Shown here: positions 1-64,000 of the stretch, in pieces
Layout of the letters: each line of letters opens with the position of its first letter
How positions within the stretch are numbered: position 1 is the first letter of the stretch
Assembly (NCBI GenBank): GCA_964558645.1
Contig: CAZLEV010000002.1
Coordinates: forward strand, 192,001 to 256,000
DNA: 64,000 bases
Source: an uncultured archaeon
Lineage (GTDB): Archaea > Asgardarchaeota > Thorarchaeia > Thorarchaeales > Thorarchaeaceae
Direction of reading: 5' to 3'
Program-made: the position numbers and the translations under genes
Notes under the pieces: model-generated
What the model was told of the DNA's origin: nothing
What the model saw: only the letters and a program-made list of their open reading frames with translations
Database searches by the model: none

Positions 1-733
1 CTGCACCAGTCAGCTCCTCAGCTAGTGTGTGTGCTTCAGAGCACCTTATGATATACCTGTCCTTGGTGTATTTCTGGATGAGGTCATAAGTATCACCGTG
101 CTCGACGATAAGCCCTTCTTTGATGAAGGCAATCCTGTTACATACTCGTTGCACTTCTGAGAGTATATGAGAGGTGATAACAAAGGAAACCCCGGTCTCA
201 TTGTGCAGGTCATAGATCAGGTCCAAGACCTTTTCACGTCCCAGGACATCGAGGTTGGAGGTGGGCTCATCTAGGAACACCAGTTCGGGGTCTCCAGCAA
301 ATGCCAGGGCGATGCCCAGCCGCTGCCTCATACCAGCAGACAGGTCTCTTATCCTACGGCCCCCTATGTCCACAAGCCCGATCATCTCCAGGAGCTGTTT
401 GGGGTTAACTTCACTTCTATAGAAACGCTTTACTTGGTACAGATAATCAATAGGAAGCATATGAGCAGGAACGACTGTCCGTTCATGAAGCACACCAATC
501 TTCTGCCTAATCTTTAGACTTTCAGTCCTCACGTCCATCCCAAGTACCTCTGCACTCCCTGCATCAAAGGGCACGAGGCCAAGTAGAATACGGAGTAGCG
601 TTGTCTTTCCGGCGCCATTTGGACCAATAAGACCAAAAATCCCGGGGGCGATTGTCAAATCAATACCATTGAGTGCTTTGACGTCTCCAAACGTCTTCTT
701 GGCATCTGAAACGGAAACGACCAAAGGACTCAT
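1..733 (-). CDS. ABC transporter ATP-binding protein (ABC-2 type), 3' end runs off the window; not in ORF track
   Basis: Manual translation from ATG at 733: MSPLVVSVSDAKKTFGDVKALNG..., Walker A GPNGAGKTT, signature LSAGMRQR, Walker B LVFLDEPT. Confidence 0.93.
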   Translation of the reverse strand, partial: MSPLVVSVSDAKKTFGDVKALNGIDLTIAPGIFGLIGPNGAGKTTLLRILLGLVPFDAGSAEVLGMDVRTESLKIRQKIGVLHERTVVPAHMLPIDYLYQVKRFYRSEVNPKQLLEMIGLVDIGGRRIRDLSAGMRQRLGIALAFAGDPELVFLDEPTSNLDVLGREKVLDLIYDLHNETGVSFVITSHILSEVQRVCNRIAFIKEGLIVEHGDTYDLIQKYTKDRYIIRCSEAHTLAEELTGA

Positions 734-993
734 AGTTACATCCCTCTGTATCCAGAATTATGTGATACAACCACATCAGACTACAACGAAATCCCAGTCA
801 ACCTGATGACCGTTGCCCGTGACCACTGACCATCATTACAATAGGGCCAGATACTTATGTCTTCTGTCGCTCTTGGCCTTGTGTAGAAAATCAATAACGG
901 TGGTCTGGCTGGGACAAGTCACATCATGTCCATGTACGGATCCTAGACCCTATCTCTTCCTTTGGTAGAAAAGAAGGATAAATGTGATGAAGA

Positions 994-1905
994 ATGACAC
1001 CAAACAAACCGATAGTTATAGATTCCTTGACGAAGACCTTTGATGAGATCATTGCCCTTGATGACCTGAGCCTCAGTACAGAGGCAGGTGTACTCGGACT
1101 CATTGGCCCAAATGGAGCAGGGAAGACCACACTGCTCCGAACACTGCTAGGGTTGATAGCGCCAGATTCTGGAAGAGCTATGGTCCTTGGCTTGGACGTG
1201 GAAGAGTCTTCATTAGAAATAAGAGGACGTATTGGTGTATTGCATGAGAGGATGGTGTTCCCTGCACAAATGGAGGCGCGTGAGTATCTGAGTGATGTCG
1301 TCGGACTCTATGATGGGGTGCAAGAACCTGACGACCTCCTTGGAATGGTCGGCCTAGGAGCTGCTGCGGGCAGACAGATAGGCAACTTTTCCGCAGGGAT
1401 GAGGCAGCGGCTGGGCATCGCCCTGGCATTTGCTGGAGACCCCGAACTGGTGTTCCTAGATGAGCCCACCTCCAACCTCGATGTCCTGGGACGTGACCAG
1501 ATACTAGGACTGATTGTTGACCTCTATCAGGAGTCTGGTGTGTCCTTCATCATAGCATCTCATGTGCTCTCTGAACTTGAAAGGGTCTGTAGTCATGTGG
1601 CCTTCATCGACAGGGGGAGGATACTCGAGCATGGCACTACCAATGGTGTGATCCAACGCCATGGAGGAAACAAGTTCAGGATACTCTGTTCTGACTCTGA
1701 CAAGCTACTCTCTTATGTGAAACAAATGGATTCTGTGCGGTTCATCCAGCGGCTCGGGACTACGGGGATCCAGGTAGAGATTGAAGACGACCCACAAAGG
1801 GTCCTGGAACAGCTGGGTGAGTTCGCTGAGTCTGTAGGGGTGAAGTTCTATGGCCTTGAGAAGTCAGCAACACTTGAAGACGCATTCAAGGGGGCGATAT
1901 CATGA
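994..1905 (+). CDS. ABC transporter ATP-binding protein (ABC-2 type)
   Basis: GPNGAGKTT, FSAGMRQR, VFLDEPT, SH switch. Confidence 0.95.
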   Translation: MTPNKPIVIDSLTKTFDEIIALDDLSLSTEAGVLGLIGPNGAGKTTLLRTLLGLIAPDSGRAMVLGLDVEESSLEIRGRIGVLHERMVFPAQMEAREYLSDVVGLYDGVQEPDDLLGMVGLGAAAGRQIGNFSAGMRQRLGIALAFAGDPELVFLDEPTSNLDVLGRDQILGLIVDLYQESGVSFIIASHVLSELERVCSHVAFIDRGRILEHGTTNGVIQRHGGNKFRILCSDSDKLLSYVKQMDSVRFIQRLGTTGIQVEIEDDPQRVLEQLGEFAESVGVKFYGLEKSATLEDAFKGAIS

Positions 1906-2684
1906 AGTCACGACTGAAACACATGTTTCATCTGGCTAGAGTCGAACTTGCGCTCTATTACCGTTTTCCTATCGTAGAAGGGCTGGCAGCAACGGTGTTC
2001 TTCATTATCCTCTATAACACCTATGCTATAGGTGGACAGAGTGGGAGCATCACAATTGGCGATTACGATAGGGTATCGGAATTCATGGGCCAAATAACAT
2101 CCCGCACACTCAACTCGGGACTGATAGGGTTCTACAACTTGCTGGTCCTCTTTATCCCGTTCGTTGTCTCGTTTGCCATCGCAAGACCATACGAAGACGG
2201 ATACTTCCGTACATTGCTGACATACCCTACTAGGAGAAGTCAAGTCTTTATCATGAAAGTCGTAGTCGCAATCATCATTCCAGCCACACTGGTCACCACA
2301 GCCCTCCTCAGCTCAGTGTCTTTCGTGTTTCAGGTAGCTCCAACACTAAACCAGACAGCAGCAATCATAGCTGGTATATGGTTGTTTGTGCTAGTCCAGG
2401 TGTCTCTGGTCACCTTCGTGGCCACACTGACAGAACGACTCTCTATAACATTGATAGCAAATGCCGGGTATTGGATTGCGGTCACAGCCCTGGTGGCGAA
2501 CCCGGGCCTGCATCCGGTACTAATCGGACTCCTCCATCCAATCAGAGCTGCGGCCGGGTATGTGGGTCTACTCCCGACTCCCTTCACTCTCACAGACCTA
2601 GTTGTCGGTGGATTCCTGAACCTAGTCCTCTGTGTGTTCTTACTCGCCTTCAGTCTGTATACTTTCAGGAGAGCCGAGCTATGA
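1902..2684 (+). CDS. ABC-2 type permease
   Basis: About 6 TM segments, EDGYFRTLLTYP motif typical of ABC-2 permeases, ATGA overlap with the ATPase. Confidence 0.88.
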   Translation: MKSRLKHMFHLARVELALYYRFPIVEGLAATVFFIILYNTYAIGGQSGSITIGDYDRVSEFMGQITSRTLNSGLIGFYNLLVLFIPFVVSFAIARPYEDGYFRTLLTYPTRRSQVFIMKVVVAIIIPATLVTTALLSSVSFVFQVAPTLNQTAAIIAGIWLFVLVQVSLVTFVATLTERLSITLIANAGYWIAVTALVANPGLHPVLIGLLHPIRAAAGYVGLLPTPFTLTDLVVGGFLNLVLCVFLLAFSLYTFRRAEL

Positions 2685-3184
2685 AGAGAACGCTGTCGAA
2701 GACAGGGAAACTACTCATGACTCTGGGACTGGTGATAATCTTGATTCCCTATACGGGACAGTACTTCCGACATGAACATGGCGAGTTCTTGGGCGTTTCT
2801 GACGACAGGCCCGGGGCATTCCTTGTCAGTACCAATAGGCCCCTCCTGCATGTTAACATCACACTTGACAGAGGGGACCAGCCATTCTCAATGTATGTCC
2901 TGACTTGGCAAGACGCGAATGAAACTTTTGTCCAGGACAGGTCGATAAATGAGGCGGACCCCATCGCCAGTTTTGAGAATCTGACACACTTCTACGACAC
3001 AATTGCAGTTCCTGAGCCAGGCCTGTATTGCTTTGTCTTTACGACCTCATCCGAGGAAGTCATGTACCTAGACGCAGGCATCAGAGAGATAGGTATGAGT
3101 GTGGGGCTCCTGACAGTCGGAAGTGGGGTCTTTGCTGCTGGTGCGCTCTGCTTCATTCTCGCACTCATCTATAGAAGAAGATAG
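2681..3184 (+). CDS. Hypothetical membrane protein (N- and C-terminal TM, extracellular beta domain)
   Basis: ATG at 2681 overlaps the permease stop (ATGA); the ORF-track extension to 2378 lies inside the permease. Confidence 0.75.
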   Translation: MKRTLSKTGKLLMTLGLVIILIPYTGQYFRHEHGEFLGVSDDRPGAFLVSTNRPLLHVNITLDRGDQPFSMYVLTWQDANETFVQDRSINEADPIASFENLTHFYDTIAVPEPGLYCFVFTTSSEEVMYLDAGIREIGMSVGLLTVGSGVFAAGALCFILALIYRRR

Positions 3185-4039
3185 GACACCTCTGACAAAG
3201 AGCCACGGAACCCAATGATTGGAAATCAGCCGTGAATGTCGTATCCATTTCTTCCAGTTGCCAGTCTTTACTGCCCAGCCCTCTGTCGATCTCTATGGAA
3301 ACGTGGAGAGAACCAATGATAGGGACATCTTCGGTAGATATCACATAGAACACTATTGTATAAGTCCCCCATTACTCTCCGAGGTTGTCATAGCCAAATA
3401 CGCCTCCCCAGTCACCACGTGTCACGTTCCGGAAGTCCCTGCACAGGTCTACCGTTCATTGTATGTGGGACAAAAGATATGAGTCTTCTTCCATACGAAT
3501 GTGATTCAGGACTAGATGGGTCGCGTCCAGGTTCATCACCATGATGATGGTAGACAAACTCGGACACCAGAGAGTTGTCCCCCCAGGTAAGCGCACTGGG
3601 TGGTCTCTGTCGTGGTCAGCGATACTGTGTGAGTGACCAGCTCTCAGTTGTGGGCTGGAGGATATAGACTCCTATACTGGAGTGTCCCACCCTGTCGACG
3701 TTTTCGGTAGCTGTTGGTCTACCCTTGCTGTATAGCCCAGCTGTTCGAACTCCTCTGACGGCATGTTCAGTAGCTGGTGAGTATAGCTCAGTCTGTTCGG
3801 ACAGTTCCCCCAATCGAGGACAAAGACATCATAGTACAGGACGTTAGAGAACCCAGGGTGCGGCGGAGGTACATAAGACTCCATGATGACCCACTCTCCG
3901 AGGTGGACGTACTCGCCATCTTCAGAGATCTGGTAGTGGGACTAAGGGTCTCGCTCACTATGCTCTGGGAGTAGACTGCAGTGCCCAACCCGAAGGTCAT
4001 CAGGACTAGGCCGACGACTGCCAGGGCAGATGCAGCCAT
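3165..4039 (-). pseudogene. Disrupted membrane-protein gene, probable paralog of 2681-3184, split by the repeat element
   Basis: N-terminal TM (MAASALAVVGLVLMTFG), frameshift near 3944, YYDVFVLDWGN...TARVD, then after the element LCRDFRNVT...GE*(TAA 3372-3374)WGTYTIVFYVISTEDV; resembles FSMYVLTWQD...FENLT...GLYCFVFTTSSEEV of 2681-3184. Confidence 0.7.
3446..3723 (+). mobile_element. Non-coding dispersed element, copy 1 (long form), flanked by 8-bp direct repeats GGTCTACC
   Basis: Starts GTTCATTGTATG (3454), ends GTAGCTGTT-GGTCTACC; direct repeats at 3446-3453 and 3716-3723; homologous to 37995-38175 and 58331-58517. Confidence 0.8.
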
Positions 4040-4277
4040 TTCCCGAGGACAGCCGGTTTCTTGGGATTGATCTGTCCGCCCTCTTGATTTGAGAGCACGG
4101 CTGATGGGTGTGCACTAGGCACAATAGAACTTGAAGAACAACCATGTATCAAGCTACATCTGGTCAGAGCTGCTCATCTGTGCCGTGATTGAACGGATAT
4201 TTAGACGATAATCATCATTCGAGCCGTCGCATCTGTGCACACACAGCTCTTCATCTAAGACCTGGCGACGTAATATC

Positions 4278-4883
4278 TCAACCTACCATTTGCTTTGTTA
4301 TCTCGGCTATCCGCTTTCCATAGTCTCTAGCAATCTCAAGTTCAGCATCGGAGGGCTGTCGAGAACCATCTGAACCTGCTGTTGTCGATGGCCCATACGG
4401 AGTGCCTCCACCCATGTTTGTGTTGATTCCAGGAGAGGTATATCCCTGAGGAACTATAATCATGCCCTGGTGCATCAAGGGAATCATCATCGTCACCAGA
4501 GTGGTCTCCTGCCCACCATGGGGTGTGGCCGTACTCGTAAAGACTCCTGCAACCTTGTTCACAAGCTTTCCTTCGGCCCACAGGCCTCCTGTCTGATCGA
4601 TGAAGTTCTTCATCTGAGCAGTCATATTTCCGTATCGTGTTGGACTACCAAAGATGATGGCGTCGTATTCAGGCAGTTCGTCCACGCTGGCCACAGGGAC
4701 ATCCTTCTGCATTTCCACCCCCCGCTTCAACCCCTCATTCTTATCGATGATCTCCTGCGGGACGAGTTCAGCAACACGTTTCAGATCCACCTCAGCACCA
4801 CCGTCAACGGCTCCTTCCTTCACGGCACGCGCCATCTTCAGTGTGTGTCCATAGCTACTATAATACAATACCAATATCTTCAT
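4278..4883 (-). CDS. wrbA: NAD(P)H:quinone oxidoreductase WrbA
   Basis: [36 protein letters not shown] flavodoxin/WrbA motifs. Confidence 0.95.
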
Positions 4884-5011
4884 GCTTCATCATTGTTAAC
4901 TCGAAGAATATAAACGCAGGGAAACATGCATCAGGATCCAGCCTCTGGCATGATTTTCAGTTCGGAGCAAACACAAGGGTTATAGGCGGAAGTAAACAAT
5001 AGTTAAACATC

Positions 5012-5278
5012 ATGTTGCCAGTCTATCTCGTAGTCGGTGCTGTCGTCCTCACCGCCATCTTCTACGTCTATAGTCGGTATATCGAAACGAGCACCCATAG
5101 AGGCAGCCCCGACCGAACCCCCTATCGCGGGCGGGACATGTGGAGAGCCTCCTTGCTAGATTGCGACTATGAACCAGCGAAGTACGTCTTCGGGCCTGGC
5201 AAGGCGATTCCCGCGGAAACTGGCCTGACTCGGCTGTCCTCTGATACTCCATTCCACGTCCACAAAGAGCACAGCTAG
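5012..5278 (+). CDS. Small hypothetical membrane protein
   Basis: ATG start, N-terminal TM, TATA-like TTATA upstream. Confidence 0.55.
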   Translation: MLPVYLVVGAVVLTAIFYVYSRYIETSTHRGSPDRTPYRGRDMWRASLLDCDYEPAKYVFGPGKAIPAETGLTRLSSDTPFHVHKEHS

Positions 5279-5308
5279 GGCTCGCAGCCTTAGAGGATCT
5301 CTCTGTAG

Positions 5309-5434
5309 ACATCTCATATCAACGATGACACGTTCTTAGCGGTTTTCTACATAGAAGGAGATAGAATAGAGACCCTCTTCATCACGTCGAAGCCAGATTC
5401 CTTCAAGAGGAGAGGTGTGATATGGCCCAAATAG
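5309..5434 (+). pseudogene. 3' remnant of a small RelE/DUF4258-like toxin partner
   Basis: Start-less frame DDTFLAVFYIEGDRIETLFITSKPDSFKRRGVIWPK*, overlapping the start of the DUF2283-like gene. Confidence 0.5.
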
Positions 5435-5610
5435 TAGTCGACTTGGAGAATATGGACATCAGATACGATTCGAAGAACGATGCGGTCTAAGTCAGTTCTG
5501 GACCTGTCCAGGAAGCCGATGATTCCGAGATGCTTCCAAATGGCATTGTTGTACGATACAAGGATGGGCAGCCTATCGGCCTTACTGTTGTCGGGACAAA
5601 GGAACCTTAG
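5422..5610 (+). pseudogene. DUF2283-like (antitoxin-type) gene with internal TAA
   Basis: SD GAGGTG; MAQIVVDLENMDIRYDSKNDAV*VSSGPVQEADDSEMLPNGIVVRYKDGQPIGLTVVG; TAA at 5488-5490 replaces the Tyr of the YD..D.lY motif. Confidence 0.7.
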
Positions 5611-5841
5611 GCGTCAGCCTCTTTCATCATACCAATGGTTTTCTCGTTCAGCGTATTCTTCAAGCGAGAGGAAACGATCTGTCTGGCAGTCGAACTCACC
5701 AGTTTATTGTAAGTTAGATAAACTTGGAGGCCAGAGAGTCGTTTCACTGCGGCCTTTGGAAGGCGCCCTCTGCTGTCCGACATACAACGAACTGTATCGC
5801 CCAGGACGTTCGAGATAGTAGGTCAGTCCCTGCAATGAACA

Positions 5842-8331
5842 CTACGGCCAAGTGTATGGCTTCACCTCTTCCCAGAGAAGTCCCTCTGCAGGGCCAGACA
5901 CCAGCACGAAGTAATAGAGGCCCGTGTGATATCCCTGTAACTCAAGGACTGGACTACTGGGCGTGACGACGAACTCATGCACGACTGTGAGATTGGAGGC
6001 AAGAACAAAACCGAAGAAGTCACCCTCCAGCTCTCCTGCAATGAAATCGTAAGCCATTCCGAACTCTATGTAGATGTATCCTTTAAGCAACCCACCATAC
6101 CAATCCCACGAGTCGACAAGCCAGTGATAACTCTCACCACCCTGAACTGGACTGTCAGCGTTGGACGGCAGCTCGGTGGTTGGTGTCACCACCATGGTGA
6201 TGTTGGCCGGACTGTCTAGAACGTTCTCTTTGATGAAGATCAGTCGAGTGATGGTGGTGGGGCCTGCTATCGGATCGATGACATATCCCGGCCAAGTCCC
6301 ATTCACTATCTCTTTCACGAACGTGTCATTCGTCCCGTCTGACCAGAATCTCAAAATGGTTATCTTCCAGTGTGACGGGTCACCACTCCAGTTGAGGAAT
6401 ACAGAGAAGGCCTGAGTGCTGTTGATATCAATCACCTCGTACACGGACTCTCCGGGTTGGACAGTGGTGGTATCGCCCATAGTCTCGTTATTGTAGGTTA
6501 TCTCTATGCTTGGAACAACCCGCATGGATACTCTCCCACTGGCAGCACCCTCTGTGACCGACTTGATGACCCAGATGCGAGCTATCTTCTTCTCTCCATC
6601 CGGCTCGATGAAGACCTCACCCTCCTGTGTAGTCTTGTTCAGGGGGACTAGGAGGGTCTCATTCGTGCCGTCCTCATAGAATACCAGAACGACGGCCGTC
6701 CAGTTCTGTGCGGGACCACTGTAATTGAGCTGTACTCGGAAGGAAGTGCTGTTGGATATCTCGACCTCCTCGATCACAGCACCGCCGCCGCCTCGAACTC
6801 CCACGGTATCGCCGATTGCTCCTCCGGTGTAGTTAAGTCTGATGTGGGGTGTATAGACTGGAACACCATTAGCGTGGTGAGAATCAAGAAAGAGCCAGCT
6901 GAGAAAGCGGGCATATATCTCGGACCAGGTCATGTTCAGCGCGGTCGCAAGAGCATCCTTTGGATCAACGTTGCGGGCATCTCCGGGTCCGTAGTATCTG
7001 GTCGCATTGAAGACCTCAAGAAGCTTTTCGGCCCCGTAGGTCTCATTGATGAACTTGATGAACAGAAATGATGCCATGTAGGAGTTCCAGCTGTGGTCCC
7101 AACCATGGAAGGGGCTGGTCCCGTTCGTGTCACGGAAATGGTCGAACCAGTTGAGCGAGCCGATGGCACGAGCCATGTCATTCCAGGCCGACATGGTCAT
7201 GTTTGGATAGTTCTTGAGCATGGAATATACTCCCCAGAACTCGGCCATTCCCTCATCCCACCAGTAGTCAGGTTCATGTAGAGGATAATACGAACCACCT
7301 AGTGAGTCCGTGCGGGTCTTGAACTGGAAGAGGTGGAACAGCTCATGCTCCCCGACCACTTTGAGTTCTTCTTTAGTTGCCCTAGTTCCCACTCTGATGA
7401 CGATCTCTCCACTGCTTCTGGATACACCTGTAGACTCAGCAGAACCGCTTCTCACCAGACGGATCTTGATCTCATTTCCGGCTGCCGTGGCAGGATCGGT
7501 GAAGTTATGCTCTCTGAAGAAGTTCAGCGAGAAGTTGATGTGCTCTTTGACTAGAGCAATGACTGATGCGTTCACGCCGGGCCCCGCCGTAACCGTCACA
7601 TTCTCTCCGCGTTGCACATCAGGACGGACTATCCCATCGAAGTCATCAACAAGCCTGATGCTGTTAGTGAACAAGATCTGTTCTCCGCCGAAATCACCAG
7701 TTGTTGTGAAGAGCTCGGTATTCGGCTCTCCGGGAGTCTGAATGGTTGATATCCATGAGCTGGAGTATCCTTCGGAGTTTCCCATGAGTGAGATCGAGTG
7801 GTTGTCGCCAGGAGAGATACTCACGCCCATCTCCTCATTGGGCCAATCACCCATGACGGGATCACCATTGCCTCCTCCGTATCGCATGAAACTGACGAGA
7901 GCACCGGTAGCGTCGTGGAGACCCACTTCGTCGCCGGGAAGATCCAAGTGCTTTGTTGTTGAACCTGTATAGATAGTCGCCTGTCCGTCACCCACATCGA
8001 GGTCATTGGTCCCCGAGCCAGACACAACCAGAATGAATGCGAACTCGGAGTCACCGGTCAAAGTAGGTAACACGATACGGTCGTCATCATATGTTGTGAG
8101 GATCCAGCCGGTGATGTCCTCAAGACCCCCGTCCGTATAGAGCTCTACATACTCAGGAGAGTCGTCATGACTGGGCATGACTTCATTGATTATGATAGCC
8201 TGAGATGAAGCGGAGGGAATGTCTCTCAGTTCGACAGGCTGTTCGGTTTTCGACAACTGAAGATAGACATAGGATCCAGCTGCAACTCCAATAATGAGAA
8301 TAACGACGAATGCAACTATGCGGCGGTTCAT
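5842..8331 (-). CDS. Membrane-anchored extracellular metallopeptidase: lamin-tail domain + HEXXH gluzincin + repeated beta modules
   Basis: N-terminal TM; IIINEVMP...EYVELY (LTD); HELFH...WWDEGMAEF; many N-x-S/T sequons. Confidence 0.8.
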   Translation of the reverse strand: MNRRIVAFVVILIIGVAAGSYVYLQLSKTEQPVELRDIPSASSQAIIINEVMPSHDDSPEYVELYTDGGLEDITGWILTTYDDDRIVLPTLTGDSEFAFILVVSGSGTNDLDVGDGQATIYTGSTTKHLDLPGDEVGLHDATGALVSFMRYGGGNGDPVMGDWPNEEMGVSISPGDNHSISLMGNSEGYSSSWISTIQTPGEPNTELFTTTGDFGGEQILFTNSIRLVDDFDGIVRPDVQRGENVTVTAGPGVNASVIALVKEHINFSLNFFREHNFTDPATAAGNEIKIRLVRSGSAESTGVSRSSGEIVIRVGTRATKEELKVVGEHELFHLFQFKTRTDSLGGSYYPLHEPDYWWDEGMAEFWGVYSMLKNYPNMTMSAWNDMARAIGSLNWFDHFRDTNGTSPFHGWDHSWNSYMASFLFIKFINETYGAEKLLEVFNATRYYGPGDARNVDPKDALATALNMTWSEIYARFLSWLFLDSHHANGVPVYTPHIRLNYTGGAIGDTVGVRGGGGAVIEEVEISNSTSFRVQLNYSGPAQNWTAVVLVFYEDGTNETLLVPLNKTTQEGEVFIEPDGEKKIARIWVIKSVTEGAASGRVSMRVVPSIEITYNNETMGDTTTVQPGESVYEVIDINSTQAFSVFLNWSGDPSHWKITILRFWSDGTNDTFVKEIVNGTWPGYVIDPIAGPTTITRLIFIKENVLDSPANITMVVTPTTELPSNADSPVQGGESYHWLVDSWDWYGGLLKGYIYIEFGMAYDFIAGELEGDFFGFVLASNLTVVHEFVVTPSSPVLELQGYHTGLYYFVLVSGPAEGLLWEEVKPYTWP

Positions 8332-8464
8332 AGGCTCACCTTCTCGTGGCCTTCACTATGGTTAACTAACTATTTAACGGTTTCTTTTGTATCCTGATAA
8401 TCTGTTTCTTGAAGTTAGGTGAGTGAACGTCACCTGTAAGAAACTTCTGCGTTCCACCCCTCCC

Positions 8465-9562
8465 CTAACTGGGGTATTTCCTCTTCAGTGCTTCAAGCGG
8501 GATGGTGACCATCCAGTCTCTACCGACCTTCCAACTGCCGTTGTCAAGATCGTAATTCTCGGGATAGAACCAATAGAGCGAGCTGTGATTCCCAACTGTG
8601 TCCATGGTGAAGACCTTCAGCTTGGGGAGATACCTCCAGAGTGAATAGAAGAGACGGTGTTCGTGAGTGGGAGGCATTCGTCCCCATATCAGGACTGCAT
8701 CCTGACTCAAGAGATCGATTGACAGGGGGAAGGGAGGCGCATCGTCTCTCTGAAGAGCGTTGAATATCTTCTGCCGGACTCCTTTTGCAGCCTGCGAGCA
8801 GTAGAAGAGCTTCGTTGACGTGACATCAAATCGAGACCTGTCAATCCTGGCACGTATAGACTCGATGTACTGCTCCTTCACGGCCGTCATCTTTCTGCTC
8901 GCTGTGCTCTGGGAGATGGAATATTTCTCCTGTAACTCGCGTTGAGAGATGTCTGCATTCGATGTCAGGTCTCTCAGGATATTCAGTTCGACTGAACTGA
9001 GCTGTGGTGGTTGAAGGTTTTGCTCTGCATCACCAGTCTCTGAGTCAGAGCCGTCAATCACACTCAACCACTTACTCCAATCGTAGTCCCAAGACTGACT
9101 CTCAGAATCAAACCTCTCCAGATTTACGGGCGTGGAATACCGATGCCCGATGCTCGGTATATCTTCTGCATCGTCACAGAAACCAAGCCCTCTGAGACCG
9201 GATAGGAACTCGGAGAGGAGTTGAGCACCTGAAGGAGGGATATCAAACTGCGTGAAGAGACCAGCCGACGGGCCGTAGATTCTAGATCTGTAGTGTGTAT
9301 AGGGATGAAGGTCACATGCCATCTCTAGCCGCTCCACCTGCGTTTCAGATGAAGCATCGAAGAACACAACATGGCGAACAAGACCGAGGCTGCCAGGGTT
9401 GAAGACAGCATAGGAGTTGGATAGAATGCCGGATTCTCTCAGTTGTTCAATGTGTCTGTTTGCAGTGATCCAGCTCGTCCCTACGTTCTCAGCGAGTCTC
9501 TTCACTGCTATCGTAGGTCTGAGTTCGAGTATCTGTAGTATTCTCAGATCAATCTCACTCAA
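8465..9562 (-). CDS. Tandem winged-helix Lrp/AsnC-like transcription regulator
   Basis: Two HTH units (DLRILQILE...AVKRLAENVG; ELNILRDL...ISQRELQEKY); TTG start after GGAGGTGA. Confidence 0.8.
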   Translation of the reverse strand: MSEIDLRILQILELRPTIAVKRLAENVGTSWITANRHIEQLRESGILSNSYAVFNPGSLGLVRHVVFFDASSETQVERLEMACDLHPYTHYRSRIYGPSAGLFTQFDIPPSGAQLLSEFLSGLRGLGFCDDAEDIPSIGHRYSTPVNLERFDSESQSWDYDWSKWLSVIDGSDSETGDAEQNLQPPQLSSVELNILRDLTSNADISQRELQEKYSISQSTASRKMTAVKEQYIESIRARIDRSRFDVTSTKLFYCSQAAKGVRQKIFNALQRDDAPPFPLSIDLLSQDAVLIWGRMPPTHEHRLFYSLWRYLPKLKVFTMDTVGNHSSLYWFYPENYDLDNGSWKVGRDWMVTIPLEALKRKYPS

Positions 9563-9650
9563 TGTCAGAGCTCTTCACCTCCCGAGGACGGCTTGTCATG
9601 CGCTCACATCAGCTTTTCATTACGGTCACGGTATTCGTCAATCTTCTCCG

Positions 9651-10145
9651 TTATGCCGTCACAACCAAGGATCCACAGGGATCGGCATCACCCGAGCCGC
9701 CAGGCGGGTCAAAGGTGTATTCAGCTGCGCAGTATGCAACTCCCCCAGTGTAAGAAACGATCTCGACCGAGAAGGTGTAGTCCCCACTCTCCGTAGCATG
9801 ATTGTAGAAGTACATCACGCAGTGCAGCAACTCCAGGCGGGTATTGACCACATAGGCATACGAGTATACTGTGCCAGACGGAAGGGTTAGAGATGTATAC
9901 ACGTCAAATGTATATCGTGACTGGCCCGATAGCGTGATGTCGAAGAATCCGACAACATCGTCTTCTAGCCCATCATCATCGGCATCACAGTAGTATGCGT
10001 CAGTGATCTCAAGCGTGATGGAGACCTGTTCGTTGGTGCTCTGCGTTGTCGCTGTAGAGGCAGAAACTACAGGTAAGATTGAAACTAGACCCACACACAG
10101 CATGAGGATCAGAACAGAACGGATTAGCACTGTAGTTTTTCTCAT
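9651..10145 (-). CDS. Hypothetical secreted protein
   Basis: Signal peptide from ATG 10145 (track extends to 10202); DADDDGLEDD Ca-loop-like motif. Confidence 0.7.
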   Translation of the reverse strand: MRKTTVLIRSVLILMLCVGLVSILPVVSASTATTQSTNEQVSITLEITDAYYCDADDDGLEDDVVGFFDITLSGQSRYTFDVYTSLTLPSGTVYSYAYVVNTRLELLHCVMYFYNHATESGDYTFSVEIVSYTGGVAYCAAEYTFDPPGGSGDADPCGSLVVTA

Positions 10146-10290
10146 AAGAATCAGGCAGAGTTGCGCAGAATGTGATATAAATTCTTTGAGAGCCAGCTTC
10201 ATAATGTACCCAATGCTGAAGGTCGAGTCCCCCCTCCTTACTGAAACTGAATGACTACCTCACGGAGGCAGCAGTAATCTCGTGCCGTTC

Positions 10291-10854
10291 TCAGCCGCTC
10301 TGTGGTACGGTGAAGGTCCTGCTGACCGGTTCAAGAGTGAGATCCACGACGGGGTTGTCGAAGCCGGGAGGAGTGACCTTGACAGCGATGGTGATGGTCA
10401 GGTGAAACTCGCCACCTGTCGTGAGTCCATCCTCTGGACCAAGAAGAGTCATGACTTCTTTAGCACCCGTCCCTCTTAGACTACCCGGAGTCAGGACAAA
10501 GACCAGACTAGTGTTTGCCGGGGTTGTAAGATTGAAGGTTATGGTTATCTCAACAATGGCTCCCTCTTGGTCGTCGTCTCCGCTCACTTGAGTCCTTCCG
10601 GTGTTCCTCGCCAGCATGTACTCGTACGGGTTCATTGTGGTGACATCTACGTCAACATCTGTCAACCCTACGTTGAATACAGGAGCCTGCTTCGAATCAA
10701 TATCCGATAGCGATGCGGTAGCCAAGGGTGAGGAGACTGATAGCCCAAGAGAAACCTGTGCAACATCCACGTTCGTTCCGTAAATGGCAATCGGCAGAAT
10801 CACCAACGCGGCAAGAACAATCACCAGAACTATACCAGCTTTCTTCTTCAACAT
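10291..10854 (-). CDS. Hypothetical secreted/membrane-anchored protein
   Basis: KKK + hydrophobic signal, beta-rich body. Confidence 0.75.
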   Translation of the reverse strand: MLKKKAGIVLVIVLAALVILPIAIYGTNVDVAQVSLGLSVSSPLATASLSDIDSKQAPVFNVGLTDVDVDVTTMNPYEYMLARNTGRTQVSGDDDQEGAIVEITITFNLTTPANTSLVFVLTPGSLRGTGAKEVMTLLGPEDGLTTGGEFHLTITIAVKVTPPGFDNPVVDLTLEPVSRTFTVPQSG

Positions 10855-10980
10855 GCATTCATTCCTTGACGTTCGAAATCTACAGGATACAGTTGGTAGA
10901 ATGAGTTATAAAACTTGAGGCCAGTAGATTAATATTCCACCCACCTTTTAGCCAGAACAACATTTTTGGAGAGACACGGT

Positions 10981-12291
10981 ATGGCGCATAAGGTGAGAAG
11001 AAATGTGCTGTTTGTCATCGCGCTGTTTCTCTGTGCTATGGTTGTTGGTATTGACAGCTGTACTGCATGGAGTAATGGCGGGAAAAGCACCAGTGAGAGT
11101 AACCCTGACTACGGAACACATGATCAGTTCGCCAAATATGGGATGATCTATGTGAAAGAAGACTTCCCCCATCTGGTCACATGGCTGGAGGAAGACTTGG
11201 CTGAGTACTACTACTGGACGGAAGTACCCGATATGGTCTACCAAGACTGGACCAATCACAACTACGACTTTGGTGACTACGGATATTGCGGTGGTCCACC
11301 GGACCGGGGCGGCCCGCAGGCAGTGCAGAACTGCTATGACTGGACAGTCGGCAATCTGACTCTATGGGTCGGACAGGGACAGCCGGCGGATTCGCAATAT
11401 GCATCTGATGCACGAAAATCCATGGGCCTTCTGACACACTATCTGTCGGATTTGTCCAATCCAATGCATACTGACGATGATGCAACCGACTCAGGCAAAG
11501 AGCACGAGGATTACTCAGGGCGAATTGGGAACTACATGTATCGAATGAGCTATCACAGCTGCCACGAGAAAGCCACCGACAGAGCTCTTGAAGCCTACGA
11601 GTACGAGTTCAATGCAATCCGACCAGATGTCACCCAGCCACTTCAAAACGACAATGCACACGACGAGGCCTTGTGGTGTGCCGAATTCGCCAATATGGGC
11701 GCAGACAGAACTGGTAGGACCACTGGATACGAGGGACAGGATGTAGGGGACCATTATCAGGAGTTTCTAGAAGAGATTGTCTATAGCTTCACGAACAAGA
11801 TCTGCACAACCCACCACGGGATTACCGTGGAGGGAACAACTGATCAGCTCTATGCCTGGAATGTTGAGGTCATGCAGCTCGGTGCGAGCTCCATTGGAAG
11901 AATCATCTACCACGCCTCTACCGAGGCAGGAGTCACCGGCGATGGAGGCGGAGAGCCTTCAGAACCTGGTACTATGTATGTGTCTGACATCTCCTGGAAT
12001 AAGAAGACCGTGAGAGGGAGATATCCTCGAACGGACTTAGAGTGCTTCGTCACTATCCTCGATACCTCAGGAAATCCTGTCGAAGGTGCAGATGTCACGA
12101 TTGATTGGACACACCCCGATGGAACGGTGATTACCCTGACAGCCACAACCGATGCCAGTGGCGTTGCCTCATTTGTGCAGCAAGATGTGCAAGCGGGAAC
12201 GCATACAGTGACGGTTGTTGATGTTGTCAAGACAGACTGGATCTACGACTCATCCCTGAACGTAGAAACCACCGACTCCTACGAAGTATAA
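10981..12291 (+). CDS. Secreted zinc-dependent phospholipase C / S1-P1 nuclease family protein with C-terminal Ig-like domain
   Basis: Signal peptide then mature W-S-N-G...THD, VPD, HYLSDLSNPMH, HSCHE zinc ligands; GNPVEGADV...TTDASG Ig-like tail. Confidence 0.82.
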   Translation: MAHKVRRNVLFVIALFLCAMVVGIDSCTAWSNGGKSTSESNPDYGTHDQFAKYGMIYVKEDFPHLVTWLEEDLAEYYYWTEVPDMVYQDWTNHNYDFGDYGYCGGPPDRGGPQAVQNCYDWTVGNLTLWVGQGQPADSQYASDARKSMGLLTHYLSDLSNPMHTDDDATDSGKEHEDYSGRIGNYMYRMSYHSCHEKATDRALEAYEYEFNAIRPDVTQPLQNDNAHDEALWCAEFANMGADRTGRTTGYEGQDVGDHYQEFLEEIVYSFTNKICTTHHGITVEGTTDQLYAWNVEVMQLGASSIGRIIYHASTEAGVTGDGGGEPSEPGTMYVSDISWNKKTVRGRYPRTDLECFVTILDTSGNPVEGADVTIDWTHPDGTVITLTATTDASGVASFVQQDVQAGTHTVTVVDVVKTDWIYDSSLNVETTDSYEV

Positions 12292-12299
12292 CTAGAATT

Positions 12300-12362
12300 G
12301 CACGAGAGAAGTCTTTGTCTCTCGTGCCTATACTCTTTCTTCCTGTTTTCACTTCTTTGTTC
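12300..12362 (+). terminator. Hairpin + T-rich terminator
   Basis: GCACGAGAGA/TCTCTCGTGC 10-bp stem just after the stop, followed by a pyrimidine tract. Confidence 0.6.
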
Positions 12363-12525
12363 AGTGTCTACGGAGTCCCATTGTATCTACAAATCGGGTT
12401 GAATATTATATATAGAAAATTAGTACTTTCTTAATTTTTTACCCAACATTTATATCGTAGAGTTCGTTCCGAGTTGTGTCTTGAAAAATGAATTCTTGAA
12501 ATTCGCCAAGACAGGAGACTGAAAA

Positions 12526-13566
12526 GTGAAAGCAAAGGTTTTTGCCGCAGTGATTCTATTCTTTCTGGTCGTCCCGCTCGTACCGCTTGTATACAATACA
12601 ACGGAAGCGCTGGACGAGGGGTTCACGTTGTATCCAGGACCCCCATCTTGGATAGGTGGTGGCGACGATACAACGTACGAATGGCAGGACGATGACCCTG
12701 AGACCCCCTGGGGCATTGAACGTGTGTTCAATGGGAACTATGATGGTGATCAGTATACAACACCAGTCCAAGTAGCGATACTGGACTCAGGCATCGATCT
12801 GGACCATCCCGACCTTGAGCCGAACATCGCGTGGGCTGTTGATGCGACAGGAAAGGGTGATCCTGACGATAAGAACGGACATGGCACCCATGTTGCAGGC
12901 ACCATCGGGGCAATACGCGACAATGCAGGTGTTGTCGGAATGTATGCCTATGTCGAGATTTACGCCATCAAGGTTCTTGGTGCCGGGGGAAGAGGAGATT
13001 GGAACGACCTCATTACAGCAATATATCTGGCCTGTGCCGGGCCTGATGGTGTAGAAGGTAATGAGGATGACGCCGATGTCATCAGCATGAGCCTAGGAGC
13101 ATCGTCAGCACCAGCAGAGGTGCATGACGCCATCAAACATGCATACAATCTTGGAATTGTACTCGTGGCGGCCGCTGGCAACGAGGGAGACGGGGACCCG
13201 AGTACAGAAGAGATCTCCTATCCGGCCTACTATGCAGAGGTGATCGCGGTCGGCGCGACAAGCAAAGATGACGCAATAGCCTCGTGGTCAAACACTGGTT
13301 CATACCTTGAGCTGGCAGCACCGGGGGTGTCTATCTACAGCACCTACAAGGGCGGAGGGTACGATACTCTCTCAGGTACCTCAATGGCGTGCCCACACGT
13401 ATCCGGGCTTGTTGCACTTGTAATCGCAATCAACGGAAAGATGCCCGTCGGCACGTTCGATGACACCAGCAAGACTACCATTCGGGGCTACCTACATAGC
13501 ACCGCATTAGACTTGGGTCCATCAGGATGGGACCCAGCCTATGGATGGGGCTTGATTCAGAGATAG
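12526..13566 (+). CDS. Subtilisin-like S8 serine protease
   Basis: Catalytic ILDSGID, HGTHVAG, AAGN, GTSMACPHVSG; signal peptide. Confidence 0.95.
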   Translation: MKAKVFAAVILFFLVVPLVPLVYNTTEALDEGFTLYPGPPSWIGGGDDTTYEWQDDDPETPWGIERVFNGNYDGDQYTTPVQVAILDSGIDLDHPDLEPNIAWAVDATGKGDPDDKNGHGTHVAGTIGAIRDNAGVVGMYAYVEIYAIKVLGAGGRGDWNDLITAIYLACAGPDGVEGNEDDADVISMSLGASSAPAEVHDAIKHAYNLGIVLVAAAGNEGDGDPSTEEISYPAYYAEVIAVGATSKDDAIASWSNTGSYLELAAPGVSIYSTYKGGGYDTLSGTSMACPHVSGLVALVIAINGKMPVGTFDDTSKTTIRGYLHSTALDLGPSGWDPAYGWGLIQR

Positions 13567-13722
13567 AACTGACACAAAACAGGCAGGCGGTGGCCATCAC
13601 ATCGGTCTTGGCCATCCCTGCACTCATTTTCTTGTGAACAGCATGACATCCTCTGGGAATCTGAAACGTGGTTGCCTACTCAGTTGGAACAGATCTCTTA
13701 GATGTATATTCGCCAGAGGTCT

Positions 13723-15285
13723 TCAGCTACCGCCGTCGCGAGTTTGTCTTGACCTAGACCATGCTTCTCCCAATGGGGGGAGCGCATCAATTGCTTTTTT
13801 TACGGAACGCAACAGCTCCAGCTCGAATCGCGGTTGGAGGTATTCACCAACCATTCGTAGGACAGCCCTCAGGGAACTCTGAGTTCTTGAAATTCTCCGA
13901 TCTAGATACCATGTGCGTGCTGTAGACTTCGTGCGTTCTAGATATCGCTCCAAGTCTTCTCGGAGCTTGTCGATCCTCTTGGCAAAGAACCTTTGAACAA
14001 ATACATCTTGTCCTACACCCGGAATCCTGAGTATTTTGACTACCACACTCTGCGAGGATTTGTCGTTGCCTATGCGCTTGAGTATCACCGAGAGGTTTTC
14101 CTTAATGGCCTTGACTCCTGCACAGCCCAAATCCGTCATTACTGACACGGCCGCTCTCACAACCGGGCGACTACTATGTTTTAGAAACGGAGCGATGCGT
14201 TCCAGCAATACGTTTCGAGTCTGTGAGCCGAGAGCGTGGATTGCTGCTGCTTTAACGGTGTTCCCTCCTTTCTCAATGATGTCAATGAGGACAGCCTCAG
14301 CCTTCTCCGAGCAGATGCCTCCAATGGCACCGATTACGGCCCGGTCATATTTGGTGATGTTTCTCCGCGAGATCTTAACATTATCCCTCAGGATAGGCAA
14401 TGAGTCACCATGACCCACCTTGCCCAGAGCCTTAACGATACGCATTCGGACTCTCCTATTCTTCTCGACATCGAGAGCGTGATGTAGAAACGGCAACGCC
14501 CTCGAGTCCTCAGTAGCACCCAAGGCAGCAGCAGCCGACCCACGGTTGCCCGGGGCTTTATAGAGAGCGATGCGAACGGCGTTGGCCAGAATGCGGGCTG
14601 TTATGGGCGTGCACCTGCTCTTGAAGACCCGGCTGCTTCCAAGAGTGCGATACGACTTGTCCATTTCTACCTCTTCTGCAAACTCTCGTGTGATTCCCCT
14701 CACGGCATCTGCTGCCGAGTCAGTGATCTTCTCGTCAAGCCAGGTTCTTCGCCCCCAGTAGCGATATCTATACCTCCCCTGCTGCCCTGTTGGATCGCCA
14801 AGAGTTCGTGAGCCATCAGTCATGAGTATCATGAAACCGTAGAAGGTGCCCAGAACGTCAATCCGTGATGGGCGATTACCTAGCTCAGCCAGCTCCCTCT
14901 GTCTTGCGTCAAGGATCTCCTTTGCCAGTATGATGTAGGGAGTTTCCACCATTGCCTCTAGATCGAGAAAGTACGTGTGTCTGTTCTCTATCTGCTCTCT
15001 GAGAATATCGATAACGCGCTCGACCGCATTTGCTTGCGCTTGCTGGAGAGATGCCCCCTCAAGGTCCGAGAGCTTCTTGAATAGAAGCGTGTCTGTCCCT
15101 CCAACCGCTTCGAGCTCCAAGAGAGAAACGACTGCGTCTCTGCCCCTCCCACGAGAATCAGTCTGTTCGATATCATTCAAGAGGCTAGGCCAGTCACTAG
15201 TCTTCAAGTATTCCTGAGAATATTCTCTCAGCTTGTCGTATTCTCGATGCACAACAAGCTCTGCGACTCTCACGTCGGCCACCAT
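13723..15285 (-). CDS. HEAT-repeat protein
   Basis: Repeated A..ALG...D.RALP.L, VRMRIVKALGKVG, VKAAAIHALG, VVRAAV units. Confidence 0.8.
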   Translation of the reverse strand: MVADVRVAELVVHREYDKLREYSQEYLKTSDWPSLLNDIEQTDSRGRGRDAVVSLLELEAVGGTDTLLFKKLSDLEGASLQQAQANAVERVIDILREQIENRHTYFLDLEAMVETPYIILAKEILDARQRELAELGNRPSRIDVLGTFYGFMILMTDGSRTLGDPTGQQGRYRYRYWGRRTWLDEKITDSAADAVRGITREFAEEVEMDKSYRTLGSSRVFKSRCTPITARILANAVRIALYKAPGNRGSAAAALGATEDSRALPFLHHALDVEKNRRVRMRIVKALGKVGHGDSLPILRDNVKISRRNITKYDRAVIGAIGGICSEKAEAVLIDIIEKGGNTVKAAAIHALGSQTRNVLLERIAPFLKHSSRPVVRAAVSVMTDLGCAGVKAIKENLSVILKRIGNDKSSQSVVVKILRIPGVGQDVFVQRFFAKRIDKLREDLERYLERTKSTARTWYLDRRISRTQSSLRAVLRMVGEYLQPRFELELLRSVKKAIDALPPLGEAWSRSRQTRDGGS

Positions 15286-15954
15286 ATCTCCCTATCATCG
15301 TTCCCCATGTTGGTATATTAACTCCCTCAGAATAGTGGTTTCCGAGATGATTCCTTCCGGTACATCTCTTGAGAGACAGCTTCATACTTCGACACCAACT
15401 GACAGTAAGAACTGTCCCGGGACAATCCGCGAACATGATAGTTCTGCAAACCATAGGCAGCCATCTGGTCCATTCTTCTTCTAAATGCAGGACCCATGAA
15501 TAGACCAGAATATGGATGAGTGAGACAGCTCCGAGCTCTCTCACTCATTGATCTCAATCGAACCACTTCTTGTTCAGGCTCTGTGGCATCCCTTTCAGAG
15601 TGCTGACTTCCTCGTCTTCGTATCGTAGCAATGACGACGAGGATTACAACCACACCAACAGGGCTGCTGCTGCTTTCCTCTTCTTTATGGTGGGGGTTTG
15701 CCTTTTTGGAACTAATGTCCTAATCATATTTGTTCCTATTCTCAATATTGTTACGATACGAGTTATTCGAATAGACGGCCAGCAGTTGGATTGATGGCAG
15801 CTCATCTCCGTCGGTGCGACCTCACAACAGGACTAGAAGAGAAACATCCCCACTCAGTCGAAGTAGAACGGCAAGATCCTGTGCATTGCCGTACCGCGTA
15901 GTTTTATTAGAAAAGTATGTGAATAGTAAAACGAACTATTGACGAGGTGATGCA

Positions 15955-16332
15955 TTGGCTACTGGTCTTGATGCCCCCCGCCCGGATCCGATAGAGCTGG
16001 ACATCATCAAGTCTTTCGGATGGGCAATTCTGGTCACTGAGGAACTCCTGTATGAGAGGTTCCTGCATATGTCAGCCAAGCGATCAGTGATGACCATAGA
16101 TGAATTCAGAAAGCATCTCCGACAAATGGAGGCCAAAGGTCTTGTTTCGGAAGAGAATCTTCATGGAAAGCGCGCATACCGCCTTCAGGTGATACCTGAG
16201 AGAATCGACCGAGGTGCCAGGCCACAGACACCTCTTGATGAGATGCGATTAGTAGCCGGGTCTCTGGCGGCGGCTATGAAGGATAAGAAGAGGAAGGACA
16301 CTACTCGAGAGAAGGAAACCTCAGCGAAATAG
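15955..16332 (+). CDS. Hypothetical winged-helix-like protein
   Basis: TTG after GAGGTGA; EFRKHLRQMEAKGLVSE recognition-helix/wing pattern. Confidence 0.65.
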   Translation: MATGLDAPRPDPIELDIIKSFGWAILVTEELLYERFLHMSAKRSVMTIDEFRKHLRQMEAKGLVSEENLHGKRAYRLQVIPERIDRGARPQTPLDEMRLVAGSLAAAMKDKKRKDTTREKETSAK

Positions 16333-16508
16333 GACCGCTCGGAGTAGCTATTGGATATGGTATCTTATTCGAAGCCATCAAGCGTCCTTCTACACAGTCT
16401 AAGGTGATTCAACGTATCAAACGAAACCAGCCGGAGTACATCGGGAAAACGAACTCTATCTCGATCATGAGATGCTTGTACGATTTAGAGCTAATCTTCG
16501 ATTCAAGC

Positions 16509-16552
16509 AAAAAAAAGAGAGAAGGAGGTTCAAGCTACACCTGCTTGAACCT
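16509..16552 (-). terminator. Hairpin + T8 terminator of the Liv/acyl-CoA operon
   Basis: AGGTTCAAGC/GCTTGAACCT 10-bp stem; A8 on + strand (T8 on -) downstream of the SBP stop. Confidence 0.7.
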
Positions 16553-16565
16553 TTCAGATGTTAGT

Positions 16566-17999
16566 CTAAGTTCCTCGAGATTTACCTATCCAGACTATGA
16601 CAACTATCGCCACAACAGCAACAACCACAACCAGCCCAATGGTCAAGGGATCAATGGGTAGTGAGGGTGGTTCGGTTGGCGTGTACCCGGATTCGATTGG
16701 AGGTGCCACGACGTCCCGATGGAGGGTCTCAACATGCTTTGCAATGATGAAGCCTTCTGTTTCAGAGCCGGTACGATCGTCTTTCCAAGCCTCTGCGATA
16801 TACATCTCTGCCAGACCCTGGTGGTCTTCTGGTCGAAGGTACGTTGGCCCCTTCGGGCAGTCAATCGTGAGACCGCTCTCGAGATGCGTTATCATGTTCG
16901 CAGTGTTGAGATCAGGAACGGCATTGGTCACATTCACCAAGAACTGAGCGGTGGCAAACGCGCTGGCAGTGAATAGCTCCGGTACACGATAGGGGAGTCC
17001 AAAAGCTCCGTTCGGTTTGATATTCCTGAGTACGTGTTGTTCCACCATCCAGTCATTGACATCATTGTCAGGCAATTCATAACCGTAAACAGAGAGGCCA
17101 GTCGCTCCCTCGTAGGTAGCGGGGGGTGTCAGTGATGCTTCAATTGCGTTCATAGAGAGTATGTCGATACATGCTCCAGAGACCTCCATGTAGGAAGCAA
17201 TGTCGTAGGTCAGCAGATCCGAGTACAATGCCGAAAAGCTCCCTGCCCAGATGATGAAGAGGTAGTCTATTCCAAATGACGCATCAGCCGCCAGAAGGTT
17301 GGTCAAATACGGACCAAAATCGGTAGTCGTGAGGGGTGCGTACTGAATGCTGCTAACAGACCCACCTTTCTCTTCGATCACCGACTTCATCGACTCGACG
17401 CCACTGTATCCAAAGGAGTAGTCAGCAGCTAGGAATCCGAACTTGCTGTGATTGAGTATATCCATAGCATATGTGACGCCTGCATAGGCATCATGCCAGT
17501 TATTACGAGCAAGACGGAAGATATAGGGATTGAAGTTCTCTCCGGTCAGGGAAATATCAGCGGCTGGTGTGATGAAGTACAGCTTCTGATATTCTTCTGC
17601 GAGCGGCGAGATTGCCGCAGCAACGCTGCTATAGGTTCCTCCAACGAGGATATCGATGCCGTCTGTTTCAATGGCAGTCGTCACAAGTGATGCTGCTTCA
17701 GTCACTGAACCCTTCGTATCATAGTACGTGACCTCATAGGGTCGCCCTGCCGCAGTCTTGTTCTCGTTGTCATAACCCATCTCCGTGGTAGCATATATCA
17801 TTCCCAACTCGAAGCCCTGTTTTGTCCATGGTGCATAGAAGGAAAGACCGGCTGTAGTGAAGGGTGCAAAGACCCCAATCTTGATTGGATCTGTGTCTTG
17901 TGCAACAGTTGGTCTTACCATAAATGCGGGTAGAAACACGGACGCTAACAGTAGTATCGAGAGAGAAATGGTAAGCACTCTAATCTTTTTCATGTTCAA
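16566..17999 (-). CDS. Liv-family ABC transporter substrate-binding protein, C-terminal TM anchor
   Basis: IKIGVFAP, YDTKG, ADYSFG, RPEDHQ; signal peptide and C-terminal TM. Confidence 0.9.
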   Translation of the reverse strand: MNMKKIRVLTISLSILLLASVFLPAFMVRPTVAQDTDPIKIGVFAPFTTAGLSFYAPWTKQGFELGMIYATTEMGYDNENKTAAGRPYEVTYYDTKGSVTEAASLVTTAIETDGIDILVGGTYSSVAAAISPLAEEYQKLYFITPAADISLTGENFNPYIFRLARNNWHDAYAGVTYAMDILNHSKFGFLAADYSFGYSGVESMKSVIEEKGGSVSSIQYAPLTTTDFGPYLTNLLAADASFGIDYLFIIWAGSFSALYSDLLTYDIASYMEVSGACIDILSMNAIEASLTPPATYEGATGLSVYGYELPDNDVNDWMVEQHVLRNIKPNGAFGLPYRVPELFTASAFATAQFLVNVTNAVPDLNTANMITHLESGLTIDCPKGPTYLRPEDHQGLAEMYIAEAWKDDRTGSETEGFIIAKHVETLHRDVVAPPIESGYTPTEPPSLPIDPLTIGLVVVVAVVAIVVIVWIGKSRGT

Positions 18000-18126
18000 T
18001 TCTCCCAGAGTCCCGGCATGGATAGTTCCATGCCTTTCTGTACATACAAGTCAACCAAGTATATATCTCTTGAGTAGAATGGGGAGGAACAACAGTTTGA
18101 GAGAATTTCTTCTGGATTAGACGAGT

Positions 18127-18921
18127 TCATTCTCGGAGCTTGCGCAAGAAGCCAAGAGTGATGCTATTGAACTCTTCGGGCTGTTCAAATGTAATAGCGT
18201 GGCCCGAGTTTGGCACAATAGTTATCTCTGAGTTGGGTATTCTGTCGTGAATCGTCTTAGAATACGGGTAGGCGGGTTTCAGGATGTCTTGCTCACCAGC
18301 AATGACACAAGTAGGTATATTGATCTCGGGCAGCTGCTCCGTGATATCAAGCTCCAGAAAGGCATCTAGCAATCGTATAAGAGCAGGATAGTTCAAGCCA
18401 GCATAGCGTTCCTTTGCCTTCTCTAGAATGGCCGTCTGTTCGCGGATGAAGGATTCTCCGAAATTCAAGGGCACCGTAGCGTGATAGAAGAGGTCAGGGT
18501 CCTCCAGCACACAGGCATAACGCCACAGCTGACACATCTCACGGAGAAGGGGTCCAATATAGGAAACAGCACTACAGGCAACTAGGCTCTTCACTGTACG
18601 AGGATATTTCAACGCGAAGATCAGACCCAGTTCTGCTCCGTAGCTGATTCCAACATGATGTACCATAGAGATGCCAAGCTCTTCGAGTAGAGCCTTCTGG
18701 TCCTCTGCATGGATATCGAATGAATAGGGCTCTTCTGGCTTGTCGCTCTGTCCTTGTCCACGCATGTCATACAGGATGACCTGGTACTCTTTGGAAAACA
18801 CTGGAAGCTGATTCACCCACCCGAGTGTATTTGAAAAGATACCATTCCCGAAGATGACAGGTTCGCCTTCACCGTGGACTTCATAGTAGATGTGTATTCC
18901 ATTCACCTTGCTTAACGGCAT
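18127..18921 (-). CDS. Alpha/beta hydrolase
   Basis: DMRGQGQS, nucleophile GISYG, GEQD, SGH. Confidence 0.92.
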   Translation of the reverse strand: MPLSKVNGIHIYYEVHGEGEPVIFGNGIFSNTLGWVNQLPVFSKEYQVILYDMRGQGQSDKPEEPYSFDIHAEDQKALLEELGISMVHHVGISYGAELGLIFALKYPRTVKSLVACSAVSYIGPLLREMCQLWRYACVLEDPDLFYHATVPLNFGESFIREQTAILEKAKERYAGLNYPALIRLLDAFLELDITEQLPEINIPTCVIAGEQDILKPAYPYSKTIHDRIPNSEITIVPNSGHAITFEQPEEFNSITLGFLRKLRE

Positions 18922-18923
18922 AG

Positions 18924-20477
18924 CTACTCCTCCTGGCCGAAATCCTTCCTCAGTTCTCGCTTCAGAATCTTACCCGCACCTGAGATATAGGGGGCGAAAC
19001 TATCCACAAAGACTACTGACTTGGGTATCTTGAATTTTGCGAGTCTTCCTTTGCAGAAGTCGATTATCTCCTCCTCTGTGGCATCCTGTCCGGATTCGAG
19101 GACAACAAGAGCGCGTCCTACTTCACCCCATTTAGCATGGGGAACGCCAATGACCTGCACCTCGGCAATCTTCGGATGCTCTTCCAGAAGTTTCTCAATC
19201 TCTCGAGGATAGACGTTTTCCCCCCCGGAGATGAACATATCCTTCACCCGGTCTACCACGTAGTAGAATCCTTCGTCATCGAAGTAGACCATATCGCCTG
19301 TCCTAAACCATCCGCCTTCATCTAAGAGAGTCTTGTTGAGTTCTGGGCGGTTCCAGTATCCTATAGTGACCGTGGGACCTTTGAATAGAAGTTCACCAAC
19401 CTCGTTTGCGCCACACTCCTTAGCTGTTTCAGGGTCAACTACTTTCGCATCAATGAAGAAGTTGGGGGTTCCAATACTCCCAATCTTCTCCTCAGCATGC
19501 CACGGATCTAGAGCGAAGCAGCCAGGTCCAACCTCAGTCATCCCGAAGCCCTGTTTGAATCTGACTCCGTGTACCTTCTGGTACGTTCTGATGAGGTCAA
19601 GTGGAAGAGGCTCGCCGCCCGATGTCAGAAACCTGACACTGCTGAAGTCAACTGATTCAAAGTCCGGATGGTTCATCAACATTCGATATTGTGTCGGAAC
19701 GGCGAAGAAGAAATTGGGGCGCTCGTTGTTGATGATGTCTATCAGGGCATCTACGTCCCATCGTTCCATCTGTATTACCTTCCCCCCCAGAATAAAGAGC
19801 GGGATTGCGTAGACATACAGTCCTCCGACATGAAAGAGTGGAAGGTGGTTGATGTAGACATCGCCGGGGAGGATGTCGCGGATGGTGTTGAGCGTGTTGA
19901 AGGCAACATGCCTATAGGTGATCATAGCACCTTTCGGCAGGCCTGTGGTCCCGCCTGTATAGACTATTCCCATGGCATCTTCATAAGAGAGGTCCACTGT
20001 TTCAGGAGGACTGGTTGGTGAATCCGTCACGCTTTCTTCATAGCTCAGAGATTCGTTCAGCTCAGATCCAGTTCTGTCTAATGCCACCCAGTGCTCTACG
20101 CTTACCCTGTCTTGTAGAGCGGATACCACTTCGGCCACATTCGAGTCGTGGAACAAGACGGTGGGCGCAAGGTCATCAATTAGGCCTGCTAATTCTCGTG
20201 CCACCAGACGCCAGTTGAGAGGACTGAAGATGCCCCCGCACTTCTGACATCCAAAGAACGCCTCCCAATACTCCAAGCTATTATGTGCGAGGATGCAGAG
20301 CCGATTCCCCTTTTGCAATCCGGTATCTTTTTGCAGGAAATTGGCGACCTGATTCGCTCGCCTGTTGAACTCTCTGTAGGTGTATCTCTTTCCACTGCCA
20401 ATATCAACAATAGCTTCAGCCTCAGGCGAGAAGACTTCTCTTTTGGATAGATAGTCGAACTGATTGGCCATTGACAT
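18924..20477 (-). CDS. Long-chain fatty acid--CoA ligase (AMP-binding)
   Basis: YTGGTTGLPKG, GFGMTE, FRTGD, SGGENVYP, GKILK. Confidence 0.93.
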   Translation of the reverse strand: MSMANQFDYLSKREVFSPEAEAIVDIGSGKRYTYREFNRRANQVANFLQKDTGLQKGNRLCILAHNSLEYWEAFFGCQKCGGIFSPLNWRLVARELAGLIDDLAPTVLFHDSNVAEVVSALQDRVSVEHWVALDRTGSELNESLSYEESVTDSPTSPPETVDLSYEDAMGIVYTGGTTGLPKGAMITYRHVAFNTLNTIRDILPGDVYINHLPLFHVGGLYVYAIPLFILGGKVIQMERWDVDALIDIINNERPNFFFAVPTQYRMLMNHPDFESVDFSSVRFLTSGGEPLPLDLIRTYQKVHGVRFKQGFGMTEVGPGCFALDPWHAEEKIGSIGTPNFFIDAKVVDPETAKECGANEVGELLFKGPTVTIGYWNRPELNKTLLDEGGWFRTGDMVYFDDEGFYYVVDRVKDMFISGGENVYPREIEKLLEEHPKIAEVQVIGVPHAKWGEVGRALVVLESGQDATEEEIIDFCKGRLAKFKIPKSVVFVDSFAPYISGAGKILKRELRKDFGQEE

Positions 20478-20556
20478 CCCTTCGAGAGAGATTTAGTTTT
20501 CGACGTAATGATACAATCTCTCCATGTACTCAATGACCAAAGGGGCTGAAAACTCT

Positions 20557-21567
20557 TTACCACCATCTCAGAACAGCAGCCGCCATGTTGAATCCGCCAC
20601 CGGATGAACAGAGCGCAATATACTCACCGTTACCCTGACCAGGAGTGGGAAGTTTTCCTTGGTCAACAGCATCGTACATGGCCAAAGCTACACACGCCGA
20701 ACCAGTATAACCCCATTTGTCCATGACCGTGTGAGTCTTTTCAATGGGAGCACCCAGTTCCTCCATGACAGCCTCTATGGTTCGAAGATTTATCTGGGTG
20801 AAGAAGAACCAGTCAATATCATCAATGGACAGGTTCGCCTTTGAAACGCAATCCCTCGTCAGCTGCGGCCAGTGTTCAAGGTTCGTGTCTGCTGGAAAAC
20901 GTTTACGGAACGCAAGATGGTGTCGATGGTTTTGGATGGCTTCAATCGTGGGCGGTTCTGCAGTGCCCCCCACAAAGACACCGACATGGTCATAGTAGGA
21001 ACCGTCTGCAATCAGTTTGGAGGTAATGATTCCTTCCAGATCGGCACTAGATTGGAGTACTACTGCTCCAGCACCGTCGGCAAACATTGTGCAGGTGTAA
21101 TGGTCGGTCCAGTCAACGAACTTGGTCATACCATATGCTCCAACAACGAGAACTGAGTCGATGGTTGAATCAGTCTGTATGTATCGGGAGCCGATATCCA
21201 AAGAAGTGACAAACCCTGCACAGGCACAGTTGACATCAAAGGTTCCAGCGTTCTTGGCCCCAAGCTTGTACTGTAGAACTACGGAAGTTGCGGGAGAGAT
21301 ATAGTCCGGGGTGTCGGTGCCAAGGACAATAAGATCGAGATCCGCTGGGTCAAGTCCCGCATTCTTCACTGCTTGCTGACTTGCATGAAGCGCAAGATCA
21401 GAAGTGGTCTCATCCTCCGCCATGACTCGACGTTCTTCGATTCCGACATTCTCTACGAGCCAATCGGCTGTCCCGGGGCGTTTAAGCATCTGCTCTATCT
21501 CTTCGTTGGTCACAACTTTTTCAGGAACATACATTCCCAGCCCCTTGATCAATGCTGAACGAACCAT
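20557..21567 (-). CDS. 3-oxoacyl-ACP synthase III (FabH)-like protein with variant active site
   Basis: GIEERR, DVNCACAGF, FADGAGA, SGGG; TQIN and GYTG replace HQAN and GNT. Confidence 0.88.
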   Translation of the reverse strand: MVRSALIKGLGMYVPEKVVTNEEIEQMLKRPGTADWLVENVGIEERRVMAEDETTSDLALHASQQAVKNAGLDPADLDLIVLGTDTPDYISPATSVVLQYKLGAKNAGTFDVNCACAGFVTSLDIGSRYIQTDSTIDSVLVVGAYGMTKFVDWTDHYTCTMFADGAGAVVLQSSADLEGIITSKLIADGSYYDHVGVFVGGTAEPPTIEAIQNHRHHLAFRKRFPADTNLEHWPQLTRDCVSKANLSIDDIDWFFFTQINLRTIEAVMEELGAPIEKTHTVMDKWGYTGSACVALAMYDAVDQGKLPTPGQGNGEYIALCSSGGGFNMAAAVLRWW

Positions 21568-21646
21568 CAATAACATCCTCAGTGTTCTTTTGCGTCACGT
21601 CCTATCTACAGATTGTATGCTTCATCTTAGTGAACACCTCTCATGG

Positions 21647-22528
21647 CTAGACCGTCTTCCTCTTGGGCTTCGGGGAAAAAGACCCGTCTTCCACTTCATC
21701 TAGGAAAGTTAGCACCTCTTCATTGAACTTTCCATGGTACTCGATGAAGCTCAAGTGCGGTCCGCCCTCTATGAGCACCAATCGTGAGTTTGGAATGCTA
21801 TCGGCCAGCAGCTCGGCGTTCTCTGGAGGTACTATAAGGTCACGCTCTCCGTGCAAGATAAGCGTGGGACAGGACAAGCCCTTCACTTCCGATTCGACAT
21901 CAAAGTCTATTGTTGCAGAGGCTTGATGTCCTCGGGCGAAGAGAGGTTGAGGGTACTGCTCTCGCCATTCCATAACCTGGTCTATGAGCGATGTGTTTTC
22001 TTTGAAGAATCCGGGACTGAAGGAAACACTGTAGCGCATCTCGGTGGCCTGCTGTTCTGAGATGGTTTCAGTGGGACTCGCAAACATCATGGCCTTCGTC
22101 TTGTCATCAGCAACAACAGAGTTAGGCCCGCCGAAAGTGGTGGATGCAAGAATCAGACTGCGAACTCTCTCGGGATAGGATATGGCAATCTGTTGTGCAA
22201 TGAATCCACCCATAGATATGCCCAAGATATGGGCCCGTGAGATGTCTAATGCATCCATCAGACCAACGGTATCATCGGCAAACATATCCATTGTATAGGG
22301 ATAGTTAGGTATGGAACTTCTTCCAACCCCTCGATTGTCGAAGATGATACACCGGAATCTCTCTTTGAAGACAGGGATTTGTCGAAACCACATCCATAGG
22401 GAAAACCCCCATCCCTCGATACAGACGAGTGGTGGGGCATCAGACGGACCATGAATCTCATAGTAGATATCTATGTCACCTACAGTTTCATACGGCAAAA
22501 CAATCACCCACTTTTGGTTCAACTCCAT
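21647..22528 (-). CDS. Alpha/beta hydrolase (start possibly TTG 22498)
   Basis: DNRGVGRS, GISMGG, HGERD, GPH. Confidence 0.92.
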   Translation of the reverse strand: MELNQKWVIVLPYETVGDIDIYYEIHGPSDAPPLVCIEGWGFSLWMWFRQIPVFKERFRCIIFDNRGVGRSSIPNYPYTMDMFADDTVGLMDALDISRAHILGISMGGFIAQQIAISYPERVRSLILASTTFGGPNSVVADDKTKAMMFASPTETISEQQATEMRYSVSFSPGFFKENTSLIDQVMEWREQYPQPLFARGHQASATIDFDVESEVKGLSCPTLILHGERDLIVPPENAELLADSIPNSRLVLIEGGPHLSFIEYHGKFNEEVLTFLDEVEDGSFSPKPKRKTV

Positions 22529-22543
22529 TTCTTTGCTTCTGCT

Positions 22544-24151
22544 TCAAAGACTGAGTATCAGCATTGACAAGATCAGACCTATCACTCCTAGAAACGCGAA
22601 TACCCAGTAGTCAACCTCCTTTATTCCAAACCTGAATCGGCCCACCTCCAGTCGTGCTAGTTTCTCCTTGAGAGAGCGGGCCTTGCTCCGGATAGTCCCT
22701 ATGATGCCCAGAGGCATGAACAACACGATGAAGACATATATAACACCCAGAGCAACGAGCCACAGCTCGCCAGGTAGGTTCAAGACTTCGGTCACGAACT
22801 CGACAAGGTTCATCTCCGAATACACAACAACTCCGGCACCAAGCAGCGGACCCAGCAACGTGCCAAGTCCACCGATGATGGCATACAACATGGCGTTTAT
22901 TGATACCTCAACCCCGAGAGCAGTCACTGGATCAATGGTTCTGATAAAGGGGGCATAGAGTCCCCCTGCAAGGCCTGCGATTGCACCGCTGATGACCACC
23001 ACGACAATCTTGCAGTGGTAGCTGTTGTAGCCCAGCGCCTCAGCACGTTCCTCATTCTGAGCCACAGCGACCACCATCCGGCCAAATGGTGAGGCAACAA
23101 GACGTCTCACAAAGAGGTAGGTGACTACGAGACAGGTCAGTACGAGGTAATACTGTATTGGAATGGTGAAATAGAAAGTATCCGTCTGCTCAAGCCATAT
23201 CGATATCATCTGAAGAATGTTGGTGCCGAAGGCAACAGACAGCCCTATGAGGGCAACTATCACGATACTGAGAGGCAGGATAAGATCAGCGAGTCTGTTT
23301 GTGGCTCCTGTTTCTCCAGATTGTGACTGCATCTTCTCAACGTACTGAAGCGGGTCAGATATAGCTCTTTTACGTTCCATCAAGTACAGGAACACCATGC
23401 CAAGAAACGCCACCATCATCAATATCGGTCCAAAGATATTGGCTCCAAGAGCGAGCAGGAGTCCTACAAAGGCTATCATGGCAGGCGTGAAGAGAATCAG
23501 ACTGATAGAGCCTCTTCGTTCCTTGATGTACAAGATGATTGTCCCAATGAAAGCAGCAAGAACAGTGAATGCAAGAATGACAAAAAGCATGTAGAACGGC
23601 GCGTTTCTTAATAGGGCTGGCGAGGGCACCCTTAGTCCTGTTTCTCCCCCAGAGATATCAGGGGACACTGCAAAGAAGTTGTAGAGAAACATTGCAATCG
23701 CCAAGGCAATGAAAGCAAATGCTGTACCTTTCATACGACTTGTTGTCAACCCCATTATGAATCCCACACCGGCGCCGGCCAACATCGCAAGCAAGATAGT
23801 CAGGGGGTAGGGAACAACCGCTATGAGATTGAACGGAAACGGGAGAACAGCGGGGGTAAGTGTGAATGCCATGACATAGGCAGCCGTGCCGAAAAGGGCA
23901 ACTTGACCGAAATTGAGAAGGGCAGCTCGTCCCAGTTGCAGGTCGAAGGACATCGCAAGAAGGCCGAATATCATTATCTTCGTCAAGAGGAAGAGCAGGG
24001 CTCTCATGGGAGATGTCCCTGCAGTTGTAGTCAGAGGGAGTAGATAGAAGAATGCAATGACGGCCAACAGCATTCTATTCCGCGATAGTATTGAGGGGAT
24101 ACTTCGGATCGTGTCCTTCACTTTTTTCTCTAGAATGCCTCCACTGCTCAT
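22544..24151 (-). CDS. livM: Liv-family ABC permease (LivM-like, extended)
   Basis: LLNFGQVALFG, SGGETG, SPFGRMVVAVAQNEERAEALG, IIGGLGTLLGP. Confidence 0.88.
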   Translation of the reverse strand: MSSGGILEKKVKDTIRSIPSILSRNRMLLAVIAFFYLLPLTTTAGTSPMRALLFLLTKIMIFGLLAMSFDLQLGRAALLNFGQVALFGTAAYVMAFTLTPAVLPFPFNLIAVVPYPLTILLAMLAGAGVGFIMGLTTSRMKGTAFAFIALAIAMFLYNFFAVSPDISGGETGLRVPSPALLRNAPFYMLFVILAFTVLAAFIGTIILYIKERRGSISLILFTPAMIAFVGLLLALGANIFGPILMMVAFLGMVFLYLMERKRAISDPLQYVEKMQSQSGETGATNRLADLILPLSIVIVALIGLSVAFGTNILQMISIWLEQTDTFYFTIPIQYYLVLTCLVVTYLFVRRLVASPFGRMVVAVAQNEERAEALGYNSYHCKIVVVVISGAIAGLAGGLYAPFIRTIDPVTALGVEVSINAMLYAIIGGLGTLLGPLLGAGVVVYSEMNLVEFVTEVLNLPGELWLVALGVIYVFIVLFMPLGIIGTIRSKARSLKEKLARLEVGRFRFGIKEVDYWVFAFLGVIGLILSMLILSL

Positions 24152-25263
24152 GTCCCAGTCAGTCCTCCTGGTTTTACAATAAGAACAACTGCCATAATGA
24201 TGAAAACGATGATGTTCTGAAGCACTGGCACGAAATAGGCGGTGAACTGCATCGAAAGACCCACTATGAGTGCTCCAAAGAAAGTGCCTTCAAAGCGACC
24301 GTAATGAGCTCCTCCAACGACCACTATGACAAAAGCGAATATGAGATATGTGAGGCCGTGGCCGGTATTTGCCCCAATCCAAGGCACCAAAACTGCACCG
24401 GAGAACCCTGCAAGACCTGCACCGAGTATGAACACAAGAGTTAGCAGTCTCTTGATGTCAGTCCCAAGCAACTCGACCATCTCTGAGTCCTCTATTCCTG
24501 CCTGAATCTGAAGACCAATCCTCGTCTTTCGGAAGGCAACAAACATTGCACCTGCGACTGCCAGTCCGAGAAATATCAAGAAGACCCGGTAGATTTCAAA
24601 CTTGAGGGCACCGCCGAAATCGATAATGCCACTGATGAAGAAATAATTGATCTGCGAACTGGGAGCAATGAAGTATGTTAGCACCGAGCTACCCCAGATG
24701 ATCTCGCCAACCTGCATGATTATGAACATGAAACCAACTGTAAGTAGTATCTGGGCAATGGGATTGCCGTAGAGCCTTCGGATTGTGAAATACTCAATCC
24801 CTCCACCTATGAGGGCCAGAACTGCGGTTGCTCCAAGAGCACCCACTATGAAGCATATGACTGAGAGAACAAACGGATTAGATGCAAAGGTTCCGTAGAA
24901 TGGTAGAGTCGGGTCAAGCAGAAGAGCCTCGGTCCCCAGATAGATTTCATACCCCATGAAGCCACCCAGCATGAAGAATGCACCGTGAGCGAAGTTGATC
25001 ACATCACACAGACCGAATATCAAGAAGAAGCCGGACACAATCAAGAAGAGGAGCATACTGAGCGCAAGGCCATCGACCAATGACTTGCTGGCTCTCACGA
25101 CGAACTCGTCCCATGAGTAATAGCTAATCCCGGCAATAACCAGTAGAACCCCTATCGCAAACGTCGTTAACACCATGGTAATCCTCAAGATAGTACGCGC
25201 CTGTGGGTTCCTTTCCAGATAGTCCTTCATTGAGAAAATCATCGACTGTATTTGTGACATCAC
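24148..25263 (-). CDS. livH: Liv-family ABC permease (LivH-like)
   Basis: VINFAHGAFFMLG, KTRIGLQIQA, VVVGG. Confidence 0.9.
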   Translation of the reverse strand: MMSQIQSMIFSMKDYLERNPQARTILRITMVLTTFAIGVLLVIAGISYYSWDEFVVRASKSLVDGLALSMLLFLIVSGFFLIFGLCDVINFAHGAFFMLGGFMGYEIYLGTEALLLDPTLPFYGTFASNPFVLSVICFIVGALGATAVLALIGGGIEYFTIRRLYGNPIAQILLTVGFMFIIMQVGEIIWGSSVLTYFIAPSSQINYFFISGIIDFGGALKFEIYRVFLIFLGLAVAGAMFVAFRKTRIGLQIQAGIEDSEMVELLGTDIKRLLTLVFILGAGLAGFSGAVLVPWIGANTGHGLTYLIFAFVIVVVGGAHYGRFEGTFFGALIVGLSMQFTAYFVPVLQNIIVFIIMAVVLIVKPGGLTGT

Positions 25264-25982
25264 TATATGCTAACCCCCAGATATTGTGAAACAAGTCGCT
25301 TATCGGTTACCAGCTCTCTCATGTTGTTTCCTTCATGAACTATCTTCCCGTTGTCGAAGATGTAGTAGTTGTCACCAAGCTTTGACACAGTTCTGAAATT
25401 CTGCTCCACCAAGAGGATAGTTGCAAACTCCTTCAGACGCTCAAGAGCTTCAATGAGGTTCTTTGCCAAGATGGGACTCAGACCCTCAGTTGGTTCGTCT
25501 ATGAGTAACAAGTCATTGTCATTCATCAACGCGCGTGCCACGGCAAGCATCTGCTGTTGCCCCCCTGAGAGAGTCCCAGCTCTCTGCTTGAAGGCTCGTT
25601 TCATGTCAGGAAATAGGTCGAAGATGAACTCTAGTCGCTCCTCCATCTTTCCTCCGAGGCCACCTTTCCGGACTGATACAATCAGGTTCTGTTCAACTGT
25701 CAAAGATCCGAATATCCTTCTGGTATCAGGAACATAGCCGATGCCTCTGCGGACTATTTCGTGGGGAGATAGTTTTGATATCTCTTCATCTTTGAAGAAG
25801 ATCTTACCTTCTCGAGGGGGGTAGAGGCCAAGTATCGCTTTCATGGTTGTCGTCTTGCCGGACCCATTACGCCCCAGTAATAGAGTGACTTCTCCCTTGG
25901 GTACAACGAGCGAAATACCTTGTAGAATATAGAACGACCCGATGTATACGTGAGCATCTTGTATCTCAAGCAAGTTCTTCAT
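25263..25982 (-). CDS. livF: Liv-family ABC ATPase (LivF-like)
   Basis: GRNGSGKTT, LSGGQQQM, DEPTEGLSP, LVEQN. Confidence 0.93.
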   Translation of the reverse strand: MKNLLEIQDAHVYIGSFYILQGISLVVPKGEVTLLLGRNGSGKTTTMKAILGLYPPREGKIFFKDEEISKLSPHEIVRRGIGYVPDTRRIFGSLTVEQNLIVSVRKGGLGGKMEERLEFIFDLFPDMKRAFKQRAGTLSGGQQQMLAVARALMNDNDLLLIDEPTEGLSPILAKNLIEALERLKEFATILLVEQNFRTVSKLGDNYYIFDNGKIVHEGNNMRELVTDKRLVSQYLGVSI

Positions 25983-26760
25983 CTGTACCACCTAGATAAG
26001 CAGTCAATACGCGTTCATCTTTCCGAATCTCTGCAGGAGGACCCTTCGCAATTATTCGTCCCTCTGAGAGAACAAAGATCTCCTCACTGAGTCTCATCAC
26101 GATGTCCATCTTGTGCTCCACCACCAATAGTGTTAGTTTATCTCCATAGGACTCCTTCACTCGCAAGATGGCATCAATCACATCTGGTATCTCTTCAATG
26201 GCCATTCCAGCTGCTGGTTCGTCAAGCAGCAGGAGTTTTGGCTCTGTGGCAAGAGCCATTGCAATCTCCAGCTTCCTCTGTTCGGCATGTGGAATCAGAG
26301 CTGCCGGGACATAGAGCCTCGAAGGATCTAATCCGACAATGGTTGCTATGTCAATCACCTTATCGTGGAATTCGTTAAACGAGCCCGCCTTCTTCAGCAT
26401 CCCCAGAAAATTCACTTTTGCTCCACTGCAGCCCTGAGCTGCCAACCTGATGTTTTCGAAGGTCGTCTGATAGGGAAAGATGTTGGTAATCTGATATGAT
26501 CTTGATATGCCCTTCCGTGTACGTTGATTCATCGACAGACGAGTGATATCTTCGCCTTCGAAGTAGATTCTCCCAGATGAGGGCGGAAGTGCTCCTGTGA
26601 CGAGATTGAAGATTGTGGTCTTTCCAGAACCGTTGGGACCAATGATTGCCTTTATTGAACCTCGTTCGATGTCAAGGCTGACATCTTTGACTGCAACCAG
26701 TCCGCCGAAGCTCTTGGTCAGCTCGCTCGTGCTAAGGATGAACTCGTTAGTTGAGGACAA
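25966..26760 (-). CDS. livG: Liv-family ABC ATPase (LivG-like)
   Basis: FGGLVAV, GPNGSGKTT, LDEPAAG, VEH, AYLG; probable TTG start at 26760 after GGAGA (track extends to 26850). Confidence 0.92.
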   Translation of the reverse strand: MSSTNEFILSTSELTKSFGGLVAVKDVSLDIERGSIKAIIGPNGSGKTTIFNLVTGALPPSSGRIYFEGEDITRLSMNQRTRKGISRSYQITNIFPYQTTFENIRLAAQGCSGAKVNFLGMLKKAGSFNEFHDKVIDIATIVGLDPSRLYVPAALIPHAEQRKLEIAMALATEPKLLLLDEPAAGMAIEEIPDVIDAILRVKESYGDKLTLLVVEHKMDIVMRLSEEIFVLSEGRIIAKGPPAEIRKDERVLTAYLGGTDEELA

Positions 26761-27080
26761 TACGGTCTTCTCCTGAACCGATGTGACATAGCTGAAGACG
26801 GTTATTGTCGGCCTAGTTCCTTTCGGAGGATAATATACCTTTTGGAACAAATCGACATATGGTTGGATTGTTTTGCTTTGTATTCTGGATGCTACTTGCC
26901 CAAAACTTGTTTCATATCATATCCCTCGCGGGTATCTAGACTCTGCGCCAACGCAAGATAAGAACTCAGAGTTTATAATCTTGAGAAGCAGGCCGCAATA
27001 ACTACGCAGCTAGAAGATTCCAAGTCCATCACCAATATACGGAAACTGCAGAATACCTTGACGGTTATTGAAGATGTATT

Positions 27081-27776
27081 TCAAGAAATGATTGCTCCAA
27101 TTTCCGGAAGATGTCCTCCAAAGACAAGATATAGAAATCCGATTGCAGACAGAGCTAGCACCAGGTATGCCAGTTTGTTCCACTTGACAATCTTCTTACC
27201 GTCAAAGGGTCCAGCCGGGATCAGGTTAAAGAGCCCGATCCATGCGTTCAATAACACACCATAAGCCGCCACTGACGAGACCAGTGTGTAAGGCATGAAC
27301 AGAGCTAGGACTAGAAACACGCCCGCTATCGACAGGCTCCCTGCGACACCGGCCGCTGCTATCTTGCCGTGACTTTCCTCATCCACTTCTCTTGATATTA
27401 CAACAGCACCGGGAGCGGCAAACACGAAACCGATGAACGCCATTAAGAGGGCCAGTATCAACATCTGATTGGATGCAACGAATGCAGCTCTGTGTCCAAG
27501 TTTTTGAGCAGTGTACTTGTGGCAGAGCTCGTGAGCAACAAAACCCAGACCCACCGTGACCAGTGCAATGAGAAACCCGCTAAGAATCACATTGAGGGAT
27601 TGTCCACCTGTAGCAATGGCAAAGGCAAGCGAGATAGCGACCAATGCCTTCAGAATATCTATCAACTCGGTCATGGGGTCCAGTTGCCGTGGTTGTCCAT
27701 CAGATTCCACGCTCTTGTTGCCTTCACTTTCTTCTTCAGCTAGCAGGTTTCCGTCTTCATTGTCTGCAAGACTCAT
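27081..27776 (-). CDS. Site-2 protease (M50) family membrane metalloprotease
   Basis: HELCH in TM, FNLIPAGPFDG. Confidence 0.92.
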   Translation of the reverse strand: MSLADNEDGNLLAEEESEGNKSVESDGQPRQLDPMTELIDILKALVAISLAFAIATGGQSLNVILSGFLIALVTVGLGFVAHELCHKYTAQKLGHRAAFVASNQMLILALLMAFIGFVFAAPGAVVISREVDEESHGKIAAAGVAGSLSIAGVFLVLALFMPYTLVSSVAAYGVLLNAWIGLFNLIPAGPFDGKKIVKWNKLAYLVLALSAIGFLYLVFGGHLPEIGAIIS

Positions 27777-27957
27777 GTTCCATCATCCAATCAACGCGCC
27801 GTACGAACAGGACTTCAAGCGAAGCCAGACAGGTCACAGTGGTCAATGCCACCATCTCACCTATGGATCTGGGCGTATGCGCTTTACACAACACCGGATG
27901 GGGGCTCTATTAAGATTGTCGATAGTTAATTCCAGGACCTCCCAGCATTGGTGAACG

Positions 27958-28722
27958 ATGGGTTTATTCGGAGTTTGTCTCCTGCGTGAAACAACAGTTT
28001 CGGAGGAATATAGGCTGGCAAGACGCAAGACAGTTCTACTCACGATTGCCATTATCACAGTCATCACTGTGTTTTCTTATGTTGCGGTCGTTGGTTTGCA
28101 GTTGGGAATAGATGAACCGGTTCTTGGAATGCCAATCGTGGAGACCGATAGAATAGAGAGACTATCACCATATCATGCCCCGGACTGGGGAGAGCCTGGA
28201 GTCTTCCATAACGGAATCGATCTGATCATCTCCGATGACGTCACAATCGTTTCCCCCGTGAAGGGAGTGATTTCCTCCATAACTGAGAGAGTCAATCCCT
28301 ATGCAGGTAATGTTCTCTTTGCCATCACGATTGCAGTGAATCTGGCATGGGAGGTCAAACTTGTATTAGAGCCCGGTTTTCTTGATAGCACGAACAATTC
28401 TCTGCAGAGCGAGGCGATTGGTGCTGAAGAGGGGCAGAACGTGAATACCGGAGAGGTGCTTGCAACGCTGCTTCATAGTGAGAGGTATCCACACTTGCAC
28501 TACATGCTGCTGAACTTTGGATCCGATGTCTGTGCCTACAATTACTCTTCAAGTGCAGCAAAGTCAACCTTCGAGAACATCGCGGATATCTCCAACAGCA
28601 CGATTCTGCTTCCACATGAACAATCTAATCCAATGTCAGGCTCAGCTATTGCCGTTCCAATTACGATAGTAGGTGCAGAAGTTCTCATCGGTGCCCTGGT
28701 AGTTCGTCGGATGAAAGAGTAG
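27958..28722 (+). CDS. M23-family metallopeptidase-like protein with N- and C-terminal TM
   Basis: HNGID (HxxxD), SPVKG, GQNVNTGEVL, PHLH (HxH). Confidence 0.75.
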   Translation: MGLFGVCLLRETTVSEEYRLARRKTVLLTIAIITVITVFSYVAVVGLQLGIDEPVLGMPIVETDRIERLSPYHAPDWGEPGVFHNGIDLIISDDVTIVSPVKGVISSITERVNPYAGNVLFAITIAVNLAWEVKLVLEPGFLDSTNNSLQSEAIGAEEGQNVNTGEVLATLLHSERYPHLHYMLLNFGSDVCAYNYSSSAAKSTFENIADISNSTILLPHEQSNPMSGSAIAVPITIVGAEVLIGALVVRRMKE

Positions 28723-28860
28723 AGCAAAGCAGACGTAAGGCGGTTCTACACTACCGGTTGCAGACCAATCTCAACGCGTCTACGCGCCTTATTGGAAAAT
28801 CTCCTCCGGGAAGAATGCATATTATCTCTCGCGACATAACAATGGTGAGGTCAAATCGCG

Positions 28861-29085
28861 ATGGTTATTGCAATTGTTCTCATACATGTCACGGGCGGAA
28901 AAGCCAAAGAGGTCTACGAAGCACTCGGTAAGCTGAGCGGCGTCAAACAAGTTCATCTTGTGACCGGGCCATACGACGTTATTGCATATGTCGATCTTCC
29001 GGATCGGGCCGAGTATAGAGGCGTAATTTTTGAGATCCATGAGATTCCGGGAGTCGCACAGACAGAGACCTGTATTGCCCTCTAG
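28861..29085 (+). CDS. Stand-alone Lrp/AsnC ligand-binding (RAM) domain protein
   Basis: VTGPYDVIA...IPGV..TET pattern, no HTH. Confidence 0.9.
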   Translation: MVIAIVLIHVTGGKAKEVYEALGKLSGVKQVHLVTGPYDVIAYVDLPDRAEYRGVIFEIHEIPGVAQTETCIAL

Positions 29086-29388
29086 GGCGCTGTATCATTC
29101 GAAGGCGGAGAGCCCAAGGTAGACCACTGCCTGTATGGTGTCACAGCATAATCTCTGGCCTACAGCACCTGTAGAATGTGGCAGTGAATGCTAGGGCCAT
29201 GTACAATGCGTATTTTTTCAGACTACTCTCGAAAAAGAAAAAGAGAGAGAAGACTAATATGATGTTTCTGCGCTCAATACAAGAGTTGCATCTGGGAGAA
29301 GAACGAATACAGCAATCCCCTGGCGGCCATGTTGGGACCGACATTGACTCACATCAAAGGCACTCCCATTCAAGGAGAGAGAGTATCA

Positions 29389-32300
29389 ATGGGTTCGAAG
29401 AGAAACGCATTCCTGTTCCTAGCATTCGTTGGCGTCCTGACAGTACTACTGAGTGCTACGCCGATTCTATCTTCCACCTTAGATATCCGCGAGAATGACC
29501 ACTGGGAATACCCTGTAGAAAGCAACCCGGAGTCAGGATACTCTGTTTCTGATAGGGAGCAGCATTCGCCCATCACGATCACGGGGAACAGTCAATTTGC
29601 TTCAATGGCCCAAGAGAATGGATGGCCGGGTTCAGGAGCTGCTGGCGACCCCTATGTGATTACAGGCCTAGAGATTGATGTCGGAGGAGAGTGGGGCAGC
29701 TGTATCACTATCGAGGCTACCGATGTCCATTTCCAGATATCTGACTGCCTGCTGAAGGGAGCAAGCATCGGTGATGGATACGGCGAGGGGTGCGGCATCC
29801 GACTCGTTGACGTACAGAATGGCGAACTGAGAAATAACATCTTGCCTGGCAACCAAATCGGAATAGCCCTGGGCACACCTGACCAGTTCAGTGCGAGTAC
29901 TGCATCAAGTTTCATTGTCATAGAGGGAAATGATCTTAGTGGCTCTACCGAAGGGATTGTAGTCCGTGGATCTTCTGACAATACAATAGAGGATAACACA
30001 TGTAATGGTTGTGCATTCGGGATTCAAGTCGATCACACATATGACGCCATCACTGAGGAGTTAGTTCGTTCCCAGCGGAACATCATCCGTCGGAATACAA
30101 TAGGGTTCTCCAGTGATGTCGGTATCATGGTCAGGATATCCGATCAGATATCGATTACTGAGAACGTGATACGCCGTGGCCTCGGAAAAGGAGTAAGCAT
30201 TCAGGATGTGACAAACACAGCTCTCTCAGAAAACATCCTACTGAACAACAAAGTGAACGCAGAATTTGGTATCGCCCTGAGCGCGAGCACTGTCGACTCA
30301 AACCTCTGGTCAGACTATGATGGTGTTGATGCAGACTATGATGGTATTGGTGACACTCCCTACACAGGACCAGGCTTCGAAGACCACCATCCCAGGATAT
30401 GGCTCAGCGGCTACCGGCTCCCACTGGTGATTGATGGCGACTCCGATCTTGAAGAACGAGCACTGGGAGAGGGTTGGGGCGGGGATGGTAGTTCAAGCAA
30501 CCCGTACGTCTTTGAGAATTACCGCATTGAGGGCAGCAGTGATGCCTGTGTCAGCATCAATCGCCTGATATCAAAACATGTTGCCATTCGGAGTTGTCAT
30601 CTATCGTATGGAACATCCGGGATTCATATTGAAAACGTGAACACATTCGTGACTGTTGAACAGAACACAATCTCTGAGACCGACCACGGGGTCTTGCTCC
30701 AGGCGGACTTGTCAGAACCGTACGCTGAACCATTCGCGAACATCGTTGACAATCAGTTCACGAATAATGGTGTTGGAGTCTTTCTCTCACAGGCCGGTTG
30801 CTTGATGAGTTTCAATATTATCACGGGCAGCCGAGGTTTCGGAGTCTATGCCGAGAACTCACGAAATGTGGACATCTCAGACAATAGAATAGCCGAGTCG
30901 GAATCAGATGGCATCCACCTGTATAATGTACACGAGTTCTCTCTCAGTTTGAACAACTGCTCTGCCAATGGGGGGCATGGACTCGTTCTTGAGGACTGTA
31001 CAGGGTCCGTGGACCCAGATGGAATTGGATGGCTAGAACAGAACATCCTCTCATACAACGAATATGGATTGTATCTTGGTGCAGGTACAGCAGATTGTGG
31101 TTTCCGGGGCAATGTTGTCAGGGGGCGTACTGCTGATGCGGTAGACCATGGAACTGGAAACATCTTCCAGCAGAATACATGGTGGGGTTACACTGGAGTT
31201 GATTTGAACAATGACGGAATTGGTGATACCCCGTATGCATTCACAGGTAACCACGACCCGACTCCAGTATTCCCGTTGTACTGGGTGACTGCCCCCACTG
31301 ATCAGCAGATGGAGACTGTCGAGCCGTTCATCTATGACCTCGACGCCGAGTCATCCTGGCCTGATCTTACCTGGAGCATCAATGATACTCGGTTCACAGT
31401 GAGCAACGACGGAGTCATTGAAAACGCGACTCCGTTGGTTGAGCAGTTCTATCCATTAGAGGTTACGGTGGAGGGGGGAGGAGTTCTATCCGACACCTTC
31501 ACTCTTGCGGTCGTACAAGATATTGAACCACCGGAAACCACTGCTGACGTATTGGGGGAGATGGGGTTGAATGGATGGTATACCTCCGAGGTCACAGTGA
31601 CTCTCACAGCAGAGGACTATCCAGAAAACACCGGTCTGGGAGTGGACTACATTGAGTATCATGTTGAGGTGTCTGCTGATACTTCGGGAAGTGGGTCGAG
31701 CAGTTCGACAACGATCAAACCTGCAACTATTGCGCCGTTCTGGCAGCTCTACGATGGACCCATTCTTGTCGGGGATGAGGGGGCTATTACAGTCTACTTC
31801 AGAGCAGTTGACCTTGCCGGGAATGTCGAGGATACCAAGTCTGTCACATTCTACATTGACAAGAGTGCTCCTGAAACCTCTGCAGCCCTGGCTGGCGACT
31901 TTACATCGACAATGTGGTACTATACAGATGTGGAAGTCACCCTCACAGCAACGGATGCATATTCTGGGGTCTCCAGTATTTTATACAGCTTTGACGGAGA
32001 GTCTTGGATCGTCTATACTGGTCCGTTCGTTTTGACAGGTGACGGAACCTATACTGTCTACTACTACTCCATTGATATGGCAGGCAATGTTGAAGAAACG
32101 AAGTCAATCGGGGTGGGAATCGACACTGAGGCTCCAGAAACATCAGCTGGGATTGAGGGAGTCAAAGGGAACCAGCAATACTATCTCTCTGAAGTAACCG
32201 TGACGATAACGGCCTCAGACGCGACATCAGGAGTTGACAGTATCTGGTATTCGTTCGATCAAGAGACATGGAGTCTCTATGATGCGCCATTCACCGTGAC

Positions 32301-35067
32301 TATGGAGGGGGAGACTGTGTTCTATTACTGGGCCATTGACAACGCAGGAAATGAGGAACCGATCAAATCGACCACCATAGTCATTGACACATTACCGCCA
32401 GTCACAACCGTACAGCTTGAGGGCGAGAGTACAGAGAGCGGGTGGTTTACATCAGAGGTCCTAGTGACACTATCCGCAACCGACACCGAATCGGGGGTGG
32501 AGCAAACTGCATACAGTTTCGATGGCGAGGCCTGGTTGGTATATGATTCACCCTTCACATTTTCCCTGCCCGGAGTTACAACTGTCTACTACAAATCCAT
32601 AGATGTTGCTGGGAATACAGAGGTCACAAAGACTGTGGAGATACGGATAGATGGAACACCGCCGGAAACCTCCATAATACTGACTGGCGCCAAGGGATTG
32701 AATGAGTGGTATATCTCGGAAGTAGAGATCTCCCTCATCGCAACAGATGCAGAGGGATCACAGGTTGTAACCGCCTACAGTTTCGATGGAGAGAGCTGGA
32801 TCATCTATACCGAGCCTTTCGTGATTTCAACTGAGGGACTCCATATCATCCATTACAACTCTACCGATGAGGCAGGGAACGTCGAAGACACTGATACGGA
32901 GACCGTCCGAATAGACTTGACACGGCCGGAAGGAAGCATACATCTTATGGGCCAAGAGGGGACGAGCGACTGGTATCTCTCGGACGTGGAAGTCACAATC
33001 ATAGCCACAGATTCACCATCAGGCATCCTTCATGTACGGTACAGTCTGAACAATGGACCGTGGATGGACTACAACGGACCCTTCACCATAACAACAGAGG
33101 GTTCCAATTGTGTGGAATGGGAGTTGGTTGACCGTGCCGGTTGGATGTTGAATGGCTCGTTCAGCGCGAGTATAGACAAGACTCCGCCAACTACATCTCT
33201 GAGCTACGAGCAGATAAGCGGCATGGGCTCGATTGTGAATCTGACCGCAATCGACTCTGTTTCAGGGCTGGCCGCCATCAGCTATAGTACAGATGGAGTC
33301 ACTTGGTCAACATACTCGGAGCCCTTCCTTCTCAGCGAAGGGGGAATCGTGCCGGTCTACTTCAATGCGACAGATGTGGCTGGTAATGTAGAAGAGCCAA
33401 AGATGGGGCTTGTTGAGGTTGATGTCCTTCCACCGGAAACAAGCATCAGCCTTGATGGCGATCTCGGTCTGGACGGTTGGTACGTTTCTGACGTCATTGT
33501 GAGCCTATCTGCAGTTGATGATCTCATGGGTGTTGACCGGATTGCATATAGCTTCGATGGTCTGGTCTGGATCGAATACTCGAGTCCCTTTGTTATCACA
33601 GATGATGGCCTCACGGTCATCTACTTCAATGCAACTGATCTTGTGGGAAACATGGAGGACACCAAGACAGAGAAGGTTCGCATTGACAAGACTGCACCAA
33701 CAACGACGCTCACAGTCTCACCAGAACCCTACGGTACGGATCCCATTTTCGTTACCACTCTCTCTGAGTTCGAGCTTGAAGCATTTGATAGTCTGCCGGG
33801 TTCAGGAGTGGAACGGACGGAGTATCGGATAGCTGAGGGTAGCTGGATTATCTACGACAGGCCATTCGTTATGGACTCGATCGGGCAGTACGAACTTCAT
33901 TACCGTAGTATCGATGTGGCGGGGAATGAGGAACGTGTTCAGTCAATCACTATCATCGTCAACGGAACGTCAATCCACTATGTAGGGGAAACATCTGGGG
34001 TCTATTCAGATCCAGCACACTTGACGGCAACCCTTGTTGACCTCGCTTCGCAGTCTCCGATAGCGGGAGCCACTGTCTTCTTTTCGATAGGGAACCAAGT
34101 CGTCTCGGCCATCACTGATAGCGACGGCAGTGCAAGCGCAGTCCTCATACTTGAGCAACCAGCAGGGGTGTACACAGCCACGGCGCTGTTTGATGAGGGA
34201 GATGTCTATCTTGCTTCTTCAGACCAAACTGACTTCGTCATACATCGCGAGAGCGCTGAAGTATACTACACAGGCTCGACTGTAGTACCCTCAACAGCGG
34301 AATCGATCTGGCTGAGAGCAACCGTATTTGATGATGACGACGGCTACTGGGGAGATCTGACAGCTGTATACGTGACATTCTGTATCTATCTCACGACAAA
34401 CGATGAACTCTCCTTGTTACAGAGTGTCGGGCCATATGCAGTTGAAATGACCAGCATTGAGGGAGTAGGGACAGCGGTGGGAGAGATACCAAACCTTACA
34501 GAAGGCGAATATCTCGTTGTTGTCATCCTCGAAAAGGAGTATAACAGCTACTACGAAGCCCCCGACTCCGAGGGAGTCAGGGTTACTGTGTTCGAGCCGA
34601 CCCGCGATTTTGTCACAGGGGGAGGGTGGATCTGGGACGAGAATGAACAACGAAGCCACTTTGCGTTCGTCATCCGATATGATAAGACAGGCGTGGCAAA
34701 GGGGCAGGTTGTTTATACCTATATAGAAGGTGATTGGTTACATATCGTCAAGAGCAGAGCGATATTGGGCCTTGCGATTGAGGAGGAGCATGCATTCTTC
34801 GAGGCAACGTGTTTTATCGTCAAATTGAACCTGCGAACCGGCTGCTTGATCTGGACCAATGAGGAGTACAGGCTCAGAATTGATGTCTGGGATAAAGGCA
34901 AACGTGGGAGAAACGATATCTTCCAGATTCGTATCCTTGATCCCAATGGCATAGTCTATCATGAAAACGGGTTCGATCCCAGTGGAAACCTTGGTGGAGG
35001 AAACATCACAATCCATTACAGCGGGAAGAACCAGATGCATTGCTGCAAAAGAAAGAAACGCAGATGA
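29389..35067 (+). CDS. Giant surface protein: NosD/pectin-lyase beta-helices + nine OmpL47-like Ig repeats + C-terminal domains
   Basis: Signal peptide from ATG 29389; two beta-helix blocks ending DGIGDTPY; nine D..PP.T...Y..D.AGNVE repeats; FVTGGGWI tail. Confidence 0.88.
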   Translation: MGSKRNAFLFLAFVGVLTVLLSATPILSSTLDIRENDHWEYPVESNPESGYSVSDREQHSPITITGNSQFASMAQENGWPGSGAAGDPYVITGLEIDVGGEWGSCITIEATDVHFQISDCLLKGASIGDGYGEGCGIRLVDVQNGELRNNILPGNQIGIALGTPDQFSASTASSFIVIEGNDLSGSTEGIVVRGSSDNTIEDNTCNGCAFGIQVDHTYDAITEELVRSQRNIIRRNTIGFSSDVGIMVRISDQISITENVIRRGLGKGVSIQDVTNTALSENILLNNKVNAEFGIALSASTVDSNLWSDYDGVDADYDGIGDTPYTGPGFEDHHPRIWLSGYRLPLVIDGDSDLEERALGEGWGGDGSSSNPYVFENYRIEGSSDACVSINRLISKHVAIRSCHLSYGTSGIHIENVNTFVTVEQNTISETDHGVLLQADLSEPYAEPFANIVDNQFTNNGVGVFLSQAGCLMSFNIITGSRGFGVYAENSRNVDISDNRIAESESDGIHLYNVHEFSLSLNNCSANGGHGLVLEDCTGSVDPDGIGWLEQNILSYNEYGLYLGAGTADCGFRGNVVRGRTADAVDHGTGNIFQQNTWWGYTGVDLNNDGIGDTPYAFTGNHDPTPVFPLYWVTAPTDQQMETVEPFIYDLDAESSWPDLTWSINDTRFTVSNDGVIENATPLVEQFYPLEVTVEGGGVLSDTFTLAVVQDIEPPETTADVLGEMGLNGWYTSEVTVTLTAEDYPENTGLGVDYIEYHVEVSADTSGSGSSSSTTIKPATIAPFWQLYDGPILVGDEGAITVYFRAVDLAGNVEDTKSVTFYIDKSAPETSAALAGDFTSTMWYYTDVEVTLTATDAYSGVSSILYSFDGESWIVYTGPFVLTGDGTYTVYYYSIDMAGNVEETKSIGVGIDTEAPETSAGIEGVKGNQQYYLSEVTVTITASDATSGVDSIWYSFDQETWSLYDAPFTVTMEGETVFYYWAIDNAGNEEPIKSTTIVIDTLPPVTTVQLEGESTESGWFTSEVLVTLSATDTESGVEQTAYSFDGEAWLVYDSPFTFSLPGVTTVYYKSIDVAGNTEVTKTVEIRIDGTPPETSIILTGAKGLNEWYISEVEISLIATDAEGSQVVTAYSFDGESWIIYTEPFVISTEGLHIIHYNSTDEAGNVEDTDTETVRIDLTRPEGSIHLMGQEGTSDWYLSDVEVTIIATDSPSGILHVRYSLNNGPWMDYNGPFTITTEGSNCVEWELVDRAGWMLNGSFSASIDKTPPTTSLSYEQISGMGSIVNLTAIDSVSGLAAISYSTDGVTWSTYSEPFLLSEGGIVPVYFNATDVAGNVEEPKMGLVEVDVLPPETSISLDGDLGLDGWYVSDVIVSLSAVDDLMGVDRIAYSFDGLVWIEYSSPFVITDDGLTVIYFNATDLVGNMEDTKTEKVRIDKTAPTTTLTVSPEPYGTDPIFVTTLSEFELEAFDSLPGSGVERTEYRIAEGSWIIYDRPFVMDSIGQYELHYRSIDVAGNEERVQSITIIVNGTSIHYVGETSGVYSDPAHLTATLVDLASQSPIAGATVFFSIGNQVVSAITDSDGSASAVLILEQPAGVYTATALFDEGDVYLASSDQTDFVIHRESAEVYYTGSTVVPSTAESIWLRATVFDDDDGYWGDLTAVYVTFCIYLTTNDELSLLQSVGPYAVEMTSIEGVGTAVGEIPNLTEGEYLVVVILEKEYNSYYEAPDSEGVRVTVFEPTRDFVTGGGWIWDENEQRSHFAFVIRYDKTGVAKGQVVYTYIEGDWLHIVKSRAILGLAIEEEHAFFEATCFIVKLNLRTGCLIWTNEEYRLRIDVWDKGKRGRNDIFQIRILDPNGIVYHENGFDPSGNLGGGNITIHYSGKNQMHCCKRKKRR

Positions 35068-35141
35068 TGCAGATTCGTCATGTCGGAGGCGAGTGTTCCT
35101 TCTGAGGAGTCAGAAAAGACCCAGCTCAGATGAGATATTGT

Positions 35142-35561
35142 CTATTCACCAATGACCTTAATCAAGACCCGCTTTGGTCTCCGTCCATCAAACTCTCCGT
35201 AGAAGATTGCCTCCCAAGGTCCGAGATCGAGCCGGCCATTGGTTATAGCAACAACCACTTCACGACCCATGACCTGCCGTTTGAGATGGGCATCACCATT
35301 ATCCTCTCCTGTACGGTTGTGTCGATACTGGCTGATGGGCTCATGGGGAGCGATTTCCTCAAGCCAGCGCTTATAGTCCTCATGTAGACCACTCTCGTTA
35401 TCGTTGATGAAGACACTGGACGTTATGTGCATCGAATTCACAAGACAGAGTCCTTCTTGAACCTCACTCTCGGCAACAGCCTTCTGGACCTTCGGAGTTA
35501 TGTGGACAAGATCCATGCGCTTTGGAACATTGAATGTTAGGTACTTTGTATGGCTTTTCAT
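35142..35561 (-). CDS. yjbQ: YjbQ family (secondary thiamine-phosphate synthase)
   Basis: [35 protein letters not shown]. Confidence 0.93.
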
Positions 35562-35716
35562 TGCACCTGCCCACTTGACCTTGTTCGTAAAAGACTTGTC
35601 AATTGCCTCAATCGATTGCGCAATACAGACCTGTCTCTATGTTGTCCACAATATCCCTATAAAGATTCAAAACGATAAGCAATACAGCGCTGCCTTCCAC
35701 AGAGAAGGAATGAAAG

Positions 35717-36826
35717 GTGATGAGGAGAAGTCCCCGCAGGCAATTCAAAGTCTGCCTGATAGGCGACGGTTATGTGGGCAAGACGTCAATCAGGCAGGAG
35801 TATCTGGGGAAGGGGTTTAAGGCAAGCTACATCCCCACCCTCGGAGTCGATTTCGCTCAGAAGTCGTTGATGTACGATGACAAAGAAACGCAACTTGTGA
35901 TATGGGATATCGCAGGGCAGCCCCTCTTCAAGAGCCTCCGCCAGAAGTACTATCAGGGCTGCAGCGGCATAATCCTCGTTTATTCTGTTGTGGACAGGAG
36001 CTCCTTTGACAACGCCTCAAAGTGGCTTGTTGAGGCCTACGGCTTCATGGGAGAGCTCCCACCCATAATAGTAGCGGCAAACAAGATAGATCTGCGATCA
36101 AACCGGCCAGAAGACGAGATAGTCACTTATGAAGAGGGGAAAGTCTTCGCGGAGAAGTTCAGTCAGAAACTGAATGCACCGGCCATTTTCATAGAAACGT
36201 CTGCACTGACAGGGGAGAACATCGAAGAGGCGTTTCAAGAACTGACAGAAATGATGGTTGAGAGAGTCGAGAGGCGCCTCCAAGGACTCAGAGAAGAATC
36301 GGCATCGACGATGCCAGAACAGGCCGCAGATACTCAAACCAGAGCAGTTGAATCGACAGAGACCTCTGCGTCAGGAGATTCAATGGGTTCGACCACTGCA
36401 AATACCGCACCCTCTGAGGCGGATTTTGACCCCGTGACCTCACTCATGAGCGACTCACCTCATCTACAGGAAGAGCAGATTGGAGAACATATGAGCAGAC
36501 TGCTCCAGTTGCGTAGTGAACTGAAGAGTGCAGAGGAAGAAATGGCACACCTCACCTCTCAGTATGAAACTAGGCTCTTGGAACTCAGAAACACCGTCCA
36601 TGTCAAGAAGCTGATGTATGAGCACCTCCAGACACAGATCAAGGAAACACGACAGGAGTGGTCTGATGCCTATGAGGAGTATGTGAAAATAGAGGAACAC
36701 AAGAACAGAGAGATAACACGACGGGGTAAGCAGATCGAGAGCATCCGAAAAGAAATAGAGCGTATAGGAAGGACAATAAGAACGAGGGTCGGCGACCTCG
36801 ATCTGAGAAAGGTTACTGGGTCATAG
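35717..36826 (+). CDS. Rab-like small GTPase with long C-terminal coiled coil
   Basis: G1 GDGYVGKT, G2 YIPTLG, G3 WDIAGQ, G4 NKID, G5 ETSAL. Confidence 0.93.
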   Translation: MMRRSPRRQFKVCLIGDGYVGKTSIRQEYLGKGFKASYIPTLGVDFAQKSLMYDDKETQLVIWDIAGQPLFKSLRQKYYQGCSGIILVYSVVDRSSFDNASKWLVEAYGFMGELPPIIVAANKIDLRSNRPEDEIVTYEEGKVFAEKFSQKLNAPAIFIETSALTGENIEEAFQELTEMMVERVERRLQGLREESASTMPEQAADTQTRAVESTETSASGDSMGSTTANTAPSEADFDPVTSLMSDSPHLQEEQIGEHMSRLLQLRSELKSAEEEMAHLTSQYETRLLELRNTVHVKKLMYEHLQTQIKETRQEWSDAYEEYVKIEEHKNREITRRGKQIESIRKEIERIGRTIRTRVGDLDLRKVTGS

Positions 36827-37056
36827 GACAGTTCACCGTTTCACTACGAACCATGCAATCACACTGATAGAAGAGTGTGGTACTTCCGTGGAATAGCATA
36901 CGAGCTTCTCTTTGAAACCTATATGGTGCTAGGGCAGACCCATTCTCGGTTCAACGCATGGATCTATAGGAGATTCTATCATTCGTCTTAAAGGGGGGTC
37001 TCATTGATAACCAGGTTACTTGTGGCTGTCGATAACCTCTCACCGTGCATCAGAAT

Positions 37057-37812
37057 TCAAGTCCTGGCAACCAAGTAACGCAGCCACATATGCCCACTAA
37101 GATCCGTATGCGCCGATATAAGATTGAGCCGCGTTGGTAGCTCTCCTTCTTGGAGATCTGGCGAGTCGAACAGGCTCGGCGTATCAGTCCCTCCCACAAG
37201 ACCCGGGACGATTTCGATGTTGACTTCATCAACCAGTCCAGCGCGAAGAAGTGCTCCATTGAGTTTCCCGCCTGGAGTCGCCAGTATGCATTCAACACCC
37301 AATAGCGAATGAAGCTTGTTGAACGTGGCATGCAGGTCAACATGACCATCCCCAGCAAGGAGGTAAGGGATTCCCTCTCGCTGGAGATAACCGAGGTACT
37401 CTCTGGGCGTATGATTACCAACCAGAATCAGGATATGCCATCCGGGCAGGTCATCGAAGGTCTTCGCCCATCCTCTCATTCTACCTCGGCCATCAACCGC
37501 CACACACCAGCCCCTCCGCTCTGGAGAATCAATGACTGAAGAGGGAAGAAAGTCCTGGTACAGGTCAGAATCTCCGATATCAGTCGAGGGCAGGGGTTCC
37601 GGTCTCCGATTCTCCGGAACAAAAGAACCACTTCCCTCCATTATTACGGTCGGCCTGTGGAGAGATATCAAATACTCTCTAACATTGATCTCGGGAGTTG
37701 ATGTGATGGTTTCGAATCTATCGTCGCCATCGAACATAGTCTTATTCGGTGCTATTGCTACTCGTCCGTCTGCAGATGCAACCGTGTACGTTACTACTCG
37801 GGGTCGATCCAT
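37057..37812 (-). CDS. RibD C-terminal / dihydrofolate reductase-like protein
   Basis: ASADGR, GGKLNGALLRAGLVDE, PGLVGG, WLRY. Confidence 0.9.
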   Translation of the reverse strand: MDRPRVVTYTVASADGRVAIAPNKTMFDGDDRFETITSTPEINVREYLISLHRPTVIMEGSGSFVPENRRPEPLPSTDIGDSDLYQDFLPSSVIDSPERRGWCVAVDGRGRMRGWAKTFDDLPGWHILILVGNHTPREYLGYLQREGIPYLLAGDGHVDLHATFNKLHSLLGVECILATPGGKLNGALLRAGLVDEVNIEIVPGLVGGTDTPSLFDSPDLQEGELPTRLNLISAHTDLSGHMWLRYLVART

Positions 37813-37994
37813 TCAAAACTAGCTCCATGTGCTTTCTATGGGGCATTTCGAGGAGAAATATAATTCTGTTTCTCAGACACGACGAGCTTGACCACAACTG
37901 GGTGACGATTGGCGAATTACACAGCACTATCTCGTAAGAGATTGCGTATGAGGGTCGAAAAAGGTGGTCAAAAACCACACTGAGCAGTCTACGG

Positions 37995-38175
37995 GGCATA
38001 CCAACAGCTACCGAAAACGTGGACAGAGTTGGGCATGTCAGCGCAGGAGTTTATGTGCTCCAGCCCATGAGAGCTGGTCATTTTCACAGTATCGCCGACC
38101 ACGACAGAAACCACCCACTGCCGTGACCTGAGGGGACAACTCTCTAGTACCAAGTTTGCTCAACATACAATGAAC
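37995..38175 (-). repeat. Non-coding dispersed element, copy 2 (181 bp, inverted)
   Basis: Reverse complement reads GTTCATTGTATGTTGAGCAAAC...AGAGAGTTGTCCCC...TCTGTCGTGGTC...GGGCTGGAG...ACGTTTTCGGTAGCTGTTGGTATGCC. Confidence 0.9.
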
Positions 38176-38229
38176 GGTTCTGAAGGGAAAGAGTATTGAG
38201 ATAGCTCCCCTGATTCTCGGTGATGAACC

Positions 38230-38547
38230 ATGTCCGAACAGGAACCAGAATCAACGAAAGTCATTGCCGAACTTGTCATTGCGCCCTTTGGTGTAGGAAC
38301 AAGTCTGAGCAAGTATGTTCGAGAGTCTGTCAGAGTCATCGATGAATTTCCTGGCATAAGAGTCCAACACACTCCCATGAGCTCAATCATCGAAGCAGAC
38401 GATGTTGACAAGGTTCTAGCCGTGACCAAGGCGGCTCACGAGAGGATGTTCGAGGCGGGAGCCGAGAGAGTTTCCACCTTGCTTCGTATTGACGACAGAA
38501 GAGACAAGCCTCGTAGAATGGAGGATAAGGTGGAGTCTATATCGTAA
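38230..38547 (+). CDS. MTH1187/YkoF-like thiamine-binding protein
   Basis: SLSKYV, TPMSSIIE, RVSTLLRIDDRRDK. Confidence 0.92.
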   Translation: MSEQEPESTKVIAELVIAPFGVGTSLSKYVRESVRVIDEFPGIRVQHTPMSSIIEADDVDKVLAVTKAAHERMFEAGAERVSTLLRIDDRRDKPRRMEDKVESIS

Positions 38548-38687
38548 GGCATGTAGGCTGCGAATGTATACACCTTACATCTAGACATGGGTTGCTCTTG
38601 AAGAGGTAACCGGGAGTAGTTTCTCCACAGGAGCGAGAGACAGCGCTAACCGAGTAGCCTATATCTTTGTGCATGGAAGTAGATACC

Positions 38688-39044
38688 ATGGTAGACAAAG
38701 AGGAAATCAAGACTGAGGATGACATCAGACGCGCCTTGAAAGGTTGGAGCGAGTTTGAGAAGGATGTTCTCGTTATCACCTCACGGATACCCAAGGGAAA
38801 GGTGAGTACCTACGGTCGAATCGCAAAGATGATTGGTCGACCTAGAGCCTATCGTGCTGTTGCCAACACGCTACACAAGAACCCACTACATCCTGAACCT
38901 GTTCCCTGCCACAGAGTTGTCAAGGCCGACGGCGGCTTTGGCGGAGAAAGACAAGCAGCTGCGAAAAGGAGAAAGCGGGTTGAGGAAGAGGGAGTTCCCG
39001 TCGAGAATGACCGGGTCAAGATAAGTGAGGACATCCTATTCTAG
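38688..39044 (+). CDS. ogt: Methylated-DNA--protein-cysteine methyltransferase, single domain
   Basis: IPKGKVSTYG.IA, RAVA, active-site PCHRVV. Confidence 0.9.
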   Translation: MVDKEEIKTEDDIRRALKGWSEFEKDVLVITSRIPKGKVSTYGRIAKMIGRPRAYRAVANTLHKNPLHPEPVPCHRVVKADGGFGGERQAAAKRRKRVEEEGVPVENDRVKISEDILF

Positions 39045-39058
39045 AGACTAGTTGAGTA

Positions 39059-48451: not shown

Positions 48452-50020
48452 TTGGCCGATATGAGTATCATCAGCAAGACTGTTCTTCTGCTTGGCGCAT
48501 CGGGATCAATGGGATTCGAGGCATTCAGAGAGCTCTGGGCAAGAAGGGTGGAGGACAGACGACGTCGTTACAAGATAGTCCTCTTGCTTCGTCCGTCTAA
48601 GAAGAACAAGAGACTCTTTGCACCGTTTGAAGAAGAATGTGGCATCGAGAGTATCGGCGGTAGAGGATGTGTTGAGGGAGGTGGGCTTCGTATAGTCTGG
48701 GGAGATGCTACAGCGTATCCCGATATGCTTGAGGCTGTCCGTGACGTTGATTGGATACTCTGTCCGATGGCGTTCATCTCTCCTGCTGCGGATCATGACC
48801 CTGAGACCTCACAAGCAGTCAACACAACTGCCATCCAGTATATTATTGATGCGATCTATGAGCATGGGGGGCAGGACCATGTGAAGCTTGTCTACATCGG
48901 GTCAGTTGCCGAAACCGGTGACCGTTTGCAAGAGATTCATATGGGACGCGTCGGAGACCCACTGAAACCAAGTGTATTCGATTTCTATGCAACCTGTAAG
49001 ATTGCTGGCGAGAGAGCTGTCATCGAGTCAGGACTGAAATACTGGGTGTCTTTGCGTCAGACCTACATTGCGATACCCAACCCAATGAGTCTGATGGATC
49101 CTATCATGTTCCACCAGCCGATAGACACGTGCATCGAGCTGAACACCAGCAGGGACGCAGGGCGAGGGCTGGTGAATTGCCTTGATGTCCCTGATGACTC
49201 AGACTTCTGGCGTCGAGTCTATAATATGGGAGGAGGGCCAACATGTCGCATTGTCTACCACGACTACTTGCGAGATATGTTCAACCTCTTGGGGCTGGGT
49301 GATTTCAGAGAGATACTGGAGAGACGTTGGTTTGCACTGAGGAACTTCCACTGCCACTATTTCGAAGACAGTGACGTCCTGGATGAGTATATACACAACT
49401 GGGGCGACTCTATTGAGGACTATTACCAGCAAGTCCTGAACAACCTCCCTCTGTCTGTCAGGTTGGCCAGATGGTCCGCCAACATACCGGGACTGAGAGA
49501 GATGGTTAAGTGGGCTGCACGAAGAAGGATGAAGGATATGGTCTCACGGAAAGATGGGACGCTCTATTGGTACGAGCAGGACATGGTACAGAGGATTATT
49601 GCATTCTATGGTTCATTCGAGGCATACGAGAGGATTGGAGATTGGAATTCACCAGACATGCCGAACCTGAATCCTGAGTGGAAGAGACTGCATCACGGAT
49701 ATGATGAGTCAAAAGAAACGCTTGAGATAGAAGACCTGCAGGGAGCTGCTGAGTTTCGAGGAGGGTTTCTTCTCTCGGCCGCGTGGAGCGGGAGCATGTA
49801 TGAGAAACTCGAATGGAGATGTGCCTTTGCACACAGGTTTGAGGCAAGCCCGTACTTGGTTCTCAAGACCGGGCACTGGTGTCCCCAGTGTGCTCCTCCA
49901 CCATGGGACTACGGCAAAATCGCGGAAGTCAATCCGTTCTTCGCACAGATATGGTACTCCAATCACTCAAGAGAGGAACGAAACTTCTATCCAGCAGATT
50001 GTTACAAGGACGTACTCTAG
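48452..50020 (+). CDS. NAD-dependent epimerase/dehydratase (SDR) with C-terminal zinc finger
   Basis: GASGSMG, YATCK (YxxxK), WRCAFAH...WCPQC. Confidence 0.88.
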   Translation: MADMSIISKTVLLLGASGSMGFEAFRELWARRVEDRRRRYKIVLLLRPSKKNKRLFAPFEEECGIESIGGRGCVEGGGLRIVWGDATAYPDMLEAVRDVDWILCPMAFISPAADHDPETSQAVNTTAIQYIIDAIYEHGGQDHVKLVYIGSVAETGDRLQEIHMGRVGDPLKPSVFDFYATCKIAGERAVIESGLKYWVSLRQTYIAIPNPMSLMDPIMFHQPIDTCIELNTSRDAGRGLVNCLDVPDDSDFWRRVYNMGGGPTCRIVYHDYLRDMFNLLGLGDFREILERRWFALRNFHCHYFEDSDVLDEYIHNWGDSIEDYYQQVLNNLPLSVRLARWSANIPGLREMVKWAARRRMKDMVSRKDGTLYWYEQDMVQRIIAFYGSFEAYERIGDWNSPDMPNLNPEWKRLHHGYDESKETLEIEDLQGAAEFRGGFLLSAAWSGSMYEKLEWRCAFAHRFEASPYLVLKTGHWCPQCAPPPWDYGKIAEVNPFFAQIWYSNHSREERNFYPADCYKDVL

Positions 50021-50276
50021 TCATTTCTTATGAAGTAATCTGAAAGAATGTTCTGTGGTAACTAGAGCTCTGTGTTCGAAAGCAGGTATTAGTAGGACTA
50101 TGCACACATACTTAACGATTTGAAACGCAAAAAGGGGAGATGCGAAATCATGCTATCATCAAATTCCAGAGAATGCGGAACTTGTTTCTGTGTGTTGCCA
50201 CTCTTCCTGCTGTGAATCGCAGGTCTTGTCGCTGGAACGCAGAAGTATCTTACAGGGGAGGTTCACCAAATTGTAA

Positions 50277-50644
50277 GAAACAGATTATCAGGAACTTACT
50301 AAGACGAAAATCATCGAGATAGGTAGATGTCACTCCAAGATAACATTGGAAGAACTTAGTCGGCTCACAGGAAGCCGGTCGACAGGGTGCGAAACATCGT
50401 ATGCAATCCGATTTCAAGTGGAAACCTGAGTGGAACGATAGAAGGAATGACATTCATCCGTGACACTGCCGCTCCCGCAACGAAGACTGTTAAACGCGAG
50501 ATTATGGTGACTCGCAAGGTTCGGGAGAACTGCTTCAAGTGCAGAGCGAGCATCAATCCGCAAGAAGTCGAATGGATTGGGCCAGACACGGTAAGATGTT
50601 CACACTGCAGGGCAATACTATCTGTAAGAACCAAGAAACTGTGA
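50277..50644 (+). pseudogene. Decayed PCI-like winged helix + zinc-ribbon gene
   Basis: KITLEELSRLTG, frameshift near 50372, KPVDRVRNIV..ISSGNLSGTIEG, then CFKC...CSHC; upstream TAA and no start. Confidence 0.55.
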
Positions 50645-50852
50645 TTGCCAGATCATCTGTGGTTTTAGATACTGTCCCACATCATCTGACGGTACCATAC
50701 GTATCAAAGACAGTTCCTTACTATCAGTTCCAAAAGACTCGTCGGTCGGACGGGTTCACAGGAGATTAGCCTTCCAAAAAGATGGTTACATTGGAACACG
50801 CGTTCCAAATGGCAGTAGCAATAGAACCGGGATGCTTCGCTTAGGATGGGTA

Positions 50853-52193
50853 TTACTGAGGGGCGCTCTGCTGAAGAGGAGATTCTAACTCAGATGGCCC
50901 CTTAGATTTCGATGCCATTTGCTGATTTGCCCGATCCTCCAAGTTCCGTGCTGCTGGTGCAAGCATAACCGCCGCACTCAGTACCGCGGTCACAACACCA
51001 GAGATTAGAAACCAGAGGGGTACGCCAAAGGCATCAGCAAATGGGCCTGCAAATGCAAGACCCACGGGCGACATTGCAGATGCACCACTTACGATGAGCG
51101 CAAAGACACGCCCTTGCATGTCGGCGGGAATAGTAATCTGAAGGAGAGCAAGGATCAGTCCATTGAATATGGGAATCATGAATCCGACTAAGAAGAGCAT
51201 CAATACAGCAAAGTGGAGATAGTCGGGTGGCGTGAGGCCGACAAGGACGGTCCCGACTCCCTCAATTACGAGAGCAAAGAGTGCTACTCGCATCTTCCGA
51301 CTTGGGCCACCCCAGATCGTGAGGAGTACTCCTCCGAGAACCATTCCTAAGGAGCTGGCGGACTGGAGAAGAGCGAGTGTGACCTCATCACCTCCGAAAT
51401 GAACGGTGCTAAGAATCGGTATAAGAGAGAAGGCTGGAGTCGATACCAGGTTCAATACCATTGCGAGAGCAAGAATCAGAATTGCCCCTGGCCAACCGCG
51501 TAGAAATCTCAAGCCTTCGACCATGTCCTTCAACGGATTACTCCCCGCCTCCATCGTTTCCTGTGGGGGTTTTGGGATGCGAATGAAAGCCAAGGACGAC
51601 ACAGCAGCCGCTGCAGTTAGGACATCAACTAGCAGGAGCTGATGCATGGGCAGGATGACAAATAGGAGAGCTGCAACGGGCGGGGCCAGCACGTTGGCGA
51701 GGCCATTCAGAGCCTGATTCATGCCGCCAACACGTGGAAGCTGATCCTCGGGAACAAGCATTGTTGTCGATGCTTGCATCGCTGGCCAATGAAAGGAACC
51801 CAGTACTGACCCGAGCAGTATGACAGCATACATATGCCATATCTGAACAATGCCAGGCAGAGCGAAGGAATTCAGATAGAACAGAAGTGCCAAACCTCCC
51901 GTGAGAACTGCAGTGAGCGAGTCTGCCACAATCATGACATGCCTACGATCCCATCTGTCGACCAGAGAGCCAGCAAAGGGAGTAATAGCAACCTGTGGAG
52001 CGACGGCTGCTATTGATGCTATTGCAAGAACCGTTGCAGACCCGGTCTCCAGAGTAAGCCACCAAACGATAACGAAACGGACCAGACGGCTACCGAAAAG
52101 CGAAAACGCCTGTCCCACCCACATGGTAGCAAATGGTTTCATCGATGCTGGGCGATGGATCTCACGCCCCGCAGGTGATTGCGTTTCGTTCAT
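50853..52193 (-). CDS. MFS transporter (MefA-like efflux)
   Basis: About 12 TM, GSLVDRWDRR motif A, MQGRV. Confidence 0.92.
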   Translation of the reverse strand: MNETQSPAGREIHRPASMKPFATMWVGQAFSLFGSRLVRFVIVWWLTLETGSATVLAIASIAAVAPQVAITPFAGSLVDRWDRRHVMIVADSLTAVLTGGLALLFYLNSFALPGIVQIWHMYAVILLGSVLGSFHWPAMQASTTMLVPEDQLPRVGGMNQALNGLANVLAPPVAALLFVILPMHQLLLVDVLTAAAAVSSLAFIRIPKPPQETMEAGSNPLKDMVEGLRFLRGWPGAILILALAMVLNLVSTPAFSLIPILSTVHFGGDEVTLALLQSASSLGMVLGGVLLTIWGGPSRKMRVALFALVIEGVGTVLVGLTPPDYLHFAVLMLFLVGFMIPIFNGLILALLQITIPADMQGRVFALIVSGASAMSPVGLAFAGPFADAFGVPLWFLISGVVTAVLSAAVMLAPAARNLEDRANQQMASKSKGPSELESPLQQSAPQ

Positions 52194-52440
52194 TATCAGG
52201 TCACGCTATGAAGGTGTGCGCTCGGAAGAGAGTTATAAGAGGTAGGTAACTAGCAAATGAAACCAATGCAAGAATCACCAAAGAGCACCCATCGCTAGGT
52301 TTCAATCAAGTGGCTCTGACGGGATTGAGCCGATGCTGGCATCGGTACGAATTCCAGTCCTGTCTGAGAGAAGCCCTGAAGAGTGCCGGTAACACAAATG
52401 CCTTTGATATGTGGTTGAAGCAGAAACTAGAGTGCTCCAA

Positions 52441-53067
52441 ATGGAAGGACCTGCAGTTCATCTCGCAGCAAGACAACTCAGTGTACTCGAGGGGCAGACC
52501 ATCCAAGAGGTACGTGGGAATACCCCTAGGCCCCTTGTTCGCCTACAAGGCGAGGAAATTGAAAAGGTACGAGCCATTGGAAATCGTCTCTTCATTGATA
52601 CAACTGGTCCATCCATGGTGACTGACTTCAGTATGGACGGTAGCTACAGTATCAACAATGATCAGGTAGACCCAGAGGAACTGGTCATCAGCTGTTCAAG
52701 AGACACGTTCAGTGTTTCCATCGACAACGTCAATGTATTGGATCCAGACAGCGATGAATACAGAGAACACAATCACCCGAGTCGCGATGTGCTGTCTGAA
52801 GATTTCGATAGAAAACGAGCCCTCAACGCGATGAGCAGCGATAACCGGGTTATCGCAGATGTACTGCTTGACCAAGACATATTCGGAGGTGTCGGGAGTA
52901 TCATACGGAACGAGACACTGCATGCGAGCAAGATTGACCCGAAGACTATATCTTCAAGCATTCCAAGAAGGAAAGCAGAGGAACTAGTTTCGCAGGTTAT
53001 CGAATTCGCGAACGGCTGGCTGGAGATAAAGACCAAGAGTGAGATTCTCCACCGCGTTCAGTTGTGA
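52441..53067 (+). CDS. Fpg/Nei-family H2TH protein, degenerate
   Basis: MEGPAVH N-terminus, LLDQDIFGGVGSIIRNETL H2TH; no zinc finger. Confidence 0.8.
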   Translation: MEGPAVHLAARQLSVLEGQTIQEVRGNTPRPLVRLQGEEIEKVRAIGNRLFIDTTGPSMVTDFSMDGSYSINNDQVDPEELVISCSRDTFSVSIDNVNVLDPDSDEYREHNHPSRDVLSEDFDRKRALNAMSSDNRVIADVLLDQDIFGGVGSIIRNETLHASKIDPKTISSSIPRRKAEELVSQVIEFANGWLEIKTKSEILHRVQL

Positions 53068-53160
53068 CTCCTTTAATGCTCTGTTCAAACAAGGATTCCG
53101 ATGATTAGCTACAGAATCATAGTCTGAGCCGAGGTAATCGGTGCTCGCGTTTCGGCCCTA

Positions 53161-54081
53161 TCACATCTTGGTAAAGAGCCATTCTATGAGACCTGTACCC
53201 TCTGCATCGCTACCGAGTAGCTTGTGTATTGCCATCTCTTCAAAGAGCTCAGTACGACCTCGGCCAAATTCCCGTTCAAATCGGACGAAAGAAGTCGGAG
53301 AAATGACCTTGGATTTGAATCTGTACTCATCATCGGTCTCAGTGATGACCGTGGTGAGGGCCCCAACTGGCATTCTGACTGGATCATCTACGAATTGAGT
53401 CTCGACATCCACAGATCTGACCTGAGCATATCCGTCCTTGGTTGAGAGTCCTCCAGACGGGTGGGCCTCTCCGTCCACAATGTCACGACGAAGACCAATA
53501 GAGAAATCGGGAAACTGAGCATGAAATGCATACCAACTATCTATGTGCCAATCACGAGCCCCCCAACTCTTGTCACGCTGCCCCAATCCGTTCAGTTGAA
53601 GGGTTCGTCCGTCTTCGATGTTGATAATCCCGGTGACCCGCCCCGATTGCTCGAAATGGCCGGCCCACGAAGTGCCACTCCCTCGCCCGAAGTCGAATGG
53701 CGGAAAACGGCCCTTCCATCGAATGTCTGCCTCCAGCGTGGGCCCCGTGAAGTTGATGGACCAATCACTCAAGGGTTTGTTCATCTTGAAGGACAGGTTC
53801 CCATCATCTAGAGCCTCCCCCATTTCGTCGGGAACAGAGCCCTCGGGCTCCATGAAATACACCTCTCGCCTGTCATCATAGAAGAGAGCAAATACAAACT
53901 CTCGTTTGTCCACGTTGGGTAGCAGCCCGATGGTTGTGAATCCGGATACCCCAGAGTCAGAATCCACCCAATTGAAGTAATAGCTCTCTCGCCAGTCTGG
54001 TCTCTCTCCAACCTTGTGCAGGTATTCGGCACTTGAATCGAGTTCAGTCATCTTTGGAGTTCTCCGATGTCGATTGTTCAC
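53161..54081 (-). CDS. Hypothetical protein, AttH/tocopherol-cyclase-like beta fold
   Basis: WRESYYF, HFEQSG, GQRDKSWGARDW. Confidence 0.75.
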   Translation of the reverse strand: MNNRHRRTPKMTELDSSAEYLHKVGERPDWRESYYFNWVDSDSGVSGFTTIGLLPNVDKREFVFALFYDDRREVYFMEPEGSVPDEMGEALDDGNLSFKMNKPLSDWSINFTGPTLEADIRWKGRFPPFDFGRGSGTSWAGHFEQSGRVTGIINIEDGRTLQLNGLGQRDKSWGARDWHIDSWYAFHAQFPDFSIGLRRDIVDGEAHPSGGLSTKDGYAQVRSVDVETQFVDDPVRMPVGALTTVITETDDEYRFKSKVISPTSFVRFEREFGRGRTELFEEMAIHKLLGSDAEGTGLIEWLFTKM

Positions 54082-55235
54082 TCAGGCAGCAGGTAGAATG
54101 TCGGGTCAGACTCCATCTCATCGTCGAGCCTGAACAGTCGAATGAAGGCAGGATCGGCCTCTTCGTCCATGAAGAACGGCACATGTTCTTCAATCACATC
54201 TGATGAGAGTTTCCAGTCTACTTTGTTGGTGATACCCACTCTGTCGGTGAATCGTTTGAATCCGCGCCAGTAGACCTCAGCACCAGCAATCAACAGCCTT
54301 CGTTTATCCCACTCAGCGAACTTCATGTATAACTCAGCTTGGGCCGCATCAGCTGCCTCAGCATACGCAGGGAGCTCGTCAAGTCCAAGACGTACCACCT
54401 TGTCGCCCTTCTTTGTGTACGCACCGATTCCCGTAACATACTTGGAGTAGTCACCTGGCTCAATAGTCATCGTTCCTATGTCATTGAATTTTGCATCCAC
54501 ACCCTTGATAGTCATTGCAACTCCAAGGGACGAGGTGGGCAGTTTTGCCTCAGTATCTGACCAAGGCATCCAGAGATCGCCCTGACCGTCATGCATGTTT
54601 GTGTATTCTGAGAAGACAAGAATCTCATCCTCGTTCACAGAGTAGGGCCCATGATCGATGATTTTCGCCCTTGCTTCACACTCGTCCAGGAAGGCATACA
54701 AGTCCACAGAACCCATTATTCGACGCGTCTTTTTGACCTGATCTTCTGAAACGGGTTCCATGATGCTCATCAACCAATCAACGGTCTCATTATCCATTGC
54801 ACGGTTGACTGCTCCCGATGCTGCGATGGTCGGCTCACCCGAGTTGAAGTAATTCGTTGCCAAACGGTACCAGTTTTCCAACATGTACTTCCATTGCTCT
54901 TGACGCTCAGCTGGCTCTTGTGACGGGTCACCATCCAGTTTATTGAAGATAACGCCCATCCTTGCCAATGCGTAGTATAGCCAGAGGTAGCTGATGGATA
55001 GACCATGTACCTCGGATAGCAGCGTCTTGCTCTGCTGCGCAAGCTCCTCGGGGGATATCCGCTCCCAGACCTGACTCGTGACATCATAGAGTCGTTCATA
55101 GGTCTGATAGAAACCGACACAGATGTATTCATTGACCGGAAAGAGCTCCGATTCAAGCAGTCCCCGTTCAACAAGAATGTCGGAGAATACACCGGATAGA
55201 TGTGCAATGAGTTTGTTGATTTCTCTGGTTTTCAA
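54078..55235 (-). CDS. Hypothetical protein, candidate substrate-binding subunit of the neighbouring PEP-utilising module
   Basis: Long clean ORF with ELFPV and DHGPY motifs; role inferred from context only. Confidence 0.7.
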   Translation of the reverse strand: MKTREINKLIAHLSGVFSDILVERGLLESELFPVNEYICVGFYQTYERLYDVTSQVWERISPEELAQQSKTLLSEVHGLSISYLWLYYALARMGVIFNKLDGDPSQEPAERQEQWKYMLENWYRLATNYFNSGEPTIAASGAVNRAMDNETVDWLMSIMEPVSEDQVKKTRRIMGSVDLYAFLDECEARAKIIDHGPYSVNEDEILVFSEYTNMHDGQGDLWMPWSDTEAKLPTSSLGVAMTIKGVDAKFNDIGTMTIEPGDYSKYVTGIGAYTKKGDKVVRLGLDELPAYAEAADAAQAELYMKFAEWDKRRLLIAGAEVYWRGFKRFTDRVGITNKVDWKLSSDVIEEHVPFFMDEEADPAFIRLFRLDDEMESDPTFYLLPE

Positions 55236-55436
55236 GTGGATTCTACTCCTCTCTTGAGAAATCTGTCGAATGGTGGGTACGTATTAAAGATATCAGGAGA
55301 AGTGATGCGATGATTCGGCATCTTCTGATATCCGTGAAGACAATTGGGTAATCAACGACAAACACCGAACTGATGTTCATCATTCTTTTAAGATTCGCAT
55401 GGTGCGTAGTGAAAACCATTTGAGAGCGTTCCCATA

Positions 55437-55787
55437 TTGAAGAGAATTGGAAAAGGTCTAATCACATTGAAGTTGGAAGCCACTGGTGAACTCAGAGTAA
55501 TCGAGTCCATCCAAGATGTAATTAGCCTCTGGAAAGAAGGGGCGGAAGGAAAGATTGCCTTGGTCGAAGATGCGGGAACAACAACACTAGGCCCTATCAT
55601 GCCCAAGCTTGCAGGGGTCGTCTGCAGCTCTGGCGCACTTGGTTCACACCTAGCTATAGTAACGCGGGAATTTGAGATACCTGCACTTATGGGAACCACT
55701 CTTGAGACCGCTGAGAACCTAGATAGAAGATCTGTCACTATCCGCCCAGACGATAACGGCGCCGGACTCCTATTACTCAACGATTAG
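55437..55787 (+). CDS. Stand-alone PEP-utilising enzyme mobile (phospho-His) domain
   Basis: GALGSHLAIVTREFEIPALMG. Confidence 0.9.
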   Translation: MKRIGKGLITLKLEATGELRVIESIQDVISLWKEGAEGKIALVEDAGTTTLGPIMPKLAGVVCSSGALGSHLAIVTREFEIPALMGTTLETAENLDRRSVTIRPDDNGAGLLLLND

Positions 55788-55805
55788 AGGTGGGGATAGG
55801 TCAGT

Positions 55806-56789
55806 ATGACGGAGAGTCGAAATCTGAAGTTCTTAGACCAAATAGACCCGAATGAATCAGAAGGATACGGCGGGAAGACCTCGGGTCTTGCAAGGTTAAC
55901 CAGACAAGGCTTTCGGGTCCCTAAGGGATTTGCTGTTCCATGCGTCTATTTTCAGGACCTGCTCACAGTGAGACCTATGATTGGGCAAGCTCTAAGCAAC
56001 ATTAATGCGTCTACTGAACCGGAAGAGATTCTTCATGCATCGGCACTGATCAGAGATGCCCTCCAGGACTACACCCTCCCTGAGCACCTACAGAGAGAAA
56101 TCGAAGAGGCCTTCTCGAAGCTTGAGTGTGAATGCCTTGGAGCTCACGGTTACGCGGTGAGATCGTCAGCTAACATTGAAGACACAAGTACCGTTTCTTT
56201 CGCGGGACAGGCGACTACATCCCTCTGTGTTCCCGATCTCGAATCCGTCTTGACCTCGATAAGAGAGACTTGGTTTTCTCTCCTTTCGCTTGAGGGGCTG
56301 CTCTATCTGAAGGCGAAGAAAATCCGGATTGAAGATGTGCGCATGGGTGTTATTGTGCAGGAGATGGCAGCGGCAGATGTGTCAGGGGTTATGTTCACTG
56401 AAGATATCGTTGAGTCAAGGCCCGACAGAGTATTGATAGACTCGAGCTGGGGGCTTGGAGAAATGATTGTAGCGGGAAAGATTACGCCGGACAGCTTCGT
56501 CGTGCAGAAAGACCCACTTCATATCCTTCGGAGAAGATTGGGGTCGAAGAAGTTCATCGCAACGCCCAGTACAGGATCTGATCTGGACGGCTTCGCGGTC
56601 GCTGAAACATCAACCCAGAAGAGAGCAGAACTCTCGCTCGACGATGAACAGGTCCTGCAGATTGCAAGGACTGGATTGGAGGTTGAGGAGAAGATGGGGA
56701 CACCACAAGACATAGAGTGGTGTTTAGATGACAAAGGCATCATTCTTCTTCAGGCACGACCGATCACCACGCTCCAAAGCAGGTCCTAG
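55806..56789 (+). CDS. Stand-alone PEP/pyruvate-binding ATP-grasp domain (PPDK_N / PEP synthase N-terminal)
   Basis: GGK, VPKGF, AVRSSA..ED...SFAGQ, WGLGE, PQDIEW, LQARPIT. Confidence 0.93.
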   Translation: MTESRNLKFLDQIDPNESEGYGGKTSGLARLTRQGFRVPKGFAVPCVYFQDLLTVRPMIGQALSNINASTEPEEILHASALIRDALQDYTLPEHLQREIEEAFSKLECECLGAHGYAVRSSANIEDTSTVSFAGQATTSLCVPDLESVLTSIRETWFSLLSLEGLLYLKAKKIRIEDVRMGVIVQEMAAADVSGVMFTEDIVESRPDRVLIDSSWGLGEMIVAGKITPDSFVVQKDPLHILRRRLGSKKFIATPSTGSDLDGFAVAETSTQKRAELSLDDEQVLQIARTGLEVEEKMGTPQDIEWCLDDKGIILLQARPITTLQSRS

Positions 56790-57022
56790 AACATGTTGAT
56801 GCAGATTGTCAGCGGCTTGATGAGCACAACATCATGCAGCAATCTCCCGGGTTATTCTTGACTCGCATGATTCAGGGCAAACTGAGGACGTTGCATGGGT
56901 CTCGGGTAGACCGCATTCTGGCCTGAGCCGCATCCCGTGCATTCATTTCGATGTCGTACAGCAAGCGATGTCAGTGCAGCATTATGCGCTTGACAGCTGA
57001 CCTAAATTGCAGAGAGAGCCGA

Positions 57023-57310
57023 TTATGGGGCCCTAAGGATACGCAGTGACTGACCGGGCTCGACAGCGATTGCGTCTTCGGGACAGGCGTCGACACATTT
57101 CATGCAGCCCATACACATGGAGGGCCATACCGGTGTAATCTTCCATCTCTCTGGGTTCCACGGGTCGGGATGTTCCTCCAATGTCGGATGCATGAGAAAC
57201 ACTGCTGGATCGCATACATACAGGCATTTCCTGCACTCACGAGGGTCTTGAGGGGCACCTGGGCCACATTTCGAGTAATCAATCGCGATCTTAGTCTTCT
57301 TCACCTTCAT
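57023..57310 (-). CDS. 4Fe-4S ferredoxin
   Basis: CRKC...C and CMGCMKCVDACP. Confidence 0.88.
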   Translation of the reverse strand: MKVKKTKIAIDYSKCGPGAPQDPRECRKCLYVCDPAVFLMHPTLEEHPDPWNPERWKITPVWPSMCMGCMKCVDACPEDAIAVEPGQSLRILRAP

Positions 57311-57315
57311 GCCTC

Positions 57316-58185
57316 CTAGTAGTTTCCCGCCTGACCCGGGACCTCCTCACGTGGAACCAGTTCGAGGGCATCATAATTGCATGCGTGTCTGCAGACACCA
57401 CAGCCGAAACACTTGTCCAAATCAACGACGACTCTTCCAACTGAAGGCAGGTACCTTAGGGCGTTGAACTGACACATGCTAACACACTGCTGACAGCCCT
57501 GACAATTATCTTGGTTGATGTTGATGACATACTCTGCCTTGTAAACGGTCTTCAGGCCGAAGTCGTTTCGGAGGCGGAGACCGCCACATTCAGGACTCTC
57601 ACAGGAACAGATTGCGTTGATGTACGGTATTGGCTGGAACCAAACAGAGGCCACGTATCCCTTCTTGTTCTGCCGTTCGAGGGCCTCAATTGCCTCTTCG
57701 CGGTCAAGACGATACTTGGTGTTTTCAGGGATATATCTCGGGAGTTTCTCGATGATGCCAGACAACTGACCAAAGTTGATACAGACAGCATCCTTTACAC
57801 CGCGTTGCATCCATCTGCACAGGCAGTAGTTCTTGATGATTGGCTCCGCAGCAAGGTTCCCGAGTATATGCTGGGCATCCTCAAGAGGAATCACCTGACC
57901 AAAGTGCCCGTCTGCTCGCTTCGGGACCCGAGCGTGACTCTCACTGTGTATCTGACGTTCTGCAGCTGCGCGCAAAACGCGTCCGATGATAGGCATCTGC
58001 ATCTTGTAGCCAAGACCAACCGAACTGAAGCCCATGACCTTTCGAATAAACAGCGTTTCCATGTTCTGCCACTGTTCTTCCAAGTATTCCCGCATGTTGT
58101 ATTCATCGGCTAGTTCGTCAGAATAGAGGCGAGCGTTGTTGTACCACTTACCGCCTTCTCCGTGCTTCATACACCATTCACACAA
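57316..58185 (-). CDS. 4Fe-4S dicluster domain protein
   Basis: MCEWC.KHG, CLCR, ICSC; CQGCQQC...CQF and CFGCGVC...C. Confidence 0.9.
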   Translation of the reverse strand: MCEWCMKHGEGGKWYNNARLYSDELADEYNMREYLEEQWQNMETLFIRKVMGFSSVGLGYKMQMPIIGRVLRAAAERQIHSESHARVPKRADGHFGQVIPLEDAQHILGNLAAEPIIKNYCLCRWMQRGVKDAVCINFGQLSGIIEKLPRYIPENTKYRLDREEAIEALERQNKKGYVASVWFQPIPYINAICSCESPECGGLRLRNDFGLKTVYKAEYVININQDNCQGCQQCVSMCQFNALRYLPSVGRVVVDLDKCFGCGVCRHACNYDALELVPREEVPGQAGNY

Positions 58186-58330
58186 TTTGATTCACCGTGC
58201 CTGCTGAAGTACGACCATCAGAATTGCAGTATTTAAGACATGATGGCATATGGAGTGGTTACATCGTCACTAAGCTAAGTACTCCCACCTCCTTTGGAAC
58301 CTGTCTAACAGCACGGCGTCATGCCTTAGC

Positions 58331-58517
58331 GTTCATTGTATGTTGGACAAACTTGAACACCAGAGAGTTGTCCCCCTCAGCTAACGGCACTGGGTGGTTT
58401 CTGTCGTGGTCAGTGATACCGTGTGAGTGACCAGCCCTCAGTCATGGGCTGGAGGATATAGACTCCTACGCCGAAATGTCCAACTTCGTCCACGTTTTCA
58501 GTAGCTGTTGGTGTACC
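58331..58517 (+). repeat. Non-coding dispersed element, copy 3 (187 bp)
   Basis: GTTCATTGTATGTTGGACAAAC...AGAGAGTTGTCCCC...GGGCTGGAGGATATAGACTCC...ACGTTTTCAGTAGCTGTTGGTGTACC. Confidence 0.9.
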
Positions 58518-58679
58518 AGATGTGCCTCACAAAGTCAGTGACAGCCAATCATTGAACGAGAAGCTGAGTTCTATCAGTTCACAGATAGAAGCCTTTCAAC
58601 CGAACAAAAACCCTTTTGTAGCCCATACATCTTCACTATTGATGCCTTCCTTAACAGCAGGAAGGAGGTATACCAAAAA

Positions 58680-59483
58680 ATGGCGGAAAAGGGACCCCTT
58701 GTCCTCGTCATGATTGTGGGCCTAGTTATTGGGCTTGGAGTGGGCTATGCAATTCCAACATTGCTAATCCCACCCGGAGAAACCACTGATCTCCTAGACA
58801 CAATCCAGAGCCGAGGATACATGGTCGTAGGTACTAGTTCTGGATGGCCACCATTCGAGATGGTCAACTCCACAACTCAGGAACTCTACGGCTTTGATAT
58901 AGATCTATGTGAACTGATAGCGAGTGAACTTGGAGTAGAAATCCAATGGTCCGATATGGACTTCGACGCACTGGTGGGTGCTGCCCAGACGGGTACAGTG
59001 GACCTTCTTGCGGCTGCAATGTTCATAACACCAGAGCGAGCCGACGTACTGGACCATTCAATCTGGTACATTCGTACAAACCAGATCGTCGTTGTAACAG
59101 GTGATTCCACCCTTGAGATCGAAAGTCTCGAGGATTTGGAAGGCTACACCGTTGGAGTACAGACAGGTACGGTCGAGGATGATGAACTCACTGACTTGGT
59201 CAGCGAAGGCGTCGGAATCACAATCCAGCGCTACCCACGGCCAGACACTCTGTTTGCGGATCTGGACGGCGGCACACTCGACGCGGTTTACGTAGATGAG
59301 CCAGTCATCACCGTTTACTCAAAAGCCTACAGTCTAAAGTCGATATTCACAGTACCGGCTCCACCGACTGCCCTCTTCATGAGGAAGGGTAATCCAGAAT
59401 TCAGGAATGCCGTGAATGATGTCATAGCAGAGGCATTTGCGGATGGATCACTGGATGAAATGATTGAGAAATGGTTCGGGTGA
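58680..59483 (+). CDS. Polar amino acid ABC transporter substrate-binding protein
   Basis: WPPFE, GFDIDL, ITPERA, VGVQTGT, KWFG. Confidence 0.93.
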   Translation: MAEKGPLVLVMIVGLVIGLGVGYAIPTLLIPPGETTDLLDTIQSRGYMVVGTSSGWPPFEMVNSTTQELYGFDIDLCELIASELGVEIQWSDMDFDALVGAAQTGTVDLLAAAMFITPERADVLDHSIWYIRTNQIVVVTGDSTLEIESLEDLEGYTVGVQTGTVEDDELTDLVSEGVGITIQRYPRPDTLFADLDGGTLDAVYVDEPVITVYSKAYSLKSIFTVPAPPTALFMRKGNPEFRNAVNDVIAEAFADGSLDEMIEKWFG

Positions 59484-59490
59484 TTGAGAA

Positions 59491-60183
59491 ATGCAGCAGG
59501 CGCCACCGAGTCTCCTTGAACTGTTCATCAACGTGATCACGTTCGGCTTGCCGTGGACCCTGCTGCTCACTGTTTTATCCCTGATCGGCGGTTTTGTCAT
59601 TGGCGTCCTTCTGGCGCTAGGTGGAGTCTATGGACCACGAGAAGTACAGTGGGTGGCGAAGGGCTACGAGAGAATCTTCAGAGGTGTACCTCTCCTCGTC
59701 TTGCTCTTTCTATTCGCAGTAGCCACACCCATTTTCTACAATATCTTTGGACCTGGTCTACCGGCTATTGTTTCGGCTGCAATATTCTCTCTTGCAATCA
59801 GAAGCGCCGCATATCAGTCGCAGATATTCCGAGGCGCCATCCTCTCGGTTGAAGAGGGACAGATGCAAGCGGCTCAATCCCTTGGAATGACAGACACACA
59901 GGCAACTCGTAACATAGTGCTACCACAGGCCTTCCGACTGGCTCTGCCCAGCTGGTCCAACGAATATGCCGTGGTGATCAAGGATACTGCGTATGCATTG
60001 GCAATAGGTGTACCTGAGATGGTAAAGATTAGTTACAATCTTTCAGTTGACTACCCTGCATACTTCTTCATAATAATGCTGGTGATTACTGTAATCTACT
60101 TTCTCTTCACATATCCGGTTACGACCTTCGTGGGGGAGAGAATGACAAGGAAACTCAGAGACTTAGGGCTTGGAGGTAGATAG
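59491..60183 (+). CDS. Polar amino acid ABC permease
   Basis: FRGVPLLV, AAY, GQMQAA..LGM, LPQA, KDT. Confidence 0.93.
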   Translation: MQQAPPSLLELFINVITFGLPWTLLLTVLSLIGGFVIGVLLALGGVYGPREVQWVAKGYERIFRGVPLLVLLFLFAVATPIFYNIFGPGLPAIVSAAIFSLAIRSAAYQSQIFRGAILSVEEGQMQAAQSLGMTDTQATRNIVLPQAFRLALPSWSNEYAVVIKDTAYALAIGVPEMVKISYNLSVDYPAYFFIIMLVITVIYFLFTYPVTTFVGERMTRKLRDLGLGGR

Positions 60184-60187
60184 AAAA

Positions 60188-60949
60188 TTGACTGCAGTTC
60201 TGCAAGTACGGGACATATGGAAATCTTACGGCGATCTTGAGGTTCTCAAGGGAGTATCTTTTGACGTGGAAGAGAAAGAAGTCAAGGTGGTATTCGGTCC
60301 CAGTGGCTCAGGAAAGAGCACGCTGTTGAGATGCATAAACATGCTTGATCCACCTGAAAAGGGAGAAGTTCTCCTACGAGGCAAGAGCCTTATGGATGCA
60401 GACGAGGATGTCAACAAGCTGCGATCAAGGATTGGGTTTGTTTTTCAACAGTTCAACCTCTTCGCCCACCTCAAAGCAATCGATAATGTATCAATAGGCC
60501 CCAGACTGGTTCTTAAGCTGAGCAAGGAGGAGGCTCATGATAGAGCAATGGAGGCACTTGGGCGGGTTCATCTCCAAGACCGAGCAGACCACTATCCCGC
60601 AGAGCTCTCGGGGGGACAGAAACAGAGGGTTGGCATTGCACGAGCATTGGCCATGAAGCCGGATGTTATACTCTTTGATGAACCAACGTCAGCTCTCGAC
60701 CCAGAGCTCATCGGCGAGGTTCTTCAAGTCATGCTGGATCTGGCAAAAGAAGGAACAACTATGGTCTGTGTCACCCATGAGATGGGTTTTGCACGGGCAG
60801 TTGCCGACGAGATGCTGTTCATGGATGAAGGCGTGTTTGTTGAAAGAGGCACAGCCCAACACTTCTTCGAAGGAGCTGAAACAGAGCGCGCCAAGAGATT
60901 CCTGCATCGACTCGAAGTACTCTACGGTTCAGAAGAAACACCTGAATAG
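60188..60949 (+). CDS. Polar amino acid ABC ATPase (GlnQ-like)
   Basis: GPSGSGKST, FQQFNLF, LSGGQKQR, FDEPTSALDPE, VTHEM; TTG 60188 (track 60170). Confidence 0.95.
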   Translation: MTAVLQVRDIWKSYGDLEVLKGVSFDVEEKEVKVVFGPSGSGKSTLLRCINMLDPPEKGEVLLRGKSLMDADEDVNKLRSRIGFVFQQFNLFAHLKAIDNVSIGPRLVLKLSKEEAHDRAMEALGRVHLQDRADHYPAELSGGQKQRVGIARALAMKPDVILFDEPTSALDPELIGEVLQVMLDLAKEGTTMVCVTHEMGFARAVADEMLFMDEGVFVERGTAQHFFEGAETERAKRFLHRLEVLYGSEETPE

Positions 60950-60961
60950 GAGACTATATCG

Positions 60962-61735
60962 ATGTTCCTGCTACCCGACCAATCGTCGCTTGAGGCTCAG
61001 CAGATAACACAGATTGCCAATTACATGGATCAATTCATCCATGGACTGATGACCACTTTGGGACTGTACATATTTGCTCTCGCGATAGGCTTTGTCATTG
61101 GATTAGTCCTATCTATAGTCCGCCTCTACGGAGGTCCGGTCAGCTCTCGATTTGCAACAGGATATATAGAAGTGATTCGCGGAACTCCCCTTGTCACACA
61201 GATTTTCATATTCGCATATGCGCCAGATGCAATCAACACCGCACTGGAAATGGCGGGGCTGGCAACTTTCAATACCAGCTGGCGCATCTACATTCCCGAC
61301 CCCTTCGGAGGGCAGAGCATATTCCTCTCCACGAGAATTCTCATGGCGGCAGTCTGCCTTGCGTTGAACAGCGCTGCATATCAGGCGGAGTACTTGCGAG
61401 GAGCCATGGCATCGATCTCAGGAGGTCAACTACAGGCAGCTAAGTCTATGGGCATGACCCGAACACAAGGCATCCGTCACATTATCCTGCCCCAGAGTCT
61501 AAGGAGAGTCATCCCTTCGTGGTCGAATGAGGCGGCCTATCTCCCAAAGTACACTACGGTGGCATACTTCGTTGCAGTTGAGGAACTTTTTGCAAAGACC
61601 AAGCTGATTATCTCTCGGGTACCATATCCCTTTGAGATGTACCTGATAGTGGCAATAGTCTTCCTCGTCCTAATCAGTGCGGTTTCTCAGGCATTAGACC
61701 ACGTTTATGATAGGGTGAAGATTCCAGGCGTCTGA
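60962..61735 (+). CDS. Polar amino acid ABC permease
   Basis: IRGTPL, SAAYQAE, GQLQAA..MGM, ILPQ. Confidence 0.93.
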   Translation: MFLLPDQSSLEAQQITQIANYMDQFIHGLMTTLGLYIFALAIGFVIGLVLSIVRLYGGPVSSRFATGYIEVIRGTPLVTQIFIFAYAPDAINTALEMAGLATFNTSWRIYIPDPFGGQSIFLSTRILMAAVCLALNSAAYQAEYLRGAMASISGGQLQAAKSMGMTRTQGIRHIILPQSLRRVIPSWSNEAAYLPKYTTVAYFVAVEELFAKTKLIISRVPYPFEMYLIVAIVFLVLISAVSQALDHVYDRVKIPGV

Positions 61736-61925
61736 AAGCAGCCGCTATCCTTGCCGTCAATCTTCAGATGGCCGCTCACAAGGAATTCCTCCTGAAGTCT
61801 TCTAGGATAGGATTTGTGGAGCCCGCCATAATCATGAACACTGACAAGAAACCAATGGCTTCAGAGGGAAGTAGCAGTACATCCTTTTATGGGGCATACA
61901 GACTCTGAGTCTAGGAAGAGAGAAC

Positions 61926-62576
61926 ATGCTTGTTCGGATAGTATATGACAATATTGCTGAAGAGGGGTTCGAAGCCGATTGGGGGTTTTCTTGCCTTGTA
62001 GGCGATTCTCTCTTATTCGATACCGGAAGGAGCCTTCATATTCTCAGGCATAACATGCGAAGAATGGGAATACAGACCGACCTCATCAGTCATCTAGTCT
62101 TGTCACACAACCATCGGGACCATACCGGAGGGGTGGGTATTCTCGAAGATCTCGGAGAAGTCGAGGTATATGTTCCCCGATCATTCTCTAAGCCCATGAA
62201 GCAAAACCTGTCAGCATTCAGCAACGCAAAGATAGTTGAAATTACAGAGCCCCGACAAATCACAGAAGGGGTCTGGTCAACCGGAGAACTTGGCGGTAGA
62301 GTGAAAGAGCAATCGCTGGTTGTGAAGACAGAGAATGGTGTCAGTCTAATCACAGGCTGTGCGCACCCAGGACTAGAGAACATGATTGACGCGGCGCAAG
62401 AATTCGGGCGCCTGTTTGGTGTAATAGGAGGCTTCCATGAGTTTGATAGGCTAATCGCACTAGAAACGACGTCATTGATAGCACCATGCCATTGTACGAG
62501 CAAGAAAGAGGCGATTAGGGACCTGTACAACTACACCGCAAGAGAGTGCAGTGTCGGGAAAGCATTCGAAGTCTGA
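61926..62576 (+). CDS. MBL-fold metallo-hydrolase (MJ0301-like subfamily)
   Basis: WGFS, LFDTG, SHNHRDHTGG, GCAHPG, GGFH, PCHCT. Confidence 0.9.
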   Translation: MLVRIVYDNIAEEGFEADWGFSCLVGDSLLFDTGRSLHILRHNMRRMGIQTDLISHLVLSHNHRDHTGGVGILEDLGEVEVYVPRSFSKPMKQNLSAFSNAKIVEITEPRQITEGVWSTGELGGRVKEQSLVVKTENGVSLITGCAHPGLENMIDAAQEFGRLFGVIGGFHEFDRLIALETTSLIAPCHCTSKKEAIRDLYNYTARECSVGKAFEV

Positions 62577-62672
62577 TAGTAATCTCCGGTTGGAAACTGT
62601 CAGATACCATGCATCTTAAATGCATTCGATGACATTTTTGCTATAGTTAATTCGATATGGCAGGTATCAGGT

Positions 62673-63677
62673 ATGAAGTACAGACAAGTTGGAAACAGTG
62701 GATTGAAGATAAGTGAGATATCTATCGGATCTTGGTTAACCTACGGTGGTTCAGTCGAGAACAAGACTGCGAAGGAATGCCTCTCGACTGCAATCGAACA
62801 TGGTGTGAACTTCATAGACTCAGCTGAAGCCTATGCGAGGGGCGGAGCTGAGAAGGTAATTGGTGAATGGTTACAGGAAGAAGAAATGGACAGAGACGAT
62901 CTTGTCATCTCCAGCAAGGTCTTCTGGCCTATGAGTGAGACGATAAACGACTGGGGCCTCTCAAGGAAGAACATCATGCATGCGATAGATGGAACGCTTG
63001 AACGCTTGGGGACAGACTATATTGACATTTACTTCATGCACCGCTTCGACCATACCACACCCCTGAGAGAAACTATCATGACCCTTGACGATCTTATCCG
63101 GTCAGGCAAGGTAAGATACTGGGGAACATCAGTCTGGACCGCGGCCCAGCTGGAGCGAGTCCACGCTATCGCAAAGGAGATAGGAGCGCACAGGCCTATT
63201 GTCGAACAGCCAATGTACAATATGCTCTTTCGGCATATAGAGATCGAGATCATGCCAGTGGCTCAACGCAACGGCATGGGATTCACGGTCTGGAGCCCAC
63301 TGTATCAGGGAATCCTGACAGGAAAATACAACGATGGCATTCCAGAGGAGAGCAGAGCAGCCAAGGGAGATGAGGGATTTCTCAAGTATCTGACCGAGGA
63401 GGTCAGAATCAAACTGAACAAGCTGCAAGACATTGCTTCCTCACTAGGAAGCTCTCTACCCCAGCTGGCGTTGGCTTGGATTCTGAGAAGACCCGAGATA
63501 GCAGCAGTCTTGGTTGGCGCGTCCAAACCGGAACACGTCAAAGAGAACGTACAGGCGTCAGACCTGAAGCTCTCTGACAACACCATTGAGGAAATCGAAG
63601 AAATCCTCGATAACGCGCCAGAATGGCCCAGAACGTATGCGCCCAACACATACTACGAAGACAGGATAAGATACTGA
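62673..63677 (+). CDS. Aldo/keto reductase (Kv-beta-like)
   Basis: GSWLTYG, DSAEAY, SSKV, YFMHR, YWGTS, WSPL. Confidence 0.95.
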   Translation: MKYRQVGNSGLKISEISIGSWLTYGGSVENKTAKECLSTAIEHGVNFIDSAEAYARGGAEKVIGEWLQEEEMDRDDLVISSKVFWPMSETINDWGLSRKNIMHAIDGTLERLGTDYIDIYFMHRFDHTTPLRETIMTLDDLIRSGKVRYWGTSVWTAAQLERVHAIAKEIGAHRPIVEQPMYNMLFRHIEIEIMPVAQRNGMGFTVWSPLYQGILTGKYNDGIPEESRAAKGDEGFLKYLTEEVRIKLNKLQDIASSLGSSLPQLALAWILRRPEIAAVLVGASKPEHVKENVQASDLKLSDNTIEEIEEILDNAPEWPRTYAPNTYYEDRIRY

Positions 63678-63730
63678 GAACCAGTAGTTGATTGTGGTGG
63701 TATGACAGATCATTGGGGCCTGGAACTGCC

Positions 63731-64000
63731 TCATAACGGGTTCGAATCTATCCTGAGCCTTCTCCGGTTTGCTTCGGTATCGGCATAGACACGCCATTCG
63801 GATACGAAACCCCCCGTGACTTGAGCCGTCCATATGGGGGGCATCCAATCCCTTCTCAGAACAGGTCGACTGGCCACTCATGATAACCAGCCCGTCACGA
63901 TATTCTACAGTCTGAAATACATTGACGTAGTCGGGATATCGGAGAAAGAAGTCATGCCATGCCTCAACGATCTCTTTCCGCCCCTCAACCACATCATCAG
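63731..64000 (-). pseudogene. SnoaL/NTF2-like protein, frameshifted; 5' end off the window
   Basis: ...AWHDFFLRYPDYVN...GQSTCSEKGLD, shift at G6 63836-63841, then IWTAQVTGGFVSEWRVYADT...*. Confidence 0.7.

Follow-up and report, generated by a model that had tools for sequence, protein, structure and literature searches.

Results

A 270-bp insert divides a small membrane-protein gene

The stretch analysed here, called the window below, comprises 64,000 nucleotides from the genome of an uncultured archaeon of the Thorarchaeaceae (G000; 3.63 Mb in 37 contigs, 92.8% complete), for which genomes of two sister species (G001 and G002) were available. Near the beginning of the window, a gene on the minus strand starts at position 4039 with a hydrophobic segment and is divided into two halves by a 270-bp insert, referred to here as copy 1 of a repeated element (Table 1). 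As noted in a preliminary description of this DNA, the same perfect 8-bp sequence, GGTCTACC, occurs at both edges of the insert (3446-3453 and 3716-3723 on the plus strand). The boundary of the insert cannot be placed within this repeat, and by the convention used for IS607 elements copy 1 would span 3452-3721.

Table 1. Features of the interrupted gene and of the inserted element, in window coordinates unless a contig is named; family counts refer to 26 copies.
Feature	Position	Strand	Basis or remark
Host gene, 5' half: signal/TM segment, then domain	3724..4039	-	frame change between 3950 and 3941
Host gene, 3' half	3165..3453	-	in-frame TAA at 3374..3372
Copy 1, probable miniature IS607-type element, 270 bp	3454..3723	-	repeat family; ends homologous to full-length elements
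Left-end terminus, minus-strand GG-TAGACC; family consensus GG-TAYACC	3716..3723	-	copy alignment
AGGG adjoining left end, target/TAM-like motif; family A (15/26) G (23/26) GG	3722..3725	-	26-copy junctions
Right-end junction; GG core 3452-3453, host TAGACC 3446-3451	3446..3453	-	sequence comparison
Long right-end module of copy 1: outer terminus ...TGTCCCACATACAATGAACGG plus ~84 extra bases (3475-3546)	3452..3546	-
177-bp core common to other copies, 80-89% identity	3547..3723	-
Copy 2, 187 bp	58331..58517	-
Copy 3, 181 bp, TnpB direction on plus strand	37995..38175	+
Long right-end variant in other genera	L013 (G009:C8:31597-31704), L016 (G006:C15:96551-96602)

Computational deletion of the 270 bp (3454-3723) restored the minus-strand frame and joined ...GYTARVD to LCRDFRNVT..., as had been proposed. 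A protein search of 41 genomes of the family detected homologues of the N-terminal piece of the host gene (75 aa) in 11 related genomes; in most cases the homologous region is the C-terminal domain of a membrane protein 421-498 aa long, and in one case it belongs to a short form of 208 aa; the family has no match in Pfam. When a profile was built from the 11 homologue domains, with the window sequence left out, the rejoined product aligned to profile positions 17-171 (113 bits) in an alignment that was ungapped across the junction and continued through a frameshift and a stop codon in the host gene. Aligned alone, the N-terminal half ended at profile position 115 and the C-terminal half began at position 119. 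In a comparison of eleven in-frame alternatives, the exact 270-bp deletion also scored highest (107.5 bits), and deletions differing from it by 3-9 bp reached 93.7-103.2 bits. Because the homologues are collinear across the junction and the exact deletion is the top-scoring one, these data show that the 270-bp element entered a small membrane-protein gene cleanly and that its precise removal restores the frame.

The gene carries two additional lesions, both seen previously (as a frameshift at ~3944 and a TAA at 3372): a change of frame between 3950 and 3941 (near 3945) and an in-frame TAA, the complement of 3372-3374. Since the reading frame is broken at these two further places, no selection maintains expression of the host gene. 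The preliminary description had also likened the rejoined product to the neighbouring protein encoded at 2681-3184, a resemblance that did not hold up: BLASTP returned only a non-collinear match of 10 residues (E = 0.023), the motif quoted in its favour gave E = 1.8, and the host-family profile did not match the neighbour at all (0.0 bits), so that the likeness is not significant.

When the DNA of related genomes was searched for an intact orthologue of the host gene, the sole matches were to the element and to the flavodoxin-like gene downstream; the best identity found in the protein search of the 41 family genomes was 39%, and a search of 5.8 billion proteins for longer host-gene proteins retrieved nothing. 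The empty allele at this site has therefore not been seen, as neither the sister genomes nor the large protein collection holds a closer orthologue. The uninterrupted allele is predicted to read ...CAGGTCTACCCTTGC... at the junction.

The insert belongs to a family of gene-less elements

In G000 we found 14 full copies of a ~190-bp element (75-88% identity) as well as partial copies, with further copies in the sister species G001 and G002. Besides copy 1, two copies lie in the window (copies 2 and 3; Table 1). Copy 2 ends in GGTGTACC (58510-58517) and its opposite flank ends in AGC; copy 3 ends in GGTATGCC (reverse complement at 37995-38002) and its opposite flank ends in ACC, in agreement with the earlier observation that the right-hand 8-mer of copy 1 is kept in other copies whose left flanks end in ACC or AGC. 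The end then called left corresponds, in reverse complement, to the sequence downstream of the stop codon of a TnpB-like gene in G000 (see below), so that the natural orientation of copy 1 is the minus strand; its TnpB/omegaRNA direction is thus the same as that of the host gene, and left and right are used in this sense from here on.

The termini of the miniature element, GGTAYACC... on the left and ...ACAATGAACGG on the right, are not inverted copies of each other. Both ends, as read from the sequences, contain two tandem 7-nt motifs at a spacing of 10 bp, and the left-end pair is inverted relative to the right-end pair. The motif is TGTCCAA-like in the miniature element and TGTCTAG at both ends of a longer element in another genus (L058, genome G009). 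Such joint change at the two ends is expected of transposase binding sites, and these motifs are presumably bound by TnpA.

Copy 1 is 84 bp longer than related copies. We considered whether its extra 84 bases represent a nested insertion and rejected this explanation in favour of a conserved long form of the right end, which G009 shares fully and G006 partly. The long variant of the right end (...TTTGTCCACCATCATCATGGTGAT...TTTTGTCTAG..ACAATGAATGG) is present in full in copy 1 and in G009, and its first part in G006, a distribution suggestive of a second right-end subfamily.

Searches of the window with Rfam (gathering threshold) and for tRNA genes produced no matches. Folding of 25 aligned copies with RNAalifold gave weak energies and no strand-specific covariation for an omegaRNA fold.

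Isolated pieces of the element were also observed. At 5698-5800 of the window, just beyond the 3' end of an 829-aa gene (5842-8331), a degenerate fragment resembles the right end (73% over 37 nt at 5711-5747) and also has a short match in inverted orientation at 5774-5796. This fragment probably represents a solo end that has decayed. A solo left-end fragment is found 1.6 kb before the start of the window (G000:C2:190339-190380), where it adjoins a paralogue (36% identity) of the 2681-3184 gene.

The window also contains further repeats. One pair of ~65-nt inverted repeats, unrelated to the element, is 87-91% complementary over a distance of 41.8 kb (8392-8456 and 50233-50293). At 31789-33579, six or more units recur with a period of 264 nt, most likely corresponding to tandem domains of ~88 aa in a large secreted protein. 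Finally, a 320-nt inverted repeat (73%; 75-394 and 1336-1655) reflects two divergent paralogous genes for ABC-transporter ATPases (2-733 on the minus strand, 994-1905 on the plus strand).

Element and target share a GG core, usually followed by T

To define the junctions, 26 copies from G000, G001 and G002 were oriented in the TnpB direction, with one orthologous pair collapsed. They followed the pattern AG/GG-TAYACC...ACAATGAAC-GG/T, where slashes separate host and element. On the left flank, A occurred at position -2 in 15/26 copies and G at position -1 in 23/26, and GG came next; the right end terminated in ...ACAATGAAC-GG, finishing CGG, and the next host base was T in 23/26. Host positions beyond this T were unconstrained. 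All 26 copies had the same orientation relative to the asymmetric GGT, and GG(T), which is ACC on the strand of the preliminary description, was the sole sequence systematically shared by element and target.

The 8-bp repeat of copy 1 exceeds this shared sequence by five bases. When the host flank of each copy was compared with its own left end past GGT, 0, 1, 2 and 3 of these five positions matched in 7, 8, 6 and 3 copies, respectively; four matched in a single copy (L044, in G001), and all five in copy 1 only. With shuffled flanks, 5/5 matches occur with a probability of 0.13% per copy (~0.0013; ~3% over 26 copies), and four or more with a probability of 1.7%. The fifth base of the left end of copy 1 (GGTAGACC) is a G that is also present in two further copies, whose flanks are unrelated, and it must therefore come from the element and not from the target. 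The simplest description of the perfect 8-mer is thus the systematic GG(T) plus five bases that agree by chance. The proposal that an element-borne core had recombined with a similar target, rather than generating a random target duplication, stands in its idea, with a core that is 2-3 bp long and not 8: the 8-mer itself is not a core site, as only GG and the preferred T recur among the 26 copies.

Alternatively, the transposase might favour targets whose similarity to the left end of the element extends past the core, much as serine integrases use pseudo-att sites, in which case the 8-bp identity of copy 1 would not be coincidental and would be a signature of target recognition. Copy 1 with its 5/5 matches and L044 with its 4/5 are more than the ~0.45 copies with at least four matches expected among 26, but this excess is not significant (P ~0.08, Poisson estimate), the other 24 copies are at chance level, and the TnpA of IS607 shows minimal target specificity beyond (G)GG (PMC6188088). 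We consider such a preference unlikely, although less so than the alternatives discussed further below.

Empty sites opposite filled sites of a sister species reveal no target duplication

For five copies in G001, both flanks were found to adjoin each other in G000, allowing filled and empty sites to be compared. At L049, the filled site reads ...CTAGCG/GG/TACACC on the left and ...GAAC/GG/TGATTT on the right, and the empty site (G000:C24:~21999) reads ...CTAGCG-CG-TGATTT, exactly flank, two nucleotides and flank, with CG as the core. At L043, the left junction of the filled site has GG and the right one GA, and the empty site, whose length is again exact, reads ...GTCTAG-GA-TTTGG... (G000:C15:~56444); right junction and empty site therefore share the non-canonical GA. 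The empty sites of L047, L044 and L050, whose flanks are 78-94% identical to G000, were 1-2 nt longer than predicted and lay beside short runs. None of the five sites (0/5) showed a target duplication between G000 and G001. This pattern fits an IS607-type exchange over a 2-bp core, which may be GG or the overlapping GT. The CG and GA cores of the empty sites, and the mixed GG/GA junctions of L043, recall mixed-core products that have been reported from the Clostridium botulinum IStron (CboIStron).

The ends probably derive from a TnpB-encoding transposon of the IS607 type

Where a gene for a 719-aa TnpB-like protein (Pfam Cas12f1-like_TNB and OrfB_IS605) ends in G000, the ~75 nt at its stop codon and beyond match the right end of the miniature element. 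This gene is present in three full copies and several copies at contig ends, and its TnpB has relatives in MAGs of Candidatus Thorarchaeota. The gene stands head-to-head with a giant ORF at G000:C14:53967-61936 and also on contigs C27, C6, C30 and C10. In this genome the giant ORF measures 1,571-1,884 aa and is multicopy, at 26-93% identity, with several copies ending contigs; two giant ORFs, including the C14 copy, had no match in Pfam.

In other genera of the family, the same TnpB forms part of elements with the order left end, tnpA, giant ORF (in some), tnpB, right end. In one of these (L058, 8.6 kb) tnpA and tnpB are separated by the giant ORF, which is encoded on the opposite strand, and another (L059, 3.2 kb) has tnpA and tnpB without it; in these full-length relatives tnpA is followed downstream by tnpB, and the right end comes after the stop codon of tnpB. 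TnpA is a protein of ~200 aa in which an N-terminal MerR/HTH_17 domain (residues 2-57) precedes a Resolvase domain (residues 66-204), as found at L058:698-1336 and L059:443-1045. The ends are alike as well: the left end reads AAG/GGTTTGATAACAGCTAC in L058 and AG/GGTAYACCAACAGCTAC in the miniature element, and the right end reads ...ACAATCAACGG/T in the full-length relatives and ...ACAATGAACGG/T in the miniature element.

On these grounds the insert is most probably (about 0.85 by our estimate) a non-autonomous, miniature derivative of a Thorarchaeota transposon of the IS607 family, mobilised in trans by a serine-recombinase TnpA. We infer the mobilising enzyme from the elements of other genera, as no serine recombinase (PF00239) was detected in G000, G001 or G002.

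Other origins of the insert

Miniature elements of a different transposon class, the PATEs of the IS200/IS605 type, are also TnpB-associated, lack terminal inverted repeats and target duplications, and have a short conserved motif beside one end, all as seen here. Such elements depend on a Y1 tyrosine TnpA that acts on single-stranded DNA, and are inserted 3' of a short motif, with a target-like cleavage site at the right end. However, no Y1_Tnp domain (PF01797) was detectable in the genome G000, the full-length relatives encode a serine recombinase with a MerR-type HTH, and GG is found at both junctions, with a right end finishing CGG as in IS607 elements. We rejected a Y1-dependent origin on the basis of the missing PF01797 and the serine recombinase of the relatives, and regard it as very improbable.

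Slightly less probable still is a MITE moved by a DDE transposase with a target-specific 3-bp duplication (ACC/GGT). This explanation accounts for the GGT found at both junctions in most copies, but not for termini that are not inverted repeats or for the uniform orientation (26/26) relative to the asymmetric GGT; moreover, the empty sites of L049 and L043 share two nucleotides between the junctions rather than a 3-bp duplication, and instead of a DDE enzyme the full-length relatives possess a serine recombinase and TnpB.

Least probable of all is an intervening sequence removed from the RNA (a group I intron or IStron-like sequence, or an archaeal bulge-helix-bulge intron), with the gene expressed after splicing: the insert is a multiple of three in length and sense-oriented, its removal restores the frame, and IS607 relatives bearing introns (IStrons) do exist, but no Rfam family reached the gathering threshold anywhere in the window, the ~190-nt core (181-270 nt for the element) is far below the size of group I introns, the host frame stops 14 codons into the insert, the same element occurs at many unrelated sites, and the host gene is further broken by a frameshift and a stop.

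Discussion

A model for insertion by serine-recombinase exchange

Under the preferred reading of copy 1 as a miniature IS607-type derivative, the element would have kept both ends and the region next to the right end, which corresponds to the sequence at and beyond the 3' end of tnpB in full-length elements, the expected position of an omegaRNA. If events resembled those in IS607 and CboIStron, a TnpA supplied in trans would have cut out the element as a circle of double-stranded DNA with the junction ...GAAC-GG-TAYACC...; for copy 1, the circle would join ...CAATGAACGG to TAGACCAACAGC.... The circle would then have exchanged strands, at its GG core, with an AG-GG-T site in the membrane-protein gene, an exchange expected to leave GG(T) at both junctions without a duplication. 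The reverse reaction would, by the same analogy, be scarless, which would explain why removal of 270 bp restores the frame. At this site the five host bases after GGT would by chance have equalled the left end of the element, yielding the perfect 8-bp repeat, and the host gene would later have acquired its frameshift and stop codon.

The model has a possible extension to guide RNAs. The host TAGACC at 3446-3451, identical to the left-end terminus, is also the start of the sequence that an omegaRNA guide would carry. By the same analogy, we infer that a minus-strand omegaRNA with a guide beginning TAGACCTGTGCAGG... would recognise the uninterrupted allele next to AGGG. A further, unlikely possibility is that copy 1, being sense-oriented, provides TnpB with a guide directed at that allele. 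The suggestion of an omegaRNA comes from the homology, over ~75 nt, between the insert and the tnpB-proximal right end. In the genome, the putative guide of copy 1 has no second target, matching only the copy itself at 0-2 mismatches.

Copy 1 is probably an old and now immobile insertion, a fossil, as suggested by the divergence of 12-25% between copies of the miniature element, by the two further lesions of the host gene, and by the failure to detect TnpA in the three genomes of the genus. The family nevertheless provides a natural example of scarless insertion of the IS607 type in an Asgard archaeon, with empty and filled sites in sister species. In addition, the target logo AG-GG-T predicts the TAM of the large TnpB nucleases of Thorarchaeota, and would be useful for testing these enzymes.

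Comparison with known systems

Elements of the IS607 family insert at GG, with a preference for (G)GG, carry GG at their termini and generate no duplication; they are devoid of terminal inverted repeats and have short repeated motifs near their ends (PMC6188088). The Thorarchaeota elements resemble IS607 and IS1535 in that the full-length relatives combine a serine-recombinase TnpA, bearing an N-terminal MerR-type HTH, with TnpB, and in that terminal inverted repeats and target duplications are missing and a GG core is found at both junctions and in the target. They differ from IS607 in the giant ORF often located between tnpA and tnpB of the relatives, in the unusual length of TnpB (~720 aa), in the strong preference for T just after the core (23/26), and in that TnpA was found only in related genera and not in G000, G001 or G002.

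In the C. botulinum IStron, excision by a serine TnpA yields a double-stranded circle as the intermediate, and the donor is rejoined without a scar; integration occurs at 5'-TGGG-3', which is also the TAM of TnpB, the omegaRNA scaffold ends in ...UCGG where the right end has TCGG, and 40 bp of the left end and 60 bp of the right end suffice (bioRxiv 10.1101/2023.11.20.567912). The preference for G upstream of the core is similar (AGGG here, TGGG in CboIStron), as is the right end (...ACGG here, TCGG in CboIStron). Unlike the IStron, the miniature element contains no intron, and the Rfam search of the window at the gathering threshold gave no match to a group I ribozyme. The sufficiency of short ends (~40-60 bp) for mobility in IS607 and in the mini-IS derived from the C. 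botulinum IStron corresponds to what the miniature element keeps, but whereas that mini-IS is experimental, the gene-less derivative described here occurs naturally, in an Asgard archaeon.

PATEs of the IS200/IS605 type are likewise gene-less, keep the ends and guide-RNA region of a TnpB element, and insert scarlessly beside a short motif; they differ in using a Y1 tyrosine transposase, single-stranded intermediates and subterminal hairpins, as opposed to the serine recombinase of the relatives and the GG core at the junctions found here. Loci combining aCas1 or a giant protein with TnpB in Asgard archaea were reportedly described by Altae-Tran et al. in 2023. G000 resembles them in that a TnpB of the same large family is arranged head-to-head with a giant ORF, whereas the miniature element carries neither gene and consists of ends only.

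Taken together, every testable feature that defines the IS607 family was found here, with a transposase found only in related genera, and copy 1, in its decaying gene, is an ordinary remnant of mobile DNA of a kind already known.

Follow-up and report, generated by a model that had tools for sequence, protein, structure and literature searches.

The three repeats found in the window, as we call the whole 64,000-nucleotide stretch of archaeal DNA that was analysed, are very probably non-autonomous, protein-less (MITE-like) mini-transposons derived from a transposon of the IS607 family. This assignment is based on the homology of both the left end (LE) and the right end (RE), on an intact parent, on insertion next to GG/GGG without target duplication, and on the inverted pairs of TTGGAC repeats. 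As a type of mobile element they are already known, and they do not represent a new mode of movement. An earlier note on this DNA had presented the repeats as a new kind of element, provided that their ends matched no described IS; the ends match those of a described IS family, and this claim therefore falls.

Copies of the repeat in the window

All three repeats are present with boundaries within 2 nt of those first given, and their sharp ends and mutually unrelated flanks are confirmed. With copy 3 (58331-58517) as the reference, identity amounts to 85% for copy 1 (E 2e-52) and to 83% for copy 2 (E 2e-46).

Copy 3 is a complete short element of 188 bp on the minus strand (58330..58517), with its LE at 58517 and its RE at 58330, and it includes the junction dinucleotides CC (58516-58517) and CG (58330-58331). 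The LE contains two subterminal repeats of the TTGGAC type (58478..58493, minus strand), which were delimited in alignments and are putative binding sites of the transposase TnpA_S; the same motif is found upstream of serine-recombinase genes. A TATA-like box, TCTATATCC (58453..58462, minus strand), may act as an archaeal promoter for this module, the putative guide RNA, judging from its conserved core TATAT and fixed spacing. The RE module (58330..58435, minus strand) is a predicted omega-RNA scaffold of ~105 nt, as suggested by its homology to the 3' end of tnpB and by covariation, and comprises the predicted helices H2, H1, H3 and H4 together with two GTCCAA repeats; its terminus reads ..GAACGC, where the consensus is ..GAACGG. 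In the event of transcription of the scaffold, the guide portion would be supplied by the flank immediately 3' of the RE (58310..58329, minus strand), as predicted from the established architecture of TnpB/omega-RNA systems (10.1101/2023.11.20.567912).

Copy 2 is likewise a complete short element, of 183 bp (37995..38177, plus strand), with the LE junction GG at 37995-37996, an RE that ends in ..GAACGG at 38177, and an internal deletion of 4 nt with respect to the consensus. Its predicted omega-RNA scaffold spans 38072..38177 (plus strand), as delimited by alignment, covariation and comparison with the tnpB-linked RE. Copy 1 (3452..3723, minus strand, LE at 3723) has a disrupted right end, in which the terminal 21 nt of the RE (3454-3474) are split off from the remainder of the element by a 78-nt insertion inside the RE repeats (approximately 3475..3552, no strand assigned), flanked by the direct repeat GACAAA at 3469-3474 and 3553-3558. 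This segment has no second occurrence anywhere in the genome, and it is solely responsible for the greater length of copy 1, which nhmmer matches only over model positions 1-179. A degenerate right end, the fragment of an additional copy, is weakly matched at 5702..5744 (minus strand; model positions 145-187; nhmmer E 0.006, BLAST E 0.001).

Organization of the element

The working orientation of the element is the reverse of that adopted in the earlier note, which had it inverted: the "5' end" of the note (GTTCATTG...) is the RE of IS607-family transposons, and its "3' end" is the LE, which matches the sequence just upstream of genes for MerR-HTH serine recombinases (TnpA). On the working strand, an LE of ~50 nt with two TTGGAC repeats is followed by a short variable spacer, the TATA-like box and the RE module of ~105 nt, which terminates in ...GTCCAAG-N3-GTCCAAC-N10-GAACGG. 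The region between LE and RE is otherwise variable and tolerates insertions of 20-35 nt.

The termini themselves are unrelated, in agreement with the initial description of ends that are not inverted repeats. That description had nevertheless missed a 17-nt subterminal inverted repeat, formed by CTTGGAC-AAAG-TTGGAC at ~25 nt inside one end and GTCCAAG-TTT-GTCCAAC at ~14 nt inside the other. The two TTGGAC repeats of the LE and the two GTCCAA repeats of the RE are spaced with a period of ~10-11 bp and are inverted relative to each other. The bases ..ACC(C) and (A)CCG.., previously counted as part of the element, are the GG/GGG junction dinucleotides that it has in common with the target. Since neither terminal inverted repeats nor a target-site duplication of fixed length are present, a classic DDE-type TIR-MITE was rejected, as it had been from the outset.

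Homology of the ends and the parent transposon

The terminal ~65-75 nt of the element match the stop-codon region and the ~33-nt tail of tnpB genes of ~720 aa, which are found in the genome of the window (G000) at C14, C1, C5 and C6, and whose products display a TNB zinc ribbon and weak OrfB_IS605 matches. The last ~75 nt of the RE are common to tnpB-linked and short forms from seven genera (alignment A5); in the region that precedes helix H1, the alignment of the short elements with the tnpB coding sequence of G000 is not clear. At the opposite end, the first ~50 nt of the element align directly upstream of MerR-HTH+Resolvase genes in three genomes (G020, G021 and G022). The same LE precedes two decayed tnpA relics in G000 (C5:222181 and C2:462460), and a third relic (C1:506316) is located just downstream of an LE-type TTGGAC repeat. 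The ends thus belong to the IS607 family, whose transposase is a MerR-HTH serine recombinase. The preference for site-specific mobilisation over DDE transposition was correct as to the recombinase class, but none of the families then listed (IS110, IS200/IS605 HUH, tyrosine recombinase, retro-mobility) is the right one.

Both ends are united in an intact parent of 8.7 kb from a related genus (G021, L125:3428-12094), which contains, in order, LE, tnpA_S, an ORF of 1874 codons, a gene for a 727-aa TnpB, and RE; the 1874-codon gene, flanked by tnpA and tnpB, is encoded on the opposite strand. Long copies with ORFs between the same ends, for which a search had been suggested, therefore exist. A decayed parent-type element of 4.9 kb is found on C5 of G000; its left end was detected by the stricter version of a scan for TTGGAC pairs, the loose version being too noisy. 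No LE motif of the short element was found within 600 nt upstream of the tnpB genes of G000, a region occupied by a giant gene; in the intact parent from G021, the LE is found on the far side of tnpA. Aloposons, the giant-gene transposons of Heimdallarchaeia, were considered and rejected: their tandem genes of 3000-6000 aa, tRNA integration and ParA-like ATPase do not fit, and their description makes no mention of tnpB.

The window itself is devoid of transposase or recombinase genes, as first reported, with no match to PF07282, PF01385, PF01548, PF01797 or PF00239 in C2:192001-256000. The decayed serine-recombinase relics lie outside it, elsewhere in the genome. Searches with PF00239 revealed no intact serine recombinase in the three genomes of the genus or in the heavily populated G014, which counts against the assignment, although the genomes are incomplete MAGs (87-95%).

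Distribution and insertion sites

The 3.63-Mb assembly of G000 contains 15 full copies of the window subfamily and about 12 of sister subfamilies, a number far in excess of chance, which bears out the proposal of a multi-copy, non-autonomous, protein-less element. Of 24 further genomes from this taxonomic family, 16 contain relatives; none was detected in 16 genomes from outside it. Among 32 loci sampled in these relatives, 24 are full-length short elements and five are RE-only, three of the latter having a tnpB-sized open frame (~700 aa) that runs into the RE. Copies are mutually 60-88% identical. Given this divergence of 12-40%, and as only decayed tnpA relics and no intact transposase were found in the genus, the family is probably old and now immobile there.

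Past mobility follows from presence/absence polymorphism at orthologous sites. The search for empty sites proposed in the earlier note was successful: eight were found, in which the insertion adjoins GG/GGG and the host sequence shows no target duplication. Copies 2 and 3 of the window are absent from the orthologous sites of another genome (G001), the former between positions 19587 and 19594 of C16 and the latter at C93 (L061), where a single CC remains and the length is exactly as predicted; the other six are G001 insertions with empty counterparts in G000. Empty sites retain one GG-like dinucleotide, and the length predicted for a crossover at GG is exact at five of the eight sites and off by 1-2 nt at the other three. 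In an alignment of 66 elements, the LE is preceded by GGG in 52 and by GG in 62, and the RE terminus is ACGG in 57. Contigs from sequencing runs yielded neither a circle junction nor a clean joint at an empty site.

These junctions also bear on our first working model, a PATE of the IS200/IS605 type that would move as single-stranded DNA by means of a Y1 HUH TnpA and insert 3' of a tetranucleotide (GGGT) without duplication. Such a model accounts for an RE of the tnpB type and for insertion, free of duplication, just 3' of a conserved tetranucleotide; its boundary fits better at two of the eight empty sites, and PATEs that encode omega-RNA have been described (10.1101/2023.03.14.532601). The LE, however, is located directly upstream of serine-recombinase genes rather than Y1 genes, and the ends carry, in place of subterminal hairpins, tandem TTGGAC repeats that are inverted between the two ends. 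Moreover, the target is rich in G and a GG stands at either junction, which is also the case for IS607, whereas IS605 TAMs are TA-rich (10.1101/2023.11.20.567912), and the GG crossover gives the correct length at most of the empty sites. Y1 TnpA was detected in only three of the 31 genomes searched from the taxonomic family; those of the genus, including G000, gave no match. The model was dropped because of the position of the LE next to serine-recombinase genes and the shared-GG junctions, and we regard it as very unlikely.

The sharp asymmetric ends and conserved internal motifs would also be compatible with a family of host structured ncRNA genes, or with an element mobilised by an IS110-type transposase, a tyrosine recombinase or retro-mobility. 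The polymorphism at orthologous sites speaks for mobility, and both ends are explained by IS607-type elements. Copies are full length, with no poly-A or variable 5' truncation, and the genome has no IS110 DEDD domain, so that IS110/IS1111 (DEDD transposase and bridge RNA) was discarded upon the absence of a PF01548 match. There is no Rfam family either. We consider this group of explanations to be extremely improbable.

The RE module as a putative guide RNA

The RE module occupies the position of an omega-RNA, at the co-directional 3' end of tnpB including the stop-codon region, and ends at the RE boundary. Its predicted helices pair in 83% of the cells, as against 36-49% with slid partners, and show 57 double-change cells, as against 35 or fewer in the controls; the covariation score was reached by none of 500 shuffles, with helix H2 poorly registered in the alignment. 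RNAalifold on 15 copies in the initial orientation gave a covariation term near 0. The predicted covarying helices are in line with the structured-RNA component suspected in the earlier note. The TATA-like core TATAT is kept in 56-62 of the 66 aligned elements, at a fixed distance of 29-31 nt before helix H2. It is absent from the tnpB-linked RE, so that the short form must either have acquired the box or have retained it, as a putative promoter of a stand-alone guide RNA.

Based on these results, we are inclined to regard the RE module as a still-working omega-RNA gene driven by the TATA box of the element itself. It is somewhat less likely that the elements are inert remains of IS607-type MITEs whose RE module does not function as an RNA gene. 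In that case, the helices and the TATA-like box would be conserved only because successive master copies had to retain TnpA-binding and parental sequence. Several results point in that direction. The RE modules of the window copies fold no better than shuffled sequences (z +0.4 to +0.9; z above 0 in five of six tested), nor do whole elements, and G-U versus A-C counts reveal no asymmetry for a transcribed strand (84 versus 81). In contigs of RNA run X10, the sole RNA run with any of the stretch, the neighbouring gene is covered and the element is not. The divergence of the copies, the disrupted RE of copy 1 and the decay of tnpA are in line with this reading as well. On the other hand, double compensatory changes are found in H1, H3 and H4 across subfamilies and genera, and the TATA-like box and its spacing persist within a region that is otherwise variable and form no part of the parental RE. 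The comparison with Rfam that had been suggested yielded no match, either at the gathering threshold over the window or for copy 3 with the E limit relaxed to 10; this is to be expected of an omega-RNA that has not been curated.

Proposed mechanism and significance

In the IS607-type scheme, TnpA_S, a serine recombinase of the MerR-HTH type provided in trans, would bind the subterminal repeats. By crossover at the GG dinucleotides it would release the element as a double-stranded circle, which would then insert at another (G)GG. A transcript of the RE module would run into the flank, which would serve as guide; TnpB encoded elsewhere could then cut empty sites that consist of GGG and the flank, and recombination would restore the copy.

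A conspicuous unannotated repeat family of these archaeal genomes is hereby identified and, as its orientation, boundaries and target motif are known, can be masked and annotated correctly. The repeats are linked to an unusual 8.7-kb parent of the IS607 type with an oversized TnpB and a gene of 1874 codons. With their LE, putative promoter, predicted scaffold and RE, the short elements constitute minimal substrates of natural origin, from which the guide RNA, the TAM (predicted GGG) and the sites bound by the transposase could be worked out for this archaeal TnpB lineage. They also offer a test of gene-less elements as trans-acting guide-RNA genes, as proposed for bacterial PATEs. A more speculative and rather unlikely proposal is that selection maintains them as independent guide-RNA genes with promoters of their own, which form a guide library for the ~720-aa TnpB. 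If so, dozens of guides per genome, set by the insertion sites, would exist across the archaeal family and perhaps also serve the giant-protein partner of TnpB, with a role in homing or retention, or in host-level targeting or regulation, and with persistence after the loss of the transposase from the lineage.

Comparison with known systems

The ends of IS607 carry short direct repeats bound by TnpA, and its target is (G)GG (PMC6188088); in CboIStron of Clostridium botulinum, a member of the family, the target/TAM is TGGG and the scaffold ends in ..UCGG (10.1101/2023.11.20.567912). Like the IS607 family (IS607, IS1535, ISC1926 and CboIStron), the window elements lack terminal inverted repeats and do not duplicate their target; short direct repeats close to either end combine into an imperfect subterminal inverted repeat, both termini carry GG, and the target is (G)GG. 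Their relatives further share a MerR-HTH serine recombinase TnpA adjoining the LE and a tnpB with an omega-RNA, here predicted, that runs into the RE. The predicted scaffold end ..CGG and target/TAM ..GGG resemble those of CboIStron in particular. The window elements differ in that they are gene-less (~188 bp); no group I intron is present, and the parent is unusually large, at 8.7 kb, with a TnpB of ~720 aa and the 1874-codon gene on the opposite strand.

The Sulfolobus element SMN1 has, to our knowledge, not been described as a carrier of a guide-RNA scaffold or of its own promoter, and its partner ISC1733 is presumably an IS607-family element (ISfinder). SMN1 is a non-autonomous element of 320 bp that is mobilised by the ISC1733 transposase (PMC3718332). 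Compared by description only, it resembles the window elements as a short, gene-less archaeal element that needs a transposase in trans.

The IS200/IS605 PATEs of Geobacillus stearothermophilus retain only LE and RE and are gene-less; they often encode omega-RNA for use by TnpB in trans, and they outnumber the autonomous copies (Meers et al., 10.1101/2023.03.14.532601). The window elements are likewise minimal and gene-less, with a predicted omega-RNA scaffold. PATEs, however, rely on a transposase of the Y1 HUH type, have ends that form hairpins as single strands, and use TAMs rich in TA, whereas the window elements are characterized by an LE of the serine-recombinase type, subterminal repeats and GG junctions.

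Copies in the Window and the Source Genome

The three repeats of the window (copy 1, 3452..3723; copy 2, 37995..38177; copy 3, 58330..58517) align end to end at the positions reported in the earlier note, and the sharp edges and unrelated flanks described there were borne out. A search with copy 3 (58331-58517) matched copy 1 at 85% identity (E 2e-52) and copy 2 at 83% (E 2e-46). The greater length of copy 1 is due solely to a unique 78-nt segment (window 3475-3552), which has the 6-nt direct repeat GACAAA on both sides and interrupts the right end (RE) of this copy; the segment has no second occurrence elsewhere in the source genome. The assembly of that genome (3.63 Mb, 37 contigs, 93% complete, 6% contamination), in which the window occupies C2:192001-256000, was searched for further copies using BLAST and an nhmmer profile. 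The search revealed 15 full copies in the subfamily, not three alone, with pairwise identities of 60-88% (median 79%), in addition to some 12 full copies belonging to sister subfamilies, with which only the two end modules are in common. The short elements, i.e., the gene-less ~188-bp form, are clustered: about six are located on contig C15 (62 kb), five on C13, three on C28 (27 kb; it begins with tnpB) and six to seven within the 85 kb around the window (C2:188-273 kb). This clustering suggests variable or mobile-element-rich regions.

Orientation and Right End

The zinc ribbon of TnpB (PF07282) has 11 matches in the source genome, and the end that was first read as 5' adjoins such matches on C14, C1, C5 and C6, on the opposite strand. 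Read on the initial strand, the short element begins with ~65 nt that correspond to the final ~30 nt of the tnpB frame and a tail of ~33 nt. The orientation chosen in the earlier note was therefore wrong, and its reverse complement is used here. TnpB guide (omega) RNAs terminate at the transposon RE, and GTTCATTG..., reversed (...CAATGAACGG), is that RE. An alignment of REs from seven genera shows that tnpB-linked and short forms have the last ~75 nt in common. The tnpB products of the source genome are large (561-733 aa), and in the TnpB on C14, OrfB_IS605 spans residues 486-607 and TNB residues 627-703.

A second TnpB class in this genome (C2:431076-432761, C10:75040-76815 and C26:35666-37342) has different ends; these proteins of 558-591 aa contain a zinc ribbon at ~390-445 and a long C-terminal tail. 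A short-element-like fragment at C2:272218-272287 matches the tnpB coding region on C26 instead. Putative tRNA-like genes were recognized by eye beyond several tnpB REs, at a distance of no more than some hundreds of nt (C6:136160-136420, C2:24750-25180, C26:35100-35660 and C2:432770-432900).

Left End and Parent Elements

An IS607 affiliation was tested with a strict motif scan of the source genome for repeats of the left end (LE; AGTTGGACA-type). An LE-type repeat was found at C5:222135; a MerR-HTH-like ORF follows it, and a tnpB relic that has an RE lies 4.9 kb downstream of the repeat. A tblastn search using serine recombinases of relatives revealed three decayed relics of tnpA_S, the gene of a MerR-HTH serine recombinase, at C2:462460-462849, C5:222181-222430 and C1:506316-506429, all with an LE-type TTGGAC repeat just upstream. 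The corresponding loci cover C2:462390-462849, C5:222112-222430 and C1:506273-506429. Intact MerR-HTH+Resolvase genes in three genomes of related genera (G020, G021 and G022) have the LE directly upstream, and an alignment of LEs shows that the first ~50 nt of the short elements are the LE of those genes.

A complete parent element of 8.67 kb is present in G021 (C7, minus strand; L125:3428-12094), and consists of an LE, tnpA_S, an ORF of 1874 codons on the opposite strand, the gene of a 727-aa TnpB and an RE. The giant ORF has no Pfam match, and displays 38% identity to its counterpart in the source genome. The latter contains a decayed 4.9-kb IS607-type element (C5:222112-227012; L121:612-5513) formed by an LE, the tnpA relic, cargo, a 206-aa TnpB relic and an RE, with a cargo of 795-aa and 233-aa ORFs without Pfam matches. 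Modules of the source genome such as C14:53933-61939, in which an oversized TnpB is head-to-head with a giant 1874-aa protein and no transposase is present, are parts of an IS607-family transposon.

Insertion Sites and Junctions

A search for empty orthologous sites showed that copies 2 and 3 are absent at C16 and C93, respectively, of G001, a related genome, and that six G001 insertions have empty sites in the source genome. Other copies are shared between orthologous positions, e.g., C28:25294-25482 of the source genome with C57 of another relative, G002. No target duplication was found at these eight sites, which retain one GG-like dinucleotide. The length predicted by one GG common to element and target is exact at five of the eight; three differ by 1-2 nt, with orthologues ~10% diverged. 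In the alignment of 66 elements, 52 show GGG in front of the LE, and 57 have an RE that terminates in ACGG. Two TTGGAC motifs in the LE and two GTCCAA motifs in the RE constitute a subterminal inverted repeat, which had been overlooked.

The elements were first read as palindrome-associated elements (PATEs) of IS200/IS605. This reading was dropped, as the LE lies upstream of MerR-HTH+Resolvase genes and an IS605-type boundary fits only two of the eight empty sites. IS607 elements have no TIRs and no duplications, and contain short direct repeats, an imperfect subterminal inverted repeat and GG at the termini, with (G)GG as target (PMC6188088). The IS607-family CboIStron has a TGGG target/TAM and a scaffold ending in ..UCGG, and a C at position -3 prevents its self-cutting (10.1101/2023.11.20.567912). 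The junctions and repeats of the short elements match the published IS607 behaviour, and we consider it very likely that they are IS607-type mini-transposons. The earlier interpretation as non-autonomous, site-specific, RNA-linked elements not moved by DDE transposition holds in outline, apart from the strand and the recombinase families named, which were wrong: the LE adjoins serine recombinase genes of IS607 type. The new mobilisation mechanism hoped for was not supported.

Predicted RNA Module and Putative Promoter

Four candidate helices were defined in the RE module across the 66 aligned sequences: H1 (CAGAG/CUCUG), H2 (GGUC/GACC), H3 (CCCAG/CUGGG) and H4 (GGACAA/UUGUCC), the last of which crosses H1. 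Helix cells pair in 83% of cases versus 36-49% with the partners slid, and 57 cells are changed on both sides versus at most 35 in the control. H1 also occurs as CGGAG/CUCCG, AGGAG/CUCCU and GGGAG/CUCCC, and the covariation score was reached by none of 500 shuffles. Covariation counts give the four helices moderate support. Single-sequence folding was not better than shuffles, wobble pairs showed no strand bias, and the one RNA run that matched part of the window had no cover over the short element.

A TATA-like box (TTTATATA-type), with its core kept in 56-62 of the 66 elements, precedes H2 at a constant spacing of 29-31 nt, and is located at that distance plus 102-106 nt from the RE end. The box is absent from tnpB-linked REs, where the region encodes the zinc ribbon. 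This arrangement suggests that the short form has a putative promoter of its own, from which a ~105-nt scaffold would be transcribed into the flank. On balance, we lean slightly towards the RE module being a working stand-alone guide-RNA gene.

Distribution and Age

Of 24 further genomes from the same taxonomic family, 16 contain relatives of the short element, and no relative was found in 16 genomes from outside the family; several genomes have at least 20 matches each. Among 32 loci sampled from relatives via the RE, 24 are full-length short elements and five are RE-only, three of the latter with an open frame of tnpB size (~700 aa) that extends into the RE. Y1 TnpA occurs in three of 31 family genomes, none of them in the genus, and serine recombinases occur in ten of the 31, with no intact copy found in the genus (three genomes). 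Because of this absence, the 12-40% divergence among subfamily copies and the decayed tnpA relics, the expansion is probably old and now immobile in this genus. The incompleteness of the MAGs leaves room for a transposase in the unassembled part of the genus genomes. In a freshwater-sediment metagenome (run X3), contigs matching window 58330-58517 sum to ~30x the flanking-gene depth; relatives there carry many copies.

Comparison with Known Systems

Elements without genes that retain the ends and a guide scaffold are already known, as the closest counterparts are the IS607 family, SMN1 and IS605 PATEs. IS607-family transposons have the same logic of ends, junctions and tnpA/tnpB partners as the short elements. 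SMN1 of Sulfolobus, which is mobilised by the ISC1733 transposase (PMC3718332), and the omega-RNA-bearing PATEs of IS605 elements (10.1101/2023.03.14.532601) are also among the nearest. What is new is the different archaeal lineage and the unusual parent. For IS607, a giant gene carried as cargo between tnpA and tnpB, as in the G021 element, is unusual.

What the first reader, a model, noticed from the sequence alone, without database searches (positions are those of the whole stretch)
37995..38175. Compensatory base changes and competing hairpins in the element
Seen: a long-range 8-bp stem covaries. It is GTGGGACA/TGTCCCAC in copy 1 (3465, 3683), GTTGGACA/TGTCCAAC in copy 3 (58342, 58477) and GTTGGGCA/TGCTCAAC in copy 2 (+ strand 38028, 38157). 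That is two double substitutions plus one G-T pair or mismatch. Inner hairpins are CCAGCYC-loop-GGGCTGG (the 4-nt indel falls in the loop), TGGTCR...TGACCA, AACTY...GAGTT and GGAG...CTCC. Three inner stems vary by G-U wobble only in the GTTCATT-first orientation, which hints at the functional strand. Some stems overlap (shared CCA; GGACA has two partners), so alternative folds are possible. Inference: selection acts on RNA or ssDNA structure, or on a sub-terminal inverted protein-binding site.
Basis: partly seen in the sequence, partly recalled or inferred. Interest (0 to 1): 0.75.

Follow-up and report, generated by a model that had tools for sequence, protein, structure and literature searches.

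The report
Gene-less IS607 mini-transposon carrying guide-RNA scaffold
The repeat is a protein-free mini-transposon of an Asgard (Thorarchaeota) archaeon: its 'long-range stem' is the pair of inverted transposase-binding sites at its two ends, and its inner hairpins are most likely the guide-RNA scaffold of a TnpB nuclease, a known kind of element.

Summary
The headline claim, a covarying long-range stem, fails on 44 full-length copies from about 14 Thorarchaeota genomes. The stem is 84.6% paired, but its covariation score is 0.096 against 0.093 in shuffles (179/500 shuffles as high). It is the sub-terminal repeat TTGGACA, present twice at each end 10 bp apart and inverted between the ends.

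The left end aligns with the DNA just upstream of IS607-family serine-transposase genes in relatives. Both junctions carry GG, and there are no terminal inverted repeats or target duplication.

The inner hairpins in the right ~105 nt do covary (0.233 against 0.131; 0.319 against 0.132 on 74 sequences; 0/500 shuffles). The same module lies at the 3' end of ~720-aa TnpB-like genes, always on the gene's strand.

A TTTATATA box sits a fixed 21-22 nt upstream of the first hairpin.

Verdict: an IS607-type MITE with a promoter and an omegaRNA-like scaffold, derived from the ~8-kb tnpA/giant-ORF/TnpB element of Thorarchaeota. It is a new member of a known kind. This scan reached the same reading on another copy (e1-5514557). 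No transposase gene was found in this genome, and no transcript data exist.

The parts
37994..38178 (+). Whole mini-transposon (copy 2), 185 nt, in tnpB/omegaRNA sense: GGGCATACC...ACAATGAACGGT. It is intergenic, between the ORFs at 37057-37812(-) and 38230-38547(+).
   Evidence: Boundaries come from the alignment of 15 genome copies. The orthologous site in sister genome G001 is empty.
37994..37996 (+). Left junction GGG. It holds the GG crossover dinucleotide and is TAM-like.
   Evidence: N|GGGTA is conserved at the left junctions and GAACGG|T at the right junctions. Empty sites hold one G(C/G)GT-like motif. IS607 ends and targets carry GG (PMC6188088). In C. botulinum IS607 the TAM is TGGG and the scaffold ends UCGG.
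38020..38035 (+). Two direct sub-terminal repeats, TGGACA (38020-38025) and GTTGGGCA (38028-38035), 10 bp apart. I read them as presumed TnpA-binding sites.
   Evidence: The same arrangement lies upstream of IS607-type tnpA genes in nine relatives. There is no covariation with the right-end copies.
38046..38057 (+). GGAG followed by a TATA-like octamer. Here it reads TTTATGTG, which is degenerate; the subfamily consensus is TTTATATA. I read it as a candidate archaeal BRE/TATA promoter.
   Evidence: The octamer lies 21 nt (20-21 in nearly all rows) before the first RNA hairpin across subfamilies whose spacer sequences differ. This copy has a 17-nt spacer because of the 4-nt deletion.
38075..38101 (+). 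Hairpin H_C, TGGTC...GACCA. It is the first helix of the presumed RNA.
   Evidence: The pairs switch to TGAGG/CCTCA in other subfamilies. All 6 pairs show changes on both sides in alignment A8.
38105..38146 (+). Helix H_D (CAGAA at 38105-38109 with TCTCTA at 38141-38146). It encloses hairpin H_E (CCCAC-TGCCGTGAC-CTGAG, about 38114-38132) and GGAC (38134-38137).
   Evidence: H_D has changes on both sides in all 6 pairs in A5 and A8, and in 4 of 6 in A6. The H_E loop UGCCGUU is nearly invariant.
38148..38164 (+). Two right-end copies of the repeat in inverted orientation: an inner one (TA-CCAAG, which has a 1-nt deletion) and a terminal one (TGCTCAAC, 38157-38164). Its GUCC core also pairs with the upstream GGAC to form a pseudoknot.
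   Evidence: In the GGAC/GUCC stem, one pair switches from G-C to U-A in 6 sequences. The alternative partner (the inner site) is mismatched in all 8 sequences that carry U. In this copy the stem is damaged (GCTC).
38165..38177 (+). Conserved single-stranded tail ATACAATGAACGG, which ends the element and the scaffold.
   Evidence: It is conserved in the MITEs and just after the stop codons of the TnpB-like genes.
38178..38197 (+). Presumed guide, taken from flanking DNA. The first base is usually T.
   Evidence: Conservation stops here in all copies. The flanks have no second match in the genome beyond chance 15-17-mers. The guide role is inferred from the known behaviour of TnpB.
58328..58518 (-). 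Copy 3, 191 nt. It is intergenic and the best preserved of the three window copies.
3451..3724 (-). Copy 1, 274 nt. Its right end is interrupted: a degenerate inner terminus, then about 68 nt of unrelated DNA, then a second good terminus (TTTGTCCCACATACAATGAACGGT).

Best explanation
The ~190-nt repeat is a non-autonomous (MITE-like) derivative of an IS607-family transposon of Thorarchaeota. In relatives, the autonomous parent is an 8.0-8.7-kb element with this order: left end, serine-recombinase tnpA, a giant ~1,700-1,870-aa ORF on the other strand, a ~720-aa TnpB-like nuclease gene, right end.

The mini-element keeps three things.
(1) Both ends, each with two TTGGACA repeats 10 bp apart, inverted between the ends, and a GG at each junction. 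These are the presumed sites at which a TnpA supplied in trans binds and recombines.
(2) A BRE/TATA-like box.
(3) About 105 nt of structured RNA starting 21-22 nt downstream of that box. It has hairpin H_C, then helix H_D enclosing hairpin H_E, then a GGAC/GUCC pseudoknot stem and the tail ACAAUGAACGG. This matches the 3' end and right end of the TnpB-like genes, that is, the omegaRNA scaffold.

Read-through into the flank would supply the guide. TnpB could then cut the empty allele of each insertion site, which is the known homing/retention role.

Shown here: the anatomy, the homology of both ends, the empty sites, the covariation, and the strand relative to tnpB. Inferred: transcription, TnpB loading, TnpA binding, and current mobility.
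For: Right end. The last ~65 nt align with the sequence around the stop codon of seven TnpB-like copies in this genome. Covariance model R1 also hits the 3' ends of TnpB-like genes in other Thorarchaeota MAGs, always on the gene's strand. P0001 carries Cas12f1-like_TNB (3e-12) and guided_TnpB (72.6 bits, below the 100-bit cutoff). It has GADRG, LENL and HADVNAA motifs and a CxxC...CxxC zinc ribbon.

Left end. It aligns with the DNA 30-60 nt upstream of serine-recombinase genes in nine relatives. One of those proteins, P0004, passes NCBIfam transpos_IS607 (181 bits; cutoff 110). Complete parents, from left end through tnpA, giant ORF and TnpB-like gene to right end, are in G063 and G021.

Mobility. 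The site of the window copy is empty in G001. Five G001 insertions are empty in this genome. GG is present at both junctions, with no TIR and no variable TSD.

Structure. The inner helices covary on MAFFT alignments (0.233 against 0.131; 0.218 against 0.133; 0/500 shuffles). They also covary on 74 model-aligned sequences (0.319 against 0.132; 177 against 58 double-change cells).

Promoter. The TATA-like octamer lies at an invariant distance across subfamilies.

Distribution. The model hits 9 of 17 genomes of the same family and 0 of 103 genomes from 25 other families of the phylum.

Literature. The IS607 end anatomy and the TGGG/UCGG parallel are in PMC6188088 and bioRxiv 10.1101/2023.11.20.567912.
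Against: No serine recombinase and no Y1 transposase were found in this genome or its two congeners (87-95% complete). Mobilisation must have come from an unassembled, lost or foreign copy.

There are no transcript data.

Single-sequence folding is no more stable than shuffles.

There is no Rfam match.

Wobble pairs in the close copies lean slightly to the opposite strand.

The upstream ~40 nt of the MITE's RNA module (H_C and H_D) is similar to the local TnpB genes in structure only, not in sequence. The direct parent lineage is therefore not in hand.

Empty sites come from other species and are too diverged to fix the crossover to the base.

Copies in this genus are 72-88% alike and several, including the one at 38 kb, have damaged boxes and stems. 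Many are probably dead.
Confidence: 0.8

Rival explanations
1. The whole ~185-nt element folds as one RNA or ssDNA, closed by a covarying 8-bp long-range stem, with the GTTCATT-first strand functional. It could be a ribozyme or a switch with competing hairpins.
For: The three window copies each keep the 8-bp complementarity despite differing in sequence. With copy 1 included, double changes are 4 against 1.6 expected, P = 0.059. The GTTCATT-first strand folds a little more stably in single sequences.
Against: There is no covariation above shuffles on 44 sequences or for the nested alternative. Most variant copies are uncompensated. In subfamilies where the terminal site reads GTACAAC, the left-end partner stays GTTGGAC, whereas the nearby GGAC changes to GUAC. 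The arms lie upstream of the TATA-like box and are the IS607 TnpA-site repeats. The GTTCATT-first strand is antisense to tnpB. Folding energies are not better than shuffles.
Confidence: 0.04
2. The element is an IS200/IS605-type palindrome-associated element (PATE). On this reading its hairpins are single-strand DNA signals for a Y1 (HUH) transposase.
For: The ends are asymmetric with no TIR or TSD. The element is associated with TnpB. Hairpins lie near the right end. These features are shared with IS605 elements.
Against: No Y1_Tnp was found in the genome. The left end is homologous to the ends of serine-recombinase (IS607) genes. GG sits at both junctions and direct, helically phased repeats replace sub-terminal hairpins at the left end. 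Complete parents carry a serine tnpA.
Confidence: 0.04
3. The right-hand module is a decaying relic of the tnpB 3' coding region and transposon end. It has no RNA role of its own in the mini-element, and the structure signal is inherited from the parent.
For: The H_E region corresponds to the last codons of the TnpB-like ORF. Many copies are degraded and their folding energy is unremarkable. No transposase is present in the genome.
Against: Different MITE subfamilies, none with an ORF, keep H_C and H_D through compensatory changes. They also keep a TATA-like box at a fixed 21-22 nt from H_C while the spacer sequence changes completely. That pattern is hard to explain without selection on an RNA made from the mini-element itself.
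Confidence: 0.1

Closest known systems
IS607-family transposons (IS607, IS1535, the C. botulinum IStron) and their omegaRNA
   Same: The ends are asymmetric and lack TIR and TSD. GG is present at both termini and at the target. Direct sub-terminal repeats are helically phased and lie 20-60 bp from the left end. The transposase is a serine recombinase with a MerR-type HTH. A TnpB gene lies at the right end. A G-rich motif abuts the left end (xGGG) and the scaffold ends ...CGG, as with TGGG and UCGG in C. botulinum.
   Different: Here the element carries no protein. It has two repeats per end rather than four. It has its own archaeal TATA-like box. The partner TnpB is ~720 aa. The host is an Asgard archaeon.
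Asgard aCas1-TnpB elements (TnpB groups Cas1H-Asgard-1/-2; Altae-Tran et al. 2023, PMC10691335)
   Same: The full-length parents found in relatives pair a giant ORF head-to-head with an oversized TnpB. That paper also notes a variable, guide-like region after a conserved T downstream of tnpB.
   Different: I did not show that the giant ORF is Cas1-like (no Pfam or NCBIfam hit). I also did not show that P0001 belongs to those named groups. That link rests on earlier notes of this scan. The paper does not describe a mini-element or an RNA structure model.
PATEs/MITEs of IS200/IS605 and stand-alone (effector-less) omegaRNA loci of OMEGA systems
   Same: These are short, gene-less derivatives that keep the transposon ends and the guide-RNA scaffold. 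They are present in many copies and depend on proteins supplied in trans.
   Different: Those elements are mobilised by a Y1 transposase through ssDNA hairpins. This one has IS607-type dsDNA recombinase sites and GG junctions.
ISDra2 TnpB omegaRNA (cryo-EM structures, recalled from memory, not read here)
   Same: The scaffold has several stems and contains a pseudoknot formed with the segment just 5' of the guide. It overlaps the 3' end of tnpB and the right end.
   Different: No sequence or Rfam-level similarity was found. The resemblance in architecture is a lead, not a test.

Membership tests
IS607-family transposon (non-autonomous derivative) | GG dinucleotide at both termini and at the target, with no target-site duplication | tested here: met
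   N|GGGTA at the left junction and GAACGG|T at the right junction in nearly all copies. Six empty sites hold a single G(C/G)GT-like motif. Variation at the two junctions is not correlated within a copy, so this is not a variable TSD. Base-level resolution is limited because the empty sites come from other species.
IS607-family transposon (non-autonomous derivative) | No terminal inverted repeats; multiple direct, helically phased sub-terminal repeats near the left end | tested here: met
   The termini GGGTATACC... and ...ACAATGAACGG are unrelated. TGGACA and TTGGACA lie at positions 27-32 and 36-42, 10 bp apart, and are repeated in inverted orientation at the right end. Compare PMC6188088.
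IS607-family transposon (non-autonomous derivative) | Ends shared with an element that encodes a serine-recombinase TnpA (MerR-HTH plus resolvase domain) | tested here: met
   The left end aligns with the upstream regions of nine tnpA genes. P0004 scores 181 bits on NF033518 against a cutoff of 110. Complete elements with both ends are in G063 and G021.
IS607-family transposon (non-autonomous derivative) | A cognate TnpA available in the same genome | tested here: not met
   PF00239 gave no match in G000, G001 or G002 (87-95% complete). It was found in 16 of 40 genomes of the family.
TnpB omegaRNA (OMEGA guide-RNA scaffold) | Lies on the tnpB strand, overlaps the gene's 3' end and the right end, and ends at the transposon boundary | tested here: met
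   Alignment. Model R1 hits at the 3' ends of TnpB-like ORFs in L018, L101, L103, L104, L106, L108-L111, L115 and L117 are all in gene sense.
TnpB omegaRNA (OMEGA guide-RNA scaffold) | Conserved secondary structure supported by compensatory changes | tested here: met
   0/500 shuffles reach the observed score, and slid controls score 0.03-0.11. Caveat: sequences are related, and A8 was aligned to the model.
TnpB omegaRNA (OMEGA guide-RNA scaffold) | Transcribed, bound by TnpB, and guides DNA cleavage next to a TAM | not testable with these tools
   No transcriptome or biochemistry is available. The TATA-like box at a fixed distance is indirect support.
IS200/IS605 PATE | Y1 (HUH) transposase partner and sub-terminal ssDNA hairpins at both ends | tested here: not met
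   No PF01797 in the genome. The left end has direct repeats, not a hairpin, and is homologous to IS607 ends.
Any curated Rfam family | Match to a covariance model | tested here: not met
   No match at gathering threshold in the window. No match at E <= 1 in four loci with MITE or IS right ends.

The most novel reading that the evidence does not exclude
The mini-elements are not just debris but dispersed, promoter-equipped guide-RNA genes. Each copy would transcribe a scaffold plus a guide copied from its own flank, so the ~720-aa TnpB of Thorarchaeota would be programmed by dozens of loci in trans. That could enforce retention or spread of every MITE insertion. Where copies face a gene, as the 38-kb copy faces the ORF at 38230, it could also affect neighbouring genes. 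This would be a natural multi-guide OMEGA system in the closest archaeal relatives of eukaryotes.
Probability: 0.2. Interest if true: 0.6.

Novelty: new member of a known kind. Interest (0 to 1): 0.3.

Why it matters
The work settles what the repeat is and corrects a tempting over-reading. Inverted protein-binding sites can look like a covarying RNA stem when only three copies are compared.

It also yields a covariation-supported structure model and a scaffold/guide boundary (...ACAAUGAACGG|T) for the oversized TnpB of Thorarchaeota. For the related Asgard aCas1-TnpB loci, the published survey left the guide region as an open point (PMC10691335).

It gives an example of a MITE that appears to have its own archaeal promoter for the guide RNA.

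The element itself is an expected type, so its value lies in annotation and in choosing constructs for testing this TnpB.

Tried and rejected
- RNAalifold on mixed or close-family alignments gave unstable, conflicting folds on both strands. I used it only to suggest candidate helices.
- Wobble (G-U against A-C) counts cannot decide the strand. The close copies and the divergent subfamilies disagree.
- Folding-energy z-scores were uninformative.
- The nested alternative for the long-range pairing (first left repeat with the terminal site, second with the inner site) shows no covariation.
- The alternative hairpin GGACA with the inner TGTCC is broken in every sequence that carries GUAC.
- The AACUC/AAGUU stem is an A-C mismatch in about half the close copies and is not conserved in other subfamilies.
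- The CCAGCYC/GGGCTGG hairpin lies in the spacer between the TATA-like box and the first RNA hairpin. It scores above shuffles, but the alignment there is poor outside the close family, so I leave it open.
- I tried to fix the crossover to the base using empty sites. The flanks in sister species are too diverged.
- A search for second-site targets of the presumed guides found only chance 15-17-mers and one nested-copy artefact.
- No Rfam family matches.
- No Pfam or NCBIfam family matches the giant ORF.

Full report
**What is there.** The window lies on contig C2 of a 3.63-Mb, 37-contig genome. That genome holds about 15 full-length copies, 72-88% alike, plus many partial matches. Record titles of the closest relatives, and earlier notes of this scan, identify the organism as a Candidatus Thorarchaeota (Asgard) MAG. 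All three window copies are intergenic. In the orientation used below the element reads GGGTATACCAACAGC...ACAATGAACGGT. It has no terminal inverted repeat. Conservation stops sharply at both ends.

**The right end belongs to a TnpB element.** Partial matches to the GTTCATT end lie just after the zinc-ribbon domain of TnpB-like genes, on the opposite strand. Seven such gene copies exist in this genome, and three are full-length ORFs of 718-733 aa. Aligned in gene sense, the last ~65 nt of the repeat match the region around their stop codons. The shared features are a hairpin CCCAG-UGCCGUU-CUGGG, then GGAC, then GUCCAAC-UACAAUGAAC|GG. The protein, P0001, has a Cas12f1-like TNB domain (3e-12) and a weak OrfB_IS605 hit. 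It scores 72.6 bits on NCBIfam guided_TnpB, below the 100-bit cutoff. It carries GADRG, LENL and HADVNAA motifs with a CxxC...CxxC ribbon that align to Cas12f1 structures. It has at least 157 relatives of 690-730 aa, and all that carry a name come from Thorarchaeota.

**The left end belongs to an IS607-type element.**
- This genome has no Y1 transposase and no serine recombinase.
- Of 40 genomes of the same family, 16 have ~200-aa resolvase-domain genes.
- One of these, P0004, passes the NCBIfam IS607 transposase model (181 bits; cutoff 110) and has a MerR-type HTH.
- The 30-60 nt upstream of nine such genes align with the repeat's left end: GGGT-N5-AACAGCT-N~9-TGGACA-N3-TTGGACA.
- In G063 and G021 I could follow a complete element of 8.0-8.7 kb. 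Its order is left end, tnpA, a giant ORF on the other strand, a 712-727-aa TnpB-like gene, then the right end GTCCAACTAACAATCAACGG.

Earlier notes of this scan call the giant ORF the Asgard Cas1-like protein of the catalogued aCas1-TnpB elements (PMC10691335). I found no family hit for it, so that identity is untested here.

**It moved.** The site of the 38-kb copy is empty in sister genome G001. Five G001 insertions are empty in this genome. Junctions read N|GGGTA and GAACGG|T. The empty sites hold a single G(C/G)GT-like motif. Junction variants are not correlated within a copy, so there is no variable target duplication. This matches published IS607 behaviour. GG is present at the termini and at the target, there is no TIR or TSD, and direct repeats are helically phased 20-60 bp from the left end (PMC6188088). 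It also parallels the C. botulinum IS607, where the TAM is TGGG and the omegaRNA scaffold ends UCGG (bioRxiv 10.1101/2023.11.20.567912).

**The long-range stem.** Its two arms are the second left-end repeat (GTTGGACA) and the terminal right-end repeat (TGTCCAAC).
- On 44 distinct full-length elements from about 14 genomes (alignment A6), the eight pairs are 84.6% paired.
- The covariation score is 0.096 against 0.093 in shuffles (179/500 as high), with 3 double-change cells against 2.0 expected.
- The nested alternative is no better.
- Adding the interrupted copy 1 to the 29 close copies gives 4 restoring double changes against 1.6 expected, P = 0.059. Most variants are uncompensated.
- In subfamilies whose terminal site reads GTACAAC, the left-end partner does not change.

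The arms are conserved as sequence, which is what protein-binding sites look like.

**The inner hairpins.** The right ~105 nt behave differently. I used a structure of hairpin H_C, helix H_D enclosing hairpin H_E, and a GGAC/GUCC stem.
- A MAFFT alignment of 45 modules scores 0.233 against 0.131 (0/500), with 54 against 19 double-change cells.
- The full-length alignment scores 0.218 against 0.133.
- A covariance model built on this structure finds 80 matches in held loci. Twelve are at the 3' ends of TnpB-like genes, all in gene sense.
- On the resulting 74 distinct sequences the score is 0.319 against 0.132, with 177 against 58 double-change cells. That alignment leans towards the model.
- H_C switches from UGGUC/GACCA to UGAGG/CCUCA. 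H_D switches among CAGAG/CUCUG, AGGAG/CUCCU, CCGAG/CUCGG and others.
One pair changes from G-C to U-A in six sequences, while pairing with the inner site would be broken in all eight sequences that carry U.
- The 3' strand of H_D lies between GGAC and GUCC, so the fold is a pseudoknot rather than a set of competing hairpins.

**Strand and promoter.** Wobble counts are contradictory and folding energies are uninformative. The strand assignment therefore rests on synteny with tnpB and on a TTTATATA-type octamer. In nearly all subfamilies that octamer lies 21 nt before H_C (22 nt counted to the UGAGG stem), although the spacer sequence differs completely. This is the geometry of an archaeal TATA box and start site. 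The CCAGCYC/GGGCTGG hairpin lies in the spacer.

**Distribution.** The RNA model hits at least 31 places in this genome and 9 of 17 sampled genomes of the same family. It hits none of 103 genomes from 25 other families of the phylum. No Rfam family matches. The presumed guides (the 3' flanks) have no second-site matches.

**Reading.** The element is an IS607-type MITE carrying a promoter and an omegaRNA-like scaffold. It is a known kind of element in a new host lineage. The copy at 38 kb is decaying: its TATA-like box is degenerate, 4 nt are missing from the spacer, and the inner site and the GGAC/GUCC stem are damaged. An earlier follow-up in this scan reached the same reading for another copy (e1-5514557). 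I arrived at mine before seeing it.

**Sequences left out of the alignments.**
- Copy 1 (L011) was left out of A3, A5 and A6.
- L015 (aberrant) was left out of A3 and A6 but kept in A5.
- Exact duplicates were removed.

Noticed in passing
L115+L099 (G063:C20:571-8580) and L117+L100 (G021:C7:57427-66092): These are complete 8.0-8.7-kb IS607-type elements in relatives. The order is left end, serine tnpA, a ~1,700-1,870-aa ORF on the opposite strand head-to-head with a 712-727-aa TnpB-like gene, then the right end. The giant ORF has no Pfam or NCBIfam hit. Earlier scan notes call it the Asgard Cas1-like protein.
   Followed up: partly
window 3451-3724 (-): Copy 1 has two right termini. One is a degenerate inner terminus (GTCTACCATCATCATGGTGATGAAC). 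About 68 nt further on is a well-kept outer terminus (TTTGTCCCACATACAATGAACGGT). This could be a partial duplication, an internal insertion, or an insertion beside an older solo end.
   Followed up: partly
G000 C15:56937-57045, C1:352778-352886, C1:208472-208580, C28:18944-19048, C28:21717-21836, C6:162117-162316, C25:29481-29692, C15:40092-40293: These are further MITE subfamilies in the same genome. They share the TATA-like box, the RNA module and the right end but have different left or internal parts. C6:15508-15618 and C6:15585-15773 are two copies inserted into or next to each other in opposite orientation.
   Followed up: partly
G000 contig starts C1:1-844, C6:1-827, C16:1-1600, C28:1-1100: Four contigs begin inside TnpB-like genes, so the assembly breaks at these repeats. 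A tnpA-bearing parent could be missing from the MAG for the same reason.
   Followed up: no
window 35717-36826 (+): This 369-aa ORF starts with a Rab/Ras-like small GTPase domain (GDGYVGKT...DIAGQ) and continues into a long, charged, coiled-coil-like tail. It is a typical Asgard 'eukaryotic signature' type of protein.
   Followed up: no
G002:C57:2459-2648 vs G000:C28:25293-25482: One MITE copy is 100% identical between this genome and the species representative G002. Other shared regions are only 75-90% alike. Possible causes are very recent transfer, a shared population, or cross-binning.
   Followed up: no
G000 C26:8021-8088 vs L050 (G002:C90): The right flank of a full MITE in G002 is 97% identical to a site in this genome that holds only a right-end module. 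The same insertion may have been truncated in one lineage.
   Followed up: no
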